Of a stretch of 64,000 bases of DNA, positions 1 through 64,000 are shown one piece after another. Under the pieces are notes generated by a model. It searched no databases, was not told the DNA's origin, and saw nothing but the letters and a program-made list of their open reading frames with translations. The position numbers were made by a program, and so were the translations under genes. The stretch is taken from positions 32,001-96,000 of the forward strand of contig JANNVQ010000057.1 in assembly GCA_031414535.1 (NCBI GenBank), in the 5' to 3' direction. How positions within the stretch are numbered: position 1 is the first letter of the stretch; each line of letters begins with the position of its first letter. Source of the DNA: Gemmatimonas sp. (lineage in GTDB: Bacteria > Gemmatimonadota > Gemmatimonadetes > Gemmatimonadales > Gemmatimonadaceae).

Positions 1-2335
<2,335 letters not shown>

Positions 2336-2336
<1 letters not shown>

Positions 2337-3370
2337 TACTCGATACCTGCCACGTTACGAATCACCACTTGATCGCCGACGCGTAGTCCTGCGGTCACTT
2401 CCACATTACCCGCGTATTCGGCACCAATGCGAATCCAGCGGCGCACATCGCCATGCGCGGTGCGCAGCAGCACGCCAATCAAGTCACCTTCACGAATGAG
2501 TGCGGTCGCTGGTACCGCGATGCCGCGACGCTCGCCAACCGGCACAGAGAGCGTGGCGGCAGAATTGGCGAGGTGACGACCATCGCGATTCTCCACGAGC
2601 GCGTTGATGGCATAGAGGCCACCCATCGCGGGCACCACGCCTTCGATGGTTGCCACGTCACTGCGGCCCTCAATCTCCACGTTCACACGATTGCCCTTCT
2701 GGAGTCCACGAGCACTGGCAGGGCTCACGTGCACGGTTATGCGCAGCTGCGTGGCATCCTGCAGGGTTACCAAAGGCGCGCCCGGCGCGGCGAAGGCGCC
2801 GGGATCTACAAAGCGCGCGGTCACGGTTCCGGCAAACGGGGCGGTCAGCGCGGCGTAGGACTCCATGGCGGCGAGTTCGTGGGATGCAGCCTGTGCGGTG
2901 CGCAATCCGGACTCGGCCTGCGCCAGCTGCGTCTCCGCCTGCTCAAGCATCGCCTTCGGTGCGGCATCATCGGCGTGCAGCGCACGGATGCGAGCGGCCT
3001 GTGCGCTCGCCTGCCCCTGCATGGCCTGCGCGGCGTTCATACCGGCCTGCACCTGCTCACGCTTGGCGGCGAGATCGCGCGCATCAAGACGGACCAGGAT
3101 CTGGCCAGCGCGAACACTGCTGCCTTCAATCACATCAACGCCAACCACCGAAGACATAAGTTTGGTGGAGATGGTGGCCTCGCGCATGGGAGCAGCGACG
3201 CCACTGGCGTCGAGCGTGCTGGCAATGTTGGACTCCTCAATGGTGATCACGCTGCCGGTCGTGCTTGCGCTGTTGGCGTCGGGCGGCGTGTGGGCATCAG
3301 CCGGTGCGCAGGCGACGAGGACGATGCCGGCGCTCAGTGAGGCGAGGGTGTTGCGAAAGGTCTTGGTCAT
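2336..3370 (-). CDS. RND efflux periplasmic adaptor (membrane fusion protein), lipoprotein
   Basis: Lipobox VLVAC, biotinyl-like segments (GQILVRLD, LTAPFAGTVT) around a coiled-coil hairpin. Lies between TolC and the permease. Start set at MTKTFRN. Confidence 0.9.
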
Positions 3371-3377
3371 TGGGATA

Positions 3378-4724
3378 TCAGCGGTCAGTGGGAGCAGCAT
3401 CAAGGGAGGTCAAGGCGGCTGGGTCACCCCCAAGGGCGACCCGACGCTCAGCGGCGGCGAGAATCAGGTGGTAACGGCTCATTGCTTCGCGAAGCCGTGT
3501 TTCGGTTTCCATCGCGGAGGCCTCGAGCAACTCGGAAATGGTGGCGAGACCGCCGTCATACTTGCGTGCAACGATGCGGTGCGCTTCTACCGATTGCGCG
3601 ACGGCGCGTTCGGCAATTTCCAGTTGCGCGAACGCGAGACTCACGCGGTCTGCTGAGCGCTGGAGTTGGAGTTCGGCGTTGGCCGTGGCGGCCTCGGCGC
3701 GGGCCTCAGCGGCAACGGCACGCGCACTCGTTGCCCGTACTTCACCGATTTCAGACGCGCCGGCAAATGGCGACCAGGTGGCCATCACGCCGACGGTCCA
3801 GGAGCGCTTGTTGGCAAAGAAGCCCGTGGCGTCGTTCCAGTCGTAGCGTGCAAAGCTGTTCACCCGCGGCAAGTACAATGACTTGGCGCGAAGCGCGTCG
3901 CTGCTGGCGGCAGCACGAGCGGCCTCGGCGACAGTGACATCAGCGCGCGCATGTGAATTCTCACTCAGCGAATCCACAACTGCCGCGTGGCGAATGGCCT
4001 CGGCGCTGGGCAGCGTGGTCGGCAGGCTTGCTGGCAGGCGGGCGACGCCCAGCAGGACGGCGAGTTCTCGCTGTGCGTGTTCAGCGTCGGCTGCCGCTTC
4101 CAGTTGCTTGGCGGCGATCTCTCCAGCGCGAACACTGGCGAGGAGTGCATCGGAGCGTGTGACGAGGCCCGTGTCGGCGAGAGCTTGGGCGCGAGCAACG
4201 TGTGCTGATGCGGCACGACTGGCGGCGACGAGGGTCTCGCGCAATTCGGCTGCGAGTGTGGCACCATAGTATGCGCGAACCACGTCAACCTTGGTGCCGG
4301 TGCGTGTCCACTGCGCCATGGCATCGCTGGCGTCAGCGGCGGCAGACGCCGCGCGGCGACCCGTCCATGCGTCCGCATTGAACAGCGGCTGTTCGAGCAC
4401 GAGAGCGGCGCTACGAGTGCGCGCCGCGTCGGGAAAGTTGAGCGTAGCCGGATTGAATTCCGCTGCCGTAATGGCACGCTGGCGCAGCGTGACGCCAAAG
4501 GCATTGATGGGATCGGTGGTCGCGAGGACACCCATCTCGACGCGCACACCCGGCAGGATGCCGCGCAGGGGTGCGATGGCTGCCGCGCGTTGCCCAACGG
4601 CCTCGGCGGTGGCGATGCGGTTGGCGTAGGCGCTCTGGTCCGCAATCCGCAGGGCGTCGCCCAGCGAGAGCTGGGCGGAGAGCACTTGGACCGGGAGTAG
4701 CACGAGGAGGAGGAGTCGAAACAT
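3378..4724 (-). CDS. TolC family outer membrane efflux protein
   Basis: Signal peptide MFRLLLLVLLPVQVLSA. TolC-like motifs LEQPLFN, YLPRVN and RKYDGGLATISELLEA. Confidence 0.88.
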   Translation of the reverse strand: MFRLLLLVLLPVQVLSAQLSLGDALRIADQSAYANRIATAEAVGQRAAAIAPLRGILPGVRVEMGVLATTDPINAFGVTLRQRAITAAEFNPATLNFPDAARTRSAALVLEQPLFNADAWTGRRAASAAADASDAMAQWTRTGTKVDVVRAYYGATLAAELRETLVAASRAASAHVARAQALADTGLVTRSDALLASVRAGEIAAKQLEAAADAEHAQRELAVLLGVARLPASLPTTLPSAEAIRHAAVVDSLSENSHARADVTVAEAARAAASSDALRAKSLYLPRVNSFARYDWNDATGFFANKRSWTVGVMATWSPFAGASEIGEVRATSARAVAAEARAEAATANAELQLQRSADRVSLAFAQLEIAERAVAQSVEAHRIVARKYDGGLATISELLEASAMETETRLREAMSRYHLILAAAERRVALGGDPAALTSLDAAPTDR

Positions 4725-4768
4725 AGATATTAAGTTGTATTGGTATATAACCATATAGTGATATTAAG
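4725..4768. promoter_or_regulatory. AT-rich promoter/operator of the tolC-MFP-RND operon
   Basis: AT-rich island in GC-rich DNA just upstream of the tolC start. GATATTAAG occurs twice (4726-4734, 4760-4768) around the near-palindrome GGTATATAACC. Confidence 0.5.
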
Positions 4769-4798
4769 CGCGGAGAGGGTCCGCCGCAAGCCCTTCTT

Positions 4799-5419
4799 TT
4801 ACTCCTTCAGCAAGCGCCGTACGGCCAACTCGAGGCTCACGGGCGCCACTGGCCCAATCACCCGGTGCCGAATGCGGCCTGTCCGGTCCAACAAAAAACT
4901 CATCGGGTAGCCTTGCACGCCTCCAAACGCCGCCTCCGCCTCCGGCCCCACGTGCGCAATCGGATAGCTCACGCCACGCTCGGTTACGAAGGCTCGGACC
5001 TGCTCGGTAGAGACGCGATCGACGGCGAGCCCCACCACCACGAATCCTGAATCCGCGTGCCGGCGGTGCATGGCGTCGAGGGCCGGCATTTCCACGCGGC
5101 AAGGCAGGCACCAAGTGGCCCAGAAGTTCACCAATACCACCTTTCCCCGTAGCGACTCAGCGCTCAGCGGCTCGCCAGTAAGCGAGACGTATTCGTACTG
5201 CGGCGTGGTGGTGGGACCCGAGCGCACGCCGAGCACGGCACCGACGTGCGGCAGCAGTCTCGGAGCCGCCCAGAGCAGGATTGCCAGCGTGAGCACGTTG
5301 GCAATCGTGAGATGACGCCGCAGACGTCCCCACCGCGATAGCGCAGGTGACTCGACAGCCGTTGGGGCAGGCGCGGAATCGGGCTTTGCAACGGGATGAG
5401 CGGACGCTGGATCGGTCAT
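4799..5419 (-). CDS. TlpA/ResA-like thiol-disulfide reductase, membrane anchored
   Basis: GKVVLVNFWATWCLPCRVEMP thioredoxin motif and an N-terminal hydrophobic anchor. Start set at MTDPASA. Confidence 0.88.
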   Translation of the reverse strand: MTDPASAHPVAKPDSAPAPTAVESPALSRWGRLRRHLTIANVLTLAILLWAAPRLLPHVGAVLGVRSGPTTTPQYEYVSLTGEPLSAESLRGKVVLVNFWATWCLPCRVEMPALDAMHRRHADSGFVVVGLAVDRVSTEQVRAFVTERGVSYPIAHVGPEAEAAFGGVQGYPMSFLLDRTGRIRHRVIGPVAPVSLELAVRRLLKE

Positions 5420-5534
5420 TGTCTGTGGACAATACGCGATGACGAGGAGAAGTTCTTGCGACTGAACATTCCCGCGCCCATGGGCGTAGGCCTGACACAA
5501 CCTCGTTGGAGTTTTCTGAATGCGTGCATCAATC

Positions 5535-8500
5535 ATGCGCTTGCTTGCCCTCGCGGCGTTTCTTCCACTCGCTCTCGCCGCGCAGGACAGCAGCGAGGCC
5601 CGGCCGGGCCGTCGCGTGGGGTTACCGCTCGCAGCCACACGGTCTTGGTCACTGAACACCAGCGAAGGCTCGTGGATGTCGGTGGACGTATCCCCCGACG
5701 GCGCAACGCTCGTGTTCGACCTCCTCGGCGATCTCTACACCATGCCGATTGCCGGCGGCGCGGCAACAGCGCTTACCAACGGCATGCCCTTCGACGCGCA
5801 GCCGCGATTCTCACCTGATGGCAAGCACGTCGTCTATGTGAGCGACGAGGACGGCGGCGATAATCTCTGGCGCATTGAGCTGGCAACAAGCAAGAAGACA
5901 CAGCTCACGCGCGGCAAGACCACACGCTACATCTCACCCACGTGGACGCCAGACGGCCAGTACATCATCTCCGCGCGCGCACTGTTCCGCGGTGGCACCA
6001 CGAAGCTCTGGATCTACCATCGCGACGGTGGCAATGGCACGCAACTCATCGCTGCCACGGGCAACGCCGCCAATCAGTCGCACGCAGGCCCCGTGGTGAG
6101 CCGAGACGGCCGCTACGTGTGGTACGCGGAGCGAAACGGAGCTTGGCACTACAACGCTAACTCGCCGCAGTACCAGCTCGTGCGCTACGATCGCGAGACG
6201 GGCCGCTCGGTTCCGCAGTCGTTCACGTATGGTTCCGCCGCGCGCCCAACGCTCTCGCCCGACAACCGCTACGTGGTGTACGGCTCGCGCTTTGAGTCTC
6301 AAACTGGCCTTCGCATTCGCGACTTGACCACGAGCGATGACCGCTGGCTCGCCTTCCCCACGCAGCGCGACGATATGGAATCGCGCGCCGCGCTCGATGC
6401 GCTCCCTGGTATGGCGTTCACGCCAGATGGCCGCAGCCTCATCGCGTCGTATGGTGGAAAATTCTGGCGCATTGCCGTGGATGGTTCAGGCCAGAGCGAG
6501 ATTCCGTTCACGGTGCAGGCGGCAATTGCCGCTGGCCCGCGCGTGCAGTTTGAGTATGGTGTTTCCGATTCGTCAACGTTCACAGCACGTCAACTGCGTG
6601 ATCCCGTGCTCTCGCCAGACGCTCGCCGCCTTGCATTCACGGTGCTCGATCGTCTGTACGTAATGGATTGGCCGGCCGGCACGCCGCGCCGCGTCACCAA
6701 CGCAGATGTAGTGGAAGCGCAGCCCGCGTGGTCGCCGGATGGGCGCACCCTAGCCTACGTCACGTGGGAGGGCACGACCGGCCGCCTGATGCGCGTGTCG
6801 CTCGATGCGCGCGTCACGACGCCGACAGCCCTGACCACCGAGCGCGGCTTCTATCAGCAGCCCGCGTGGTCGCCCAATGGTCAGCGCGTCGTGGCCATCC
6901 GCGGACCCGCAACGGCCTTCGCCGAGGCATTTGCGCAAGGTGCGCCGGGTGCCGCCACTGAATTCGTATGGTTTCCTGCAGCTGGTGGCGCGGCAACAGT
7001 GATTGCAGAAACGCAGGGCCGCACGCGTCCGCACTTCACGCAAGACAACGAGCGCATCTTTCTCTCCAGCAGCCAGGGACTCTCGTCCATACGCTGGGAT
7101 GGTACCGATGAACGCCGTATCGTCCGCGTTACCGGACCAGCAGCACCAGGTAGTTCGGTGGAGTGCGACGAGTCGCACGTGTACTGCGAAGCGGAGAGTG
7201 ACGATCCGCGCGAGGACAATCCCCCGCCCTCCGCCACGCTCACCGTGATGGCGCCGCGCGGCGATCAGGCTTTCGCAGCCGTCGGGAATCACATCTATGT
7301 CGTGACCGTACCGCGCGTGAGCGGCGAGGCCGTGACAATCTCCGTCGCCACACCGGATAACGCGGCGTTTCCCTCGCGCAAAATCACGGACATCGGTGGG
7401 CAGTTTCCCTCGTGGCTCGCCAGTGGTCGCGCCGTCCTCTGGGGCATCGGCAACGCCGTTGCACAGTTTGACATCGACTCCGCGCGCGTGCGCGACCTTG
7501 CCATTCGCGACTCCGCCGCTTGGCGTGCCGATACCACACTCAAACCCAAGGCTTACACGGCAAGCGAGCGACGCGTTGCCGTCTCCATCGCGCGCGACAT
7601 TCCGCAGGGCGCGCTCGTGCTGCGCGGTGGACGTGCCGTCACCATGCGTGGGACCGAGATCATTGAGAACGCCGACATCGTCGTCGTGAACAACCGCATC
7701 CGCGCGGTCGGCGCGCGTGGCAGCGTAGAGATTCCCGCCGGCGCCACCATCCGCGACATCAGCGGGCGTACCGTCGTGCCGGGCTTCGTGGACACACACG
7801 CGCACATGTGGCCGAGCTGGGGCATCCACAAGCCGCAGCCCTGGATGTACCTCGCAAACCTCGCGTACGGCGTCACCACCACGCGCGATCCGCAGACCGC
7901 CACCACTGACGTCCTCACCTACAGCGACATGGTGGAGAGCGGACTCGCGATGGGCCCGCGCGTCTACAGCACAGGTCCCGGCGTGTTCTGGGAAGAGAAC
8001 GTGCGCAATCTGGAGGATGCGCGTCGCGTCCTGCGCCGCTACAGCAGCTATTACGACACCAAGACCATCAAGATGTACGTAGCGGGAAATCGCGAGCAGC
8101 GTCAGTGGATTATCCAGGCCGCGCGCGAGCAGCAGATCATGCCCACCACGGAAGGCTCGCTCGACTTCCGTTTGAATATGTCCATGGCTCAGGACGGATA
8201 CAGCGGCCAGGAACACAACATCCCAGTCACGCCGCTCTTTAAGGACGTCACCGGCTTCTTCGCATGGACGGGCATCGCATACACGCCCACGCTGATCGTG
8301 AACTACGGTGGCCCCTGGGGCGAGAACTGGTTTTACACGCGCGAGCGTCCCTACGACGATGCCAAGGTGCAGCGTTGGATGCCGTATGCTGAACTCGCGG
8401 CCAAGGCACGTCGCCGCGTGGCGAATCGTCCCACTGACGGCACGCCTGGCGGATGGTTCTCAGATGATGAGTACGCCTTTCCCAAGCACGCGGCTGATGC

Positions 8501-8888
8501 CTACGCGATCTTCCAGCAAGGTGGACGCATCGGCATCGGCAGCCACGGCCAGTTCCAAGGTCTTGGCTACCACTGGGAGATGTGGTTGCTCAAGCAAGGT
8601 GGTTGGTCTAACCACGATGTGTTACGCGCCGCCACCATCGTCGGTGCGGACGCCATTGGACTCGGCCAGCAACTCGGCTCCATCGAGCCCGGCAAGCTGG
8701 CGGACCTCGTGATTCTTGATCGCGATCCTATCGCCGATTTGCGGAATACCAACGCCATCAGCGGCGTAATGAAGAACGGCCGGCTCTATGATGGCACGAC
8801 GCTCGCGGAGCAGTGGCCGCGTCAGCGCCCGGGGCCTGCGGTTGACGGCCTGCGCACTGTTCCTAATGTGAAGGCCGGAATGCGCTAA
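5535..8888 (+). CDS. Secreted PD40/TolB-like beta-propeller plus amidohydrolase domain protein
   Basis: Signal peptide and repeated (F/W)SPDG motifs. C-terminal PGFVDTHAH and GSIEPGKLADLVIL amidohydrolase motifs. Confidence 0.9.
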   Translation: MRLLALAAFLPLALAAQDSSEARPGRRVGLPLAATRSWSLNTSEGSWMSVDVSPDGATLVFDLLGDLYTMPIAGGAATALTNGMPFDAQPRFSPDGKHVVYVSDEDGGDNLWRIELATSKKTQLTRGKTTRYISPTWTPDGQYIISARALFRGGTTKLWIYHRDGGNGTQLIAATGNAANQSHAGPVVSRDGRYVWYAERNGAWHYNANSPQYQLVRYDRETGRSVPQSFTYGSAARPTLSPDNRYVVYGSRFESQTGLRIRDLTTSDDRWLAFPTQRDDMESRAALDALPGMAFTPDGRSLIASYGGKFWRIAVDGSGQSEIPFTVQAAIAAGPRVQFEYGVSDSSTFTARQLRDPVLSPDARRLAFTVLDRLYVMDWPAGTPRRVTNADVVEAQPAWSPDGRTLAYVTWEGTTGRLMRVSLDARVTTPTALTTERGFYQQPAWSPNGQRVVAIRGPATAFAEAFAQGAPGAATEFVWFPAAGGAATVIAETQGRTRPHFTQDNERIFLSSSQGLSSIRWDGTDERRIVRVTGPAAPGSSVECDESHVYCEAESDDPREDNPPPSATLTVMAPRGDQAFAAVGNHIYVVTVPRVSGEAVTISVATPDNAAFPSRKITDIGGQFPSWLASGRAVLWGIGNAVAQFDIDSARVRDLAIRDSAAWRADTTLKPKAYTASERRVAVSIARDIPQGALVLRGGRAVTMRGTEIIENADIVVVNNRIRAVGARGSVEIPAGATIRDISGRTVVPGFVDTHAHMWPSWGIHKPQPWMYLANLAYGVTTTRDPQTATTDVLTYSDMVESGLAMGPRVYSTGPGVFWEENVRNLEDARRVLRRYSSYYDTKTIKMYVAGNREQRQWIIQAAREQQIMPTTEGSLDFRLNMSMAQDGYSGQEHNIPVTPLFKDVTGFFAWTGIAYTPTLIVNYGGPWGENWFYTRERPYDDAKVQRWMPYAELAAKARRRVANRPTDGTPGGWFSDDEYAFPKHAADAYAIFQQGGRIGIGSHGQFQGLGYHWEMWLLKQGGWSNHDVLRAATIVGADAIGLGQQLGSIEPGKLADLVILDRDPIADLRNTNAISGVMKNGRLYDGTTLAEQWPRQRPGPAVDGLRTVPNVKAGMR

Positions 8889-8930
8889 ACTTTCGTACAA
8901 GTTTGTAAGAGCGGAACAGGTGCTCGGCGC

Positions 8931-9413
8931 TTAGCCGAGCACCTGTTCGATTTCTGCTCGCATCTGCTCTGGTGTATCGGTTGGTGCGAAGCGCTTGAGC
9001 ACCGTGCCGTCACGCGCCACGAGGAACTTGGTGAAGTTCCACTTGATGGCTTCGGTGAACAGCAGGCCAGGCTTTGCCTTCTTGAGATGAGCGAACAGCG
9101 GATGCGTGCCATCGCCGTTCACGTCGAGCTTGGCAAACATGGGAAACGTGACGTCGTACGTGAGCGAGCAGAAGTTCTTGATTTCATCTGCGTTCCCGGG
9201 CTCCTGCGCACCAAACTGGTTGCAAGGAAATCCGAGTACCGCGAGACCTTTGGGTCCGAGTTCGCGATGCAGGGTCTCGAGGCCGGCGTATTGCGGCGTG
9301 AAGCCACACTGACTTGCGGTATTCACAATCAGCATCACTTGGTTCTGATACGGAGCGAGCGTTTGTTCGCTGCCGTCAAGAGCGGTGACGGGGATCTCGT
9401 AGATGTTGGTCAT
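8931..9413 (-). CDS. Glutathione peroxidase family protein
   Basis: VNTASQCGFTPQY, LGFPCNQFGAQEPG and IKWNFTKFLV motifs. Confidence 0.95.
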   Translation of the reverse strand: MTNIYEIPVTALDGSEQTLAPYQNQVMLIVNTASQCGFTPQYAGLETLHRELGPKGLAVLGFPCNQFGAQEPGNADEIKNFCSLTYDVTFPMFAKLDVNGDGTHPLFAHLKKAKPGLLFTEAIKWNFTKFLVARDGTVLKRFAPTDTPEQMRAEIEQVLG

Positions 9414-9451
9414 CCCGTAATTTCGCGTATCACGCCGCGCGAATGTAGCCG

Positions 9452-10222
9452 CTACGGGCCAATAGGACTGAGTTCAGGTCGCTTCGCAACGATGCCAGCG
9501 CCTGAGGAGCGGCCCAACACGCGTCGAAGGAGCCAAGGTGCGAGGTACGCGGCAATCCAATGCGCCTCGGCCGCCGCGCGCGCGATGGCGCTGGAGTTTG
9601 GGCGGGTCGGCAATTGATTTGCCCAGCCCTCGTCGAAGCCGGGCAGCCCAAGCACTGATGCCAATCCGGCGGCAATTCTTGCATGACCTTCGGCGTTGGC
9701 GTGCAGACGGTCTTCGTGCCAGAGCCGCGGATCGCCGGCGACGGGAAACCGGTCCACATCAAGCAGCAGCACACCCGTCTCCGCGCACAGCGCGCGCATG
9801 CCCTCATTAAAAGCGCGCAGCTTGGGGCGTGCACGCTTGGCGAATGGCGCAACCTCTCCAAGGTCGGGCATCGTGATGGTCAACACCGTCGCGCCGATGC
9901 CGCGCAGCGCGACATGCAGCGTGCGCATATCCTCAATCACCTGCTCACAATTGAAGTTGGAGCGGATGATGTCGTTGGTGCCGGAGAACACAGTGACCAA
10001 GTCAGGCCGCATCGCGAGTGCGGGCTGCAGCTGCTCCTCAACGAGATGGCGCGTCTTGCGGCCGCGCACGGCAAGGTTAGCGTAGAGCAATGGCTCGCCC
10101 TGCGTCTGCGCTACATGCAAAGCGAGGCGATCCGCCCAGCCGCGATGCCGGCCATCCGGTCCGGGATCCTCGAGCCCCTCGGTGGAGGAGTCACCGAGCG
10201 CTACGTAGCGCGTGAATTTCAA
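9452..10222 (-). CDS. SGNH/GDSL hydrolase
   Basis: VALGDSSTEG, NLAVRG, GTND and DRLH blocks. Probable TTG start overlapping the upstream stop (TTGA). Confidence 0.88.
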   Translation of the reverse strand: MKFTRYVALGDSSTEGLEDPGPDGRHRGWADRLALHVAQTQGEPLLYANLAVRGRKTRHLVEEQLQPALAMRPDLVTVFSGTNDIIRSNFNCEQVIEDMRTLHVALRGIGATVLTITMPDLGEVAPFAKRARPKLRAFNEGMRALCAETGVLLLDVDRFPVAGDPRLWHEDRLHANAEGHARIAAGLASVLGLPGFDEGWANQLPTRPNSSAIARAAAEAHWIAAYLAPWLLRRVLGRSSGAGIVAKRPELSPIGP

Positions 10223-10446
10223 GGCAGCTTGGACAACGAGTCGAGCTCGCGCGCGCGCTTGGCCGCGGAGTCGCTCGCGGCGAGCGCGCCACGCACGCCT
10301 CGTGCACCCGGGAGGGTAGATGCGCCCACCGTGCTGTCCACCTTCCGCTGCTCCGCAGCGGAGCGCGTCGGTGGTGCTTCTTCCTTCTTGGCGCCGCAGG
10401 CAGCGGCGGTGATGAGCAAAGCTGAAAGAACAATGAGGCGACGCAC
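10219..10446 (-). CDS. Small hypothetical lipoprotein
   Basis: MRRLIVLSALLITAAAC lipobox, coupled to the SGNH gene. Confidence 0.7.
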   Translation of the reverse strand: MRRLIVLSALLITAAACGAKKEEAPPTRSAAEQRKVDSTVGASTLPGARGVRGALAASDSAAKRARELDSLSKLP

Positions 10447-10484
10447 CCGTAGCTCCGCGAGAGTGATATAGCGAAGTTAGCGGG

Positions 10485-11291
10485 ATGACTGCGCGCTCGC
10501 ATCCACGCCCGCCTGTTGACCCCACTGCACTGAACGGCGCAGGTGGGACGATGTGGACCAACCTCGGGTACTGGGAAGGCAGCGGCGCTGTCGCGCCAGA
10601 CACGCGGAGCGCGTCCACTCGTTACCAGCACGCTGCCGCCGAGCTCGCTCGGCGAGTCGGGATGGCAGCGAATCTCAGGCCCGGCGATATTGTTGTGGAC
10701 TACGCCTGCGGCTTCGGTGATTCGCTGCGCCTTTGGGTTGAAGAGTTAAAGGCAGAGAGTGTCGTTGGTCTCGAACCCGACCCATCAGTCTGCCGAGTCA
10801 TCGAGGCGCGCGTTCAGTCTTGGGGGCTTGCGAATCGTATTCGCGTGCTGTGCGCGTCAGCGGAAGATCCGGCAGGTCGTACTGTAGCCGCTCAGGCGAC
10901 AGCAATCGTCTGCGTGGATGCCGCCTACCACTTTCGCACCCGTTCAACTTGGCTCAGATATCTCGGAGCAATGGCCACCTCAGGAGTGCGTCTTGGATTC
11001 GCCGATCTCAGCGTCTACGCGGGCAAGGAACGCTCACTGCGTCTGCGCGCACTGGCGCGGCTGATGCGAATTCCACACGAGAACCTGATAAGCGCGCGAA
11101 GCCTTGCAATTGCCTGTGAGGATGCGGGCTTCACCGTGGAGAATTGCGAGCAAGTAGGATCTGAGGTGCTGGACGGCTTTGTGGCAAATGCACCACGCGG
11201 TACAATGTCCGTCGCAACAACGCGCGCGGCAATCGCATTTGCACGGCACGCGCGACTCCTCGATTACCTCATCATCGGTGCCGCGCGCTAG
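10485..11291 (+). CDS. Class I SAM-dependent methyltransferase
   Basis: NLGYW, VVDYACGFG motif I and CVDAAYHF. Confidence 0.85.
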   Translation: MTARSHPRPPVDPTALNGAGGTMWTNLGYWEGSGAVAPDTRSASTRYQHAAAELARRVGMAANLRPGDIVVDYACGFGDSLRLWVEELKAESVVGLEPDPSVCRVIEARVQSWGLANRIRVLCASAEDPAGRTVAAQATAIVCVDAAYHFRTRSTWLRYLGAMATSGVRLGFADLSVYAGKERSLRLRALARLMRIPHENLISARSLAIACEDAGFTVENCEQVGSEVLDGFVANAPRGTMSVATTRAAIAFARHARLLDYLIIGAAR

Positions 11292-12017
11292 ATGCTTCGA
11301 CTGATTTTCATCTCGCTTCTCTGTTCCACGCCGCTCGCTGCACAGGTGGATTGGAACAGCGTTCAGCAGCCAGCCATTTGGTTCAGCAGCTTCGTGGATC
11401 AAGCGATCACCGAGCGCACGGCTCTGTGGTTCGACGGGCACTGGCGGCGCATGGGACTCGGTGCAGAGCCGCAGCAAGTTTTGCTCCGGCCCGGGGTGCA
11501 AGTGACCCTACACCCCGGTTTACGGGCCGGTGCTGGCTACGCATACATCGCTACCGCGCCGTATGGCGAGTCACCCAACGCGAACCCCACCCGGGAGCAC
11601 CGGGCGTGGCAGCAACTTTCTCTCGCCGCGCGATTCGCAGAGATTTCCGTCACGCAGCGCTTGCGCCTAGAGCAACGTTGGGGCGCGGCTGTCATCGATG
11701 GAGAGCGCGGCGCATTGCGCTACCAACAGCGTCTGCGGTACGCGGCCCGTGCACAGCGTGAGTTGCGCGCTGAGTCTTCCGGAAGACGGCAACTTCTTGG
11801 CTTCGTCGCCAACGAGTTCTTCGTGCCGATCGGTCACTCGGATGGCGCGCAGCGGCGGCTTCAGAACCGTGCGCAAGTTGGACTCGGTTTCCCAGTGAGC
11901 GACGAGCAACGCGTAGAGATTAGCTATATGCACCAATGGAATCGCATCACGCCGCGCACGACGCACGAGTTCAATCACACAATGGTGCTGAGCTGGTACT
12001 GGACCGCTCGGCGCTGA
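11292..12017 (+). CDS. Putative outer-membrane beta-barrel protein (DUF2490-like)
   Basis: Signal peptide, the patterns EHRAWQQ, RLRLEQRW and QNRAQVGLG, and an aromatic C-terminus. Confidence 0.7.
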   Translation: MLRLIFISLLCSTPLAAQVDWNSVQQPAIWFSSFVDQAITERTALWFDGHWRRMGLGAEPQQVLLRPGVQVTLHPGLRAGAGYAYIATAPYGESPNANPTREHRAWQQLSLAARFAEISVTQRLRLEQRWGAAVIDGERGALRYQQRLRYAARAQRELRAESSGRRQLLGFVANEFFVPIGHSDGAQRRLQNRAQVGLGFPVSDEQRVEISYMHQWNRITPRTTHEFNHTMVLSWYWTARR

Positions 12018-12026
12018 TTCCTGCGT

Positions 12027-12923
12027 TCAGTGCACCGTGAGGTCGCGCGCTGACGTGAGCGGACCCGTGTAGCCTGCGCGGCGCATCTCCGTGAGAAGGC
12101 CCGCGTCGTCAGTACCCCAGAACAACTGATGGTAGAGCACCAGCTGTTTCGGCCGCGCACGCGTGGCAAGCGCCGACAATTCATCCGTAGACGTGTGGGC
12201 ATTGGCGTGATAGCGCTGCCACTCCGGGGGCAGAGTGCGAAAGCGCTCCGCCGAGTACACCTCGTGCACGAGCAGGTCGCAACCATTGCAGGCCTGCACG
12301 ACCGCGTCGCTGGCTCGTGTATCGCCTGAGATGACGATGCTGCGGCCCGCCGCATCGAAGCGATACCCGAAGGCAACGTCCCAGTCCCCGTGCGGCACGG
12401 CAAACGCCGTCACGCGCATATTGCCGTCATTGAGCACGACGCCTGGGGCAATCTCATGAACCGTGACGCGCCATCCATTCTCGTTGGCGGGCTCGAGGCC
12501 CTCCAGGCGATTGCGAATGTCTGCGGCGTATGCGGCCTGTAAGTGCTCAAACATCGCCTTGGTGCCCGGCGGGCCATACACGACCAGCGGAACGTCTCGC
12601 TCGAGTGTCCAGGCGCCGAGCATCAGGTCGGGAGCACCGATTGTGTGATCGGAGTGCAGATGCGTAAGGAACAGCGTGCGTAGCTGCGACGGGCGCAATG
12701 CATCAATACCGTGCAGCATCGCCGCGGCGTTTGCGCGGCGAACGACGCCGGGACCTGCGTCAACGAGGTACGAGTGCTCTCCACGCACCACGGCGAGTGC
12801 TGGGCCTGAACGCTCGGGATCAGCGTTCGGTGTGCCTGTGCCCAGCACCACCAGTTTCGTCTCTTGCGCCTCGCCAACACTCGCGAGGCACACGATGAAG
12901 ATCAGCGCACGAGCTAAGCGCAC
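12027..12923 (-). CDS. Secreted MBL-fold metallohydrolase (RNase Z/arylsulfatase-like)
   Basis: LGTGTP, LVDAG, THLHSDH, SGDT and LVLYH motifs, with a signal peptide. Confidence 0.88.
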   Translation of the reverse strand: MRLARALIFIVCLASVGEAQETKLVVLGTGTPNADPERSGPALAVVRGEHSYLVDAGPGVVRRANAAAMLHGIDALRPSQLRTLFLTHLHSDHTIGAPDLMLGAWTLERDVPLVVYGPPGTKAMFEHLQAAYAADIRNRLEGLEPANENGWRVTVHEIAPGVVLNDGNMRVTAFAVPHGDWDVAFGYRFDAAGRSIVISGDTRASDAVVQACNGCDLLVHEVYSAERFRTLPPEWQRYHANAHTSTDELSALATRARPKQLVLYHQLFWGTDDAGLLTEMRRAGYTGPLTSARDLTVH

Positions 12924-14123
12924 CTAGCGCGAACCGAGTTCGCTCGTCGCACCGGTGCCGTGTCCAAGCAAGATCATCTTGAACGAGCCATCGCCGTCCT
13001 GCGGCGTGACCATGTACTGCACCCAGCCGCCGGGAACTTGGTCGTTGATCCACCATTCTTGACGGCCACCCATCCCACCAAAGCGCACGCGCTTAGCGCT
13101 GAACGAGCCTGCGGGCACTGTGACACTTTCGGTGCCGACGGTAGCGCCGTCTACGCTTTCCTTGGTGGGACGCGAACCGAACATGCCGAGCGAACGCACC
13201 ATCGTCATCTGCACCGGCACCATCAACTCGTTGGCCTCGGTGTCACCGGGCATCTTGCCACGCATGCGCACGAGTTCCTGCAGGCCCTCGCCGCTGCTTT
13301 TAAACAGGGCCTCGAGCACCACTGTGTCGGCATCGCTGATGGTCTTGAAGCGCCACCACTCGTTGCCATCCTCTGTCTTGGAGAGAAAGGCGCGCTCGAT
13401 GGTCTGCTTGCCGTCATCATCGTCACCACCGCGCATCTCCCAGCGTGTCCACTGGCCTGGCTGATACGGCTGATCGAAGACGTTGGCTCCCGTGCCGTAC
13501 ACCATGCCGAACATCGCGCCGATGTAGGCCCACGAGATATCGGCCGTCCACTGACCGGGCATTGGCCTGGCCCCACCCGCGCCACCGCCAACGGCTGCAA
13601 TGGCGTCGGCTACCGCAGTACCGCCGCCGAAGATGGATCCGAAGCGTTCACGCCGTGCATTGACGGCTTCGAGTTCCGGCGCCGAGAGCCCGGCACGATC
13701 GCCGTAGGCATAGATGCGCTCGAGACGGATGCGCAGGCGCGAGAACACCGGCACCGTGAAGTTTCCGGCTTGCGCCGCCCGGGCCGTCGCCTGATTACGT
13801 AGCGCGGTCTTCTCGCGCTCGATGTCCTCTTCGTTGTTGGCCCCGCAGCGCGCGCGAATTCCGGCGCGCGCGGCGAGCCCACCGAGACGGCTCCGGCTCG
13901 CAGAGCCCGCGGTCTCAAAGGCAATCTTGCAGGTGCGGAAGCGCCGGATCTTGTCGTCAATCTCTTTCAGCTGCGGGTCGAGCGCAGCAATCTCCTCGCG
14001 CTCCTTGTCGTGCGAGGTGACGAAGCGGTCGAGGACGTCGGTGGAAAGCGTCAGGTCCTGTGCCAGCACGGGCGTGGAAGCGAGGACGAGCGCAGCGAGG
14101 ATTGTGGAAAAGGGGCGAGTCAT
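12924..14123 (-). CDS. Secreted hypothetical protein
   Basis: Signal peptide MTRPFSTILAALVLASTPVLAQ. Its stop abuts the MBL gene start. Confidence 0.7.
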   Translation of the reverse strand: MTRPFSTILAALVLASTPVLAQDLTLSTDVLDRFVTSHDKEREEIAALDPQLKEIDDKIRRFRTCKIAFETAGSASRSRLGGLAARAGIRARCGANNEEDIEREKTALRNQATARAAQAGNFTVPVFSRLRIRLERIYAYGDRAGLSAPELEAVNARRERFGSIFGGGTAVADAIAAVGGGAGGARPMPGQWTADISWAYIGAMFGMVYGTGANVFDQPYQPGQWTRWEMRGGDDDDGKQTIERAFLSKTEDGNEWWRFKTISDADTVVLEALFKSSGEGLQELVRMRGKMPGDTEANELMVPVQMTMVRSLGMFGSRPTKESVDGATVGTESVTVPAGSFSAKRVRFGGMGGRQEWWINDQVPGGWVQYMVTPQDGDGSFKMILLGHGTGATSELGSR

Positions 14124-14210
14124 TGAATCGGTCCGTATAGAGGATGCTATATCTTGCAGAAAACCCGCGACGCGCAACAGCGCGTCCACCAATCCCTTAC
14201 GGAGATTTCG

Positions 14211-14783
14211 ATGCGTCGTTTCGCAATCGTTGCTGTTCTTGCCCTCAGCGCTTCCGGATTGAGTGCGCAAGATCACCAACACACGCCCCGAGTTGCTCAT
14301 TCCGCTGCGGCCGTCGCCAAAGAGGGTGGTCAGGCCGCGTTCCTGTCCATTGCCGAGATCGTGAAGATGCTCGACGCCGACCCTCGCACCGATTGGACGA
14401 AGGTGAACATCGAGGCCTTGCGCCAACATCTCATTGATATGGATGAGGTGACGATGCGGGCATCAGTTCGTACTGAGGCAATTGACGGCGGCGCCGCGTT
14501 CATGGTCACGGGAAGCGGTCGTACGCTCGAGGCCATCCGCCGGATGACGCGCTCACGCGCTCAAACCGGCGACGCTGCGGCCACGATTCGGATGTCGGTT
14601 GCCGACGTCGAAGGCGGTGTCCGCTTCAGTGCACGGGCCTCTAATCCGAACGATGCCCGCGCCGTCGCCCGCATCCGCGGCCTAGGCTTCATCGGCGTCG
14701 TCGCGCTCGGCGACCACCATGCGCCGCACCATCTGGGTATCGCAAACGGCTCGATGACGGGAATGCACGGACACGACCACTAG
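14211..14783 (+). CDS. Secreted His-rich hypothetical protein
   Basis: GGAGA RBS, signal peptide MRRFAIVAVLALSASGLSAQ, His-rich N- and C-termini. Confidence 0.7.
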   Translation: MRRFAIVAVLALSASGLSAQDHQHTPRVAHSAAAVAKEGGQAAFLSIAEIVKMLDADPRTDWTKVNIEALRQHLIDMDEVTMRASVRTEAIDGGAAFMVTGSGRTLEAIRRMTRSRAQTGDAAATIRMSVADVEGGVRFSARASNPNDARAVARIRGLGFIGVVALGDHHAPHHLGIANGSMTGMHGHDH

Positions 14784-14852
14784 AGGGAGCGGAGCTTTTC
14801 CTAGCCCTCCCGAGCGCCGCGGCCCATATTGGGTATACCTAACCCGGGCCTG

Positions 14853-17800
14853 ATGAACGACCTGCGCCAACAGCTGCAAGAGGCCCTCAAGGCCACGCAC
14901 GAGATTGAACGAGAGTTGGGTGGCGGCGGCATGTCGCGCACCTATGTCGCGTTAGAGAAGGCACTCGGCCGCCGCGTGGTTATCAAGATTCTCGCGCCCG
15001 AGCTGTTGGCCGGCATCTCCGTGGAGCGCTTCCGCCGCGAGGTATTGCTCGCCGCGCAGTTGCAGCACCCGCACGTGGTGCCGGTTCTCACGGCCGGAGA
15101 TGCAGCCGGACTGCCTTGGTTCACGATGCCGTACGTGGACGGTGACTCGCTACGTCAGCGTTTGGCCAAGGGCCCAGTCAGCATCACCGAAGCCGTCAAT
15201 ATTCTGCGTGATGTAGCGCGCGCATTGGCCTACGCGCACTCACACGGGGTGGTGCACCGCGACATCAAGCCTGACAACGTGCTGCTCTCCGCGGGCAGCG
15301 CGACGGTTACCGACTTTGGCATTGCCAAGGCCATCAATGCCGCACGCACCGGCCTCGGTGGCCAGGGACCGGCGCTCACGATGACCGGCATGTCTATTGG
15401 CACGCCGACGTATATGTCGCCTGAACAAGCGGCCGGTGATCCGGACACCGATCATCGAGCGGACATCTATTCGTTTGGTGCGATGGCGTATGAGCTAGTG
15501 GCTGGCCATCCGCCGTTTCACGGACTGACGCCGTCCAAGTTGCTCGCGGCTCAGATGGGCGAGCGTCCGCGCGACCTGCGCGGCCTGCGCCCGGACTGCC
15601 CGGAAGCGCTGGCAGCGATGATTATGCAATGCCTCGAGAAGGAAGCGGCGAATCGGCCCGCGAAGGCCACAGATCTCGCGCGCGTACTCGAGACTATTAC
15701 CTCAAGCGGCTCCGCGGCTGCGGCTCCAAGCATCTTGGCTGGCGGACGTATCAGACTCGGCCGCGCGCTCAGCATCTGGGCGGGAACGTCCGTGGCCGTG
15801 ATTCTCACCGCGTGGGCGGCCCGTGAAGTGATTGGCCTGCCTGATTGGTCCGTCCCCGGTGCCATCGGCGTGATGCTGGCGGGACTGCCGGTCATCATCG
15901 CCACGTGGTACGTGCAGCGAACCGTGCATCGCACCTACACCGCGACGCCGCAACAAACACCGGGCGGCACGGCGAGTGTACGTCCGCAGGGCACGATGGC
16001 AACGCTGGCCATCAAGGCGAGTCCGCATATCTCGTGGCGACGCACCTGGCTCGGTGGTGGCGTCGCGGTCGCAGCGTTCGCGGTGATGGTAGTGGGTTGG
16101 ATGGTAATGCGCGCCGCGGGCATCGGACCCTTTGCCTCGCTGCGTGGCACCGGTGCATTCGGCAGTTCCGAGCGCTTGGTGGTGGCGGATTTTGCCGCAC
16201 CGAGCGACGATCCAACACTAGGCGTGACGGTAGCCGAAGCCGTGCGTACCGATTTGGCGCAGTCGAAGGCACTGAACGTGATGTCACGCGCCGAGTCGCG
16301 CGATGTGCTCGCTCGTATGCGCCGGTCTAGTGATACCACGCTCACCTTTGAACTCGCGCGCGAGATGGCCACGCGCGAAGGCGTGAAGGCTGTGCTCGAC
16401 GGCGGCATCGTACGCTTGGGGCGCAATTACGTCGTGACCGCACGCCTCGTGAACGCACAGGACGGCTCAGATCTCGCTTCGTTCCGCGAAACCGCCGAGG
16501 GTGAGGACGAGCTGTTGCCAGCCTTGGCTCGCATTTCACGTGCGGTGCGTGAGCGGGCTGGAGAATCATTGCGTGCAATTCGTCGCAGTGACGATGTTGC
16601 GCGCGTGACAACGGCCTCACTGCCTGCGCTACGTAAATACGTGGAAGCACTCCGCGCTAGCGATCAGCGTTCTGACTTCGACGCATCGCTGTCACTGCTT
16701 GAGGAAGCAGTGGCGATCGACACGGCCTTCGCGATGGCGTGGCGCCGCATTGCCGTGTTGCTTAACAACGACGGACGAGATCCGGTGCGCGCGATGCGCG
16801 CCCTTGAGCGGGCCTACAGTCACCGCGACCGCCTCACCGAGCTCGAGCGGCAGCTCTTGGAGGGTTACTACTACACGCGCGGCCCGCGGACTGACTTGGC
16901 CCGCGCTAAGGCTGCATATGAGGCTGCCGCTGCCTTGGACACGACGGCTACCGCCGGCATCAACAATGCCGGAGTGGTTGCCGGACAGCTGCGCCAGAAT
17001 GCAGCGGCGGAGTCGCTATATGCGGAAACCGCACGACGTGGGGGCCGCAATGTCGCCACCTACCAGAATTGGTTAGCTACGGCTCTTGGGAATGGCCGCC
17101 CCGCCGCCCACCTAGACTCCATCAGAAAATTGATGTACGAACGCTTTCCAAACAGCGAGCAGCTTTGGATTGCAGATTGGACGGTGGCGCGCGCTGACAA
17201 CCATTTCACTGTGATGGATTCCATCGGGCGTGCGGCGTTAGGACGTGCGCGCTCCCCCGGAGGACGCGCGGCTGCCCAGTTCACCGTTGGCAGTTCAGCA
17301 CAGCTTCTGGGACGTCCTCTGGAGGCGTTACGATATTTCTCGGAGGCCCGGCAAACGCGAGTCGCCGCCGGGAGCAGCCAGGCCCTTGAGCGGCTGCTCG
17401 CCGCCTACGACTCCGCGGTGGTGTTGACGCTCACTATGGAGCAGCCCAATGAAGCTCGTGCCTTGCTTGCGCGCGCCTTAGAGAAGTATCCACTCACTGC
17501 GCTCAAGCCTTTGGAGCGCCCTTGGCAAGCTCTCGGTGCCTTCGCCGCGCTCACGCGTGATCCGGCATTGGCGCGACGAGCCGCGGCCGGCTTTGAAGCT
17601 GATGTGCGCTCCCGCGTCAACAATCCCGTGGCTGCCCGCGCTGCCAACGACGCATTCATTGCACTGGCTGAGGGACGCCACGCTGAGGCGATTGACCTGA
17701 TGCGACAGGCTGACCGTGGCCTCGAGATTCCCGAACAGCAGAGCTGGGTCTTTTTTTCCCGCGCCCACGATCTCGCCGGGCACCCCGACTCGGCCGCCTA

Positions 17801-18038
17801 CTACCTGCGGCGCATCGTCGAAGTGCCCGATGCCGTGGGAGACCGTGATGCCAACTTCTACGCACCCGCGCTGACGCGACTCGGCGAGATTGCCGAGCAA
17901 CGCGGCGATACGGCGACGGCACTGCGCTACTACGAAGAGTTCACGGAACTCTGGAAGAACGCCGAGCCAGAGCGGCAGACCAAAGTGCGGCAGATTCGCG
18001 AGCGCGTTATGCGGCTTCGGGGGAATCATCGCGGTTAG
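14853..18038 (+). CDS. Hanks-type Ser/Thr protein kinase with TM segments and TPR-like C-terminal region
   Basis: LGGGGMS, VIK, HRDIKPDN, DFGIAKA and GTPTYMSPEQ motifs, followed by hydrophobic helices and helical repeats. Confidence 0.93.
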   Translation: MNDLRQQLQEALKATHEIERELGGGGMSRTYVALEKALGRRVVIKILAPELLAGISVERFRREVLLAAQLQHPHVVPVLTAGDAAGLPWFTMPYVDGDSLRQRLAKGPVSITEAVNILRDVARALAYAHSHGVVHRDIKPDNVLLSAGSATVTDFGIAKAINAARTGLGGQGPALTMTGMSIGTPTYMSPEQAAGDPDTDHRADIYSFGAMAYELVAGHPPFHGLTPSKLLAAQMGERPRDLRGLRPDCPEALAAMIMQCLEKEAANRPAKATDLARVLETITSSGSAAAAPSILAGGRIRLGRALSIWAGTSVAVILTAWAAREVIGLPDWSVPGAIGVMLAGLPVIIATWYVQRTVHRTYTATPQQTPGGTASVRPQGTMATLAIKASPHISWRRTWLGGGVAVAAFAVMVVGWMVMRAAGIGPFASLRGTGAFGSSERLVVADFAAPSDDPTLGVTVAEAVRTDLAQSKALNVMSRAESRDVLARMRRSSDTTLTFELAREMATREGVKAVLDGGIVRLGRNYVVTARLVNAQDGSDLASFRETAEGEDELLPALARISRAVRERAGESLRAIRRSDDVARVTTASLPALRKYVEALRASDQRSDFDASLSLLEEAVAIDTAFAMAWRRIAVLLNNDGRDPVRAMRALERAYSHRDRLTELERQLLEGYYYTRGPRTDLARAKAAYEAAAALDTTATAGINNAGVVAGQLRQNAAAESLYAETARRGGRNVATYQNWLATALGNGRPAAHLDSIRKLMYERFPNSEQLWIADWTVARADNHFTVMDSIGRAALGRARSPGGRAAAQFTVGSSAQLLGRPLEALRYFSEARQTRVAAGSSQALERLLAAYDSAVVLTLTMEQPNEARALLARALEKYPLTALKPLERPWQALGAFAALTRDPALARRAAAGFEADVRSRVNNPVAARAANDAFIALAEGRHAEAIDLMRQADRGLEIPEQQSWVFFSRAHDLAGHPDSAAYYLRRIVEVPDAVGDRDANFYAPALTRLGEIAEQRGDTATALRYYEEFTELWKNAEPERQTKVRQIRERVMRLRGNHRG

Positions 18039-18045
18039 GCATCTG

Positions 18046-18125
18046 GGACGGAAGACGGATGACTGACGCTAGAAGGGGCGACGAACCGTGAGTTCATCGC
18101 CCCTAAAAGCATCCGTCATCCGTCC
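18046..18125. terminator. Long nested hairpin between convergent kinase and ettA genes (probable bidirectional terminator)
   Basis: The outer arms GGACGGAAGACGGATG / CATCCGTCATCCGTCC (one mismatch) enclose the inner arms AGGGGCGACGAAC / GTTCATCGCCCCT. Confidence 0.65.
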
Positions 18126-18127
18126 AA

Positions 18128-19795
18128 TCACCGAACCAGTGGTTTGAACTTCAGCCGGTGAGGTTGATCCGCATCTGCGCCCTTCCGCCGCTTCAAGTCT
18201 TCGATGTACGACTGATAGTTGCCTTCGTACCACACAACCTCTGACTCGCCCTCAAACGCGAGGATGTGCGTCGCCACACGATCCAAGAACCAACGATCAT
18301 GCGAGATGATTACCGCGCAGCCAGAGAAGTCGAGCATCGCTTCTTCGAGCGCACGCAGCGTATCGACATCAAGGTCATTGGTCGGTTCGTCGAGCAGCAA
18401 CAGATTGCCACCCTGCATCACCGTCTTGGCCAAGTGCAGGCGGTTCCGTTCTCCACCCGACAAGTTGGCCACGAGCTTCTGCTGATCCGCGCCCTTAAAG
18501 TTGAAGCTGGCGGCATAGGCGCGTGAGTTGAGCTCACGCTTACCCACCATCATCAGCTCGCGACCACCGGAGATCTCTTCCCACAGTGTACGCTTGCCTT
18601 CGAGCGTGCGCTGCTGATCCTGGTAGGAGATGCTCACCGTCTCACCAACGGTGAGTTCGCCGCCATCAGCCTTCTCAAGATTGTTAATCATCCGGAACAG
18701 CGTCGTCTTACCGGCGCCGTTGGGCCCGATGATGCCAACGATGCCCGCACGCGGCAGATCGAAGCTGAGATTGTCAAACAGCAGCTTATCACCATACGCC
18801 TTCTGCAGCTTCTTGGCGCGCACCACATCATTACCAAGTCGCGGCGCTGGCGGAATCACGATTTCGTTCTGCATCACGCGATCGTTCTGCGCTTCACTGG
18901 CGAGCTGCTCATAGGCCTGCAAACGCGCCTTGCTCTTGGCCTGACGTGCCTTGGGCGCCATACGCACCCACTCGAGTTCCTTCGTCAGCGTCTTTTGGCG
19001 GGCGCTGGCGTGCTTTTCTTCGCGCGCGAGTCGCTCCTGCTTCTGCGCCAGCCAACCCGAATAGTTGCCCTCGTAGGGCACGCCCTTGCCGCGATCGAGT
19101 TCAAGAATCCACTTCGCCACGTTATCCAAGAAGTAGCGATCGTGCGTGATGGCCACGACCGTACCGGGGAAGCTCTCCAAGAAGTGCTCCAACCAAGCCA
19201 CGGACTCCGCGTCCAAGTGATTGGTCGGTTCGTCGAGCAGCAGCATGTCTGGCTCTTCGAGTAGCACCTTGCAGAGCGCCACGCGACGCTTCTCGCCACC
19301 AGAAAGATTCGTCACCGGTGAATCCGGCGGCGGCAGACGCAGCGCGTCCATCGCGACATCAATCTTGTTGTCGAGATTCCAGAGGTCGTGCTGGTCGATG
19401 TATTCCTGCAGTTTGCCCTGACGCGCCATCAACGCATCAAAGTCGGCGTCGGGCTCGGCGAACTTCTCGGAGATGGCGTTGAACTCGTTCAGCGCATCGC
19501 GCTGCTGCTTGACGGCGAGTTCCACGTTGCCGCGCACATCGAGATCGGGATTGAGCTCAGGCTCCTGCGAGAGGTAGCCGATGCGCGTGCCCTTATGCGC
19601 CCAAGCTTCGCCCTGAAATTCCGTGTCCACGCCGGCCATAATGCGCAACAGCGAGGACTTCCCCGAGCCGTTGGGGCCAAGCACGCCAATCTTGGCGCCC
19701 GGGTAGAACGAAAGCCAAATGTCGTCGAGAATGATGCGCGAAGGTGGAACCACCTTCTTGAGCGCCTTCATTACATAAATGAGCTGCGGTGCCAC
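18128..19795 (-). CDS. ettA: Energy-dependent translational throttle protein EttA (ABC-F)
   Basis: 555 aa with two ABC domains. LSFYPGAKIGVLGPNGSGKS, ELEWVRMAPKARQAKSKARL linker and DEPTNDLD motifs. Confidence 0.95.
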   Translation of the reverse strand: MAPQLIYVMKALKKVVPPSRIILDDIWLSFYPGAKIGVLGPNGSGKSSLLRIMAGVDTEFQGEAWAHKGTRIGYLSQEPELNPDLDVRGNVELAVKQQRDALNEFNAISEKFAEPDADFDALMARQGKLQEYIDQHDLWNLDNKIDVAMDALRLPPPDSPVTNLSGGEKRRVALCKVLLEEPDMLLLDEPTNHLDAESVAWLEHFLESFPGTVVAITHDRYFLDNVAKWILELDRGKGVPYEGNYSGWLAQKQERLAREEKHASARQKTLTKELEWVRMAPKARQAKSKARLQAYEQLASEAQNDRVMQNEIVIPPAPRLGNDVVRAKKLQKAYGDKLLFDNLSFDLPRAGIVGIIGPNGAGKTTLFRMINNLEKADGGELTVGETVSISYQDQQRTLEGKRTLWEEISGGRELMMVGKRELNSRAYAASFNFKGADQQKLVANLSGGERNRLHLAKTVMQGGNLLLLDEPTNDLDVDTLRALEEAMLDFSGCAVIISHDRWFLDRVATHILAFEGESEVVWYEGNYQSYIEDLKRRKGADADQPHRLKFKPLVR

Positions 19796-20012
19796 CGGTG
19801 GGTCTCCTATCTGTCGTTGCGACGCCGGCGCCGGCCCTCAGAGGACCGAAGGCGCGCGCCAAGCCGAGAAAGATAGTGCCCTTCTGCCCCTTCGCGGGGT
19901 GACGAAGCCGGCCTAGACGACGCGACTCAAGACGGCCACCCCGACGAGCGCCACGCCCAGCGGTAGCCAGGCGGCCGCGATGGTGCTGCTCAGGGCGGGA
20001 TAGATTCCCCTA

Positions 20013-21128
20013 ATGCGTTCGAACACGGCGGGGCTCCAGAGTGGGTATAGCCAATGGACGCGCTGGCTGCGCGACTTGTTTCATACGCGTACCCCGCTTG
20101 CCGCGCTTCTGGTCACACTTGGCTGCGCGGCTGGAGCGTCGGTCAGCAATCGTAGCGCCAAGCTGGAGTCCCTGCCCGTGACCGTGGTCACAGGATCGGG
20201 CGCGGGTCCCACCGTGGCCTTCGTGGCGGGGGTGCACGGCGGTAAGGTGGCGGCCGTGCGCGCCGTGGAGCAGCTACGGCGCGAACTCCCCGCCGAGTTG
20301 CGGCGCGGACGAGTGCTCCTGCTCGCACCAGCCAACGCCGCCGGCTTCCGCGCCGGACTCGCCCAGACGAGCCCCGACGATTCGCTCAACCTGAACCGCG
20401 TGTTCCCGGGCAACGCGGCCGGACGCCCCACCGAGCGACTCGCCGCCGCCATCATGCGCGAAATAGTATCTGTAAGCGATTATTTGGTAGACATGCACGG
20501 GTCGGACGGCGACGAAGTCGTGAGCAGCTTCGCCTACGTCGCGCGCCCGGGCCTGAACCCGCCCGTGGACAACTCGGCGATGGTGCTCGCCCGCGCCTGG
20601 GGAGTCCCCGTGATTGTGCGGGACGAGGAAGGCCCACGTCAGCTCGCCGAGTCGCGCTTCCTGCAGACCGCAGCGCACCTGAGTGAAGTACCAGCCATCA
20701 CGGTGTTCGAGGCCGGGCGCGACCGCGAGGACTCGGCGGCCACAGCCGCCTTTGTGCGCGGAGCTCGTGCCACGCTGGACTATCTCGGGATGCTGGAACG
20801 CCCGCCAGTAAGCCGCGACGCTGCTGGCGATTCGCTGGTCTTCAGCAGCCCCGCAGGGCGCCCAATCACTCTGTTCTCGCGCCGATCCGTCACTACCGCC
20901 CCGTCGGGGGGCCGCTGGCAGCCCAGCATAATGGCTGGCGCACGGGTGCAAATGGGTGAACTCTTGGGGCAGTTTACGAGTTCTACTGATGGTGCGGTTC
21001 AAGAGATCCGTGCCGCCGAGTCAGGGCTCGTCCTCCATCAACGAAAGGCCGGCGATGTCACAGCCGGCACGGCTCTGACCATCGCTGGTACCTCAGCCAC
21101 TCGCAACGCTCCACCCAACCGCCCTTAA
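20013..21128 (+). CDS. Succinylglutamate desuccinylase/aspartoacylase family (M14-like) protein
   Basis: AGVHGG, NLNRVFPG and VDMHG motifs with a C-terminal biotinyl-like segment. Start uncertain. Confidence 0.8.
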   Translation: MRSNTAGLQSGYSQWTRWLRDLFHTRTPLAALLVTLGCAAGASVSNRSAKLESLPVTVVTGSGAGPTVAFVAGVHGGKVAAVRAVEQLRRELPAELRRGRVLLLAPANAAGFRAGLAQTSPDDSLNLNRVFPGNAAGRPTERLAAAIMREIVSVSDYLVDMHGSDGDEVVSSFAYVARPGLNPPVDNSAMVLARAWGVPVIVRDEEGPRQLAESRFLQTAAHLSEVPAITVFEAGRDREDSAATAAFVRGARATLDYLGMLERPPVSRDAAGDSLVFSSPAGRPITLFSRRSVTTAPSGGRWQPSIMAGARVQMGELLGQFTSSTDGAVQEIRAAESGLVLHQRKAGDVTAGTALTIAGTSATRNAPPNRP

Positions 21129-21844
21129 TGGACTTCTCCGGCATCTCCGCCCAACTCTCCTCGAGCCCAGTCACCGCACTGGGGCTCGTGTTTCTGGCGG
21201 GCGTGTTCACCAGCCTGAATCCCTGCATCTACCCGATGATCCCCATCACGGCGGCGATTGTCGGGGGGCAGACGGTTGGCGAGGAGAAGCCGCCCCGCTC
21301 GCGCACGGTGATTCTCACACTGGCCTATGTGATTGGCCTCGCGTCGGTGTACTCCACGCTCGGCATCATCGCCGGTGCCACGGGCACGATGTTTGGCACC
21401 ATCAGCACCAATCCCTGGCTCTACTTCGCCATGGCCAACGTGCTCATCATCTCGGCGCTGGCGATGTTCGACGTGATTCCCATCCGCTTGCCGGCGGCGC
21501 TGCAAGCCAAAGCCGCAACAGCAGGAACCGCCGGGCGGGCCAGTGGCGCTGCCATCATGGGTGCCTTCTCTGGATTAGTAGCCGCACCCTGTGGCGCCCC
21601 GGTGATGGCAGCAATTCTCACTTGGGTGGGTACAAAAGGGAGCCCGACGCTGGGATTCATCTATCTCTTGGTATTTTCGCTGGGGATGTGCGCCCTGCTG
21701 GTGGTGGTTGGGCTCTCGAGCGGCGCGCTCTCGCGTCTGCCGCGCGCGGGCAGTTGGATGAACTGGGTCAAGAAGGGCTTCGGCGTGCTGATGTTGGCAG
21801 TGGCCGAGTACTATCTCATTGAAATGGGGAAGCTGGTCCTATGA
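21128..21844 (+). CDS. CcdA/DsbD transmembrane thiol-reducing protein
   Basis: SLNPCIYPMIPI and AAPCGAPV cysteine motifs in a multi-TM protein. Confidence 0.9.
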   Translation: MDFSGISAQLSSSPVTALGLVFLAGVFTSLNPCIYPMIPITAAIVGGQTVGEEKPPRSRTVILTLAYVIGLASVYSTLGIIAGATGTMFGTISTNPWLYFAMANVLIISALAMFDVIPIRLPAALQAKAATAGTAGRASGAAIMGAFSGLVAAPCGAPVMAAILTWVGTKGSPTLGFIYLLVFSLGMCALLVVVGLSSGALSRLPRAGSWMNWVKKGFGVLMLAVAEYYLIEMGKLVL

Positions 21845-22350
21845 TGCGAATCGTTCGTGGCGCGATGGGTACCCTCGGCGCGCTCTTATTGCTGGGTGCC
21901 GCAACGGTGCAGGCTCAGGACACAGGCCTTCCGCTCGGCACGGTGGGGCCAGCCTCCGCGGTGGAAACGCTCACCGGGGAAGTGGCCAACCTGAGCAGCG
22001 TAATAGGTGGCGGTAAGCCGACGCTCATTGAGTTTTGGGCCACGTGGTGCAGCAACTGCCGTGAGTTGGAACCCAAGCTTGTGGCCGCGCAGCGCAGCTA
22101 CGGCAACCGCGTGCGCTTCGTGGGCGTGGCGGTGAGCGTGAACCAGAGCCGAGAGCGCGTGCAGCGCTACGTGACCGAGCATCTCCAGGGTTTCACGCAC
22201 TTTTACGATCGGCGCGGGCAGGCGGTGACCAACTTTGATGTGCCGGCCACGAGCTACGTGGTGATTCTCGACAAGGACGGCAAGGTCATCTACGGCGGCG
22301 TTGGCGGCGATCAAGACATCGCGCGCGCCTTGGCTGCGGCGGTGCGGTAA
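21841..22350 (+). CDS. TlpA-like periplasmic thioredoxin
   Basis: EFWATWCSNC motif, signal peptide, overlaps the ccdA-like gene. Confidence 0.88.
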   Translation: MMRIVRGAMGTLGALLLLGAATVQAQDTGLPLGTVGPASAVETLTGEVANLSSVIGGGKPTLIEFWATWCSNCRELEPKLVAAQRSYGNRVRFVGVAVSVNQSRERVQRYVTEHLQGFTHFYDRRGQAVTNFDVPATSYVVILDKDGKVIYGGVGGDQDIARALAAAVR

Positions 22351-22361
22351 GAAGAGGGCAT

Positions 22362-22895
22362 TCACCACGAAGCCTTTCCCGTCAACGCGAGCTCAAATAG
22401 CAACTTCGGCGGCTGCGGCTCACGCGTGTGGTAGACCTTCAACACGCGAATCGTGAACGGCTCGCTGATCCGCACCGCCATCATCTTGCGTAGGTTCGCC
22501 ACCGTCAGCTCTGGGTAGAGATTCAGCGTGCAGTGCGGTGTGAACGGCCAACGCGCCTGCTGAAACGGCAATCCACACTGCTTGATGGCCTCGTGCAGCG
22601 CGCGGACGGGACCGTGAGGATCTAATCGTAGCGATACGATATTCCGCCCGATGAATCGCTCCGGCGGCCCAAACGTTAGCGTCACGGGTGCGATGCGAGT
22701 GGTCACGGACTCTAACTTCTCCCGCATCAGTTTCACCGGCGTATCTGGCGGCAGCGGACCCGCTCCCGATGAACCCGTCAACGTGATATGCGGCGGCAGA
22801 TGTCGCGCCATTTTGGGGTCAAACTCTTCCTGCAACGCGCGAACCCGCGCGGCGAGCTCGCCCTCGAGTTCCGTGGTGATGAAGATCCCGTTCAC
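22362..22895 (-). CDS. 2H phosphoesterase (2'-5' RNA ligase family)
   Basis: Two HxT motifs (PHITL, PHCTL). Confidence 0.82.
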   Translation of the reverse strand: MNGIFITTELEGELAARVRALQEEFDPKMARHLPPHITLTGSSGAGPLPPDTPVKLMREKLESVTTRIAPVTLTFGPPERFIGRNIVSLRLDPHGPVRALHEAIKQCGLPFQQARWPFTPHCTLNLYPELTVANLRKMMAVRISEPFTIRVLKVYHTREPQPPKLLFELALTGKASW

Positions 22896-23743
22896 CGAAA
22901 CTGCAGATTGAAGCCTACGCCCGTGCTCCCATCGCGCAGGGGGGCGAGCACCGGCTTCAGAAAGAATCCGTCCACGCGATTGTTTGGCCTTGTGGCGTGC
23001 CAGCGATCAATCGCTAGGCCCGTCACCGTGCCAACGCCCGCACCCGCCACGACATCGCTCAACCAGTGGCGATTCTTGTAGATGCGTGCGTAGGCCGTTG
23101 CGGTGGCGGAACCGTAGGTGAGCAGTCCAACCCAGCGTGCGTGTTGTGGTGCCTCGCGCGCCACGCTTCGCGTGACCGCCGTCGCAAACGCAAAGGCCGC
23201 CGTGGTGTGGCCGGACGGCATCGAGAGGTAGTCGCCGTCGAGCTTCCCGAAGCCGCGGCCCCACTCCCAGTCGCCGGGATCATTGGGTGAAATAGCTGGC
23301 CGCGCGCGCCCAAACACCTGCTTGAGCAGCCACGTGGTGGCGCCGCTCACGGTGATGGTCTCCACAGCGCGAAATCCCGCCTTGGCCAACACTGGGCGCT
23401 TGGCGTACAAACCTCCGCCATACATCACCCAAGCCAGCGAAAGCGAAATTGGTTGGCCAAACAGATCCCCGTACTCGGCCACCGCGTGCACCAAGTCGTT
23501 GTTCTGTGGGCCAGCGGAGCGCGTCGCGTCGCGCATGGACTGGTCTCCCAGCGATGCCACGCCGGCAAGGGCCGCAGTCAGGGCGAATCCCTTTACCTCC
23601 GGCCAGCCAAATGCCGGTGAGGGCCGCACGGCAGCGGTGTCCGCCGTTTGCGCGCGCATTTCAGTCGCGACCAGCGAGCCGCCAAGTAGCGCCACGGCGA
23701 GATAGCGCCCAACAGACTGCCTGAGACTGCGAAGTCCTCTCAT
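22892..23743 (-). CDS. PAP2 family phosphatase
   Basis: KQVFGRARP, SMPSGHT and ARIYKNRHWLSDV motifs. Start uncertain. Confidence 0.9.
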   Translation of the reverse strand: MRGLRSLRQSVGRYLAVALLGGSLVATEMRAQTADTAAVRPSPAFGWPEVKGFALTAALAGVASLGDQSMRDATRSAGPQNNDLVHAVAEYGDLFGQPISLSLAWVMYGGGLYAKRPVLAKAGFRAVETITVSGATTWLLKQVFGRARPAISPNDPGDWEWGRGFGKLDGDYLSMPSGHTTAAFAFATAVTRSVAREAPQHARWVGLLTYGSATATAYARIYKNRHWLSDVVAGAGVGTVTGLAIDRWHATRPNNRVDGFFLKPVLAPLRDGSTGVGFNLQFR

Positions 23744-23840
23744 CCCGCCTAGTTTAGCATGGAGCCGTCTCATCCGCTTTGCCAGCCGCGCTTACGCTGC
23801 CCCGCCCTTCCAACTTCCGTCATCCATCATCCGTCCCTCA

Positions 23841-24620
23841 GTGCACATAACCATCCGCCCGTTCAGATCCCATTCTGATCGCGCCAAGTGCGTGGCCCTG
23901 CAGGAAGTCACCTGGGGCAGTGGCTTCACGGAGCGCGTCCCAGCCGCCATGCTGCTCGTCGCCCAAAAGCTCGGTGGCGTCTGCGCCGGCGCATTTGACG
24001 AAACCGACCGTATGCTCGGCTTCGTCTTTGGCGTGACGGGACTTAAGGACGGCGCGCTGGTACACTGGTCGGACATGCTGGCCGTGCACCCCGACGCGCA
24101 GGGCCATAAAATCGGCGAGCGTCTAAAGGATTATCAGCGCGAGCAATGCCGAGGGATGGGCATCGCAACGATCTATTGGACGTATGATCCGCTCGTCGCT
24201 CGAAACGCGCACCTCAACCTCTCGCGCATGGGCGCCCGCGCTGAGGAATACGTAGAAGCGATGTACGGCGAAGGCACGAACTCACCGCTCCAGGGCGATA
24301 TGCCAACGGATCGCTTTGTTGTCGCCTGGTCCGTTGATCCATCCCTCGGGGCCAACGCACTCGGTCCGATTCCCGAGGATACACCCGTGGTGGTGGCTCA
24401 CGATGCCATGGAGCACGCGTTCGTTAATGCATCGGCCATCGCGGTGCGCGTCCCACGCGACATCTCCGCTCTCGCAGCGACTGACATCACGCAGGCACGC
24501 CGCTGGCGCATGGCAACGCGGCGGGCATTCACGCACTACTTGGCGCGTGGCTATCGCGTCGCGGGATTCACTGCCGACGACGACGGCGGACGCTACCTCC
24601 TCTCCAAAGCGACTGACTGA
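23841..24620 (+). CDS. GNAT family acyltransferase (probable D-amino acid N-succinyltransferase)
   Basis: HWSDMLAV, WTYDPLVARNAHLNL and TDRFVVAW motifs, immediately upstream of the OSBS/NSAR gene. Confidence 0.8.
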   Translation: MHITIRPFRSHSDRAKCVALQEVTWGSGFTERVPAAMLLVAQKLGGVCAGAFDETDRMLGFVFGVTGLKDGALVHWSDMLAVHPDAQGHKIGERLKDYQREQCRGMGIATIYWTYDPLVARNAHLNLSRMGARAEEYVEAMYGEGTNSPLQGDMPTDRFVVAWSVDPSLGANALGPIPEDTPVVVAHDAMEHAFVNASAIAVRVPRDISALAATDITQARRWRMATRRAFTHYLARGYRVAGFTADDDGGRYLLSKATD

Positions 24621-25744
24621 TGATCCAGCTCGACCGCATCATCCTGCGTGAGATTCGCCTGCCGCTGCGCGAGCCGTTTCGCATTTCTTCCGGCGAGATG
24701 CGCGAACGTCGCATCCTCTTGCTTGAGCTCTTTGACCGCGATGGCGCGCACACCTGGGCGGAGTGCGTCGTGGACGACGCACCCAACTACTCGTACGAGA
24801 CCATTGATACGGCGTGGCCGACGATCACTCGTTGGTTGGCACCACGGCTCTTGGGGCAGCGTCTTGAATCGCACACCGATGTCCACGCGCTGCTCGAACG
24901 AGATCTCCGCGGGCACAACATGGCCAAAGCTTCGCTCGAGATGGGCTGCTGGGCCATTGCAGCCTTGCAGAACGATTTGCCCCTCGCCCGTCTGCTCGGC
25001 GGAACCCGCACGCGCATCGGCACTGGTATCTCACTTGGCATTCAACGCGATATCAACACACTTGTGCGGAAAGCGACCGAATCGCTCGCTGAGGGGTACC
25101 AGAAAATCAAGATTAAGATTATGCCTGGGCGCGACGTCGAGTGGGTGATGGCGGTGCGTCAGGCGGTGGGCGACGAGGCGCACCTGATGGCTGATGCCAA
25201 CAACGCCTACTCGCTCGCTGATGCCGACCGGCTGGCCCAACTCGACGCGCTCAATCTGATGATGATTGAGCAACCGCTTGCACACGATGACTTGCTGCGG
25301 CACGCCGAGTTGCAGAAGCGTCTCCAGACCCCGCTGTGCCTTGATGAATCCATCACGTCGTTGGACCGAGCGCAGGATATGGTGAGCCTGAACGCTGGAC
25401 GTATCATCAACATCAAGCCGGGACGTGTCGGCGGCTTTGCCCCAAGCCTCGCCATCCACGACTTCTGCGAAGAGCACGGCGTGCCTGTGTGGTGTGGCGG
25501 CATGCTCGAGAGCGGAGTTGGCCGCGCGTACAACGTGGCCTTGGCCTCGTTGCCGAATTTCACGCTGCCCGGCGATCTCTCGCCGAGCGCGCGCTATTGG
25601 ACGCAGGATATCGTCTCACCAGAGTGGACGATGGACGCTACAGGCATGGTGGATGTGCCCGTGAGTGCGTCGGGCATGGGTGTTGCTGTTGACGCCGAGC
25701 GCATCAAATCCCTAACGGTACGGACGGAGGAACTCCGCGCGTGA
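24620..25744 (+). CDS. menC: o-Succinylbenzoate synthase / N-succinylamino acid racemase (enolase superfamily)
   Basis: KIKIK, DANNAY, IEQP, LDES, NIKPGRVGG and WCGGMLESG motifs of the OSBS/NSAR subfamily. Confidence 0.88.
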   Translation: MIQLDRIILREIRLPLREPFRISSGEMRERRILLLELFDRDGAHTWAECVVDDAPNYSYETIDTAWPTITRWLAPRLLGQRLESHTDVHALLERDLRGHNMAKASLEMGCWAIAALQNDLPLARLLGGTRTRIGTGISLGIQRDINTLVRKATESLAEGYQKIKIKIMPGRDVEWVMAVRQAVGDEAHLMADANNAYSLADADRLAQLDALNLMMIEQPLAHDDLLRHAELQKRLQTPLCLDESITSLDRAQDMVSLNAGRIINIKPGRVGGFAPSLAIHDFCEEHGVPVWCGGMLESGVGRAYNVALASLPNFTLPGDLSPSARYWTQDIVSPEWTMDATGMVDVPVSASGMGVAVDAERIKSLTVRTEELRA

Positions 25745-26931
25745 GCAAGCTACCCGGAAGTATCGCTGCAATGTTCTCCGAAGCGGAACGCACCTTTCTC
25801 GTGGAGTTGCGGCGCTCCTTGCATCGCCGACCCGAGCTCTCGTGGAAGGAGACCCAAACGCAGGCCCGTCTGCGCGAAGCCCTTCTCGGCGTCGGCATCA
25901 CCGACATTCGCCAGACCGCAGGCACCGGTCTCGTGGCGCACATCCCCGGCCGCAGCGCTGGTGGTCCGAGCGTCGCCATCCGCGGCGACATTGATGCCCT
26001 CCCCATCCAAGAGGAGACGAATCTCCCCTTCAGTTCCATGCATGCCGGCGTGATGCACGCCTGCGGCCACGACATGCACGCCGCATGGGCGGTGGGTGCC
26101 GGGATGCTGCTCGCGCGCGATCCAGCCGTGGGCGAGGTGCGCATCCTGTTGCAACCGGCGGAAGAGCTTGGCGAAGGGGCACCGCGTGTGTTGGCCGATG
26201 GTGCGCTCGATGGCGTAAAGGCCATTTTTGGCGGCCACGTGGATTGGCGTTTTTCGCTTGGTGAAGTTGTTGCCTCACCGGGTCCTCTCGCCGCGAGCAC
26301 GGACACATTTGAAATCACGTTCAAGGGTCGCGGTGGGCACGGCGCACGTCCGCAGGACACGCTCGACCCTATCGTTGGGATGGCGGCGTTTGTAAGCGAC
26401 GTGCAGACGATTGTGTCACGCCGCCTTGATCCTGCGCTGCCAGGCGTCGTCACCATTGGCATGCTCCACGCAGGTTCGGCGCCGAATGTCATCCCTGAAG
26501 TCGCACACTGTGGCGGCACCATTCGTGCGACTACGCCGGAAACGCGCGCATTGCTCTGCGAGGAGTTGGAACGACTCGCGACGGCGGTAGCCGCCGCGCA
26601 CCGGCTCACTGCCGAAGTCACGCTACGCGAAGGCACGCCTCCGTTGATGAACGGGGCGAGATCTGCGGCATGGGCGCAGGAAGTTGTCACGGATCTGCTC
26701 GGCGCTGATGCGCTAAAGTCCCTGGCCGTGGCAAATATGGGCGGCGAGGATTTTGCGTTCTATACCGAGCAGATCGAAGGCTGCTTCCTACGCATCGGCA
26801 CGTTGAGCGAAGGGCGTTCGCGCGCTGGGGTCCATACGCCGCGCTTTGATCCGGACGAAGATGCGCTCTTTGTCGCGTCTGCGGTGCTCGCCGAGTGTGC
26901 ACGGCGTGCTTCAGCTGCACTGCACGCGTGA
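25741..26931 (+). CDS. M20D family amidohydrolase
   Basis: LHRRPELS, RGDIDALP, MHACGHD, QPAEE and MGGEDF motifs. Confidence 0.92.
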   Translation: MSKLPGSIAAMFSEAERTFLVELRRSLHRRPELSWKETQTQARLREALLGVGITDIRQTAGTGLVAHIPGRSAGGPSVAIRGDIDALPIQEETNLPFSSMHAGVMHACGHDMHAAWAVGAGMLLARDPAVGEVRILLQPAEELGEGAPRVLADGALDGVKAIFGGHVDWRFSLGEVVASPGPLAASTDTFEITFKGRGGHGARPQDTLDPIVGMAAFVSDVQTIVSRRLDPALPGVVTIGMLHAGSAPNVIPEVAHCGGTIRATTPETRALLCEELERLATAVAAAHRLTAEVTLREGTPPLMNGARSAAWAQEVVTDLLGADALKSLAVANMGGEDFAFYTEQIEGCFLRIGTLSEGRSRAGVHTPRFDPDEDALFVASAVLAECARRASAALHA

Positions 26932-27950
26932 GCAAACGACCTGAAATCGTTACCATTGATGCTGCGTCACCAGACGCCGCAGTCATTGCACGTGCCGCGC
27001 GCATCATCAGGGATGGAGGCCTGGTGGCGATGCCAACAGAAACGGTGTATGGCCTCGCAGCGAACGCGCTCGATGAAGCGGCGATTGCGCGCATTTACGC
27101 GGCGAAGGGTCGGCCCTCGCACAATCCGCTGATTGCCCACGTGGCAGACGCGGCGCAGGCCGAGTCCTTGGCGGCCCAGTGGCCGACGATGGCGCGCGAG
27201 CTGGCGGCCCGCTTTTGGCCCGGCCCGCTCACGCTCGTCGTTCGGAAGAAAGCGATGATTCCAACTGCCCTCACGGCCGGCCTCGACACCTTTGGCGTGC
27301 GCGTGCCTGATCATCCTGTGGCGCTCGCTCTTATTCGAGCGGCGGGTGTGCCCATCGCGGCGCCGAGTGCCAATCAGTTTACGGAAGTCTCACCGGTGAC
27401 GGCGGCGCAGGTGGCGCGCGGCCTTGGTGCCGCGGTAGATCTCATTCTCGATGCCGGTCACACTCGTGTGGGGCTCGAAAGCACGGTCGTTGATGTGAGT
27501 GGAGGGCGGCCCGTGTTGCTGCGGCCCGGTATGATTTCGCGTGAGGAGATTGAGGCAATCGTCGGACCGGTGGGACGTGCCCAAGCGGCCGAGAGCGAAG
27601 AAGCTCCTCGCGCCGCGCCTGGGATGATTGCTCGGCATTATGCACCGAAGATGCCGATGCGCGTGGTTGCGGCCGCCGATTTTCTACGCGTGTTCGACGA
27701 ATCCACAGCGCAGCGCATGCCGGCCCGTGTGGGTGTGCTCACTCATTCGCTTGATGTGCCGACACCTGCCGGCTTTCGGCAGCGCCTGCCCTCCACTCCT
27801 GAGGGGTACGCGGTCGCACTTTACGACGCCCTGCATGAAGCGGGCGCCGAGGAAGCGCGCTGCGATTTGCTGCTCGTGGAGGCGGTTCCGGACGACAGTG
27901 CCTGGGACGCCATCCGCGACCGCTTGGAGCGAGCCGCGCACTCTGCATAG
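26928..27950 (+). CDS. sua5: L-threonylcarbamoyladenylate synthase (Sua5/YrdC with Sua5 C-terminal domain)
   Basis: PTETVYGL, KGRPSHNPLI, FWPGPLT, APSAN and PGMIARHYAP motifs. GTG start overlaps the upstream stop. Confidence 0.93.
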   Translation: MSKRPEIVTIDAASPDAAVIARAARIIRDGGLVAMPTETVYGLAANALDEAAIARIYAAKGRPSHNPLIAHVADAAQAESLAAQWPTMARELAARFWPGPLTLVVRKKAMIPTALTAGLDTFGVRVPDHPVALALIRAAGVPIAAPSANQFTEVSPVTAAQVARGLGAAVDLILDAGHTRVGLESTVVDVSGGRPVLLRPGMISREEIEAIVGPVGRAQAAESEEAPRAAPGMIARHYAPKMPMRVVAAADFLRVFDESTAQRMPARVGVLTHSLDVPTPAGFRQRLPSTPEGYAVALYDALHEAGAEEARCDLLLVEAVPDDSAWDAIRDRLERAAHSA

Positions 27951-28009
27951 GCCTGCTCTGTATTCCTCCTACCCTTGCCCTCAGGCGCCGGGCGCCTTGA
28001 TTTCATCAT

Positions 28010-28924
28010 ATGCTGACTCTCGATCTTACGGGCAAGCGCGCCCTCGTTGCCGGTGTCGCCGATGACGGCGGTTTCGGCTTTGCTATCGCCAAGGCTCTCA
28101 TTGAAGCCGGCGCCACTGTGTGCGTCGCCACCTGGCCGCCCGCACTCAACATTTTTTTGAACCTGCTTGAGCGCGGCAAGATGGATGAGTCCCGCAAGCT
28201 GCCCGACGGCTCGCTGCTCTCGTTCGAGAAGATTTATCCGCTCGACGCCGTCTATGACTCACTCGAGGACGCGCCGCAGGACCTACGCGAGAGCAAGCGA
28301 TATAAGGACGTCGGCGACTTCTCCATCAATGGCCTCGCGGCGCGCATGCGGGCGGATTTTGGTGATCAGCCGCTCGACATCGTCGTGCATTCGCTGGCCA
28401 ATGGCCCCGAAGTGAAGAAGGCCTTGATGGACACCAGCCGCGCCGGCTACCTCGCTGCCGTGAGCGCGAGCGCCTACTCAATGGTCTCCATGGTACGCGC
28501 CTTTGGCCCGATGATGCGGCAAGGCGGAAGTTTTGCCTCGCTCACCTACATGGCCAGCGAGCGAGCGATTCCCGGCTACGGCGGTGGCATGAGCTCGGCC
28601 AAGGCTGCACTTGAGAGCGATACGCGCGTGCTCGCCTTCGAGGCGGGTCGCAAGTACGGCATACGCGTGAACACCGTCTCCGCGGGCCCGTATGCATCAC
28701 GTGCGGCGAGCGCCATCGGGATCATTGATGCGATGGTGAAGTACTGCGCGACCAACACGCCGCTGCCACAAGTACTCGAGGCGCGTGAAGTGGGAACGGC
28801 AACCACCTTCCTCTGCTCACCGCTGGCGTCTGGCATCACCGGCACCACGCTCTACGTGGACAAGGGCTATCACTCTATGGGGATGGCGGTAGACGGCGCG
28901 ACGGTACCCAGTTTTGGTGCGTAG
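28010..28924 (+). CDS. fabI: Enoyl-ACP reductase, long (plastid/Chlamydia-like) form
   Basis: [48 protein letters not shown] and YVDKG motifs. Confidence 0.92.
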
Positions 28925-30646
28925 CTAAGGCGTGAACACTTCCATCACGACTTTGCCATTATTTGCCACATCGTATCCACCCAGCACGTAGAGCTTTCCG
29001 TTGTACACAATCCCACGCGCGCCAATACGCGGGGTGGGCATTGGCGCGACGCTGGTCCAGCTATTCGTCCCTGGCACGTACTTTTCCACTGAGTTCAGGA
29101 CAGTGCCGTTGAAGCCACCGACGGCGTACAACGCGCCGCCAATTGACGCCAACACGAAGCCGCGCCGTGGGGTTTGCATCGGCGCCAGCGTACTCCAAGA
29201 ATTGGTGTTCGGGTTGTACGCTTCTAGCGTACCGAGGTGCACATCCCCGACGCCAAGTCCGCCGGCTACGTAGAAAAGTCCGCCGAGTTCGGCGCCCCCG
29301 GCTTCTCGCCGTGGCGTGGGCATTGCTGCCCTCGTTGTCCAAGTTCCGGCGCTGTCTGTCGCCGGATTGAAGGCTTCTAGACGATCAGTAGGCGCAGGGT
29401 CCAGTCGGCCACCCGCCACGTAGATCACACCGTTTATGGCCGCGCTGACGGCGTCGGCGCGTGCGCCCAGCGGCATCGGTGCGCGAGGCCGCCAGTTGCC
29501 GGTCGCCGGCTCGAATGACCACATCTCATTAATCAGGACCGCGTTGTTGGTACCACCGGCAGCGTACAGCAGATTGCCCACCACACTCACCGCCGCTGAC
29601 GTCTGCACGCTCGGACGTGATGGGAGCGTGGCCCACGAACCACCGGGAAGTGAAATGGACTCCACATCCTGCCGGTGCTGCGGCGGCGGGTTGTTGAATC
29701 CTCCAGCTGCAATGGCGACCCCGTTTACTACCGCGAACGAAAAATGCCAACGTGGCACCGACATACTTGGCCCCGCTATCCATCCGGAGAGAGGGGCCGT
29801 TACCGTAATCATCGCGGTGTCCGCCTTGCCCTCACTTGAGACTTCAATGCGCGCAGTGCCTGCCAGAAGGCCTGTCACCACACCGCTTTGAGTCACCGTG
29901 GCAATACTAGGGTTAAGCGTAGCCCACGAGATTGCGCGATCTGACAGAACGTTGTTCGCCGCATCGCGCACTACAGCGGCTAGAGTTACCGACTCGTCAA
30001 CGAGGATGGTGTCGGCGCGGGGCGCCACGCTGACGCTTGCCACGGGCGCGACCAGCACAGTGACCGACGCCACCGCGCTGATGCCTTCGCTGGTCGCCGT
30101 TACGAGGGTCGAACCAGCGCTGACTCCCGTGACAAGTCCACCCGTGCTCACGCTCGCCGTGCTCGGCGCGAGAGATGTCCAAGTGACGGTGCGACCAGTC
30201 AGGAGCGTGCCGTTCGTAGCTCTCGTGGTTGCGACTATCTGCTGGTTCGCACCCACCAGCATCGTGAACGTGCTGGGCACCAGTTCAAGCAGCCCTACTG
30301 CTTCAATGACGTTCACCGTGAACTGGCCCACCACTCCGCCGCACGTGACTGACACCACGGTAGTTCCAGCTGCAAGTGCCGTGACGAGTCCCGTACTCGA
30401 TACCGAGGCAACGCTCCCCACGCTTGATGCCCAAGTCAGGGGTCGGTCCGTGAGCAATGAGTCCGTCGTGCTACGCACCTTCACTGTGAGCTGCGTAGTC
30501 TGTCCGATTGTTAGCGGAGCAGCACTGCCTGACACCAGCACGAGGCCCACGGTTACAGTAGGCGGAGGATCAGTCACATCGCGACACCCAAGCGAAAGCA
30601 ACGCGAAGAACGCAAGCGAAACGCACCATCCTGAGTGGAGGCGCAT
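28925..30646 (-). CDS. Lipoprotein with three Ig-like (Big_2) domains and a Kelch propeller
   Basis: Lipobox LSLGC, three W(A/T)S...VASVS..G.VT repeats and six Kelch repeats (YxxGG...W...APMPTPR). Confidence 0.88.
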   Translation of the reverse strand: MRLHSGWCVSLAFFALLSLGCRDVTDPPPTVTVGLVLVSGSAAPLTIGQTTQLTVKVRSTTDSLLTDRPLTWASSVGSVASVSSTGLVTALAAGTTVVSVTCGGVVGQFTVNVIEAVGLLELVPSTFTMLVGANQQIVATTRATNGTLLTGRTVTWTSLAPSTASVSTGGLVTGVSAGSTLVTATSEGISAVASVTVLVAPVASVSVAPRADTILVDESVTLAAVVRDAANNVLSDRAISWATLNPSIATVTQSGVVTGLLAGTARIEVSSEGKADTAMITVTAPLSGWIAGPSMSVPRWHFSFAVVNGVAIAAGGFNNPPPQHRQDVESISLPGGSWATLPSRPSVQTSAAVSVVGNLLYAAGGTNNAVLINEMWSFEPATGNWRPRAPMPLGARADAVSAAINGVIYVAGGRLDPAPTDRLEAFNPATDSAGTWTTRAAMPTPRREAGGAELGGLFYVAGGLGVGDVHLGTLEAYNPNTNSWSTLAPMQTPRRGFVLASIGGALYAVGGFNGTVLNSVEKYVPGTNSWTSVAPMPTPRIGARGIVYNGKLYVLGGYDVANNGKVVMEVFTP

Positions 30647-30680
30647 AGCCGATCTCCAGGCCGGGACGCGACGACGGGTG

Positions 30681-31553
30681 CTACTGTCGCCGTGCTCTAA
30701 TGTTGGTCAATCCGGCAGTAGCCGCAACTCCACCAAGAATGCAGGCGCATCCAATCAGCATCATCGGCGTGGCCACTTCATTGAGAAACAACCAACCCCA
30801 AATCATTCCAAAGAGCGGAATGAGGTAGGTCACGGCCATCGCGCCAGTGGCACCCACGCGCTCGAGCAGCCGGAAGTACAGAATGTTGCCGACCGCGGTC
30901 GCAAGTACAGCAAGCGCCATCGTCGCGCCCCAGGCCTTTACCGACGGCGTGGTGCTTGGCCAAGTCAGAGCCGCAGGGAGGGCGAGTACCACGACTGACA
31001 CGACAAGACTTCCCGCCGCTACCACGAGCGAAGGCGTTCCGGGTAGCAGACGCCAGGTGAGGTGGGCGGAGAGCGCGTACATGGATGCTGCGGAAAGCGC
31101 GGCGGCAATGGCAAGCGCCCCACCATCCACACGGAGGTCCTGCGAAGCCAGCAAGGCAACGCCCGCAAAGCCAATGGCAAGTCCGAGCGTGCGCATCATT
31201 CGTGGACGCTCGCCGAAAAACAACGTTCCAAAGACCGCGCCAAACAATGGCACGGTGGCATTGAGTACGGCGGCGAATCCCGCGGGCACCGTGCGCGTGG
31301 CGAACGCGAAGAGCACGAATGGCACAGCCGTATTCAGGGTGCCAATCATGCCAAGCGCGAGCCAGCGACCTTTGAACTCTCCAAGTTTTCGCTGGGCGGC
31401 CACAAGCGCGAGCAGCAGCACCGCGGCAACGCTCACACGCACTTCAACTAGAGCCACGGGGCCAAACTCCGGAACGGCGATTCGCGTGAACAGGAATGCC
31501 GCGCCCCAGATGGCGCCGAGAAAAAGCAGGTCAAAGGCTTCGCGAGGAGACAC
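30681..31553 (-). CDS. DMT/EamA family transporter
   Basis: About 10 TM helices with GAIWGAAFLF and VTYLIPLFG patterns. Confidence 0.9.
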   Translation of the reverse strand: MSPREAFDLLFLGAIWGAAFLFTRIAVPEFGPVALVEVRVSVAAVLLLALVAAQRKLGEFKGRWLALGMIGTLNTAVPFVLFAFATRTVPAGFAAVLNATVPLFGAVFGTLFFGERPRMMRTLGLAIGFAGVALLASQDLRVDGGALAIAAALSAASMYALSAHLTWRLLPGTPSLVVAAGSLVVSVVVLALPAALTWPSTTPSVKAWGATMALAVLATAVGNILYFRLLERVGATGAMAVTYLIPLFGMIWGWLFLNEVATPMMLIGCACILGGVAATAGLTNIRARRQ

Positions 31554-31640
31554 GCAGGGAACTTAGCGCCAGAGGAAACCCTCAGGCGGCGGCAGGCAAC
31601 AAATCTTGCGACCTCGGTGTAGTTTCTTTTTTCGGAGGCG

Positions 31641-32777
31641 TTGATCCTCGTGCGCAGCGCGGTCTTGCCATCACTCGTCGCAGCACTGCTGCTTGCCTCT
31701 GTCACCGAGCTCGCGGCCCAAGGCAGCACCATCACCGTTCGTCCCCCTCGCATCACGGGTGGCGCGATTGCGGGTGTGGTGCGCGACGATAAGGGTAACG
31801 TGCTTGAGGATGTGCGCATCCTCATCGAGAACCTTACCCGCCAAACCCGTAGCGCCACAGACGGCGCCTTCATACTCGAAGGCCTGCCGGCGGGCCCGCA
31901 TCGGGTGCGCTTCCGCAAGCTTGGCTATCAGGAGGCTCAGGCTGACATCAGCGTCAGCGCCGATAGCGCCATCACGGTCGGGGTTACGCTCGTCCCGGTA
32001 GCAGAGCAACTGGATGCCGTGGTCATCGAGGCTACCATTCTCAATCAGGTCACGGGGCTCGTCACGGACGAAAGTGGCACGCCGCTCGAAGGCGTCGTGA
32101 TCGAGCTCCTCGGCCTGAACGTACGGCTGGAGACCAATGCTGCTGGCCGCTACGTGCTCTTGGACTTGAAGCCCGGCAATTACCTGATGCAGTTCCGGGC
32201 GCCAGGCTACCGCGTGAGTCAGTATGGCCTGCGCATGGTGGCCCAGATTGAGCGCGATATCACGACCAAGCTTCAGCGCGCACGCACCGGCGATCTCATG
32301 ACGGCACAGGTTGCGGCTGCAGTCGCGCTTGAGGCCAACCGTCGGCATTCACTGCGCGGTGGACAGTCGCTCATCATGGGCCGCGACGAGTTGGAGCGCT
32401 TCGATGTCGCACCACTGGGCGTGGCGCTGGGCAACTCGCGGGCGACCTTGTTGCTGAGAGAGATCAATAGCAGTTGCATTCTGATCAACGGATACGAACC
32501 GCTCTCCTCATCAACGGCGGCGGAGCAGATTGCGTCGCAGTCAACCACTGGCGCTGGCACCAGCATCTTTCGGAACACACCGGCCACGGCACGAGCTACT
32601 GGTCCCTCTCAGCCGGGTGGCTGGCTGAACTTCTTCCGCGCCAACGAAGTGGAGATGTTGGAGCTGTACACTCCCGGTAGCGAGAACTCCCGCACACTCT
32701 GTGGGCGGTTTCCGGCGAGCAGCGGCTGCTCGTGCCCACCGGAGCCATCGGGCATCGTGATTTGGTTGCGGCGCTGA
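31641..32777 (+). CDS. Secreted protein with two carboxypeptidase-regulatory-like domains
   Basis: Two repeats of I.G.V.D..G.(P)LE.V...T...G.F.L..L..G...FR..GY, plus a signal peptide. Confidence 0.75.
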   Translation: MILVRSAVLPSLVAALLLASVTELAAQGSTITVRPPRITGGAIAGVVRDDKGNVLEDVRILIENLTRQTRSATDGAFILEGLPAGPHRVRFRKLGYQEAQADISVSADSAITVGVTLVPVAEQLDAVVIEATILNQVTGLVTDESGTPLEGVVIELLGLNVRLETNAAGRYVLLDLKPGNYLMQFRAPGYRVSQYGLRMVAQIERDITTKLQRARTGDLMTAQVAAAVALEANRRHSLRGGQSLIMGRDELERFDVAPLGVALGNSRATLLLREINSSCILINGYEPLSSSTAAEQIASQSTTGAGTSIFRNTPATARATGPSQPGGWLNFFRANEVEMLELYTPGSENSRTLCGRFPASSGCSCPPEPSGIVIWLRR

Positions 32778-32790
32778 AATCTGCGGCTCC

Positions 32791-33627
32791 TCAGCGAGGA
32801 TGCGGGCGGGCGCAAAGCGCTTCAATTTCCTTCAGAATACCGTCCACAGACGCCTCGACAATTGCGCGCCCCTTCTCGCGCGTCGCCAGCGTAGCATCGC
32901 CCCATACGCCGGAGGCCGAGTAGGTACCGCGTCCGTTGGGGTTGCGCGTGAGGCCGCCTTCGCCGCGCGGCGAATCGTCGCGCACGGCTTTGGACATGTC
33001 CACGCGCTCCGGTGCCATGTAGAGAATCGCAGACGTTTCGGTTTCGTCCGCGTGCGTGCCGCGCACTTGCTGGCTGACGCGCTCCTCCACCGGGCCGGCA
33101 ATCGTGCCGATGTTCGTGTACTCAAACAGAATCCCCTCCGCGCGTAGAATCTCGGCCGAGGCCGCGAGCGGACGCAGCGTGGAGATGCCCGTATTGAGCA
33201 CGTAGAACTTGCGCGGCCCATACGCGGCGAGGCTCCGCACGATATCCACGATCAAGTCCCGCGCCGTTTCGAAGCGTAGCGTCGTGGAGCCCGGATACTC
33301 CACGAACGACGGATAGAAGTGGTAGTTCACCGTCGGTGCGATGATCACTGGGGCGGCTGCGAGCACGCGCGCGCGATAGTACTCGGCCAGCGTGCGGTCG
33401 TTGTCGAGTCGCAGGTGCGGACCGTGCTCCTTGGCCTCGGCGCCGAGTGGAATCACGATGACTGCGTCTCGCGTGAGTACGCGCTCGGCTTCGAGCCAAG
33501 TGAGATCGCCAAGCACGAGGGCGCGCTGACCTGCGGCGGGCTGTGGCATCTGGGCAGGCGGCACCTGCGCCTGCGCTACGCTGGCAACCATCAGGAGTGG
33601 TACCGCTACTCGAAGTAGTGCGCGCAT
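32791..33627 (-). CDS. Creatininase family protein
   Basis: PLGAEAKEHGPHL, YPGSTTL, HADETETS and SGVWGDAT motifs. Confidence 0.88.
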   Translation of the reverse strand: MRALLRVAVPLLMVASVAQAQVPPAQMPQPAAGQRALVLGDLTWLEAERVLTRDAVIVIPLGAEAKEHGPHLRLDNDRTLAEYYRARVLAAAPVIIAPTVNYHFYPSFVEYPGSTTLRFETARDLIVDIVRSLAAYGPRKFYVLNTGISTLRPLAASAEILRAEGILFEYTNIGTIAGPVEERVSQQVRGTHADETETSAILYMAPERVDMSKAVRDDSPRGEGGLTRNPNGRGTYSASGVWGDATLATREKGRAIVEASVDGILKEIEALCARPHPR

Positions 33628-33713
33628 TGTTCGTTCCTCGTTTCAGCGTGAGGGCCTACGATGCTGCGCGGTCGCACAATCAACCTTCGAGCATCGCGAC
33701 CTTGCCTGCGCCG

Positions 33714-34208
33714 TCACCTCAGTTGCTTGATGAACATCTGTACGGCGTGGATGCCATCTGCGTACGCGCGCAAGCCAACTGCGCTGTAGCCAAGCGCCTC
33801 GTGAAACGCGATGGACGTTGGATTCGGCGGTCGCACATTCACCTCAAGAGCAACGCAGGGCCAAACGCCGGCCTGGACTCGGTGCAAGTCATCGTACATC
33901 GCGCGCCCGACGCCCGCACGCCGCAATCGTGGTGACACCGCAACCCGATCAAGGTAAAGAAAGCGCGCATAGCGCTCGCCAAACCACTTGTAATTCCCAC
34001 TCCAATACTCCGTCCCCGACGGAATGCACAACACGAAGCCGAGGAGCCCCTGAGGGTCCTCGGCTAACGTGAAATGCTCGTTCAGCAATACAATCCGCGC
34101 AAACTCATCCGCTGTCAGCGCATTCACGTGCGGCACCTGCGAATTGTTGAGCGCCAGCACCGCCGCGTGATCCGCGGCGGTGGCTGGTCTCAGCGTGAAG
34201 CCACTCAC
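33714..34208 (-). CDS. GNAT family N-acetyltransferase
   Basis: YLDRVAV...RRAGVGRAMY acetyl-CoA motif and EVNVRPPN..S..FH..LGY. Confidence 0.85.
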   Translation of the reverse strand: MSGFTLRPATAADHAAVLALNNSQVPHVNALTADEFARIVLLNEHFTLAEDPQGLLGFVLCIPSGTEYWSGNYKWFGERYARFLYLDRVAVSPRLRRAGVGRAMYDDLHRVQAGVWPCVALEVNVRPPNPTSIAFHEALGYSAVGLRAYADGIHAVQMFIKQLR

Positions 34209-37200
34209 GCGGCTGGCTGCTCCGCGTCCATCATGTCGTCATCATCCGCCACCGGCGTAGGACGCGGCGTCGGCAGATCGGTGCTCGGCACAATCGGCTG
34301 CTGACCCGCCGCACGCACCTGACGGTTGAAGCGCTCAAGGTCTTCGCGCAGCACCTTGTCCAAGCGGTCGGTCTGCACCTTCAGCATCGCCGAGACTTCG
34401 TTGTAGACGGTAATGGTCTGGTCGGTGGGCTTGAATGGGCCAGCGCCGGCGACGCCAGCCAGTGCCGCAATCTTGTTGTTGATGCGAATCGGATAGTTAA
34501 GCGGATCCTGTCCGCTCTGATTGCGCACCTGATAGACCTCTTGTTCAACGGCCGCGAGCTGCGCAAGCAGCGCATCGGCATTGCGGCGCAGGCGCGGCGC
34601 GGCGTTCACGCGCTCTTCGATCTGCGCGCGCACGTTGCGAATGGTGCGGACGGCATTGTTCGCTTCGCTGGTCTTGTCGCGGACCTGGATAAGGAAGTCG
34701 AACTGCGCCTGTAGGTCAGCCGCAGTCGCATCCGAGCGCGGATCGTTGAGCAGGTTGAAGCGCGCGGTCTGCGGCGCTTCGGTGCCAACCGTGACGCGCA
34801 CGGAGTACGCGCCAGCCGGAGCGACTGGGCCTGTGGTGCTGCCCGCCCACATGATCATGCCGGGGAAGGTGACGGCATCCGGGTAGCGGAGATTCCAGTT
34901 GAAGCTGTTGAGCCCGCGAGCATTGCCCGGGCGCGCAGCTGCTCCACCGCCACCGCCGAAACCACCGCCGCCCTGTCCGCCACCCGCTCCGGGCGTGGGC
35001 GCCGGCACTGGCTTGCCATCGTTCTCATACGTCTTGATGACGCTGCCATTCGGCGCGAGGAATTCAATCTTCACCGGCTGGCTATCGCTCGTGATGTGGT
35101 AATAGACCATCACGCCGCTGGCCGGATTCGTGCCCGGACGGCTCGCCGCCGCAGCCTGCGCACCACCACCGCCACCGAATCCACCGCCGCCCCACTGAAT
35201 GCGGTAGGCATCACGCGGCTGGAAGAGGTGCACGGGCTTCCGCGTGATTTCTGGTGTGACTTCACGCAGCGCGGAGAGATCATCGAGAATCCAGAAGGAA
35301 CGCCCGTGCGTGCCCGCGACGAGATCGCCTTCCTTCACGACGAGATCGTGCACCGGCACCGGCGGCAGGTTGCGCTGCAGCGACTGCCAGTTGGCACCGT
35401 CGTTGAAGCTCACCCAGGCGCCGCGCTCCGTGCCGGCGTACAGCAGGCCACGACGTGCTGGATCGTGACGAATCACGCGCACAAACTCTTCGGCCGGAAT
35501 TCCAGCGACGATTTTGGTCCAGGTCGCGCCGTAGTCCGTCGTGCGCCACATCAGCGGTGCAAAGTCATCCTGCTGAAAACGGTTACCCGCCACGTAGGCC
35601 GTGCCTTCATCGAACGACGAAGCATCAATGATGCTCACGCGCGTGAAGTCGCCGATGTCACGCGGCGTGATGTTTGTCCAGTTGTTTCCACCGTTGCGCG
35701 TGATCCAGATATAGCCGTCGTCGGTGCCAGCCCAAAGAACCTGCGCGTTCTTCGGCGACTCGCTCAGCGTGAAAATCGTGCCGTAGGTCTCGACGCCCGT
35801 CTGGTCCTTGGTGATGGGACCTCCTGATGCGCCCATCGTGCGTGGATCGCGACGCGCGAGCTCCGGCGAGATCATCGAGAAGCTCTGCCCTTCGTTGGTG
35901 CTCTTGAAGAGGCGGCTTCCGCCCACGTAGAGCACCTTCGAGTCATGCTGTGACACGACGATTGGGAAGGTCCACTGGAAGCGGTAGAGAATGTCCTCGG
36001 AGCTATGCCCCATCGGATTCAACGGGTACGCATTGATGTTGCGCTCAAGGCCCGTGCGCATGTCCTTGCGCGTCAGGTAGCCTGAGTACGAACCCGCGTA
36101 GATGATGTCCGGATTTGATGGGTTCGCGGTGACGTAACCAGACTCACCACCGCCTGCGTCTTTCCAGTCGGCGATGCTGATATTGCCTTCGCTACGGCTC
36201 GGCCCGCAGAGCGTCGAGTTGTCCTGCTGCGCACCGCAGACCCAGTACGGGAAGTGATTCGTCGTCGAGACGTGATACATCTGTGCCGTAGCAAACTCCT
36301 GATCCGTCCAGGTGCGGCCGCCCGTGTAGCTCACGTTCGCGCCACCGTCGTTGGCCTGCACCATGCGCTGTGGATCGTTCGGCGCAATCCACATATCGTG
36401 GTTATCGCCGTGCGGCACTTGAATCTGCTGGCGGAACGTGCGCCCTCCGTCCGTGCTGCGGAAGAACTGCACGTTCAACCCGTAGATGACATTCGTGTCC
36501 TTGGGGTCCGCGTAAATCTTGCTGTAGTACCAGGCGCGCTGTCGCAGGTTGCGATCTTGATTGATCCATTCCCAACTCTGGCCGGCATCGTCAGAGCGAT
36601 ACACGCCGCCCGAGTCATGCTCGATGATGGCCCAGACGCGCCGCGAGTTCGCCGGCGACACTGCAAGACCCACCTTGCCCCAGATGCCGCGCGGTAGACC
36701 GCGATTGGCGGTGAGTTCGGTCCAGGTTGCACCACCGTCGGTGGTCTTCATGATGCCGCCGCCAGCGCCGCCGGAGTTCAGCATCCAGGGCCGGCGATAC
36801 GCATACCAGAACGAAGCGTAGAGCGTGTTGGGGTCGTTCGGATCCATGATCAGATCGCTGATGCCCGTAGAATCATTGCGGTACAGAATGCGGTTCCACG
36901 TGGTTCCGCCGTCCATGCTCTTGTAGACGCCGCGCTCGGGGTTTGGCCCAAAGGCATGACCCAGTGCGCCTACGTACACGATGTCCGGGTTGGTGGGATG
37001 CACACGCACGCGTGAGATGTGCCGCGTCGCGCGAAGGCCCATGTCCTTCCATGTGCGGCCGCCGTCCGTGGTCTTCCAGAGACCGTCACCGTGAGAGGTG
37101 TTGCCGCGAATGTCCGTCTCACCGCCACCCACATACACGATGTCCGGATTGGACTCCGAGACGGCCACCGCTCCAATCGTGCCGCCGAAGGCGTTATCCG

Positions 37201-37465
37201 AACTCGGCTGCCAGTTCATGCCACCATCGGTCGTCTTCCAGACGCCGTTGCCTGTGGTGCCCATCCAGTACTCCAGGGGCCGCGATGTGCTCCCGGCCAC
37301 CGCAACGGAACGGCCGCCGCGAGCGGGGCCAAGTTCGCGCCATCGCAGCGCGCGGAAGGCGGAGGTGTCCATTCCCTGCGCGGCCAGCGCGTCGGGAAGC
37401 GAGATGAGCAATGCTCCAACGAGCGCGAGCAGGCGGATCAACGACGAGCGAACGGGCACGAGCAC
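34205..37465 (-). CDS. Secreted VPS10/BNR-repeat glycosyl hydrolase-like protein
   Basis: Signal peptide, WRELGPARGGRS and many (K/R)(S/T)xDGGxTW Asp-box repeats. Confidence 0.9.
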   Translation of the reverse strand: MLVPVRSSLIRLLALVGALLISLPDALAAQGMDTSAFRALRWRELGPARGGRSVAVAGSTSRPLEYWMGTTGNGVWKTTDGGMNWQPSSDNAFGGTIGAVAVSESNPDIVYVGGGETDIRGNTSHGDGLWKTTDGGRTWKDMGLRATRHISRVRVHPTNPDIVYVGALGHAFGPNPERGVYKSMDGGTTWNRILYRNDSTGISDLIMDPNDPNTLYASFWYAYRRPWMLNSGGAGGGIMKTTDGGATWTELTANRGLPRGIWGKVGLAVSPANSRRVWAIIEHDSGGVYRSDDAGQSWEWINQDRNLRQRAWYYSKIYADPKDTNVIYGLNVQFFRSTDGGRTFRQQIQVPHGDNHDMWIAPNDPQRMVQANDGGANVSYTGGRTWTDQEFATAQMYHVSTTNHFPYWVCGAQQDNSTLCGPSRSEGNISIADWKDAGGGESGYVTANPSNPDIIYAGSYSGYLTRKDMRTGLERNINAYPLNPMGHSSEDILYRFQWTFPIVVSQHDSKVLYVGGSRLFKSTNEGQSFSMISPELARRDPRTMGASGGPITKDQTGVETYGTIFTLSESPKNAQVLWAGTDDGYIWITRNGGNNWTNITPRDIGDFTRVSIIDASSFDEGTAYVAGNRFQQDDFAPLMWRTTDYGATWTKIVAGIPAEEFVRVIRHDPARRGLLYAGTERGAWVSFNDGANWQSLQRNLPPVPVHDLVVKEGDLVAGTHGRSFWILDDLSALREVTPEITRKPVHLFQPRDAYRIQWGGGGFGGGGGAQAAAASRPGTNPASGVMVYYHITSDSQPVKIEFLAPNGSVIKTYENDGKPVPAPTPGAGGGQGGGGFGGGGGAAARPGNARGLNSFNWNLRYPDAVTFPGMIMWAGSTTGPVAPAGAYSVRVTVGTEAPQTARFNLLNDPRSDATAADLQAQFDFLIQVRDKTSEANNAVRTIRNVRAQIEERVNAAPRLRRNADALLAQLAAVEQEVYQVRNQSGQDPLNYPIRINNKIAALAGVAGAGPFKPTDQTITVYNEVSAMLKVQTDRLDKVLREDLERFNRQVRAAGQQPIVPSTDLPTPRPTPVADDDDMMDAEQPAA

Positions 37466-37561
37466 GACCTCCGACGGGGTGGGGACCTCTTTGGCAGCCT
37501 TCGTGGTTCATTGAGGCGAACGTCGTACATTTCTCGCTGAACCTTCACTGGACCACCACTA

Positions 37562-38494
37562 ATGATGCACCTGAATTCCGTTACGCGGGCGGGCCTCGCG
37601 GCGTTTGCCGCCCTGACCCTCGCCGCCTGCGGCGGTGAGAAGGCCGCCGTCGCTGAGTCCGCCGTCCCGGTAGCCGTCGTCAGCGAAGGGCTCGCCACGC
37701 CTGAGTCCGTCCTATGGGATGCCACCCGCAATGTCTGGTACGTGAGCAACATCAACGGCTCCCCGCTCGGCAAGGACGACAACGGCTACATCCTCCGCCT
37801 CTCCGCCGATGGCGCCAAGGTGGACACCGTGCCGTTCATCAACGGCGCGGACGCTGACATCACGCTCAACGCCCCCAAGGGCATGGCCCTCGTCGGCGAC
37901 ACGCTTTGGGTGGCCGACATTGATGCCGTGCGCGCCTTCGATGTGAACACCGGCAACACGGTGACCACGCTTGAGCTCGGCGCTCAGGGTGCCACCTTCT
38001 TGAACGACGTCGCCGCCGCGGGCGATGGCACCATCTACATCACGGATTCCGGCATCTCGTTTGGCGCCGACGGCGCCGTGCAGCATCCGGGCAAGAGCCG
38101 CGTGTTCGCCATCACCGGCCGCAACGCTCGCGAGGCGGTGGTGCTGCCCGCCGAGAGCGCCGCGAACGGCATCGCGTTTGATGCCGCCAACAATCGCTGG
38201 CTCATCGTTGGCTTTAACTCGCCCAACGTCTTCGCCTGGACTGGCGGCGCGGATTCCGTCACCGTGCTCGGCACCGGCCCCGGCGGCGGCGATGGCGTCG
38301 TGATCTTGAACGACGGCCGCGCGCTGTACTCCAGCTGGGCCGATTCGTCGTTGACCGTGTTTGCGAATGGCACGTCCACCAAGCTGCGCGGTGGATTGCC
38401 GTCGCCCGCTGATTTGGGCTATGACGCGCGCCGCAACCTCGTGGCGGTGCCACTCTTCGCGGACAACCGCGTTGAAATCTGGGAAGTGAAGTAA
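37562..38494 (+). CDS. SMP-30/gluconolactonase-like beta-propeller lipoprotein
   Basis: Lipobox LAAC and the motifs TPESV, LNAPKGM, FLNDV, ANGI and PADLG. Confidence 0.8.
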   Translation: MMHLNSVTRAGLAAFAALTLAACGGEKAAVAESAVPVAVVSEGLATPESVLWDATRNVWYVSNINGSPLGKDDNGYILRLSADGAKVDTVPFINGADADITLNAPKGMALVGDTLWVADIDAVRAFDVNTGNTVTTLELGAQGATFLNDVAAAGDGTIYITDSGISFGADGAVQHPGKSRVFAITGRNAREAVVLPAESAANGIAFDAANNRWLIVGFNSPNVFAWTGGADSVTVLGTGPGGGDGVVILNDGRALYSSWADSSLTVFANGTSTKLRGGLPSPADLGYDARRNLVAVPLFADNRVEIWEVK

Positions 38495-38496
38495 AG

Positions 38497-38919
38497 TTGT
38501 TGCGTCACCGACCGTTCACTGCGGACTGGGCCGAGGCCTTCCGCACCGCTATCGAGGCTGATGCGTCGTATCGTGATGCAGCCGCCAAGTGGACTTGGCC
38601 GGTGGCGCTGGTGATGCACGCCGCGCCGGAGTTCGGATATCCGGACTCCGTCGCGGTGGAGCTCACGCTGGATCGGGGTCGTTGTCACGCCGCCGAGGTT
38701 CGCTCCGCGGACGCCGTGAGCGCGACCATTGCGCTTACCGCACCCTACCATATCTGGAAGTCCGTCGTACAGGGCGAGCTTGATCCACTGGTCGGCGTGA
38801 CGCGCGGCAAGATTGCGGTCAAGGGTTCGCTCGCCACATTAATGATGCACGCCAAGGCCGCTACCGCTTTGGTCGCTTGTGCCCGAGCAGTGCCGACAGA
38901 ATTCCCTGACGAGGGTTAA
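38497..38919 (+). CDS. SCP2 sterol-carrier domain protein
   Basis: PFTADWAEAF and WKSVVQGELDPLVGVTRGKIAVKG, typical of SCP2 domains. Confidence 0.78.
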   Translation: MLRHRPFTADWAEAFRTAIEADASYRDAAAKWTWPVALVMHAAPEFGYPDSVAVELTLDRGRCHAAEVRSADAVSATIALTAPYHIWKSVVQGELDPLVGVTRGKIAVKGSLATLMMHAKAATALVACARAVPTEFPDEG

Positions 38920-38922
38920 GCC

Positions 38923-39795
38923 ATGCCGATGACCGCGCGCGAATCTGATTCTGCCTACTTCCGCCTGTACTCCAAGGCCAAGCAGCTGCACTGGGATCCA
39001 GCGGACATCGATCTCTCGGCGGACCGCGAGCAATGGCTGCGCATTCAGCGTGATTATCCCGAGGAGCGCTACGCCGAGCAGATTCTGCGGCTCACTTCGC
39101 TGTTTTATGAGGGCGAGGAGTCCGTCACCAAGACGCTGAGTCCGTTTTGCTCCGCGGTTTCGCGCGCTGGACTCGGGATTGATAAGGAGCTGTTCCTCAC
39201 CACGCAGCTGTACGAAGAAGCCAAGCACTTCGATTTTTTTGCTCGCTACTTTGCGGAAGTGTTTGAGATCGACGGTAGCACCACCGCGCAGTATATGACG
39301 GCCGCGCCGCGGGCTGTTCTTGTATCCAATCTCGAGGAAGTCACCGAGCGCCTGCGTCGCGAAGAGGATCCTGCGCGACTCAAGGCGACCTTCGTAGAAG
39401 CGGTGACGCACTACATGGGCGTGGTCGAAGCGATGCTCGCGCGCACGGGCTATGTGGGCGCACACGATGCGATTGCCACTCGCGGGTGGTTGCCTGGCTT
39501 GCAGGAAGGCTTCCGTCTCATCAAGCGCGATGAAGGACGGCACGTGGCGTTCGGCATGCGTTGCATCGCCGAGCTCACGACGGAGCATCCCGAGTACCGC
39601 AGCATCGTGCAGGATGTGTTCGAGCGGCATCTGCCCAATGTGCTCGCTACCGTGCAGGAGTTCGACTATCCGCAGCCGCTAGTGGATCTGGACAAGCTCA
39701 CGGCGTACGCGCTCGCGCAGTATGAACGCTTTGGGGCGGCCGCGGGGCTCGGAGAGGGCGCGGTAGATATCAATGCGCTCGCTGACGAAGGATGA
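38923..39795 (+). CDS. R2-like ligand-binding oxidase (ferritin-like Mn/Fe protein)
   Basis: WDPADIDLSADREQW, GEESVT, EEAKH, VVEAMLA and DEGRH dimetal-carboxylate motifs. Confidence 0.85.
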   Translation: MPMTARESDSAYFRLYSKAKQLHWDPADIDLSADREQWLRIQRDYPEERYAEQILRLTSLFYEGEESVTKTLSPFCSAVSRAGLGIDKELFLTTQLYEEAKHFDFFARYFAEVFEIDGSTTAQYMTAAPRAVLVSNLEEVTERLRREEDPARLKATFVEAVTHYMGVVEAMLARTGYVGAHDAIATRGWLPGLQEGFRLIKRDEGRHVAFGMRCIAELTTEHPEYRSIVQDVFERHLPNVLATVQEFDYPQPLVDLDKLTAYALAQYERFGAAAGLGEGAVDINALADEG

Positions 39796-39816
39796 ACGTG
39801 GGCCCAGTTCATCCCA

Positions 39817-40263
39817 TCAGGCCTCACCCAGTGACTCCAAATCAGCGAGATCTCGCGTTCGACCACTCGCGCGCTTGTTCCGAATGAACGCGTCGCGTCC
39901 GATGAAGGGAGCCGCTACGTCCCCAAAAAACGCCTCGACGCGAGTGGACCACGCATCTGCAAACGCGACGCCGCTTATTCCCGTCAAGAAATCAATGCGA
40001 TAAGGCGGTAGACCGAACTGCGCGACGATGTCTGGCTGCATTAAGTCCGCAGGCGTGATACCGAGGGCGTCCATAGGTGCGCCGAACGCCACCAAGGCCT
40101 CCCAGACTCGCGCGACGTTCTCCGCCGCGGGATCAATCCACACATCAAGGTCCGCCGTCGCGCGTGGCACGCCGTGGATACTGAGCGCGTGTGCGCCGAT
40201 GATGAGGAACCGGGCGCGCGCGCGCACGAGCTCGGCCACGATGTCTCGAAAGTCAGGATGCAC
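39817..40263 (-). CDS. Nucleotidyltransferase-fold protein (putative TA-like component)
   Basis: IGAHALSIHGVPRATADLD Pol-beta-like motif and a C-terminal NKRASGRTRDLADLE. Confidence 0.75.
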   Translation of the reverse strand: MHPDFRDIVAELVRARARFLIIGAHALSIHGVPRATADLDVWIDPAAENVARVWEALVAFGAPMDALGITPADLMQPDIVAQFGLPPYRIDFLTGISGVAFADAWSTRVEAFFGDVAAPFIGRDAFIRNKRASGRTRDLADLESLGEA

Positions 40264-40267
40264 CGGG

Positions 40268-40480
40268 CTACGACCGCGGCTCGTGCAGTCGTCGAAGAAC
40301 CACGCGCAGTGTCGCCCGGGAAGCCACTGGCAGGCGGCGTCCCGTCAGCCGCCAGGCGTCGTCGCTCAATGCCTGCAGCACGAGCAAGCGCTCCTCGGCG
40401 GCGGCCGACGGAGGGGCCGAGGCCTCACGGCTCTGCAGCGAGACCACGCGGACCGTCATCGCACCACGATTGGTACGCAT
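40268..40480 (-). CDS. Small hypothetical partner of the nucleotidyltransferase
   Basis: 70-aa ORF ending 4 nt before the NTase start. Start chosen at MRTNRG and is uncertain. Confidence 0.55.
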   Translation of the reverse strand: MRTNRGAMTVRVVSLQSREASAPPSAAAEERLLVLQALSDDAWRLTGRRLPVASRATLRVVLRRLHEPRS

Positions 40481-40716
40481 GGTGGGAAATCTAATGCTTC
40501 TGGACGCGGCGCAACCTTGATGGCGCACTCCGTCTTCCCGCCAAGTGCCACCTCCGCCTGCGGAAAGAGCACCTTTGGATGATGCCCACGCCAGCAACGG
40601 CACCAGAGGCGCCGAACTTAGGCGACGGTGGCGAACGCCGTGGTTTCACTCCAGCCTCTCAGGAAATGGAGTCTGCGGTAATCCCCGGGCCGATTCAAAG
40701 TTGGGCGTTCGCGGAC

Positions 40717-40959
40717 CTACGTCGCGGACACCAAGTCAATGAGTTCCTCAACTTCGAGCCCCAATCCGTTTGGCTCATCGGTAGGGTCCAATCCCCGCTC
40801 AATGAGTTCAGCGCTCAAGAGATCCAGCAGAAGCTCACGACCCTCAGCTAAGAGTCCTCCGCTCGCAATTGCATCCACATGAACGACTGCGTCAGCGTTG
40901 CGCCGCTGAATGATCTCTGCTAAGCGGCGAAGTTGCTGTGGGGTAGCACGTATACTCAT
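40717..40959 (-). CDS. Putative immunity protein for cassette L3
   Basis: ATGA overlap with the toxin-tip stop. Small acidic protein (GLDPTDEPNGLGLEVEELID). Confidence 0.72.
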   Translation of the reverse strand: MSIRATPQQLRRLAEIIQRRNADAVVHVDAIASGGLLAEGRELLLDLLSAELIERGLDPTDEPNGLGLEVEELIDLVSAT

Positions 40960-41495
40960 GGCACGATTCTCCACGCGCCGCGGCTCAGCGCCATTGTGGT
41001 GACGACTTCGCCGTCTGTGTTCAGCACCACTCGCGCGTTTCGGCCGACATAGAGCACTTTTCCGCCCTCTTGATGAAGAACTCTTAGGGGATTGGCGACC
41101 GCGTCTCGCATCGCCGCCTGCGTGACTCCGACACCTTCGCGTGATATTGCCTGATTCAGTCCGTGCCGGGTGAATCCCGGGATTTTGCCGCCGATTGGGA
41201 CGTTGAAGACGGCCTTGCTGGCACCCGGGAACTGATCTTCATTGAGTGCCTCAAAGAGCGAGGCGAACGCTCCGAGTGTCTTATTGACCGCACTCGAACC
41301 TCTGCCGGATGCGTTGCGATGCGCCCACCACCCGGATGAACCACGCGGGCAGTCGGACACCGCTTCGGTCTTTCCGTCACCGCCCGCAGACTTTGGGCAC
41401 AGCCCAAACGGATCCGAGAAGTTGACCGGGTCCCCGCCCGCGAAGCCATACGCATTCAGCCCACCCGCCAGCCCGATTGGGTCAAGGTGCGTGGA
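40956..41495 (-). other. Orphan Rhs toxin tip L3 (putative RNase, colicin E5/DUF4258-like)
   Basis: Frame STHLDPIG...DPFGL then CPKSAGG...GFTRHGLNQAISREG...VVLNTDGEVVT. In-frame TGA five codons upstream and no proper start. Confidence 0.78.
41400..41495 (-). repeat. Rhs junction repeat, copy 1
   Basis: Reverse complement reads TCCACGCACCTTGACCCAATCGGGCTGGCGGGTGGGCTGAATGCG...GATCCGTTTGGGCTG. Confidence 0.95.
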
Positions 41496-41555
41496 CTGTC
41501 CAGTAAATCAATCGTACGTTCAGGTCGCGGTGCACCGCAACCGTGCCTCGGCGCG

Positions 41556-41960
41556 CTACGGCGCGATGACCTTCACCGTCGGGAAGTAGGTCCGATAGCG
41601 CGCCGCATCTCGCGTCAGCAGCGCGTGGCCGCGGATCGCGGCGTGGGCTCCCACAAAGAAGTCCGGAAGTGGCGATCGCCTGGCTCCACCCGATCGCCGA
41701 TATCGCTGGAAGCATTTCCCCGCGAGGAATCCAGCATCCCAGGGGAGCGCGTCGCGTCGGAAGAACGTCGGCGGCAGTGCCGCCTCAAGATCCTCAATCC
41801 GTGCGAAGCCGACCGAGACCTCGGCATAGATGATCGGATTGATGATTAGGGCCTCCGATTCGGCGGCACGCGCGAGGGCGTCGGCCGACCACCGGAGCCA
41901 CGTCGGGTCCTCGGTTAGCACGTCCAGCAGCACGTTGCTGTCCACCAGGACGCCCGGCAT
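41556..41960 (-). CDS. vapC: VapC-like PIN domain toxin
   Basis: VLVDSNVLLD, IIYAEV, LPDFFVGAHA and LLTRD PIN motifs. Confidence 0.9.
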   Translation of the reverse strand: MPGVLVDSNVLLDVLTEDPTWLRWSADALARAAESEALIINPIIYAEVSVGFARIEDLEAALPPTFFRRDALPWDAGFLAGKCFQRYRRSGGARRSPLPDFFVGAHAAIRGHALLTRDAARYRTYFPTVKVIAP

Positions 41961-41964
41961 GCGC

Positions 41965-42192
41965 CTACTCGCCGCGGGTCAGCGCGAGAATCTCGTCGGT
42001 ACTCATCGGCACCGTGCTGCGTCCCCGAAGGTGCGCGACCAGCTTGGCGCCGCGTCGCCGACTGCGCCGCAGCTTGCGCAGCACGGCCTGACCGTCCTCC
42101 ACGACGAACTCGACTTCAGTATTCGGCAACAAGCCGAGGCGTTCGCGCACTTCGACCGGGATGGTGACCTGGCCCTTCGTCGTGATTTTCAT
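41965..42192 (-). CDS. AbrB/MazE/SpoVT family antitoxin
   Basis: MKITTKGQVTIPVEVRERLGL motif, 4 nt upstream of the PIN gene. Confidence 0.92.
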   Translation of the reverse strand: MKITTKGQVTIPVEVRERLGLLPNTEVEFVVEDGQAVLRKLRRSRRRGAKLVAHLRGRSTVPMSTDEILALTRGE

Positions 42193-42213
42193 TCGAATCG
42201 CCCCCCATGAGAT

Positions 42214-42235
42214 GTATTACCATAAGATGTAATAC
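42214..42235. promoter_or_regulatory. Inverted-repeat operator of the AbrB-PIN TA operon
   Basis: GTATTAC-N8-GTAATAC perfect inverted repeat 21 nt upstream of the antitoxin ATG, in an AT-rich stretch. Confidence 0.65.
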
Positions 42236-42310
42236 TAGCCCGGTACATTTTCATTCACAAGGAGCGATAGAAGCGGGATGGATCCTGCAGGCGAGTTCCC
42301 GCGCTCTTGG

Positions 42311-42850
42311 CTAGCCCTCGAAGTTTCGAATGCGCCGAACAACCCAGGAGCTGTGCCGTGTGCGGCTCAAGTCGACGACGAAGAATCCCCCCATCGTCCT
42401 TGGCGCGTCGAAGTACACGATGGCTTCAAGCACGGCTGCGGACGTCATGCTGCTATCTCCGACGAGTGCCAAGGCAACTGAAAGTGTATCCGATGTCTCT
42501 CCACGGACCCGGAAGCCGGATGAGACGAACAGCTTCGCTGGCGATCGACTTGCTAGTCGAAAGCGAGATCCGATCGTGGCGATTGCCGACATCTTGTTTG
42601 CTTGGAACGGTGCCACCACAGGCGCGCGGCCGATGACGGAGTCGACAACGATCACTCTACAACCCATCTCCGCGCAAAGTGAGTCGAGAGGAGCCGCTCG
42701 GAATGCGGTCGCTGCCGCTGCAACTGCAGCGGCCTGGGGTGACAATGAGGTGCGATCGACTGTTGGTCCGATGCGACAGGATGCGGTGAGCAGCAAGGAG
42801 GCCGCGAGGAGTCGCAGCGCTCGGCGGTCAAGGGTTGCGAAGGCAGCCAT
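42311..42850 (-). CDS. Putative lipoprotein immunity protein for cassette L2
   Basis: MAAFATLDRRALRLLAASLLLTASC lipobox. The start overlaps the end of the toxin tip. Confidence 0.7.
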   Translation of the reverse strand: MAAFATLDRRALRLLAASLLLTASCRIGPTVDRTSLSPQAAAVAAAATAFRAAPLDSLCAEMGCRVIVVDSVIGRAPVVAPFQANKMSAIATIGSRFRLASRSPAKLFVSSGFRVRGETSDTLSVALALVGDSSMTSAAVLEAIVYFDAPRTMGGFFVVDLSRTRHSSWVVRRIRNFEG

Positions 42851-43334
42851 TCGGCACTCCTTGGAAAGGTTGTTCGCAGTGCGCGTACTTGCTGTTGCGT
42901 TCGACGATCCCACTCAGATGAGTAGCCTCGTGCCACGCAATTCCGCCAATCCCGCTCCGCCTCGTCTCGCGGTGTGATGGTCGGACGTGCGCAACGCCGC
43001 GAGCGCCTCCGAACCGCTTTCCAATCTCTCCCATCAAGCCGACGTCGTCGTCGCGATCGAACGACCAACCGCTTCCGTAGCAGAGCTGGCCGCAGCCCGC
43101 GTCGTCGCTGTCGAACAGCACGAACAGGTCGGGTGATTGCTCCAGCTTGCTAAACGTCGCATCTGCTTCGCTGTTCGACTTGCGTATTCGAGCAACCTCC
43201 TTTTGGAGGCGCTCGCCAACAATCTTTAGGTCAGCGGCGAGCCCGAACGGATCGTCGAAGTTGACCGGGTCCCCACCCGCGAAGCCATACGCATTCAACC
43301 CACCCGCCAGCCCGATCGGGTCAAGCTGCGTGGA
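42828..43334 (-). other. Orphan Rhs toxin tip L2 (putative HExxH zinc metallopeptidase)
   Basis: STQLDPIG...DDPFGL followed by a unique domain containing WHEATH. Confidence 0.78.
43239..43334 (-). repeat. Rhs junction repeat, copy 2
   Basis: Reverse complement TCCACGCAGCTTGACCCGATCGGGCTGGCGGGTGGGTTGAATGCG... Confidence 0.95.
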
Positions 43335-43387
43335 CGGACTCGGACCTCATTTCTCGCGCGCAGTCGAGGGACCGGCTGATCGCACGG

Positions 43388-43816
43388 TCAACCGATTGAA
43401 ATCACCAGCCCCTCGGGAATCGAGAGTCTTGCCGTGGTCCCGTCCCCGGCAACCATTACCCACTCAGGTCCCTCCGCACAACCCGCTGTCTCTAACACCG
43501 AATCGTCATCAAACTTCAACGCTAGCGCACCCACCAAATCGTCGGCCTCGACTTCGACTATCCGACGCCCGGTCAGTTTGGCGACTGCTGCACGTAGCTG
43601 GCCGGCTTTACCACCCAGCATCTCACTGGACGCCAAAATGCTCGCTCCGCGTCGCCATCGCCAGCAATCCTCAAGCACGATACGCCACGATGTATCAGAG
43701 GGAGACGAGGCGGCATCAAACACCACCCGCAGTGCAGACCCGATGGGATTCGAAGCGACTACGCATTGCAAACCTACGGCCTTCTGGAGCATGCGCGTGA
43801 CGGTAATGGACGTCAT
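43388..43816 (-). CDS. Putative immunity protein for cassette L1
   Basis: ATG directly follows the toxin-tip TAG. 142 aa, no signal peptide. Confidence 0.72.
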   Translation of the reverse strand: MTSITVTRMLQKAVGLQCVVASNPIGSALRVVFDAASSPSDTSWRIVLEDCWRWRRGASILASSEMLGGKAGQLRAAVAKLTGRRIVEVEADDLVGALALKFDDDSVLETAGCAEGPEWVMVAGDGTTARLSIPEGLVISIG

Positions 43817-44263
43817 CTATTCGTGCTCCCGGTCTGTGTATTTCCGTTGCCTGCACAACTCCGTTGCCTCTTCGACGATGTCGTTGAACGAGACTGCTCC
43901 ATCTGCCCCGGCTCTGGTATCCAGCTCATCCACTCGCTTATAGAGTTCATCGCGCCCAGTGTCATTGAGCCTGCAGCTCATTCGGCGCTCGGCCTGTCGA
44001 ATTGCATCTCGGTATTGCTTGTTCTGCCTTGTGTTAGAGGCGAACTCAAGCACTAACGCACCGGTCACCGCTATGGCACTGGCAACGACGGCCCGAGCGA
44101 CGAGACGCAACAGATGGGCGCACGCGAAGGAGACGGGAGGAACAAGGCAAACCGCGGGAATTGCCAGTGTACCGTAAGGATCCGAGTAGTTGATTGGATC
44201 ACCATCCGCAAACCCATAGGCATTCAGTCCCCCCGCGAGCCCAATCGGGTCAAGCTGCGTGGA
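43817..44263 (-). other. Orphan Rhs toxin tip L1 (hydrophobic segment plus Ntox28-like helical RNase)
   Basis: STQLDPIG...DPYGT, a hydrophobic stretch, then NTRQNKQYRDAIRQAE...FNDIVEEA, reminiscent of Ntox28. A possible weak TTG start lies at 44272. Confidence 0.75.
44168..44263 (-). repeat. Rhs junction repeat, copy 3
   Basis: Reverse complement TCCACGCAGCTTGACCCGATTGGGCTCGCGGGGGGACTGAATGCC..., with a more diverged 3' half. Confidence 0.93.
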
Positions 44264-44395
44264 TGGACCCAACCTTAAACACTTCCATCATGGCTAGCTC
44301 GAATTGCGGCTAATGAAGGGCGACGAGAATAAGTTGGCTCGCTCGGTTAACGGCAAGGTGGCGAAACCACACTCAATCGATGGGCCAATCTCTGA

Positions 44396-44716
44396 CTACA
44401 ACTCACGTCGACGATTCTCTTCATCAAAAAGGTCCGCAATGAGTTGCTCGAGTGGCGGCCGCACACTCTGTGCGTGAGGGCCAATGTGCTCGAACAGCTC
44501 TCCTCCCAGCTCCGCCAAGTACACCCGAAGCGCGTCCGCGCGTTGCGCTTCGCTGACGTGGGCGATGCGCTCTATCGTCTCCGCTGCATGAGTCAAGCCA
44601 GCGTGGAGGTCCGCTAGATGATAGGCGACATCGTCTCCGCGTGGCGATCCCAGTAGTGCGCGAAATCGAAGATGAAGCAGCTCTCGGAGTTGCTTGTTGT
44701 CGGCAGATGAGGGCAT
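44396..44716 (-). CDS. Putative cognate immunity protein of the currently fused Rhs tip
   Basis: ATG 7 nt after the rhs stop with a GAAGGGA RBS. 106-aa helical protein MPSSADNKQ... Confidence 0.75.
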   Translation of the reverse strand: MPSSADNKQLRELLHLRFRALLGSPRGDDVAYHLADLHAGLTHAAETIERIAHVSEAQRADALRVYLAELGGELFEHIGPHAQSVRPPLEQLIADLFDEENRRREL

Positions 44717-44723
44717 TCCCTTC

Positions 44724-47700
44724 TCAAGCTTCCAGTGGAGGAGTGACAGCATCCAGTCGGCTTTGCCAAGCGTCGACTTGCTCCTTGTAGCGCGCATTCG
44801 TGCGGCCCTTCATGCTTTTCAAGTGGTCTCGAGCTTGGTTAATCCATCCTCGAATCTCTCCACGGTGATGATTCGCATCTCTAGCACCGGGATCCTCTCC
44901 AACGGCGCCGAGATGGCCCTCAATGTTCGCTCGCAATTGTTCGATTTTGCCAATTGCCCAGCCTTGTGCACCACTCGCCAAGACAAGCCCGTCCGCGATT
45001 GCCCCTAGACGTGCACCGAAAGCGGCTCCCGCACTAACGCCGGCTGCCCCTCCCGGAATGGCTCCAAATCCAGCGCCAGCGATGAAGCCGCCACCGCCGC
45101 CCGTCATACCTCCCATCAGCGCTCCCGTAATCGCGCCCACGGAGGTCCAGAATCCTGGGCAGTCGCGGGGATCGTTGTCCCGTGGGGGACACAGTCCAAA
45201 CGGGTCCGAGAAGTTGACCGGATCCCCACCAGCGAAGCCGTACGCATTCAGCCCACCCGCGAGCCCGATCGGGTCAAGCTGCGTGAACTGTCCCGTCGTC
45301 GGATTGTAGTAGCGGTTCCGCAAAAAGGTCAGGCCCGACGCGTCACGCCGACCACGCACCAAACTCCCGAACCAGTTGCTAAACAGAACCGGGTCGGCGC
45401 CTACGTCTCTTCGGTACGCGCTGACTGAAGCAGCTAGCCACTCCGTCGGACAGCGCCCCGGCGTGAACGTCGTGCAATTCGTCCCATCTGCCAGATTGCC
45501 AAAAGCAATGTCTCCACGCCAACCGGCCTGAGGCGTCAACGTCGTCCAGCCGGAGTCGGGCCGGAGCTTCGCAAGATGAGCCGGCGCATCGACACCCAGT
45601 CCGTGCGCGTAAAGCACGACGCCAAAGAGCAGTGGATAGGTCGGGTCCGTCCAGCCACTCGTCGTGCCATCCTGCGCCGCGATGCCCTCGCCCTCTAGAA
45701 CGGCAGCCGTCGCGTTCGCTTGTCCGCTGCTGCGGATCTCCGCTAACACTTGATCGCCATCGTAAACAGTTCGCTCGATGTATGCATCGCAGGGGCTCGA
45801 GCAGGTCGGCTCGATCTTTCTCACGCGCACGAGGACGCGCCGTCCAAGCGCGTCGTAGCGGTACTCACTCGACGTTCCGGCGACGCCATTCACGCCTTCA
45901 GCGTCTTCATGCGACATCAGTCGTTCATCGGCGCCGAAGTAGGAACGTGCGTTCCGCAGTACGGTCGATGCATCCGACAGATTGGTGCCGCGCGTGTCAC
46001 GCTCTGCGGTCGAGGTGACGTTCCCGCTGGCATCGTGCTCCAGCGCCAGCGACCAGATGTACCACGAGGGGTGGCACGAATGCACGAGCGAGGTGGCGCA
46101 GTTGCTTCCAGTATCGGCGAGCACGCCGCCGGTGAGACGGAGACCAGAGAACGTGTGGCGACGGGTACGATTGATTCCCGCTACCATATCTACATCGTGT
46201 GTGTAACGAAGCGTGCCGATGCCGTCTACCAAGAAGGCCTCGCTGCTGAGTCCGCTGGCAAGTCCCGTGACGCTCGCCAACGCACCAAGTCCAGCATATT
46301 CCAGCGACACCGGCGTGTCACCAGAACTGACGCGAATGACTCGCCCACCTGCGTCGTAGCGCAGCGTGTCAGCGGCCGGGTGACCACCGCTTCCGACCCG
46401 GCGCAACACCCTGCCCTCGCGGTCGTATGCAAGGTTGAGAACCACGCTCCCTGGCGCCGTCGTGCTCGTCAGCTGCCCTGTAGCATCGTAGGCGTAGGTG
46501 GTCTGCAGCGTCCCACCGCTAGCGCTCGGATGCGTCAGTGTGGCAAGCTCACCGCGAGACGAGTACGCATACTGCTGCAAGCAGGCACCGCTACAGGGAT
46601 CAAGCTGGGTGGGTAGCGTCAGCGAGATGCGGCGCCCGAGGTGATCGTAACCGTACTGCAGTTGATACGAATGCGCGTTCCAGTCGCTCCCGGTCTCACT
46701 GAACGCGCCGGCGTGCCGATCGCCGCCTCCGCAGGCGTTCGGAGCCTCCGTCGCATACTTCCTGATGATCTGCGTTTCGGAGAGCAACGCACCATTTGGC
46801 GCGTAGCTTCGCCGTATCCGCGCCCAATTATTGTCGGCTACTCTTGTCTGCCCAGACGCATCGTACGCGAACAGCGCCGTATCCACGCCTATGCAGCGCG
46901 TAGACGCATCATCTAAGATGGGAAAGGTGTAGGTGCAGAGAGTTCCGTACCAGTGACACAGCGCGTTGCCTTCGCTCGCGGATGGCGTCACGCGTCGCGT
47001 GAGGCGATTCAGCGCATCGTACTGCATCGCGATGACGAATCCACGGGGCTTAGTGGCCTCAATGACGTTTCCGCTGGCATCGTACGTCGAGTAGTTTGCC
47101 CCACCGCCCGGCTCCGACGCCAACGTCGCGCGGCCGAGCGAATCGTACTGCCATGTTGCGACAAGGGTGTCGCTTGCCCCTGCCGTGGCTCCATTGACCG
47201 AGAAGCGCCGGCGGTGCTGCGTAACTCGTCCCATGGCGTCGTACACTTTGCTCACTCGCACCCAGTCGGCGAGGATGATGCGGCCGTTGGCCAGCGTATC
47301 CACCGGTCCCCGCGTTACCTGCGCGCTATCGCGTCCGAGCGTATCGTACCAAATTGAGTCCACAACTCCGTATTGCACAACTAAACTGGAGTCGGTGCCT
47401 CGGGATCCGGTATCGCGAGGCGTGTACAGCCGGACGGGCCTCCCGACATTGTCATTCACCGACAAGGAGACGAAGCCAAGTGGCGATACCGTCTTGCGGA
47501 GATTGCCGCGCTGGTCGTAAATGAAGGTTGTAACGCCGCTGTCAGGCTGAGTAATCGAGAGCGGCAGACGCGCGCCGGATGCCGTGGTCGTATACGCGAA
47601 GGTCACCCGAGTCGTACTGCTGCCACCGCGTTGTTGCCAAGCGAGACTGGAGTCACTGTTGTAACTAGCGACGGCCAAGGTATCGAACTTGGTGATATCC

Positions 47701-49985
47701 GCCGCAGCGCCGGAGCGTGCCCTTATGCGCTCAATGCGGTTCAGCGTGCTGTGCCATTCGTATTCCGTTAGCGCATTACCGCTCGCACTTCCCGACGCGC
47801 CTCCATAGGGAGCCAAAGTGGCTACCGAGTCGACCAAGCCCCGAGAGTCGTAGCTTGCAACGGTACTTAGCCGCGTCGGACTAATGACGCGTTCGGGGAG
47901 CCCAGCCCAAGCTGTTGAATAAGTTATCTGTGTCTCGCGTCCAAGGGCATCGCGGAGACGAACTACGGAGCCGTGGCGGTTTACCCACATCCTGCTCTTA
48001 TCGGCGACATCGCTCCGAGGACCGTCAACCTGTGTAAATGTCGAATCGAGTGCAGTGGGGGTCCACCCCTTGGACTCGCTCGGTTCGATTGCCAGGACGT
48101 TGCCGAGTGGTCTCGTCGCCGTGATGACGCGCCGCGCAGAATCGAAAGCAAAAGTGGTCCGCGCCCCGGCTCGATCGCTGATGGCGTTGATCTCATTTGC
48201 GTATGGTGAGGACGCATACTCAAACCGCGTGGTATCCCGATCGGGATCGATGATGCGCGTCAGCCGCCCGCCTGGACGAAGTAGGATCGTTACGCGATTG
48301 CCGGGAGCCGTTATCGTCACCGAATCGCTGGCATATGCGAAGGCGTACTTCATCGAATCCACGAGCGATAGTGACGTGTCCGCAAGCGGGAGATGCATCG
48401 CCAACAGAGAGTCAGTGGTACCCGCATACACGAAGCGCGTTACGTGCCGGTCAATTGTGCGTGTGGAATCGTGACGTCCGGCCGAGTCGTAGAAGACGCG
48501 CGCATGCTCCGCTGTGTGCCGAATGTACGTACTTCCCGACTGCGTGATGCTGTCCGGGAGCGCGAAGGCGGTCGGGACCTTCCACACGCTTCCCGACTTC
48601 ACGTATCGGCGCACACTTCCATCGCCACCAATCCACAACAGCTCTGTAGAGGATCGAATCCGGAGCCGCTCAAGCCCGGCAAGCCACCATCCCGCGCCGA
48701 AGCGCGAGGCACTGTGGTTCACGATATACAGACGGCCCGTATCCGCACTCGTGTGCGACTGATTGGAGGATGTGAACTGCACGCGATACCGGTACATTCC
48801 GGTAGCCACGGTACAGCCACTAAACGGCACAACCACGCGCCGAACATTTCCTGCTGCTCCCCAGGCCGTGCCCGCTGTGCTGCGACTTCCACAAGTGGCG
48901 GACGTATCCGTACGCACAATGGAAGTCGTGCCGTCGGTCGGTAGACCAATATCAGAGCGAAGACGAATATCCGCTTGCACCAATGGGATAGGCCGTGCAT
49001 GCGCTGAGTTGTAGAGCAGGACCGGAGCTCTCGTGCGACCCATCGTGCGAACACTCACTAACGCGTGTACGATTCGTAAGTCGCCGCATTCGCTCGCGGC
49101 ATGTGGCGTGAGCGCGATAGTGACGCATGCGTTGCGCAGCAGATAGTCGCCTGCGCCAGGCGCATGACCGAAGAGATAGGCGCCAACAGCGGGAGCGGCC
49201 GTAACCGTGATATCCGTCCACGCGGAATCCCTGATGGCGGTCTCCGCTGAGCGAACCGCAAGCAGTCGCAGCAGTCCTGACGCGCCGTTGCTGTCCGACG
49301 CCGTGTAGCTCACAGTCACCGTCGAGCTCGCGCCGGCGGCAAGTGCGCTAATGGTAGAGCTCGGTGTAATTGTGCAGCTCGCGTAGATCGCGCCGGACGG
49401 ACAACCGATCGCTGTCAGCGCGAAGGTAGCGGTATCGTTGCCTGTATTGGTGACCGTAAAGCGCTCACTGCGTGAGGCTGACGGGAGGGCCTCGACGAAG
49501 CCTTGCTCGGATACGACGGCCACCGACCGTCTCGCAGCTGGCGGAAAGTAGGTCTTGATGCTCTGGTAGAAGTAATCGCGAAGGCTGTAGATGTGAGCGT
49601 TTACAATCACCGGTCCTGTGGTCGGAGTCACGCTGACCGTTCCTACCCACTTCACAAACACTTCGTCTGACTGATTCCCGAAGAAGTTGCACTCCGCTGG
49701 ATCGGCATTCTCCATCGTGAAGTCGCCAGTGACGTCCACGTAGCTGGCGGAGGTGGCGTAATTCCAAGTTCGAATCTGGATGGTGGCGAGGTTGATCATG
49801 TTGTCGCCGGCTTCGTAGGCGCAGGCCAGCACCGTCACCGTTACTGAGCCACTCAGGACCACGGACGACAGCGAGGGAGAGACAGTAAGCGTTGGCTCCG
49901 TCTGTGCGCTCGCCTGCGGTGCGAGACTGGCGACGAGCGCAGCCGATGCGGTAACGCGCATCAAGTGTCGGGCAATAGTTCTCAT
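44724..49985 (-). CDS. Full-length Rhs/YD-repeat polymorphic toxin with Sec-type signal peptide
   Basis: 1753 aa. Signal peptide ...LAPQASAQ, Ig-like N-terminal region, many YD repeats (YDAMGR, YDALNRL, YDALGRR) and core end RYYNPTTGQFTQLDPIG...DPFGL, followed by a variable tip. Confidence 0.95.
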   Translation of the reverse strand: MRTIARHLMRVTASAALVASLAPQASAQTEPTLTVSPSLSSVVLSGSVTVTVLACAYEAGDNMINLATIQIRTWNYATSASYVDVTGDFTMENADPAECNFFGNQSDEVFVKWVGTVSVTPTTGPVIVNAHIYSLRDYFYQSIKTYFPPAARRSVAVVSEQGFVEALPSASRSERFTVTNTGNDTATFALTAIGCPSGAIYASCTITPSSTISALAAGASSTVTVSYTASDSNGASGLLRLLAVRSAETAIRDSAWTDITVTAAPAVGAYLFGHAPGAGDYLLRNACVTIALTPHAASECGDLRIVHALVSVRTMGRTRAPVLLYNSAHARPIPLVQADIRLRSDIGLPTDGTTSIVRTDTSATCGSRSTAGTAWGAAGNVRRVVVPFSGCTVATGMYRYRVQFTSSNQSHTSADTGRLYIVNHSASRFGAGWWLAGLERLRIRSSTELLWIGGDGSVRRYVKSGSVWKVPTAFALPDSITQSGSTYIRHTAEHARVFYDSAGRHDSTRTIDRHVTRFVYAGTTDSLLAMHLPLADTSLSLVDSMKYAFAYASDSVTITAPGNRVTILLRPGGRLTRIIDPDRDTTRFEYASSPYANEINAISDRAGARTTFAFDSARRVITATRPLGNVLAIEPSESKGWTPTALDSTFTQVDGPRSDVADKSRMWVNRHGSVVRLRDALGRETQITYSTAWAGLPERVISPTRLSTVASYDSRGLVDSVATLAPYGGASGSASGNALTEYEWHSTLNRIERIRARSGAAADITKFDTLAVASYNSDSSLAWQQRGGSSTTRVTFAYTTTASGARLPLSITQPDSGVTTFIYDQRGNLRKTVSPLGFVSLSVNDNVGRPVRLYTPRDTGSRGTDSSLVVQYGVVDSIWYDTLGRDSAQVTRGPVDTLANGRIILADWVRVSKVYDAMGRVTQHRRRFSVNGATAGASDTLVATWQYDSLGRATLASEPGGGANYSTYDASGNVIEATKPRGFVIAMQYDALNRLTRRVTPSASEGNALCHWYGTLCTYTFPILDDASTRCIGVDTALFAYDASGQTRVADNNWARIRRSYAPNGALLSETQIIRKYATEAPNACGGGDRHAGAFSETGSDWNAHSYQLQYGYDHLGRRISLTLPTQLDPCSGACLQQYAYSSRGELATLTHPSASGGTLQTTYAYDATGQLTSTTAPGSVVLNLAYDREGRVLRRVGSGGHPAADTLRYDAGGRVIRVSSGDTPVSLEYAGLGALASVTGLASGLSSEAFLVDGIGTLRYTHDVDMVAGINRTRRHTFSGLRLTGGVLADTGSNCATSLVHSCHPSWYIWSLALEHDASGNVTSTAERDTRGTNLSDASTVLRNARSYFGADERLMSHEDAEGVNGVAGTSSEYRYDALGRRVLVRVRKIEPTCSSPCDAYIERTVYDGDQVLAEIRSSGQANATAAVLEGEGIAAQDGTTSGWTDPTYPLLFGVVLYAHGLGVDAPAHLAKLRPDSGWTTLTPQAGWRGDIAFGNLADGTNCTTFTPGRCPTEWLAASVSAYRRDVGADPVLFSNWFGSLVRGRRDASGLTFLRNRYYNPTTGQFTQLDPIGLAGGLNAYGFAGGDPVNFSDPFGLCPPRDNDPRDCPGFWTSVGAITGALMGGMTGGGGGFIAGAGFGAIPGGAAGVSAGAAFGARLGAIADGLVLASGAQGWAIGKIEQLRANIEGHLGAVGEDPGARDANHHRGEIRGWINQARDHLKSMKGRTNARYKEQVDAWQSRLDAVTPPLEA
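45192..45287 (-). repeat. Rhs junction repeat, copy 4 (inside the full-length rhs gene)
   Basis: Reverse complement TTCACGCAGCTTGACCCGATCGGGCTCGCGGGTGGGCTGAATGCG...GACCCGTTTGGACTG. Confidence 0.95.
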
Positions 49986-50231
49986 CTTGCGTTGCTCCGC
50001 ATTCGAGTGAGGTCTATGGTGCGCCGTTCGTTTTCAATGCTCGTGCAGGTACAAGCGTTGTCAAGCGCACGTTCATGGCGATGACCCACTCACGTGAGCT
50101 TGGTCACGGCGACAGAAATGCGACAGCAACGGCAGTGCGCGCCGCTGATGGGACGAGACATGTGGAGACAGCATCGACGATGCTTTCCAACGCGTTCGCG
50201 CGATTGTTACTATGATTCTTGCATGAGCCAC

Positions 50232-50327
50232 TCCACGCAGCTTGACCCGATTGGGCTGGAGGGTGGACTGAATGAGTACGGCTTCGCTGAAGGCGATCCA
50301 ATCAACTTTTCGGATCCGTTTGGGCTG
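50232..50327 (+). repeat. Rhs junction repeat, copy 5 (inverted relative to rhs)
   Basis: TCCACGCAGCTTGACCCGATTGGGCTGGAGGGTGGACTGAATGAG...GATCCGTTTGGGCTG. Confidence 0.95.
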
Positions 50328-50717
50328 TGTCCTAAAGCGGCGGGAGGCGACGGGAAGACGGAGGAGTACTCCGACTGTCCTCGTGGAAGTTCCGGATACT
50401 GGGCTCATCAAAGCATGCAGGGAAACGGCGGGTTGCTCACTGAGGTGCGCGGTACCACTGCATCATGCGATGAGAGCACGGCGTGCTTGGCCGTCGCGAT
50501 TGCTGGAGGCGCGTATGTCGGGACGCTCGTTGCCGTCGAAGCCGGGGCATCTAGGCTGGCCGCTACAGCGCTTGCGCTGATGCAGTCGAACAGATACCTC
50601 CGCATCGGCGTCGGACGACATAACGGCAGGCGTGTATTTCGGGCTGCGGGCAAACTCGTGCAGAAGATCAAGAAGGACGGTCACATCGACTTCTGGGACA
50701 TGGGGCCTCTACCATGA
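50232..50717 (+). other. Orphan Rhs toxin tip R1 (hydrophobic segment plus small basic domain, unknown activity)
   Basis: STQLDPIG...DPFGL CPKAAGG...NRYLRIGVGRHNGRRVFR...GHIDFW. An in-frame ATG lies at 50223. Confidence 0.78.
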
Positions 50718-50989
50718 CAACCGAACTTTCGGACTTTCAACGAGACGCGCTCGCCGATATTCGAGACGTCCTGAAGGATGCCGGTCGCTCATCCGAGTCG
50801 GAATCGGTGTTGGGCAACCAGGAGAAGTACGTAGCGATTGCATTCGGCGGCTACAAGGCCCTACTGTACGCGGACGGGGCTGAGTTACTCGGCAACGGGC
50901 TGGATCGCCGATTCGAGAAGTACGATTTCGACTCCCTGGACGACCTTCGCATTCACTTTATTCTCGAGCTGCGCCAGTTAATGACCTAA
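50714..50989 (+). CDS. Putative immunity protein for cassette R1
   Basis: ATGA overlap. 91-aa acidic protein paired with a basic tip. Confidence 0.75.
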   Translation: MTTELSDFQRDALADIRDVLKDAGRSSESESVLGNQEKYVAIAFGGYKALLYADGAELLGNGLDRRFEKYDFDSLDDLRIHFILELRQLMT

Positions 50990-51070
50990 CCCGCCGGGTT
51001 CTGCCTTGGCGCGCCGGCGCCATCGGCATGGGCCCTCGCCGCTCCGCTGTAAGCTCAGCCGTCGCGTCCA

Positions 51071-51166
51071 TCCACGCAGCTTGACCCGATCGGGCTGGCG
51101 GGTGGGTTGAACGCGTATGGCTTTGCGGGTGGGGACCCGATCAACTTCTCGGATCCGTTCGGGCTG
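51071..51166 (+). repeat. Rhs junction repeat, copy 6
   Basis: TCCACGCAGCTTGACCCGATCGGGCTGGCGGGTGGGTTGAACGCG... Confidence 0.95.
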
Positions 51167-51634
51167 TGCCCCCATGACCCAGCTCGGCCATGTCCTGCTT
51201 GGACGGGAGCCAAGGCCGCGGCTGTCGTCTCAAGGTTGGCAGATTGGGCTTCGAACATGGCCGTACTGCCGAGCATCACCGTTACAGCCGGGCCCATACA
51301 GGCTGAGTTCAGCGCGGACGGAGTGGCAGTCACCGGCAGTGCACAGATGGCGCTTGCGCTGACCCTCAACGGGACGGTCGGGCGGGGCGCAGGGGAACTC
51401 GGGACCCTTTCAGTCGGCGGACTGGTCGGGACAGGATTCGTCGGCGGAATGACTGCAAGTTTCGACGCCAAGTCCAAGAATCTTGAAGGAGTGACGTACA
51501 GCATCGGCATTGGCTTTGCCTTGCCTGTCGCGAAATCGATGGAGTTGTCGGATGCCGGCGCGAAGCTTCTTTCCGGCGCCGGTACGGTGGGTGTTGGACT
51601 GGGCGAAGGAAGAATGAAAGCGAAGAAGCAATGA
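51071..51634 (+). other. Orphan Rhs toxin tip R2 (Gly-rich, possibly membrane-active)
   Basis: After DPFGL comes a Gly/Ala/Val-rich amphipathic sequence with no catalytic motif. In-frame TAA seven codons upstream of the repeat. Confidence 0.75.
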
Positions 51635-51918
51635 CCAAGAAATTTCCGTTCAACGACGGCACCGACGACGTGCCTCTGCGGCTCATCGCCACGATTCCAA
51701 TCTGGATGCTGCGCGCAGCGGTGGGCGGCGTAGCTGGTGTCCGGATGTTTGTGCTTGTACTGGCCGTCGATGGGCTGCTGATTTTGGGAACTTGGATAGC
51801 AATCGCGCCATCTGTGCGCTCGAATTCCGAGGTGGGCAATCCCGCCTCAGGAGAGCGGTTCGTACTTTTGCCGCTGGTCTTGGCGGGAGTGTTGACCTTG
51901 TTCGACTTGTTTCCGTGA
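51631..51918 (+). CDS. Putative membrane immunity protein for cassette R2
   Basis: ATGA overlap. 95 aa with 2-3 hydrophobic helices. Confidence 0.68.
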   Translation: MTKKFPFNDGTDDVPLRLIATIPIWMLRAAVGGVAGVRMFVLVLAVDGLLILGTWIAIAPSVRSNSEVGNPASGERFVLLPLVLAGVLTLFDLFP

Positions 51919-51988
51919 CTTTGATGTCTGTCGTCGGTGCACACGCACAGTACCCCAGCGGCACGCCTACTGGCACTCATTAGGATAG

Positions 51989-52084
51989 TTCACGCAGCTT
52001 GACCCGATCGGGCTCGCGGGCGGGCTGAATGCGTACGGATTCGCGGGCGGGGATCCGGTCAATTTCTCGGATCCATTCGGGCTG
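51989..52084 (+). repeat. Rhs junction repeat, copy 7
   Basis: TTCACGCAGCTTGACCCGATCGGGCTCGCGGGCGGGCTGAATGCG... Confidence 0.95.
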
Positions 52085-52543
52085 TGTCCACAAGACGTGA
52101 CGGGAAAGCCATGTCAGAATCCGCTGGGCAATCTGGCGCTGAACGTGAGGCCCGGCATAGGAGGATTCGAGCTGAACTCGCAGCGTACGGCGGGCGTTCA
52201 CGGCGGCATCGACTTACTCGCGCCCAAGGGCAGCGATGTGACGGCCGCTTCTGACGGAGTGTTTGAACGACGAAGCGATCCCAACGGGCTTGGTGATTAC
52301 GCCGTCGTGTGGCACGGAGGGAGCGCAACGGTATACGGCCACCTCTCGGGTTTCGCAGACGGGCTCCGAACGGGCGATCGCGTTCGCGCAGGACAAGTCA
52401 TCGGCAAGACGGGTGACAGCGGGAACGCGAAGGGAACGCCTGACCACCTTCACTTCGAGATTTGGACAGACTTCAAGACGGTTGGTCGAGGTGGGACAGC
52501 CGGCCGACGTGACCCAGAACGTGAACTTCGTAAGGCGCCGTGA
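51989..52543 (+). other. Orphan Rhs toxin tip R3 (M23 family peptidoglycan endopeptidase)
   Basis: HGGID, YGHL, GQVIGKTGDSGNA and HLHFEI M23 motifs. In-frame TAG immediately before the repeat. Confidence 0.88.
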
Positions 52544-53109
52544 AGAACAATCTTACGTTGACTAAGCGAGCAGTTGTGCTTCCTCTGCATTTGCTGTTGA
52601 TGAGCGGAGCCGGTTGCGATAGAGCACCTGCGCCTGCGGCGGCACTGCCGCAGAGAACTGAGTTCGCGGTGCAGTTCGATTCTACCGTCGGTGCGGACTC
52701 CACCGGACTTCGATCCGCGCTCATCGCATTTGGTGACTCGCTCCACCTGACTCACTTTCAGGCAAGCATCAGTCAGTTCGGTGGCGCTCCTACGAGATAC
52801 TTCGCGTTTCTAATTGGTCCTCCGGCGTACAAAAGCGGAAACGTTCAGTTCGCGTTGCTCACTGCGCGCGATGGGGCCTTTGCGGTGAAGGACCTTTTCG
52901 ACACGGGCGTCCCGTCCGGTCCAGTAGGTATCGCACTCGAGGCACTCGCTGACTTCGACTCGGACGGTCTTCCCGATGCGCACTACTGCGACTTTAGTTT
53001 GGCCAGTGACTCCACTCCGGTATCGCGTGTGCTGGGATACGGAGGCGCTGGATGGTATGCTGTTCAAACTTCGAAGGCGGTTCGATGTCGAGCGGACACC
53101 AGTCGCTAA
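52540..53109 (+). CDS. Putative lipoprotein immunity protein for cassette R3
   Basis: GTGA overlap and a lipobox-like LLLMSGAGC. Confidence 0.72.
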   Translation: MKNNLTLTKRAVVLPLHLLLMSGAGCDRAPAPAAALPQRTEFAVQFDSTVGADSTGLRSALIAFGDSLHLTHFQASISQFGGAPTRYFAFLIGPPAYKSGNVQFALLTARDGAFAVKDLFDTGVPSGPVGIALEALADFDSDGLPDAHYCDFSLASDSTPVSRVLGYGGAGWYAVQTSKAVRCRADTSR

Positions 53110-53361
53110 TGCGAGCCGCTGCACTGCCTAACCTTAAGTTCTGCTGCAGCGGCGCCGGCGCTGGCAGCAGCGACTCGGGTTCGGCGGGTCGTCTCGGGTT
53201 CGCTCGCCAACGTGTGCCCCCGCGACAACCCCATTGGTCGGGTCGAATCGGCGCGGGGTTTGCCGGACGCTCGATTGCTCAATCGCGCCCCGCCCCCTCC
53301 GACACACACACAGCGCGTACCGACTCGACTCGCGCAGAAGCGGACCGCCCGCGAGCCGTGC

Positions 53362-53946
53362 TCAGCGCGGGGTCAAACAACGCGCGAGCAAGTCGCTGAC
53401 GCCGAGGACGGGGGCCCATCGATTCAAGACCGTGCGGTCGAGTGCGTCCTCCTGCAGCGCGACAATTGCCGCCACGTCGCGCCACTGGCGCTCCGAGACC
53501 TCGCCCCCCCGGCGGTACCATTCCAGCTTGCGCAACAGTGTGTGCTCGGCGGTGTCGAGCCAGAGCGACCCGGTCGCTGGCGGGGGCACGGGCACCGCCA
53601 CCCGCGTGCGCAGGCGCTCGTGATCAAACGCGTCATCTCCCGCCACGAACACATCAACCTTCACCCCGGCCTGCAGGTGCACGAGGTTGAAGGTTGTGCC
53701 GAGGCGCACTGCGTCGCGCGCAGCGTCCGCGTCCACGTAATAGTCTCGCGCGAGCGCGGCGACGACCCGACTCACGGTGCTGACGCGGAGGTCAGCGACG
53801 AGATCCACATCCAGTGTGGCGCGTGGTTCGCCATGGACCGAGCTCGCGAGCGAGCCGCCAATCACATACGGGACGGCGGCGGCCTCAAGCTGCTGCGCCA
53901 CGTCAAGCGCGACCGCGAGGACGTCGAGTTTGGGCGGCGGAATCAC
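53362..53946 (-). CDS. Nucleotidyltransferase-fold protein (putative TA-like component)
   Basis: IGGSLASSVHGEPRATLDVD motif and KLEWYRRGGEVSERQWRDV. GTG start overlaps the partner's stop. Confidence 0.78.
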   Translation of the reverse strand: MIPPPKLDVLAVALDVAQQLEAAAVPYVIGGSLASSVHGEPRATLDVDLVADLRVSTVSRVVAALARDYYVDADAARDAVRLGTTFNLVHLQAGVKVDVFVAGDDAFDHERLRTRVAVPVPPPATGSLWLDTAEHTLLRKLEWYRRGGEVSERQWRDVAAIVALQEDALDRTVLNRWAPVLGVSDLLARCLTPR

Positions 53947-54194
53947 CGTGGGGAGCGCGCATACGCGCGCGCCGCGAGTGCGGAGCCGAGCCGGCGCTCG
54001 ATGGCCGCGCGCTCGAGCTCCTCCAGGGCGAGCGTCGGCCGGCGGTGGCGTAACCCCTCGAGTTCCAGCCACAGCACCATCGCCGAGACATCGCGTACCA
54101 GCGCCAGCTTATCGGTCGACGACAGCGCGCGCCACGCAGCTCGCTGGCGCGCAGCGGCGTCTGGAGTGGTGTCGAGGAGGTGGCTGGAGCGCAT
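53943..54194 (-). CDS. Small helical partner of the nucleotidyltransferase
   Basis: 83 aa, DTTPDAAARQRAAWRALSSTDKL...GLRHRRP. GTGA-coupled to the NTase gene. Confidence 0.7.
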   Translation of the reverse strand: MRSSHLLDTTPDAAARQRAAWRALSSTDKLALVRDVSAMVLWLELEGLRHRRPTLALEELERAAIERRLGSALAARAYARSPR

Positions 54195-54295
54195 GCTGTA
54201 AAGGTCGCGCAGATGCTGGGGGTCGCGCCACTGGTCTGGGCGGCGGGCGCAATTGCCGTCGGTCGACGCGCGGTTATGATTGGGGAGCGGGCCCA

Positions 54296-54391
54296 TCCAC
54301 GCAGCTTGACCCGATCGGGCTGGCGGGTGGGTTGAACGCGTATGGCTTTGCGGGTGGGGATCCGGTCAATTTCTCCGATCCGTTCGGGTTG
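54296..54391 (+). repeat. Rhs junction repeat, copy 8
   Basis: TCCACGCAGCTTGACCCGATCGGGCTGGCGGGTGGGTTGAACGCG... Confidence 0.95.
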
Positions 54392-54865
54392 TGTCCGCCT
54401 GAAGAGACAGGGCGGCCCTGCACTGCGGGCGGTGTCGACTACAGGAGTGTTCGGGGAAAATCGACCGCCGTCCCATCAATGGCGACGTATGTCAGTTCGT
54501 TGGCGCGCGATCTCGGCTATCACATCGTAGTGACGAGCGGAGATCGTGACCGCGTCCCAAGTGGCGGAGCGACTACCAGCAACCATTTGATTCCTTCAAT
54601 GAATCCATCTCGAACAGGAGCGGTCGACTTTAAGGCATACACGCCGAATGGGCAGATGGTGCCGATGGGCAAGCTGTTTAGTGAGTCGCTGGACGCCGCA
54701 TCAACCGAATCCAGTCACGCACGCCTGATTTGGCACGACGTTGGCACAGTGACGGGTACGCAGCACCTGCATGCGGACAAGAGCACCGATGGCCACCGCT
54801 ATGAAGCGGGAGAGAAGAACACGAGGGGCAGAGCTGTTTACCGGCCCGTCGGGGGCAAGCCATGA
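54296..54865 (+). other. Orphan Rhs toxin tip R4 (M15/Hedgehog-DD-peptidase-like)
   Basis: VTSGDR...SNH...AVD...HLHAD pattern matches M15-type zinc peptidases. Confidence 0.75.
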
Positions 54866-55449
54866 TGCGGAACTCGACACTTGGCATGCTTGTTCTCGGA
54901 GTCTTCTCCCTGATTGGGTGCACAACCAAAGAAGAGCCCGCCAACCGCAGCGGTGCCAGCCAAGAATCTGCCGCGGACTGGATACTCGACTCTGGTCAGT
55001 TTAGGAATCGAACGTCACACCGGGTTGAACCTGTTCCAAGCAGTCTTCCGGAAAACATCTCCGCGCTGGAGGATGTGGATGGTCCCGATGGTACAGAGTT
55101 GTACACCTACATCTTGCTTGGCTCTGATACGGTGGGCGTCTACTTGTGGTCCACAGCACGAAGACTCGAACGACTCCGAATCCTAAGCTCCCGAGTGCAC
55201 ACGCCCAGTGGTGGCCACGTCGGCCTGACCGCTACGGCTCTTGCAGAGAAGGTGGGAGAACTCGAAGTGATAACTACTGAGGAGGGCGTGCTCGTTTGGG
55301 GCACGCGAGATCGCGAGTTCAGCTTCGTACTCGGCGCTGGAACGCAGCCGCGCGATAGCAGCGTTTTGAGGTCTCAAGGCTTCGTTGCGAGCGACACCGT
55401 CCAGATGATTCTTTGGTCGCGCAATCGGGTAGCGCGACAACGCAAGTGA
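54862..55449 (+). CDS. Putative lipoprotein immunity protein for cassette R4
   Basis: ATGA overlap and lipobox VFSLIGC. Confidence 0.75.
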   Translation: MMRNSTLGMLVLGVFSLIGCTTKEEPANRSGASQESAADWILDSGQFRNRTSHRVEPVPSSLPENISALEDVDGPDGTELYTYILLGSDTVGVYLWSTARRLERLRILSSRVHTPSGGHVGLTATALAEKVGELEVITTEEGVLVWGTRDREFSFVLGAGTQPRDSSVLRSQGFVASDTVQMILWSRNRVARQRK

Positions 55450-55567
55450 TGAGGGTCGATACTAGGCGGCTCACGGTATGAGGGCAGGGAGTTGATCCGT
55501 GAACATGGCGTTAGTGTCGTCGCGTTCCGGGGCAGCACTGAATGTTTTTCCGCGAGTGCCCTGTTGC

Positions 55568-56518
55568 TCACCCCGCGGGATGTGTTAGCAGGTGTACCTT
55601 CTGCAATCGCGCGACCGACACGTGCGTGTAGATCTGCGTGGTCGTCAGTCGCGTATGCCCGAGCAGTACCTGCAAATCGCGAATGTCCGCCCCAGCGTCG
55701 TGCATCAAAGTTGCCATCGTATGGCGAAACACGTGGCAACTGCCTCGTCCACGGATGCCTGCCGCATGCAACCGCGCTTGGCATAGCGCGGTGAGCGTCT
55801 TCGGCGTCAGGCGGCCCCCGTGGCGACCGAGGAACAGCGCGGGCTCATCGACCGACTTCGAGCATCGAATACGAGCCGTCGCCACATAATTCATGACTGC
55901 CACGACAGCACGCTTGCCTACCGGAACAACGCGCGACCTCCCGCCCTTCCCGCGCCGTATCCGTACCAGGCCTTCCTCACCCGCAAAGTCGCACACATCC
56001 AAAGCGCACACCTCCGCGCGGCGCAGCCCGGACGAGTACATCAACTCGAGCATCGCGTGATTGCGCACCCCAATCGCTGACCGTCGCGGCACGGCAACGA
56101 GTACTCGATCCACCTCATTCACCGACAACGTCGCAATTGGCGGACGCTCAGGAATGCGAATCGATGGCAGTTCACTCCAAAGGTCTCCGGCAATCAAGCC
56201 ACCCCGCTGAAGCCAACGAAGAAAGGCGCGAAGCGCACCGACATCCTTAGCAACCGTTGAACGGTCCACCCTGCCGCCGCTTCGCGTCGAGCGAGTCTGA
56301 AGTCGGCCCAACAGAGACTCGATCACTCCCAGGTTAAGCTCGCGCGGAGCCACAACTCCGAGCACCGAGAGCTCTCGGGTGATTCCGCGGAGTTGCACCG
56401 CTCGAGTGCGAACTGTGCTCGCTGCGCTGCCCATCGCCACAAGGTGCGCGAGGAAACGCGGCACTGACTCTTGAAGAGTTGGGTCAGTATCTAAATGTGC
56501 CGCCAACGCGCTGCGCAC
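55568..56518 (-). CDS. Tyrosine recombinase, XerC/XerD family
   Basis: Complete catalytic set: SGLRRAE (R), GKGG (K), HVFRH (HxxR), LGH and TTQIYTHV (Y). N-terminal SAM-like domain, 316 aa. Confidence 0.93.
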   Translation of the reverse strand: MRSALAAHLDTDPTLQESVPRFLAHLVAMGSAASTVRTRAVQLRGITRELSVLGVVAPRELNLGVIESLLGRLQTRSTRSGGRVDRSTVAKDVGALRAFLRWLQRGGLIAGDLWSELPSIRIPERPPIATLSVNEVDRVLVAVPRRSAIGVRNHAMLELMYSSGLRRAEVCALDVCDFAGEEGLVRIRRGKGGRSRVVPVGKRAVVAVMNYVATARIRCSKSVDEPALFLGRHGGRLTPKTLTALCQARLHAAGIRGRGSCHVFRHTMATLMHDAGADIRDLQVLLGHTRLTTTQIYTHVSVARLQKVHLLTHPAG

Positions 56519-57546
56519 TATTCCTTACACGGCTCAGCCCGCGCCATCAGCCCGCCCACCAGCGTATCCCCGCCCCGGACAACCACGACGTCACCCAACG
56601 TGGTGACAAGCACCAGCGTGTCTCCGTGTTGCCGGCGAATTTCTGGTGTACTCAGCACACCCACAAGTTCCGGTGGCGCCGCAACACGCCAACAGCCATC
56701 CAACCGCAGCAGCGTCATCGCCCGTGAAGGAGCGGCACTCGGCGCATCTGCCGTCCGCGCAATCGCGCCGCGCGGAGCATCCGCTGCCAAACTCGCGCGA
56801 CGTTGCGTCTCGAGGTTCGAAGCGCGACCCCGCGAGTCCTCGGTAGCACGCGTCCGTTGTTCCTCCACCGAGCGCGTGCCCACGCCTGCACTTCCACCAC
56901 TGCTCGCACCAGCACTTGGCAACGGCTGAGGAGCGGGCGGCAAGGCAGTTGGCACCGACGAAACCGGAGCCGCGGGCAACGTCGGCGCAACCTTTCGTGT
57001 GTCTTGCTCCGGCGGAATTACGGGAGCGGGCGCACTCTGCGTCGCGCCGCGCGTGGCCTCGCCCACGGTACGATCTGCAACGCGCGCGGGTCCTATCGCG
57101 GGGACATTGCTCGGCACTCCAACTGGTGGTTGTTCTTGCTCGCGCGTCGTGGGCGGCGACGACGGCGCGGGCGAATCAATAGAAGCCGCCGGCACAAACG
57201 GCTCCGCGGTCCGCTCACGCAGCACGTACGCAGTCCCCGCCACCAGTACAACCGCCGCCGCAATCCGCATCCACGGCTTTGCCGTAAACCGCTGCGGCGC
57301 ACGAGCAGCCTCAGCCTGCGCACTCGGCACACGCGGCGCAGCCACAGATCCCGCCGGCATCGCCCGCGGCACCGCATCCAACGACTGCACAATGCGCGAG
57401 CTCGCGGCAATCAATCCCCGCGCCTCAGCAACAGCGGCCGCCCACTCGGGATCCGTCGCCACCAACTGATCCAGCCGCGCCGATTCCTCCGGCGTGCACT
57501 CGCCATCCAACCACTGATGGATCAGCCCCTCATCAGGACGCGACAT
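56518..57546 (-). CDS. Putative anti-sigma factor (zf-HC2-like N-terminus lacking the Cys/His set, TM helix, Pro-rich region)
   Basis: MSRPDEGLIHQWLDGE and the TM segment WMRIAAAVVLVAG. Overlaps the ECF sigma stop. Confidence 0.72.
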   Translation of the reverse strand: MSRPDEGLIHQWLDGECTPEESARLDQLVATDPEWAAAVAEARGLIAASSRIVQSLDAVPRAMPAGSVAAPRVPSAQAEAARAPQRFTAKPWMRIAAAVVLVAGTAYVLRERTAEPFVPAASIDSPAPSSPPTTREQEQPPVGVPSNVPAIGPARVADRTVGEATRGATQSAPAPVIPPEQDTRKVAPTLPAAPVSSVPTALPPAPQPLPSAGASSGGSAGVGTRSVEEQRTRATEDSRGRASNLETQRRASLAADAPRGAIARTADAPSAAPSRAMTLLRLDGCWRVAAPPELVGVLSTPEIRRQHGDTLVLVTTLGDVVVVRGGDTLVGGLMARAEPCKE

Positions 57547-58054
57547 GCGCGCCTCCTCGGCCACCGGCCGCCAAGTCTTCATAGCTCTCCGCCAAGCGGC
57601 GACGCGCCCGCGACAGCGTCGTGCCCACGGAGCTCTTTTCGATTTGCAACACGTCCGCAATCTCTTGATAGTCCAAGCCTTCCTCCTTTAGCAGCAGCGC
57701 CTGACGATCACGCTCCGTGAGCATCGCCAAGGCTTCACGAGCAAAGCGCAGTCGCTCGGCGCGTTCCTGCGTCTGATCTTCTTCCTCAGACTCGTCAGCC
57801 TCGCGCTGCTCCGCCGCGAGCAGTTCCAAGTGCCTCCGATTGCGCGCATCCCGCCGCGCCCCGTCGCGCACCAGGTTGTGCGCCACCGCAAACACCCACG
57901 CCCGCTCGTTCACGATGGCCTCCGCCTGCCTGAGGGCCCGGACGAACGTCTCCTGCGCCACTTCCTCCGCCCAATCGCGGTCGCCCAACCGGCGCGTGAG
58001 ATACCGCACCAGGGTGTCGTGGTAAGTGACGAAGAGACGTTCGGCCTGGTCCAC
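57533..58054 (-). CDS. ECF sigma-70 factor
   Basis: AEEVAQETF and AWVFAVAHN (region 2), and GLDYQEIADVL...VGTTLSRARRRL (region 4). Confidence 0.92.
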   Translation of the reverse strand: MDQAERLFVTYHDTLVRYLTRRLGDRDWAEEVAQETFVRALRQAEAIVNERAWVFAVAHNLVRDGARRDARNRRHLELLAAEQREADESEEEDQTQERAERLRFAREALAMLTERDRQALLLKEEGLDYQEIADVLQIEKSSVGTTLSRARRRLAESYEDLAAGGRGGAHVAS

Positions 58055-58060
58055 GCCTGA

Positions 58061-60268
58061 TTACCAATCCCGAGTGATGGCGTCCACATCCGCTGCGCTC
58101 AAACGCTCTGCGCCATCAGCGGCGAGCACCACGGTCACCGCACGGCCGCGTGCTTCCACGCGTTCGCCCAGCGCAAACACTTCTCGGAGTTCCGGCGTGC
58201 GATTCATCAGTGCGAAGTATGCATCCGAGAAGGGTCGCACGCGCACCGTGCGAGCCCGAGCTGCCGCGCCTCGCGTGTCCGTCCACACGCTGTCCTTCAT
58301 CACGAACATCCGCGACGCGGTGCGCCGAGTCTGGCGCGCGTCCATATCGCCTTCCGCATCTGCCACCGAGCGCGATGACCGCTGTTCAGCCGCCTTACGC
58401 GCTTGCTCGAACGCGGGCGGCGGTGCCGATGCGGTCGTGGCAGCGCCCTGCGCCATCGGCATCACACCACCACGCCCGCCGCGGGGCCCCGGAGCATTGG
58501 CAACCACCATGCCGGGTTCAAGCACCAAGTACGAGGTGAGTGCGGTGGGAATGCCCCAGCGCTCGCCCAACTGCTTGATCTCGTTATCGAGCTCCGGCGA
58601 CGCACCGCTCTTGCGGCGCTCGGCGCTCAGCCAACCCACGCGCTGCGTGGCCCACAGACGCCCAACGAATGCGTCCTGCGTCCGCTGCGCCGGGAATCGC
58701 GCCTCGGAGGTCCAAGTGACGGGGCCATCTGGATGTTGCCCAGTGATGGTAATCCGCGCCGACTCCGCGCTGCCAGTATACCGCGCAAGAATCGTCAGCT
58801 CTTGGCCAGCAAAGAGATCAATGCGCCCGGCCGGCATCACCTGCTGCAGCGTTACGCCCTGCGCGCGGATGCGAATGTCCGTCGCCACCGGGCTCGTGAG
58901 CCGTTGGGCCACCACGCCAACAATGCGCTCCACGTTTTCTTGGGGGCGTACGAAGTGCGCGGTGCCGGCTCCATCAAGTGCGAGCTGCTCAAGCAGCGTG
59001 GCGTTCACATCCGCACCAATGCCAAACGTGAACACGCGCCGTTGACCGCGCTGCTGCGATGCGCGCGCGGCCAGCTTGGCAGGGTCGCGCTCACCCACCG
59101 TCGGCTCGCCGTCCGTCATGAAGAGTACGAGTCCGAGGCGATTCGCTGGCGTGCTCGCTTCAAGCGCACGCTCGAGCGCGCCACCGATGTTCGTTCCGCC
59201 GGTCGCACTCAATCCGTCCAGCCATTCCTGAGCACGCCGCAAGTTGCCTGGGTTTACCGCGCTCCAACCTTCAGCGAAGTCGTTCACATCGCTCGAGAAC
59301 GCAATCAAGCGAAAGCGATCTGCACCGCTCAGCGAATTCAGCAACTGGCGGCCCGCGGCCTTGGCCTGCACAAGCTTCTCACCGCTCATCGAGCCCGAGA
59401 CGTCAATCACGAAGGTCACATCACGCGCCGTGCGGCTCACGCTGCGCGTGGGCGCACCGATTGTGAGTAGCATGTAGCCCTCGTCCGTGCGCGGGGCGTG
59501 CGTGAGCACGGTCATCGCAGCACTGTTCGAGCGCACCGGCAGCAGCAGCGTCACGGTGCCTGTGGCATCCACCACGCGCAACGAACGCCGCGGCACACCA
59601 CCGGCATCTTCCACGCGATGCGTCGGCGACCAGGCCTCGCCGTAGCCATCACCCTCCGGCCACTGGAAGTTGAGTTGCGTGCCCGTGTTCTCCGTGCCTT
59701 GCCCACGCGGCGCCGGCACATCCACGCGCAAGGCATCACCTTCGCGCTCGGCGATGGCATTAAATCGCACGGTCACCGTGCGCGTCTCACCCGGTTGAAT
59801 GGGGAAGATGCGCGTGCGCAGCACACCGTGGTCCATCCACTCCACCAGCGCGGGGTCGCGCTGCCGTCGTACAATCTCCTCATAGATGCGGCGCGCTTCG
59901 CCGGCACCGCGGATCTCGCCGTTCACCATCTCACCATCAATCATCAGCGAGAGGTTCTCGAATGCGGCACCGCGCGGTAACGGCAGCACGTAGTCCACCT
60001 CGCCAAGCGCGCGCCCGCGGTTGGTCCAGCGCTCAGTGACTTCGTAGCGAAGGACGCGCCCCTCGAGTGCCACGCGCACTTCTCGGCCCGTGCGCACCAC
60101 GCGACCATCCATCCGGCATGGCGGCTGCGGGCAAGGCGCCGACGCGCACATTCGCGTGGGGCAATCGGGAGCGGGGACCGCTTGATCCTGCCCGGCAAGG
60201 GACGGCGGAGCGGCGACGAAAGCGGTCAGTACAAGTGCGTGGAGCGTAGCGGCGAAACGGCGAAACAC
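58061..60268 (-). CDS. Secreted VIT plus VWA domain protein
   Basis: VIT (EARRIYEEIVRRQRDPALVE) and VWA (FVIDVSGSM, GGTNI, MTDGEPT) motifs. Start uncertain (60268 or 60322). Confidence 0.88.
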   Translation of the reverse strand: MFRRFAATLHALVLTAFVAAPPSLAGQDQAVPAPDCPTRMCASAPCPQPPCRMDGRVVRTGREVRVALEGRVLRYEVTERWTNRGRALGEVDYVLPLPRGAAFENLSLMIDGEMVNGEIRGAGEARRIYEEIVRRQRDPALVEWMDHGVLRTRIFPIQPGETRTVTVRFNAIAEREGDALRVDVPAPRGQGTENTGTQLNFQWPEGDGYGEAWSPTHRVEDAGGVPRRSLRVVDATGTVTLLLPVRSNSAAMTVLTHAPRTDEGYMLLTIGAPTRSVSRTARDVTFVIDVSGSMSGEKLVQAKAAGRQLLNSLSGADRFRLIAFSSDVNDFAEGWSAVNPGNLRRAQEWLDGLSATGGTNIGGALERALEASTPANRLGLVLFMTDGEPTVGERDPAKLAARASQQRGQRRVFTFGIGADVNATLLEQLALDGAGTAHFVRPQENVERIVGVVAQRLTSPVATDIRIRAQGVTLQQVMPAGRIDLFAGQELTILARYTGSAESARITITGQHPDGPVTWTSEARFPAQRTQDAFVGRLWATQRVGWLSAERRKSGASPELDNEIKQLGERWGIPTALTSYLVLEPGMVVANAPGPRGGRGGVMPMAQGAATTASAPPPAFEQARKAAEQRSSRSVADAEGDMDARQTRRTASRMFVMKDSVWTDTRGAAARARTVRVRPFSDAYFALMNRTPELREVFALGERVEARGRAVTVVLAADGAERLSAADVDAITRDW

Positions 60269-60335
60269 GGGATCTCCCGGCTTGAGTTGCCAGGGAGACG
60301 CCAGACCCGCCAAAACTTGCACATCCTCGGTGGAA

Positions 60336-61220
60336 CTAGGGGATTTGGTCTAAGTCTTCCGCCTTGCTCGTCCGAGCGGGAGTGCGTTCAATTACACGAA
60401 CAGCCAAGAGATTCTGATCGGCCCGATTCATCGTGGACATCAAGCTCTCGCCCGGCTCGCGGACGGCCCAGCCGAGGCTGAATGGCACCGGTGCCGTGCG
60501 GAGGGCGGCCAATCGCATACGCTCGGCGACCATCTGCGCCGAAGCCAGCACCGCGCCGCGGAGCACGATGACGAATTCGTCGCCACCCACCCGCACCACC
60601 GGTTCCTCGGCGCGCACCTGACGCATCAGGAAGCGACTCATGCGGATGAGCGTGTTGTCACCCATCTGGTGGCCGTGCTCGTCGTTGTACGTCTTGAAGT
60701 GGTCAATGTCAATGAACAAGAAGCCCCAGCTCTCGTCCGTTGGGCTCAACATCTCATCGAGGTCGGCGAGGTGCCGGCGATTAAAGCAGCCGGTGAGCGG
60801 ATCACGCACGCTGCGTTGCCGGAGTTCATCTTCCATCTTTTTGCGTTGCGTGATGTCCACAAGGATGCCGTGATATAGCGTTTCGCCGCTACTTGGCTCC
60901 ACCACCGAGTACATGGTATCGAGCACGCAGAGTAATCCGCCATCCGGGCGCAGCAACTGCAGTTCAAAGTCGCGGACGAATCCGTCGCGCTCGAGCAGGT
61001 CCATTTCGGCCAGTCGGCGCGAGGGATCCACGACCATCTCGTTGGCACCGAATGTTTTCAGGTCATCCAGCGAGCGGACGCCCATCAACTGAAAAAATGC
61101 TGGGTTGGCGTCAAGGATGTTCCCACGACGATCACTGATGTAGATGGCCTCGCGCAGGTTGGCCACCAGTGAGCGCAGACTGTCGGGGTCCTGTAGAGAC
61201 CGAAAGCGTTGCGGGCTCAT
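60336..61220 (-). CDS. PAS-GGDEF diguanylate cyclase
   Basis: PAS domain, DPLTGCFNRR, DIDHFKTYND and an intact RVGGDEF motif. Confidence 0.92.
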   Translation of the reverse strand: MSPQRFRSLQDPDSLRSLVANLREAIYISDRRGNILDANPAFFQLMGVRSLDDLKTFGANEMVVDPSRRLAEMDLLERDGFVRDFELQLLRPDGGLLCVLDTMYSVVEPSSGETLYHGILVDITQRKKMEDELRQRSVRDPLTGCFNRRHLADLDEMLSPTDESWGFLFIDIDHFKTYNDEHGHQMGDNTLIRMSRFLMRQVRAEEPVVRVGGDEFVIVLRGAVLASAQMVAERMRLAALRTAPVPFSLGWAVREPGESLMSTMNRADQNLLAVRVIERTPARTSKAEDLDQIP

Positions 61221-62365
61221 GTGAGCACCGCCTCGCGCGCTTCCCATTGGCGCATCATTCCAATGAAGGCCGTAGCCGCCTCGAGATCGAAGTCTGGCCC
61301 CGCGCCTGACTCAATTTGCTTGAGCACGCGCTCGGCCTCCCACGCCTCACGATATGGCCGATTGGTGCGCAAGGCATCGTACACATCGCAGACGTGCACA
61401 AGCTTGGACGCCGAATGCACCCCGCGGTCGAAGTGGCGTCGCGGGTAGCCTTGGCCATTAATCATGATGTGATGCTCATACGCGACCGCCGCGGCCAAGT
61501 CGAGGTCGCGGTCGCTCTCGTAGATGATCTTCGCGCCATCTATTGGATGTTGGCGCATAATCACCCACTCCTCGTCTGTGAGTTTGCCCGGCTTCGTGAG
61601 CACTTCCTTGGGGATGCGTACTTTGCCGAGGTCATGCAGCAGTCCCGCCACGCCGAATGCGCGCACGTCGCTGGGGCCCATGCCCATCCACTCTGCCAGC
61701 GCCATCGTCAACACCGATACGTTGAGCGAATGCGTGGTTGTGTATTGATCAAACTCTTTCAGCTGCAACAAGGGCATGACGATGTTGCGGTCGCCGTGCA
61801 TCGCTAACGAGAGCGAGCGCACCACCGATTCCGCCTCGAAGAGCGGCAGTTCGCCGGAGGACGCGACCTCATTGTGCATCCACTCTACGGTCTGGGCTTC
61901 TTCGCCCAGCGTATAGGTGAAGTTCGCCGTCGAGGCGGGCATGATGAGTCGCGAGTCGTCGGTACCCTTCACGCCGATTGCACCGAACTTGATAGTCGAG
62001 CGCTTCTCGGGACTGCGCGTAGCCGAATCAATGGCCTGCAGCGTGATACGGGCAAGCACTTCTTCCAAGAACAGCTCGAACTCCTCCCGCGTGGTGCCGC
62101 GCTGAAACTCCACGCGCTGCACGCCGGCGTTGGCGAGCCGCGTGCCCCAATCCCAATCGCCGAGCTCGCGCATGGCAATCTCGCCGTACACCACGTCGGT
62201 GCCCAAGAAGGAGAAGCGGGGTTTGGGATCTGTTTCCTGCAGCAACGCGAGCCGCTCAAACGCGTGGTCAATGCCGCGCTGCCGCGCCGGATGCCCTTCG
62301 GAGTAGAGGGACATGGTCGCGAGCGCTTGGGCAAAGCTGGTGAGGAACTTCACGGGTTCGCTCAT
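61217..62365 (-). CDS. HD-GYP domain c-di-GMP phosphodiesterase
   Basis: HSLNV, LLHDLGK, HH...GQGYP and DVYDALRTNRPYR motifs. Confidence 0.92.
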   Translation of the reverse strand: MSEPVKFLTSFAQALATMSLYSEGHPARQRGIDHAFERLALLQETDPKPRFSFLGTDVVYGEIAMRELGDWDWGTRLANAGVQRVEFQRGTTREEFELFLEEVLARITLQAIDSATRSPEKRSTIKFGAIGVKGTDDSRLIMPASTANFTYTLGEEAQTVEWMHNEVASSGELPLFEAESVVRSLSLAMHGDRNIVMPLLQLKEFDQYTTTHSLNVSVLTMALAEWMGMGPSDVRAFGVAGLLHDLGKVRIPKEVLTKPGKLTDEEWVIMRQHPIDGAKIIYESDRDLDLAAAVAYEHHIMINGQGYPRRHFDRGVHSASKLVHVCDVYDALRTNRPYREAWEAERVLKQIESGAGPDFDLEAATAFIGMMRQWEAREAVLT

Positions 62366-64000
62366 TCCACCACCGCCACGCTCGCGCGCGATGTCATCGC
62401 CGCTGCACCAACAATCTCTTGGTCAGCACTGGCCGCAGCGAGTGCGAGGGGCGTTTTTGCCGCCGGATGCTCACGCCAGTGAATCGCCAGGCCCTCGAGG
62501 GCAGCGAGCATCTCCGGGGACTTACTCACCAATGCCTCTCGCTTAATCAGCTTGCCCATCCTCACAACGCGCCCAGCAAGCCAGGCTGGCGTGTCGGGAT
62601 TTTTGTTGGAGCTCAGTGCGCGGATGCCGAGCGCGCGCAAATCTGGAGACAGCAAGGCCTCATCGGCGCGGGTGCGCAGCACGAGCGCCGCATCGCGCGG
62701 GCAGTTGGTCATTGCCGCGCCGAGGCCAAGTCGCACATTGCCTTCATCCGCGTCAGCGAGCGCGCGTACGATGGTCGCATCGCGTGATTCGTTGGACCGC
62801 AGCAACTGCCGTAGCGCCTCGCGGCGGATGGCCGCGTCAGGATGGTCCATCCACTGCACCGCCTGATATCCGCAGTCCCACTCGGGGTGGCGGCCCAGCG
62901 CGGCCAAGAGAGGTCGCACCAAGTTCCAATGCAAACCCGGCAAACGCTCAAGCACCAAGGGCCCGACGGCAGCTCCGATGCGCTCCAGGAGAGCAAGCAT
63001 CGCAGCCTGCTTACGATCGTCCTGTGTTTCCTCAAGTGCGTCAATGATGGCATCCGTTGCCGATACGCCCATGCGCCCCACCATCCGCTCCAGTGTCTGA
63101 ATTGGAAGCGGATCTAACGCGAGTTGCAGGCGCAGGCGTTGTGGCGTGGCCACGTGACGCCAGAGCGTGTCTCGCATCCACAGGGACGGCGCGTTATCCA
63201 CCAAGTTCAACAAGGGCGCCAAGTTTGGATTGAGCGCCATCGTATCGGCGGATCGCCACACCTGGTCACCAAGTGTTTCAATTTCCAGTCCCATCGCCAA
63301 CAATCGCTCTGGCTCAATGGGAAAACTGTGCTCCACAAACCTCGCTGTGGGCTCGGCGGACGACATTTTCTCGAGCGCAAGGCGGTAGCCGTCCGGATTC
63401 GGATCGTCGAGTTGCCAGCCTTCCATCAATTTCTTCACTTGGTCACGCAACGCACCGTCCGCTTGCGAGCGCGTCGTGCTTGGACCAGTCTCCGCATGCG
63501 CAGCGAGCTTGGACAGCATACGCACCATCGAGTGTGACACATTCTGCCCCGACGTCTCCGAAGCTGCCCGCACCAATTCCACCACGGCGTCCAACGCCAT
63601 GCCCTGTGCGGCATCGAGCACAAACTTCTGCTGCTGGCGTCGGTTGCCGCCCATCTTCACCAAGCGCTCGAGCGTGGCCGGCGAAAGCTGCGCAATGAGT
63701 TGCGAGATGCGGCGTTGAAGTGCCGCGGCGTCTCGTCCGGTTTTGTGCTTGAGCTCTTCGGCAATTTGCAGCAGGTAGCCGACCACGACCTGGTCATATG
63801 CAGCATCACGCTTGTGCTCCTCAATCGCCTGCGCAACGACCGAGGGATCAACACCCGCAGGATCATCGGTGTCGAGCTTGTCGATCTGCGATACCAGCGC
63901 CGCGCGGGCGAGACCTACCCACAGCGCGGCCGACCGACTGCCGTTGGCTTTGCTGCCATCATCCTCGCCGTCCGCGTTGGGATCTTCCTCCAACAACTGC
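62362..64000 (-). CDS. HEAT-repeat-like helical protein, 5' end outside window
   Basis: Open frame to the window edge with HEAT-like units (HPDAAIRREAL, ALADADEGNVR). ATGA-coupled to the HD-GYP gene. Confidence 0.72.
   Translation of the reverse strand, partial: QLLEEDPNADGEDDGSKANGSRSAALWVGLARAALVSQIDKLDTDDPAGVDPSVVAQAIEEHKRDAAYDQVVVGYLLQIAEELKHKTGRDAAALQRRISQLIAQLSPATLERLVKMGGNRRQQQKFVLDAAQGMALDAVVELVRAASETSGQNVSHSMVRMLSKLAAHAETGPSTTRSQADGALRDQVKKLMEGWQLDDPNPDGYRLALEKMSSAEPTARFVEHSFPIEPERLLAMGLEIETLGDQVWRSADTMALNPNLAPLLNLVDNAPSLWMRDTLWRHVATPQRLRLQLALDPLPIQTLERMVGRMGVSATDAIIDALEETQDDRKQAAMLALLERIGAAVGPLVLERLPGLHWNLVRPLLAALGRHPEWDCGYQAVQWMDHPDAAIRREALRQLLRSNESRDATIVRALADADEGNVRLGLGAAMTNCPRDAALVLRTRADEALLSPDLRALGIRALSSNKNPDTPAWLAGRVVRMGKLIKREALVSKSPEMLAALEGLAIHWREHPAAKTPLALAAASADQEIVGAAAMTSRASVAVVE

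What the first reader, a model, noticed from the sequence alone, without database searches (positions are those of the whole stretch)
40717..56518. Candidate 'Rhs shufflon': an invertible Rhs core between two oppositely oriented toxin-tip arrays, with a dedicated tyrosine recombinase
Seen: eight copies of the junction repeat, four on the minus strand (41400, 43239, 44168 and 45192, the last inside rhs) and four on the plus strand (50232, 51071, 51989, 54296). Each is followed by a different toxin tip and a tightly coupled immunity gene. All cassettes point away from the central rhs core, and an intact tyrosine recombinase lies 118 nt beyond the last cassette. Established: Rhs orphan tips normally lie downstream in the same orientation and are thought to be recruited by homologous recombination, whereas the R64 pilV shufflon swaps C-termini by Rci-mediated inversion. 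Inference: recombination between the copy in rhs and any plus-strand copy would flip the core with its upstream region and fuse it in frame to a right-hand tip with no DNA loss. A second inversion would reach the left-hand tips, so all eight tips are reversibly accessible. I do not know of a description of this architecture but cannot check the literature here.
Basis: partly seen in the sequence, partly recalled or inferred. Interest (0 to 1): 0.96.

Follow-up and report, generated by a model that had tools for sequence, protein, structure and literature searches.

The report
Recombinase-linked invertible Rhs toxin-tip arrays
A soil/sediment bacterium keeps one large Rhs toxin gene between two oppositely pointing stacks of spare toxin ends, next to a recombination enzyme that in related bacteria always sits beside such stacks, so it probably swaps its toxin by cutting and flipping DNA at one exact spot, although the flipping itself has not yet been seen.

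Summary
There are eight copies of a 99-nt repeat encoding the last 33 residues of the Rhs core, four per strand. Each is followed by a different tip ORF and a coupled small ORF. An intact Xer-like tyrosine recombinase lies 118 nt past the last cassette.

The shufflon reading is partly supported. The recombinase belongs to a subfamily distinct from the genome's XerC/XerD-like paralogs. In Gemmatimonadaceae this subfamily lies within about 3 kb of an Rhs tip junction in 13 of 15 loci examined. In recombinase-linked arrays every orphan starts at the same base (C|ACGCAG). In 12 recombinase-free array loci, orphans keep 54-388 variable core residues, and all 9 loci with two or more junctions are co-oriented. 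Opposite-strand arrays occur in 8 of 16 recombinase-linked loci, including two R64-like geometries in the same genus. Junction codons are under purifying selection (pN/pS 0.14), and exact identity to the rhs copy is only 18-34 nt.

Inversion itself is not shown. Only assembled contigs were available, and they break at the repeats. Most relatives of the recombinase are coupled to a primase in what look like mobile elements carrying toxin cassettes, so integration/excision may be its main reaction. I rate it a new variant of a known kind, with high interest.

The parts
40717..40974 (-). Small ORF coupled to tip L3 (candidate immunity gene). The likely start is the ATG at 40959, which overlaps the tip stop (ATGA).
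   Evidence: no family hit
40956..41492 (-). Orphan cassette L3: junction repeat 41394-41492 followed by the tip ORF. An in-frame stop lies 8 codons upstream of the Asp of DPIGL.
41556..42192 (-). vapBC-like toxin-antitoxin pair (PIN 41556-41960; MazE/AbrB-type antitoxin 41965-42192), lodged between cassettes L3 and L2.
   Evidence: PIN E 6.3e-08; MazE_antitoxin E 1.7e-11
42311..42850 (-). ORF coupled to tip L2 (candidate immunity gene; start ambiguous).
42828..43331 (-). Orphan cassette L2: junction repeat 43233-43331 followed by the tip ORF.
43388..43816 (-). ORF starting directly after the L1 tip stop (candidate immunity gene). It has a weak DUF6188 hit below the cut-off.
43817..44260 (-). 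Orphan cassette L1: junction repeat 44162-44260 (the most diverged copy, 74% identical to the rhs copy) followed by the tip ORF.
44396..44716 (-). ORF 10 nt after the rhs stop (candidate cognate immunity gene of the currently fused tip).
44724..49985 (-). rhs gene, 1753 aa. It has a Sec-type signal peptide, YD/RHS repeats, an Rhs-associated core domain, the junction repeat at 45186-45284, and the currently fused tip at 44724-45185.
49986..50234 (.). 249-nt region between the rhs start codon and the R1 junction. It would travel with the core in an inversion. Its last ~35 nt are a decayed copy of the core end. No sigma-70-like promoter was found by the simple scan.
50235..50989 (+). Cassette R1: junction 50235-50333, tip ORF to 50717, coupled ORF 50714-50989 (ATGA overlap).
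51074..51918 (+). Cassette R2: junction 51074-51172, tip ORF to 51634, coupled ORF 51631-51918 (ATGA overlap).
51992..53109 (+). Cassette R3: junction 51992-52090, Peptidase_M23 tip to 52543, coupled ORF 52540-53109 (GTGA overlap).
   Evidence: (Peptidase_M23 E 3.6e-20)
54299..55449 (+). Cassette R4: junction 54299-54397, tip ORF to 54865 (weak Peptidase_M15_3 hit, E 0.042, below the cut-off), coupled ORF 54862-55449 (ATGA overlap).
55568..56518 (-). Xer-like tyrosine recombinase, 316 aa, with conserved R, K, H, R, H and Y positions. It converges on cassette R4, 118 nt from it.

Best explanation
The locus is a site-specific cassette-exchange system for an Rhs toxin. The Xer-like recombinase (55568-56518) most likely acts on the 5' edge of the 99-nt junction repeat, around the invariant C|ACGCAG followed by GACCCGATYGGG.

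Each cassette (junction, tip, immunity ORF) is a discrete unit that carries its own copy of the last 33 core codons. Any exchange at that site therefore gives an in-frame toxin that can still be processed.

In this genome the core, with its 250-nt upstream region, lies between four minus-strand and four plus-strand sites. The predicted reaction between the rhs site and a right-hand site is inversion of the roughly 5-10 kb segment between them. This would fuse the core to R1-R4 and park the old tip as a left-hand orphan. A second inversion would reach L1-L3.

Shown: the anatomy, the linkage of this recombinase subfamily to Rhs tip arrays, the exact cassette boundary, and the restriction of mixed-orientation arrays to recombinase-linked loci.

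Inferred: that the recombinase binds this site, that it inverts rather than only integrates and excises, and that switching is frequent enough to act as a programmed switch.
For: 1. Linkage.
- Homologues at 41-46% identity lie next to Rhs junctions in G111 (2 of 2), G117 (3 of 3), G008 (1 of 1), G028 (3 of 3), G225, G241 and one of two in G201. That is 13 of 15 loci; one of the two misses is a 3.5-kb contig.
- In G111, G117 and G008, where all junction places are listed, 0 of 6 XerC/D-like paralogues (34-39% identity) lie within 10 kb of a junction.
- All 8 recombinase-positive genomes of a 201-genome family sample carry Rhs_assc_core, against 83 of 193 recombinase-negative ones.
- 10 of 12 Gemmatimonadota loci from an independent collection scan also hold junctions.

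2. Exact boundary. In 72 distinct junction sequences from recombinase-linked loci, homology starts at the same base. The C at position -1 is present in 72 of 72, ACG in 72 of 72 and CAR in 71 of 72, while the next codon is free.

3. Control for the boundary. In 12 array loci of recombinase-less Gemmatimonadaceae genomes, no tyrosine recombinase was found. Among the 22 junctions found in 11 of them, the short-frame orphans keep 54-388 in-frame core residues of variable length.

4. Orientation. Both strands are used in 8 of 16 recombinase-linked loci with two or more junctions, against 0 of 9 recombinase-free loci (one-sided Fisher about 0.012, loci not independent). G111A and G028c6 have the arrangement core, recombinase, then inverted tips. 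L038 has alternating sites, as in R64.

5. Poor substrate for RecA. The longest exact run shared with the rhs copy is 18-34 nt, sitting at the 5' edge in 6 of 7 orphans. Identity over the 99 nt is 74-90%.

6. Coding constraint on orphans. pS is 0.455 and pN is 0.063 over the 32 junction codons. All 7 orphan tips are open.

7. A recent event with its breakpoint at the site. In G117 the core-attached tip is 100% identical to an orphan 21 kb away, and identity begins at ttc|ACGCAA.

8. The catalytic residues are invariant in 13 aligned homologues.
Against: - No read-level evidence exists. In 4 runs laid on the locus only contigs were available. They break at 6 of the 8 repeats, and no strand-changing joint was listed. 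This cannot show absence, but nothing positive was seen.
- A second strain (about 94% identical core) has the same rhs-start/R1 adjacency and the same R4-recombinase arrangement.
- ACGCAG is also present in the Rhs gene of a recombinase-less relative (G017), so its invariance may be partly lineage history.
- The junction's purifying selection could have been inherited from donor genomes.
- In 69 of 98 loci scanned the recombinase is preceded by a ~1000-aa DnaG-type primase. It often occurs in tandem or multicopy units with co-oriented cargo, which points to integration/excision as the family's usual reaction.
- The window's recombinase sits on a long branch (1.13; best identity 46%) in a quick, unfinished tree.
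- In an Acidobacteriota primase-less clade, the paired tips have no Rhs core within 10 kb.
Confidence: 0.55

Rival explanations
1. This rival sees an integron-like or mobile-element system only. The recombinase captures and excises tip-immunity cassettes at the junction site, acting as an integrase of (formerly primase-bearing) elements that use the Rhs core end as attachment site. On this view the opposite-strand arrays are rare by-products or fossils. The core is not flipped as a regular switch, and new tips reach the core by cassette insertion.
For: - A primase directly precedes the recombinase in 69 of 98 loci.
- Tandem units occur: 7128 nt in L104, with their left end inside the rhs 3' part. 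Multicopy units occur in one Bryobacterales chromosome.
- Cargo behind the recombinase in other phyla includes RHS fragments and Tlde1, AHH, SUKH, Imm11 and PT-VENN domains.
- Half of the recombinase-linked Gemmatimonadota loci (8 of 16) are co-oriented.
- Cassette content differs between two strains: R3 and the whole left array are missing in run X3.
Against: - Campbell-type integration yields only direct repeats, so it does not explain why 8 of 16 recombinase-linked loci, but 0 of 9 recombinase-free ones, have sites on both strands.
- Mixed orientation is concentrated in primase-less loci: 7 of 10, against 1 of 6 primase-bearing loci.
- Any active enzyme meeting inverted sites would invert.
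Confidence: 0.27
2. This rival sees ordinary Rhs C-terminal displacement by homologous recombination. The orphans are leftovers of earlier tips. The right-hand array is a remnant of a second, divergent rhs gene or of an old RecA-mediated inversion. The recombinase is an unrelated neighbour.
For: - Orphan arrays behind rhs genes are common in the family without any recombinase.
- About 35 nt of decayed core-like sequence precedes each orphan junction.
- ACGCAG is conserved in a recombinase-less genome as well.
Against: - The recombinase subfamily is next to Rhs junctions in 13 of 15 loci, whereas paralogues are not.
- The boundary is fixed in recombinase-linked arrays but variable (54-388 residues) in recombinase-free ones.
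- Exact identity to the rhs copy is only 18-34 nt.
- The loci show no flank synteny that would make the linkage a shared accident.
Confidence: 0.12
3. This rival sees an assembly artefact. The metagenome assembler joined contigs wrongly across the ~100-nt repeats, so the order or orientation of some cassettes is not real.
For: Independent k=31 contigs end at 6 of the 8 repeats. They therefore do not confirm the joins at L3, L2, the rhs junction, R2, R3 or R4.
Against: - One contig spans 45260-51097 (core, upstream region, R1, up to R2). Another spans 43305-45285. The same contigs appear in a second sample.
- A 13.6-kb contig of another strain joins the R4 tip to the recombinase and its flank.
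- Exact shared runs are at most 34 nt, shorter than reads.
- The same architecture recurs in near-complete assemblies of other species (G111 in 7 contigs, G028 in 20 contigs).
Confidence: 0.03

Closest known systems
R64/ColIb-P9 shufflon (Rci recombinase, sfx sites, pilV C-terminal segments). Description read in passages of PMC3414803; details of sfx asymmetry are recalled.
   Same: A tyrosine recombinase gene lies beside several short recombination sites on both strands. A constant N-terminal gene part can be joined in frame to alternative C-terminal segments. The conserved core of the site has one conserved arm and one variable arm (here C|ACGCAG plus the coding arm). A relative (L038) has alternating site orientation, as R64 does.
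   Different: - The recombinase is Xer-like, with no Rci-type match among the 10 NCBIfam hits.
- The site lies inside 99 nt of protein-coding repeat.
- In this window the constant part (a 5-kb core with its promoter region), rather than the variable segments, would flip.
- The cargo is toxin-immunity pairs.
- Inversion has not been demonstrated.
Rhs C-terminal displacement and orphan rhs-CT/immunity arrays (Jackson 2009, recalled; Poole 2011, PMC3150448, term search only, which found no mention of inversion, recombinase or integrase).
   Same: There is a full-length Rhs with the PxxxxDPxGL demarcation, polymorphic tips and adjacent immunity ORFs, plus promoter-less and start-less orphan tips that retain the core end.
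   Different: - Orphans here keep a fixed 99-nt core remnant instead of variable fragments.
- Half of them are on the opposite strand, upstream of rhs.
- A dedicated recombinase is linked to the array.
rAID (recombinase-associated acquired interbacterial defence) arrays of Bacteroidales (passages of bioRxiv 10.1101/2025.05.03.651265; original Ross 2019 recalled).
   Same: A predicted tyrosine recombinase lies at the edge of an array of short genes from polymorphic-toxin systems, with conserved sequence motifs between genes.
   Different: rAID arrays are co-oriented, consist of orphan immunity genes, are defensive, and have no resident toxin core. Here complete tips with the in-frame core end flank a full-length rhs, on both strands, in Gemmatimonadaceae.
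Rhs-associated integrase-like genes of bee-gut Snodgrassella and Gilliamella (Steele 2017, PMC5727410, passages read).
   Same: Integrase-like genes were repeatedly found near Rhs loci and were proposed to aid capture of Rhs sequences.
   Different: No site, cassette boundary, orientation pattern or inversion was described. I did not test whether those integrases belong to this subfamily.
Integrons (IntI, attI/attC) and type I restriction hsdS shufflons with Xer-like invertases (both recalled).
   Same: A tyrosine recombinase is paired with an array of promoter-less cassettes bounded by a short conserved site. The hsdS systems swap 3' gene halves by inversion at repeats inside coding sequence.
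   Different: The recombinase scores far below the integron-integrase model (86.6 against 265 bits). The sites are coding, not folded attC. The cargo is the C-terminal part of one giant toxin.

Membership tests
Rhs/YD-repeat polymorphic toxin locus | YD/RHS repeats and an Rhs-associated core domain ending in PxxxxDPxGL | tested here: met
   RHS_repeat E 3.7e-34; TIGR03696 57.4 bits against a cut-off of 32.5; PVNFSDPFGL is present in 6 of 8 copies as printed, with L1 reading PINYSDPYGT and L2 PVNFDDPFGL.
Rhs/YD-repeat polymorphic toxin locus | Variable C-terminal tip followed by a cognate immunity gene | tested here: inconclusive
   There are eight different tip ORFs, each with a coupled small ORF. 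Only R3 has a family hit above the cut-off (Peptidase_M23). Toxicity and immunity were not tested.
Canonical orphan array (C-terminal displacement by homologous recombination) | Orphans co-oriented downstream of rhs, with core remnants of variable length | tested here: not met
   Four of 7 orphans lie on the opposite strand, upstream of rhs. All start at the same base. Recombinase-free relatives do show remnants of 54-388 residues.
Shufflon (multiple-inversion system) | Tyrosine recombinase gene adjacent to the invertible region | tested here: met
   Phage_integrase E 4.8e-35, 118 nt from cassette R4. Conserved R166, K191, H262, R265, H288 and Y297 are invariant in 13 homologues.
Shufflon (multiple-inversion system) | Several recombination sites in inverted orientation, so that a constant 5' part can join alternative 3' segments in frame | tested here: met
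   Four plus four sites give 16 inverted pairs, all in the same codon register.
Shufflon (multiple-inversion system) | Inversion observed (alternative junctions within a population) | tested here: inconclusive
   Only contigs could be laid. They break at 6 of the 8 repeats, and no strand-changing joint was listed. No close variant was found in metagenome contigs.
Shufflon (multiple-inversion system) | Recombinase of the Rci family | tested here: not met
   The best NCBIfam hits are XerC/XerD-type models, all below their cut-offs. DNA-invertase models (FimB/E type) score 53-59 bits against cut-offs of about 221.
XerC/XerD chromosome dimer resolvase | Score above the equivalog cut-off; one XerC and one XerD per genome | tested here: not met
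   Scores are 196.4 against 335 (XerC) and 194.2 against 329.6 (XerD). Two other, better-scoring Xer-like genes exist on contigs C7 and C30. In a quick tree the subfamily separates from them (99 SH-aLRT).
Integron | IntI-type integrase | tested here: not met
   TIGR02249 scores 86.6 bits against a cut-off of 265. A separate IntI-like gene lies elsewhere in the genome (C31).
rAID array | Recombinase followed by co-oriented, low-GC orphan immunity genes in Bacteroidales | tested here: not met
   The cassettes carry full tips, lie on both strands, have 57-69% GC, and belong to Gemmatimonadaceae (record titles).

The most novel reading that the evidence does not exclude
A cross-phylum family of Xer-like recombinases uses the conserved junction codons of polymorphic toxin genes (Rhs, possibly CdiA) as its recombination site. 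These recombinases are usually paired with a DnaG-type primase in small elements that carry toxin tips and immunity genes.

In at least two lineages (Gemmatimonadaceae genus g1 and an Acidobacteriota clade) the primase is absent and the sites occur on both strands. There the enzyme would work as a resident multi-inversion switch. In this window it would flip the whole 5-kb Rhs core, with its promoter, between two opposed arsenals, so that eight toxin-immunity pairs become reversibly accessible without DNA loss.
Probability: 0.35. Interest if true: 0.9.

Novelty: new variant of a known kind. Interest (0 to 1): 0.8.

Why it matters
How Rhs and other polymorphic toxins exchange their tips has been explained by occasional homologous recombination with orphan or foreign copies.

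A dedicated site-specific recombinase with an exact site inside the coding junction would make tip exchange a programmed, possibly reversible reaction. This would be a toxin shufflon or integron. It would explain how start-less orphan tips stay intact, and it would give a defined enzyme and a ~25-bp site that can be tested in E. coli.

The wider pattern would also define a new vehicle for horizontal spread of interbacterial toxins. In that pattern, primase-recombinase units carry RHS, AHH, Tlde1, SUKH or VENN cargo in many phyla.

The held library gave no description of an Rhs shufflon or of this element. Subscription journals are not covered by that library.

Tried and rejected
- Read evidence. 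One search found 7 runs, all kept as assembled contigs. Laying 4 of them gave contigs that stop at the repeats and no strand-changing joint. This is no test of inversion.
- Metagenome scan with the last 400 core residues. It gave 5 loci with best identity 49%, so no strain variants were available for comparison.
- Upstream ORF of the recombinase (56518-57660). I tested it as a possible primase relative. BLASTP against two primases gave E 0.31-1.9. It is an anti-sigma-like protein next to an ECF sigma factor.
- Promoter scan of the rhs upstream region. It found 0 sigma-70-like sites. This is uninformative for this phylum.
- Dyad symmetry around C|ACGCAG. Inspection by eye of the sequences gave partial inverted heptamers in some cores (perfect in G111B, 6 of 7 in the window) but not in others. 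I rejected this as evidence for a binding site, because it follows from the Gly...Asp-Pro codons.
- Flank synteny between the window locus and relatives' loci. None was found.
- T6SS sheath family PF05943. It was not found in the own genome, which is 98.4% complete. I therefore dropped the usual T6SS context.
- The careful phylogeny did not finish within the time limit, so only the quick tree is used.
- Earlier notes of this scan. There were none for this genome. The word search returned recombinase-free gene-end cassette cases in other genomes.

Full report
**1. Observation**

The window comes from a 3.7-Mb, 98%-complete metagenome-assembled genome. Record titles of its nearest recombinase-bearing relatives place it in Gemmatimonadaceae.

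The repeat finder gives two families of four copies each:
- minus strand: 41395, 43234, 44163, 45187;
- plus strand: 50224, 51063, 51981, 54288.

It also gives 16 repeat-by-repeat inverted pairs at 78-92% complementarity. A 17th pair is an unrelated 33-nt match. The genome holds no further copy.

Read in frame, every copy encodes TQLDPIGLAGGLNAYGFAGGDPVNFSDPFGLC, with a few substitutions. This is the last 33 residues of the Rhs-associated core domain, including PxxxxDPxGL.

One copy lies in a 1753-aa rhs gene (44724-49985, minus strand). That gene has a Sec-type signal peptide. No T6SS sheath gene was found in the genome.

The seven other copies are start-less orphans.
- Five of 7 have a stop 4-12 codons upstream of the Asp of DPIGL.
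- Each continues into its own open tip frame and a coupled small ORF.
- Only R3 has a family hit above the cut-off (Peptidase_M23).

The recombinase ORF (55568-56518, minus strand) is intact and lies 118 nt from the last cassette.

**2. Is the layout real?**

Independent k=31 contigs of the source sample and of a second sample reproduce the sequence. One contig spans 45260-51097 (core end, rhs start, R1, up to R2) and another spans 43305-45285.

The contigs end at 6 of the 8 repeats, so they neither confirm nor contradict the other joins. A contig of a ~94%-identical strain from another habitat joins the R4 tip, the recombinase and the flank. That strain lacks R3 and all left-hand tips, and shows two other, unknown continuations at the rhs junction. 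Cassette content therefore turns over between strains.

**3. The recombinase is dedicated**

The genome has five tyrosine recombinases. Two others are the better XerC/XerD candidates and one is IntI-like. The window's enzyme is below every NCBIfam cut-off.

Its 41-46%-identical homologues in relatives lie inside or beside Rhs tip arrays:

| Genome | Recombinase copies next to a junction |
|---|---|
| G111 | 2 of 2 |
| G117 | 3 of 3 |
| G028 | 3 of 3 |
| G008 | 1 of 1 |
| G225 | 1 of 1 |
| G241 | 1 of 1 |
| G201 | 1 of 2 |
| G102 | not testable (3.5-kb contig) |

With the window this makes 13 of 15 loci. In the three genomes where all junction places were listed, 0 of 6 XerC/D-like paralogues lie within 10 kb of a junction.

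In a 201-genome sample of the family:
- 8 genomes carry the recombinase, and all 8 carry Rhs_assc_core;
- 91 of 201 carry Rhs_assc_core overall. This tally includes the unpublished genome G093.

The loci share no flanking genes, so the linkage is not inherited synteny.

**4. An exact cassette boundary**

I aligned 72 distinct junctions from recombinase-linked loci of at least six genera by their codons. Homology begins at one base:
- the nucleotide before the Thr codon is C in 72 of 72, although the rest of that codon varies;
- ACG is present in 72 of 72;
- CAG or CAA is present in 71 of 72;
- the following codon is free between loci but mostly uniform within a locus, and matches the neighbouring rhs gene (CTT here, CCG and CGC in the two G111 loci);
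- GAC CCG ATY GGG follows.

Mean pairwise identity among the window's orphans by position relative to the boundary:

| Position | Identity |
|---|---|
| -60..-31 | 27% |
| -30..-1 | 42% |
| +1..+99 | 82% |
| +100..+111 | 35% |

As a control I fetched 12 array loci from Gemmatimonadaceae genomes without the recombinase. I picked them by eye from the listing, where strands were visible. They hold no tyrosine recombinase. Among the 22 junctions found in 11 of them, the short-frame orphans keep 54-388 in-frame core residues of variable length, as expected for homologous recombination.

One caveat applies. ACGCAG is also present in the single Rhs gene of G017, which has no recombinase. The motif's invariance alone is therefore not proof of a site.

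**5. Orientation**

Among recombinase-linked Gemmatimonadota loci with two or more junctions, 8 of 16 use both strands: the window, G111A, G111B, G028 c5, c6 and c8, L038 and L044. Of the 9 recombinase-free loci with two or more junctions, none does. A one-sided Fisher test gives about 0.012, but several loci come from one genome.

The geometries are those of known inversion switches:
- G111A and G028c6 have core, recombinase, then 5-8 inverted tips.
- G028c5 has six plus-strand tips, the recombinase, then two minus-strand tips.
- L038 has alternating sites around the recombinase.
- G111B repeats the window's design: rhs on one strand, 11 tips on the other, and a convergent recombinase at the far end.

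**6. Homologous or site-specific recombination?**

The longest exact run that an orphan shares with the rhs copy is 18-34 nt. In 6 of 7 orphans it lies at the 5' edge. Identity over the 99 nt is 74-90%.

The copies differ mainly at synonymous sites (pS 0.455, pN 0.063). They are therefore not homogenised by gene conversion, but are held as coding sequence. This fits periodic expression as a fusion, although inheritance from donor genomes cannot be excluded.

In G117 the tip fused to the core is 100% identical to an orphan 21 kb away. Their nucleotide identity begins at ttc|ACGCAA, with one mismatch at +18. This is a recent event with its breakpoint at the proposed site.

**7. The wider family**

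A collection scan with an alignment of 13 homologues found more than 575 relatives in many phyla.

- In 69 of 98 loci scanned, a ~1000-aa DnaG-type primase (zinc ribbon plus Toprim) directly precedes the recombinase.
- Units are often tandem (7128 nt in L104, starting inside the 3' part of an rhs-like gene) or multicopy.
- The genes behind the recombinase include RHS fragments and Tlde1, AHH, SUKH-1, Imm11 and glucosaminidase domains. In Erwinia psidii a PT-VENN orphan lies nearby, upstream of the unit.

The family therefore looks like mobile elements that carry polymorphic-toxin cassettes.

The primase is absent from the window, G111, G028, G008, L038, L048, L054 and L060. It is also absent from a well-supported Acidobacteriota clade. 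Mixed orientation is concentrated in primase-less loci: 7 of 10, against 1 of 6 primase-bearing loci.

In the Acidobacteriota clade, paired Rhs tips on opposite strands follow the recombinase. There the orphans start at another conserved DNA motif, in the YYRARYYD codons. No core lies within 10 kb of them, which does not fit a simple shufflon.

The tree used is a quick one, because the careful search did not finish. The window's enzyme sits on a long branch.

**8. Mechanism and verdict**

The best-supported reading is a site-specific cassette-exchange system whose site is the 5' edge of the junction repeat. In this window's geometry it would invert the core between two arsenals.

What remains unshown:
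- that the recombinase binds this site;
- the inversion itself;
- how often it happens.

The main rival is an integration/excision-only system, with the inverted arrays as by-products.

**9. Literature**

Searches of the held library found no Rhs shufflon or Rhs-junction recombinase.

The nearest items were:
- rAID arrays (passages of 10.1101/2025.05.03.651265);
- Rhs-associated integrase-like genes in bee-gut bacteria (passages of PMC5727410);
- the R64 shufflon (passages of PMC3414803).

A term search of PMC3150448 found no mention of inversion or recombinases. Supplements were not consulted. Subscription literature is outside the library.

Noticed in passing
window 41556-42192 (-): A vapBC-like pair (PIN toxin and MazE/AbrB-type antitoxin) sits between orphan cassettes L3 and L2, as if it were a cassette without a junction repeat.
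   Followed up: no
window 53110-54298: A 1.2-kb spacer between R3 and R4 has the highest GC of the window (0.686 for 53001-54000). It has long ORFs on both strands (53212-54201 plus strand, 53362-54072 minus strand), none with a Pfam or NCBIfam hit.
   Followed up: partly
L104 (Fluviicoccus keumensis) 4743-18999; also L056, L069, L083, L100, L110: There are tandem copies of a 7-11 kb unit (endonuclease V-like gene, HTH, ~1000-aa DnaG-type primase, recombinase, small ORF, toxin tip). In L104 the unit is 7128 nt and 7126 of 7128 bases are identical between copies. Its left end lies inside the 3' part of an rhs-like gene.
   Followed up: partly
L070 (Erwinia psidii) 5706-10900; L091 11006-12367; L074 12122-12613; L082 12509-13378; L092 11766-12389: Genes next to the primase-recombinase pair in other phyla include PT-VENN (CdiA-type), AHH nuclease, Tlde1, SUKH-1 and Imm11 domains. 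The element family seems tied to polymorphic toxins in general, not only to Rhs.
   Followed up: partly
L065, L074, L082, L094, L101, L109, L111 (Acidobacteriota): Orphan Rhs tips beside a primase-less recombinase clade begin at another nucleotide motif conserved across genomes (TACTACCGCGCCAGATACTACGA, coding YYRARYYD). They often occur as a convergent pair right after the recombinase, with no Rhs core within 10 kb.
   Followed up: partly
L026 5657-9828 (-) and L027 6091-10233 (+) (G028 contig C8): The array next to the recombinase is a mirror-image copy of the array attached to rhs. It has the same five tips in reversed order, at 76-100% amino-acid identity. Several frames are shorter on the rhs side.
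   Followed up: partly
L024, L025, L028 (G028): the 60 nt upstream of each junction: Orphans of two loci share a conserved ~60-nt element with two short GC-rich hairpins and a stop codon just before ACGCAG (85% mean identity at -60..-31 in c5). Such an element is not conserved in the window (27%).
   Followed up: no
window 41318-41498 and 50229-50409: Tips L3 and R1 share about 28 residues beyond the junction (CPK[SA]AGGDGKTE..SDCPRGSSG.WAH) and then diverge. This may be a common linker or pre-toxin segment.
   Followed up: no
window 44088-45255, run X2: In the second sample the contigs over the fused tip and its immunity ORF have lower depth (1.7-2.1) than the rest of the locus (about 5-7). 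This may reflect strain heterogeneity at the tip. Contig depth is a poor measure.
   Followed up: no
G000 contig C4 824-1075: A 1.8-kb contig carries a second, diverged Rhs-associated core match (E 4.5e-18) that my junction HMM does not find. It may be a fragment of another Rhs gene or of another organism.
   Followed up: partly

Follow-up and report, generated by a model that had tools for sequence, protein, structure and literature searches.

In the R64/IncI shufflon, the tyrosine recombinase Rci swaps the C-terminal tips of pilV by multiple inversion at short in-frame sfx sites; these have a 12-7-12 layout with a highly variable left arm, which Rci contacts non-specifically by means of an additional C-terminal domain (PMC11852207 and PMC4176322, in the portions of their text that were available). 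Exchange of Rhs toxin tips is credited to homologous recombination in the available portions of Jackson 2009 (PMC2935791) and Hagan 2023 (PMC10539506), where a circular intermediate is proposed for tip displacement, and one paper on Rhs tip exchange states, in its available part, that no integrase accompanies Rhs. Tyrosine recombinases also lie beside arrays of interbacterial-conflict genes, as in the rAID arrays of Bacteroidales (PMC12247911) and poly-immunity loci flanked by XerC/D (PMC3482391); Xer-type genes beside poly-immunity arrays are reported both by Zhang 2012 (PMC3482391), whose main text refers the XerC/D neighbors to an additional file, and by a 2026 preprint (10.64898/2026.07.13.738213) that cites Martinkus et al. 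2026, again as far as the available text goes. Our search of the literature, made in main texts, found no Rhs shufflon or mapped site described, and Martinkus et al. 2026 may overlap with what follows. A further group, the NF002331 (PRK01287) recombinases, is found beside a DnaG-like primase, and our search found no paper on these primase-recombinase elements. Integrons, the Mycoplasma vsa/vpma systems, and phage Rin shufflons are recombinase-run cassette arrays with one expression site.

The locus described here, from a sediment-dwelling Gemmatimonas sp., resembles the R64 shufflon in having a tyrosine recombinase and an arrangement suited to C-terminal swaps at short in-frame sites by multiple inversion, with a spacer and right side better kept than the left. 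It differs from the R64 shufflon, so far as the available accounts of that system go, in that i) the site is 11-6-11, the left arm has conserved, dyad-leaning positions, and the enzyme lacks the C-terminal domain of Rci; ii) the cargo would be toxin-immunity pairs, the central constant body itself would flip, and the sites carry a 96-bp homology tail; and iii) unlike a system of R64-type inversion only, the same site bounds direct tandem units in one related genome (G086) and tip content differs in another (X3), which speaks for the family and not for the enzyme of this locus. The initial annotation had likened the site to sfx, a comparison that holds for the spacer and right arm, the best kept parts, but is otherwise loose: the left arm is conserved (its last 10 bases are identical in 12/12 copies in genome G815), the right arm varies between loci in the four bases next to the spacer, and the Rci C-terminal domain is missing. 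With Rhs C-terminal displacement and orphan tips, as described in the available text of PMC2935791 and PMC10539506, the locus shares one rhs body, silent strings of tips with putative immunity genes, and exchange between strains, but here we find one fixed remnant edge, both orientations, and one recombinase clade. The rAID and poly-immunity loci have co-oriented immunity genes, intergenic motifs and, in the available text, no mapped crossover, whereas here the site lies inside the toxin frame and exchange would change the toxin. The recombinase nests among the NF002331 enzymes, many of which are followed by an Rhs tip, yet it falls below the family cut-off, has no primase in its genome, and would serve inverted sites; and unlike the cassettes of integrons and their like, those here are gene halves fused in frame. 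Comparison of sequences argues that this is a shufflon-like system outside the Rci/sfx family, and that the 28 bp around the hexamer CACGCA are probably the recombination site of the neighboring tyrosine recombinase.

Organization of the rhs locus

The window (the whole stretch of DNA that was analysed, 64,000 nucleotides) contains eight copies of a 96-bp repeat, each opening with an in-frame STQLDPIG..DPFG, continuing into a unique tip (148-189 residues from site to stop), and followed by a small partner gene. Copies 1-4 run leftward and copies 5-8 rightward around one rhs body, so that every tip points away from the body and the body has a left arm at both ends. The rhs gene (44724..49985, minus strand; 1753 aa; PF05593, TIGR03696) is the only full rhs in the assembly and is now fused to tip 4. 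Its N-terminus, read by eye, resembles a signal peptide. Rhs body, DPxG..DPxG core end, and variable tips each with a small gene after it together form the layout of an Rhs polymorphic toxin, from which we infer that the tips are toxic and the partner genes encode immunity.

On the left side all features are on the minus strand: site 1 (41477..41504) carries two right-arm changes and opens terminal tip 1 (tip and partner 40717..41493; tip 41493-40956, partner ORF 40717-40974), which has a weak likeness, a lead only, to colicin D/E5-type RNase clusters; site 2 (43316..43343) opens tip 2 (42311..43332; tip 43332-42828, with an HExxH motif seen by eye; partner ORF 42311-42913); site 3 (44245..44272) opens tip 3 (43388..44261; tip 44261-43817; partner ORF 43388-43816, which matches DUF6188 at E 0.005, below cut-off); and site 4 (45269..45296), fused within rhs, precedes the tip 4 partner ORF (44396..44797). 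The segment from site 1 to site 2 also contains a PIN toxin and AbrB-MazE antitoxin pair (41556..42192, minus strand). On the right side, on the plus strand, site 5 (50223..50250) opens tip 5 (50234..50989; tip 50234-50717, with a weak likeness to Ntox21 clusters, again a lead only; partner ORF 50714-50989); site 6 (51062..51089) opens tip 6 (51073..51918; tip 51073-51634, partner ORF 51631-51918); site 7 (51980..52007) opens tip 7 (51991..53109; partner ORF 52540-53109), an M23 peptidase (E 3.6e-20); and site 8 (54287..54314) opens terminal tip 8 (54298..55449; partner ORF 54862-55449), which has a weak M15 peptidase match (E 0.043). Only tip 7 thus has a firm family; tips 1, 5, and 8 have weak leads and 4/8 have none, Pfam searches at E up to 2 having returned no family for tips 1-6 and the Atlas matches, all under 0.9, counting as leads only.

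The left arm of site 5 is some 240 bp upstream of the rhs start, and the rhs body enclosed by sites 4 and 5 is thus an invertible segment of 4.95 kb. Because four sites face each way around this body, inversions alone could present any of the eight tips without loss of DNA; a model in which opposite-facing sites invert gives 10,080 arrangements, with every tip reachable within two steps. The layout of the window therefore permits in-frame C-terminal swaps by multiple inversion, and the assembly of one relative (G028) holds two arrangements.

A sharp repeat edge at CACGCA

The initial annotation quoted the eight 5′ edges of the repeats, letter for letter as they stand in the sequence, and placed the copy 4 site at 45273-45297, slightly off its true position: on the minus strand the left arm occupies 45286-45296, the spacer CACGCA 45280-45285, and the right arm 45269-45279, within the codons T-G-Q-F-T-Q-L-D-P. 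When up to 3 mismatches are allowed, the window yields 8 matches to the 17-mer formed by hexamer and right arm, CACGCAGCTTGACCCGA; shuffled controls gave a mean of 0.41 and at most 4, none of 100 reaching 8, and at up to 2 mismatches the whole 3.70-Mb assembly contains the window's 8 copies only. Counting the first base of the hexamer as +1, agreement among the eight copies is 3, 5, 6, 5, 8, 3, 7, 4, 4, 8, and 6 at positions -11 to -1, 8 at all six hexamer positions, and 7-8 in the right arm. The sharp onset of identity at the hexamer, as first described, is apparent in the rise from 6/8 at -1 to 8/8 across CACGCA. Invariance of hexamer plus arm in seven of eight copies, and wobble variation elsewhere in the repeat, had also been claimed, and both are borne out: seven copies of the 17-mer are exact and copy 1 differs at +7 and +16, and third codon positions vary at 2/6 places in +1..+17 (both in copy 1 only) as against 22/26 in +19..+94. 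The Leu codon CTT, rare genome-wide (10%), is used in 8/8 copies. The repeat edge splits a Phe codon between its second and third base, and its place is therefore not set by selection on the protein.

The left arm had been called variable. It is indeed degenerate but not free, with G at -7 and T at -2 in 8/8 copies and C at -5 in 7/8. Compared with the reverse complement of the right arm, the left arms of copies 1-8 match at 4, 6, 8, 6, 5, 8, 4, and 7 of 11 positions (window mean 2.9), so copy 6 does, as the initial annotation had it, carry an imperfect inverted right arm. The consensus of the window's silent left arms is TCGGGTC, the exact inverse of GACCCGA, and the consensus of the whole 28-bp site is TCGGGTC-N4-CACGCA-N4-GACCCGA, or 11-6-11.

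The neighboring tyrosine recombinase

Adjoining tip 8 is a gene for a tyrosine recombinase of 316 aa (55568..56518, minus strand; PF00589, E 4.8e-35), which has all six catalytic residues (R166, K191, H262, R265, H288, and Y297) at the expected motifs. The protein ends 19 residues past the catalytic tyrosine and the catalytic domain match stops at residue 302 of 316; without the extra C-terminal domain it is not an Rci. Nor is it a housekeeping XerC or XerD (TIGR02224/TIGR02225, 196/194 bits against cut-offs of 335/330) or an integron integrase (TIGR02249, 87 bits against 265). Other Xer-like genes of the assembly, on contigs C7 and C30, fall on separate branches of the tree. Its best family is NF002331 (PRK01287 'XerC') at 244 bits, under the cut-off of 371, which the primase-bearing relatives pass at 377-516 bits.

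A search of 61 related genomes with the enzyme found homologues 41-46% identical, and the regions fetched around them, picked by the enzyme alone, contain tip arrays that begin at this hexamer. In a quick tree, the enzymes from CACGCA loci, 20 in all, group as a single clade (SH-aLRT 99) nested in a wider NF002331-like family. Labeled entries near this clade make the Gemmatimonadota the probable phylum of the window's organism. In the order of Buttiauxella, the enzyme was found at E 1e-75 in only 4/151 genomes.

Conservation of the site with and without the enzyme

Our first comparison set comprises 99 sites (16 with an rhs-type left side, 83 silent) in 17 loci from 13 genomes, after dropping four mirror copies from G028 contig C8 and sites whose left flank was shorter than 40 bases. 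Some copies escape the protein-motif finder (in G028 C6, for example, 7 of 11). Positions +1..+6 are invariant within 15/15 multi-copy loci of this set, some loci of which were found by DNA likeness and by patterns that in part required ACGCA; the corresponding figures are 6/15 for -1, 12/15 for +7, and 3-8 of 15 for wobble positions beyond +7. The second set, found by the downstream part only, comprises 86 sites (72 silent) on 30 more contigs, and +2..+6 are invariant in 72/72 silent sites. Position +1 is T through some arrays and C through others, and never mixed within one contig: T fills the whole arrays of G011 and G033 and is found in part of G010. One copy on contig C221 of G033 has +2 changed. 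Tyrosine recombinase spacers are expected to be identical between partners and may differ between systems; a +1 that differs between arrays but is fixed within each would fit a homology-dependent spacer, as judged from what is known of the family. Among the 83 silent left arms of the first set, 66 have G at -8, 74 have G at -7, 71 have C at -5, and 62 have T at -2.

As a control we used 31 Rhs loci of the same phylum with the enzyme absent from about 20 kb fetched (one has a 54-residue fragment). Three contrasts stand out: i) the in-frame core motif is kept in 15/17 spare copies without the enzyme and in 9/82 with it; ii) the median number of open codons kept in spare copies is 164 without the enzyme and 14.5 with it; and iii) both orientations occur in 9/15 multi-copy loci with the enzyme and in 1/15 without. 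CACGCA is the commonest spelling of F-T-Q at this place in recombinase-free loci too (28/36), so presence of the hexamer alone proves little; its invariance in silent copies is what counts. Codon choice, by contrast, is fixed in first-set loci: Thr is ACG at 99/99 sites, as against 30/36 in recombinase-free loci and 50% genome-wide, and Asp is GAC at 99/99, as against 21/36 and 60%. One spare tip of a recombinase-free locus, L075, is also sharp-edged.

Spacer length and arm symmetry

Dyad symmetry of the site is best with a 6-bp spacer, scoring 0.54 in the first set as against 0.18-0.39 for the other lengths from 2 to 12, and 0.52 as against 0.15-0.42 in the second; spacers of 2-5 and 7-12 bp are ruled out by symmetry in both. 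The symmetric core consists of the outer 7 bp, TCGGGTC/GACCCGA, half of which any Rhs already supplies through its T-G and D-P codons; the inner 4 bp are imperfectly symmetric, and the T at -2 has no dyad partner. Next to the spacer, the four inner right-arm bases read GCTT, GCAG, GGAA, GCGC, GCCG, or ACCT according to locus. Covariation of left and right arms between loci is weak (40/85 compared with 33 when permuted, p 0.007, for 17 loci that are not independent, and significant at no single position). Of 346 discriminating positions in silent left arms, 162 follow the dyad, 136 the rhs coding sequence, and 48 neither; descent from rhs therefore explains much of the left-arm signal. These patterns indicate a core of imperfect symmetry whose left arm is degenerate, unlike a site of the sfx type, in which that arm is free. 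The arms are GC-rich and variable beside the spacer, in which they differ from those of dif-type sites, a point against the reading as a crossover site.

Where exchanges fell

We compared all site pairs for shared flanks or shared tips. Nine pairs have the same tip and a different left side; six of these have at most one mismatch over the 96-bp repeat and begin to differ at -1, -1, -3, -3, -4, and -17, and the remaining three differ up to +58, +88, and +94, one of them as a clean switch near +88. Eleven pairs have the same left side and another tip, with first mismatches at 7, 7, 8, 16, 17, 19, 19, 22, 23, 53, and 77; thus 9/11 diverge by +25, three of them at +7/+8, and the observed median of 19 compares with a prediction of 17 for a repeat unlinked from its beginning and of 57 for evenly spread crossovers. 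The chance of these distributions under evenly scattered crossovers is 0.013 for the same-tip pairs and 1e-5 for the same-left pairs, though many pairs come from two genomes (G086 and G028) and are not independent.

Most natural recombinants among the relatives bracket the exchange between -1 and +7. The initial annotation had held that RecA-dependent crossovers scattered along the repeat would speak against a site, and copy-specific mapping gives a mixed answer: the relatives' recombinants mostly fall at -1..+7, but 3/9 same-tip pairs exchanged deep in the repeat, which means that homologous exchange also acts, and the window's own repeat copies look mosaic (47/105 column pairs fail the four-gamete test, to which wobble homoplasy can contribute). 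The hexamer would then be the main, but not the sole, exchange point.

Three further cases bear on rearrangement. A tip that is silent in G813 is fused to rhs in G028, and the identity between the two copies starts at +1. Contig C8 of G028 contains a 9.9-kb mirror copy of the array (95.8% identical, 173 gaps) that starts at +1 and runs from the rhs site to the contig end, and contig C9 joins the same rhs body as C8 to another tip; coexisting inversion states explain this most simply, although assembly of mixed molecules or assembly error may also do so. Finally, a relative from another study (X3, about 94% identity) retains the rhs body, the flank that carries left arm 5, and tip 8 with its partner and the recombinase, but has other tips at the body and no cover on tips 2-5 and 7, an absence that is weak alone and for which the sole backing is loose ends of different sequence at 45189/45193. 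We take X3 to be a case of tip turnover between strains; it does not prove that tips switch in a clonal population. The low coverage of tips 4 and 5 in run X2, and small shares in X4 and X5, were not counted as evidence. For the window genome, public contigs of four runs (X1-X4) show no inverted joint and all break inside repeats where shared 31-mers explain the breaks, so they are uninformative on inversion.

Mechanism and alternatives

The initial annotation had proposed an 11-6-11 crossover site that has CACGCA for its spacer and lies within the codons for F-T-Q-L-D-P. This reading gains support from invariance that ends at the hexamer edges, the dyad peak at 6 bp, recombinants at -1..+7, and association with one clade of enzymes. 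Two recombinase subunits would bind the imperfect inverted arms (TCGGGTC/GACCCGA) and exchange strands across the 6-bp spacer, whose length and position come from the comparisons and whose identity between partners would be required, as in the family generally. With the spacer in frame at F-T-Q, each exchange would fuse the rhs body to a new toxin tip and its immunity gene; homologous exchange inside the 96-bp repeat adds to the shuffling, and tips are also gained and lost between strains. We infer binding, cleavage, and present activity in the window genome.

The more serious alternative, which we nonetheless regard as unlikely, accepts the site as real but takes its copies for attL/attR scars left by successive insertions of tip elements, switching in this locus being now rare or a matter of RecA acting on the inverted 96-bp repeats. 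Where a full primase is present (G086 and G439), the copies are indeed all direct, in tandem units bounded by the site; tips have turned over in X3, where other tips occupy the body and tips 2-5 and 7 lack cover; some exchanges lie inside the repeat; and runs X1/X2, whose contigs are broken in repeats, offer no second arrangement. Integration alone, however, would yield direct copies, yet 9/15 loci have both orientations and none of these nine has a full primase; silent positions in the spacer and arm are preserved at all eight window sites, as are the six catalytic residues of the enzyme; and G028 presents two arrangements in one assembly. That there is no site at all, only orphan Rhs tips sharing a 96-bp homology block, with an edge where selection on the protein starts, a hexamer due to codon bias, and a bystander recombinase, is very improbable: although 28/36 T-Q-coding sites in loci that lack the recombinase read CACGCA, left arms look like decayed rhs, and the published model is homologous exchange (PMC2935791, PMC10539506, in their available portions), the edge lies inside a codon and is identical in all arrays, recombinase-free orphans have long and variable remnants (median 164 open codons as against 14.5), silent positions are frozen in +1..+17 only, and the same-left pairs have p 1e-5 under scattered crossovers.

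Origin and significance

In G086 the order is rhs, new tip, primase, enzyme, and silent tip, the pattern expected of a circle that integrates at the site and displaces the old tip. Most likely, the system descends from a primase-plus-recombinase element that integrated at this spot in rhs and displaced the old tip. Primase loci have direct copies only and inverted loci are free of a full primase, which, in these small numbers, suggests domestication of an integrase into an invertase; no primase is present in the window genome, where the primase would have been lost and the enzyme would serve as a resident toxin shufflon. Many members both inside and outside the clade sit after a DnaG-like primase and before an Rhs tip, with lineage-specific edges, and the element occurs with other registers in Myxococcota, Planctomycetota, Actinomycetota, and Enterobacterales. 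We lean toward the view that a widespread primase-plus-recombinase family uses the Rhs core end as its attachment site and replaces the host tip, and that it has been domesticated several times in this lineage into a reversible shufflon that gives clonal siblings different toxins.

The mode of Rhs tip change has been open since 2009, and a short defined site (28 bp) paired with one small enzyme brings it within reach of tests in E. coli. If the present reading is right, site-specific recombination gains a main role in polymorphic-toxin diversification, shufflons include one with toxin-immunity pairs as cargo, and the large family of 'XerC' genes annotated beside primases is explained; the locus-specific variants, of which there are several, would also offer new recombinase-site pairs for engineering.

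A TAnnnT hexamer, TACAAT (45303..45308, minus strand), is found at -23..-18 of site 4 and in the same register at site 8 (54275-54280), and is possibly a -10 box or an accessory site.

Left flanks of the sites

A TAnnnT hexamer recurs in the left flanks of the probable recombination sites. Among silent left flanks from the window and related loci, it starts between positions -30 and -19, counted from the first base of the CACGCA spacer, in 41 of 81, compared with 4.6% in control stretches. In the window it lies in the left flank of site 4 (45303-45308, minus strand) and of site 8 (54275-54280, plus strand), and two of the five promoter-like matches in 40300-56800 lie at these places. The hexamer may be i) a -10 box sustaining expression of silent immunity genes; ii) an accessory site; or iii) a leftover of Y-D codons. 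Internal promoters are known in Salmonella rhs, at a position that differs from that of the hexamer here (PMC7043789).

Tips, partners, and outer gene pairs

The opening stretches of tips 1 (41360-41493) and 5 (50234-50410), linked by a 181-base inverted match, have about 25 further codons in common past the repeat, after which the two tips diverge. The partners of the three peptidase-like tips (42311-42913, 52540-53109, and 54862-55449) each begin, by eye, with a hydrophobic stretch ending in cysteine; these N-termini resemble lipoprotein signals, fitting extracytoplasmic action. In or beside the outer segments of the array lie a PIN/AbrB pair (41556-42192) and two unnamed two-gene pairs (53362-54296 and 39817-40603), one of which has a weak nucleotidyltransferase match (E 0.28); all three pairs could protect the array from deletion.

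Multiple arrays and related loci

Several related genomes carry more than one array (G028 on contigs C5, C6, C8, C9, and C12; G067 on C2; G012; and G010). Every array comes with a separate enzyme, and the inner right-arm letters, too, mostly differ from one array to the next, suggesting that co-resident arrays are insulated systems. The TACGCA spacer variant tracks one enzyme subclade.

In genome G086, a 120-kb region (C2, 1243000-1364000; loci L076, L077, and L108-L113) holds 22 sites, 2 rhs genes, 3 recombinase-primase units, and duplicated tips, with a single orientation throughout. Within the recombinase gene, relative X3 differs at window positions 56194-56197 by a 1-base loss and a 1-base gain 3 bases apart, which keep the frame. 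In several phyla, a primase and an NF002331-type recombinase precede an Rhs tip (L001-L003, L005, L006, L008, L009, L016, and L132-L137), and the register at which the tip starts varies among these loci (RYY, LHKY, or DP).
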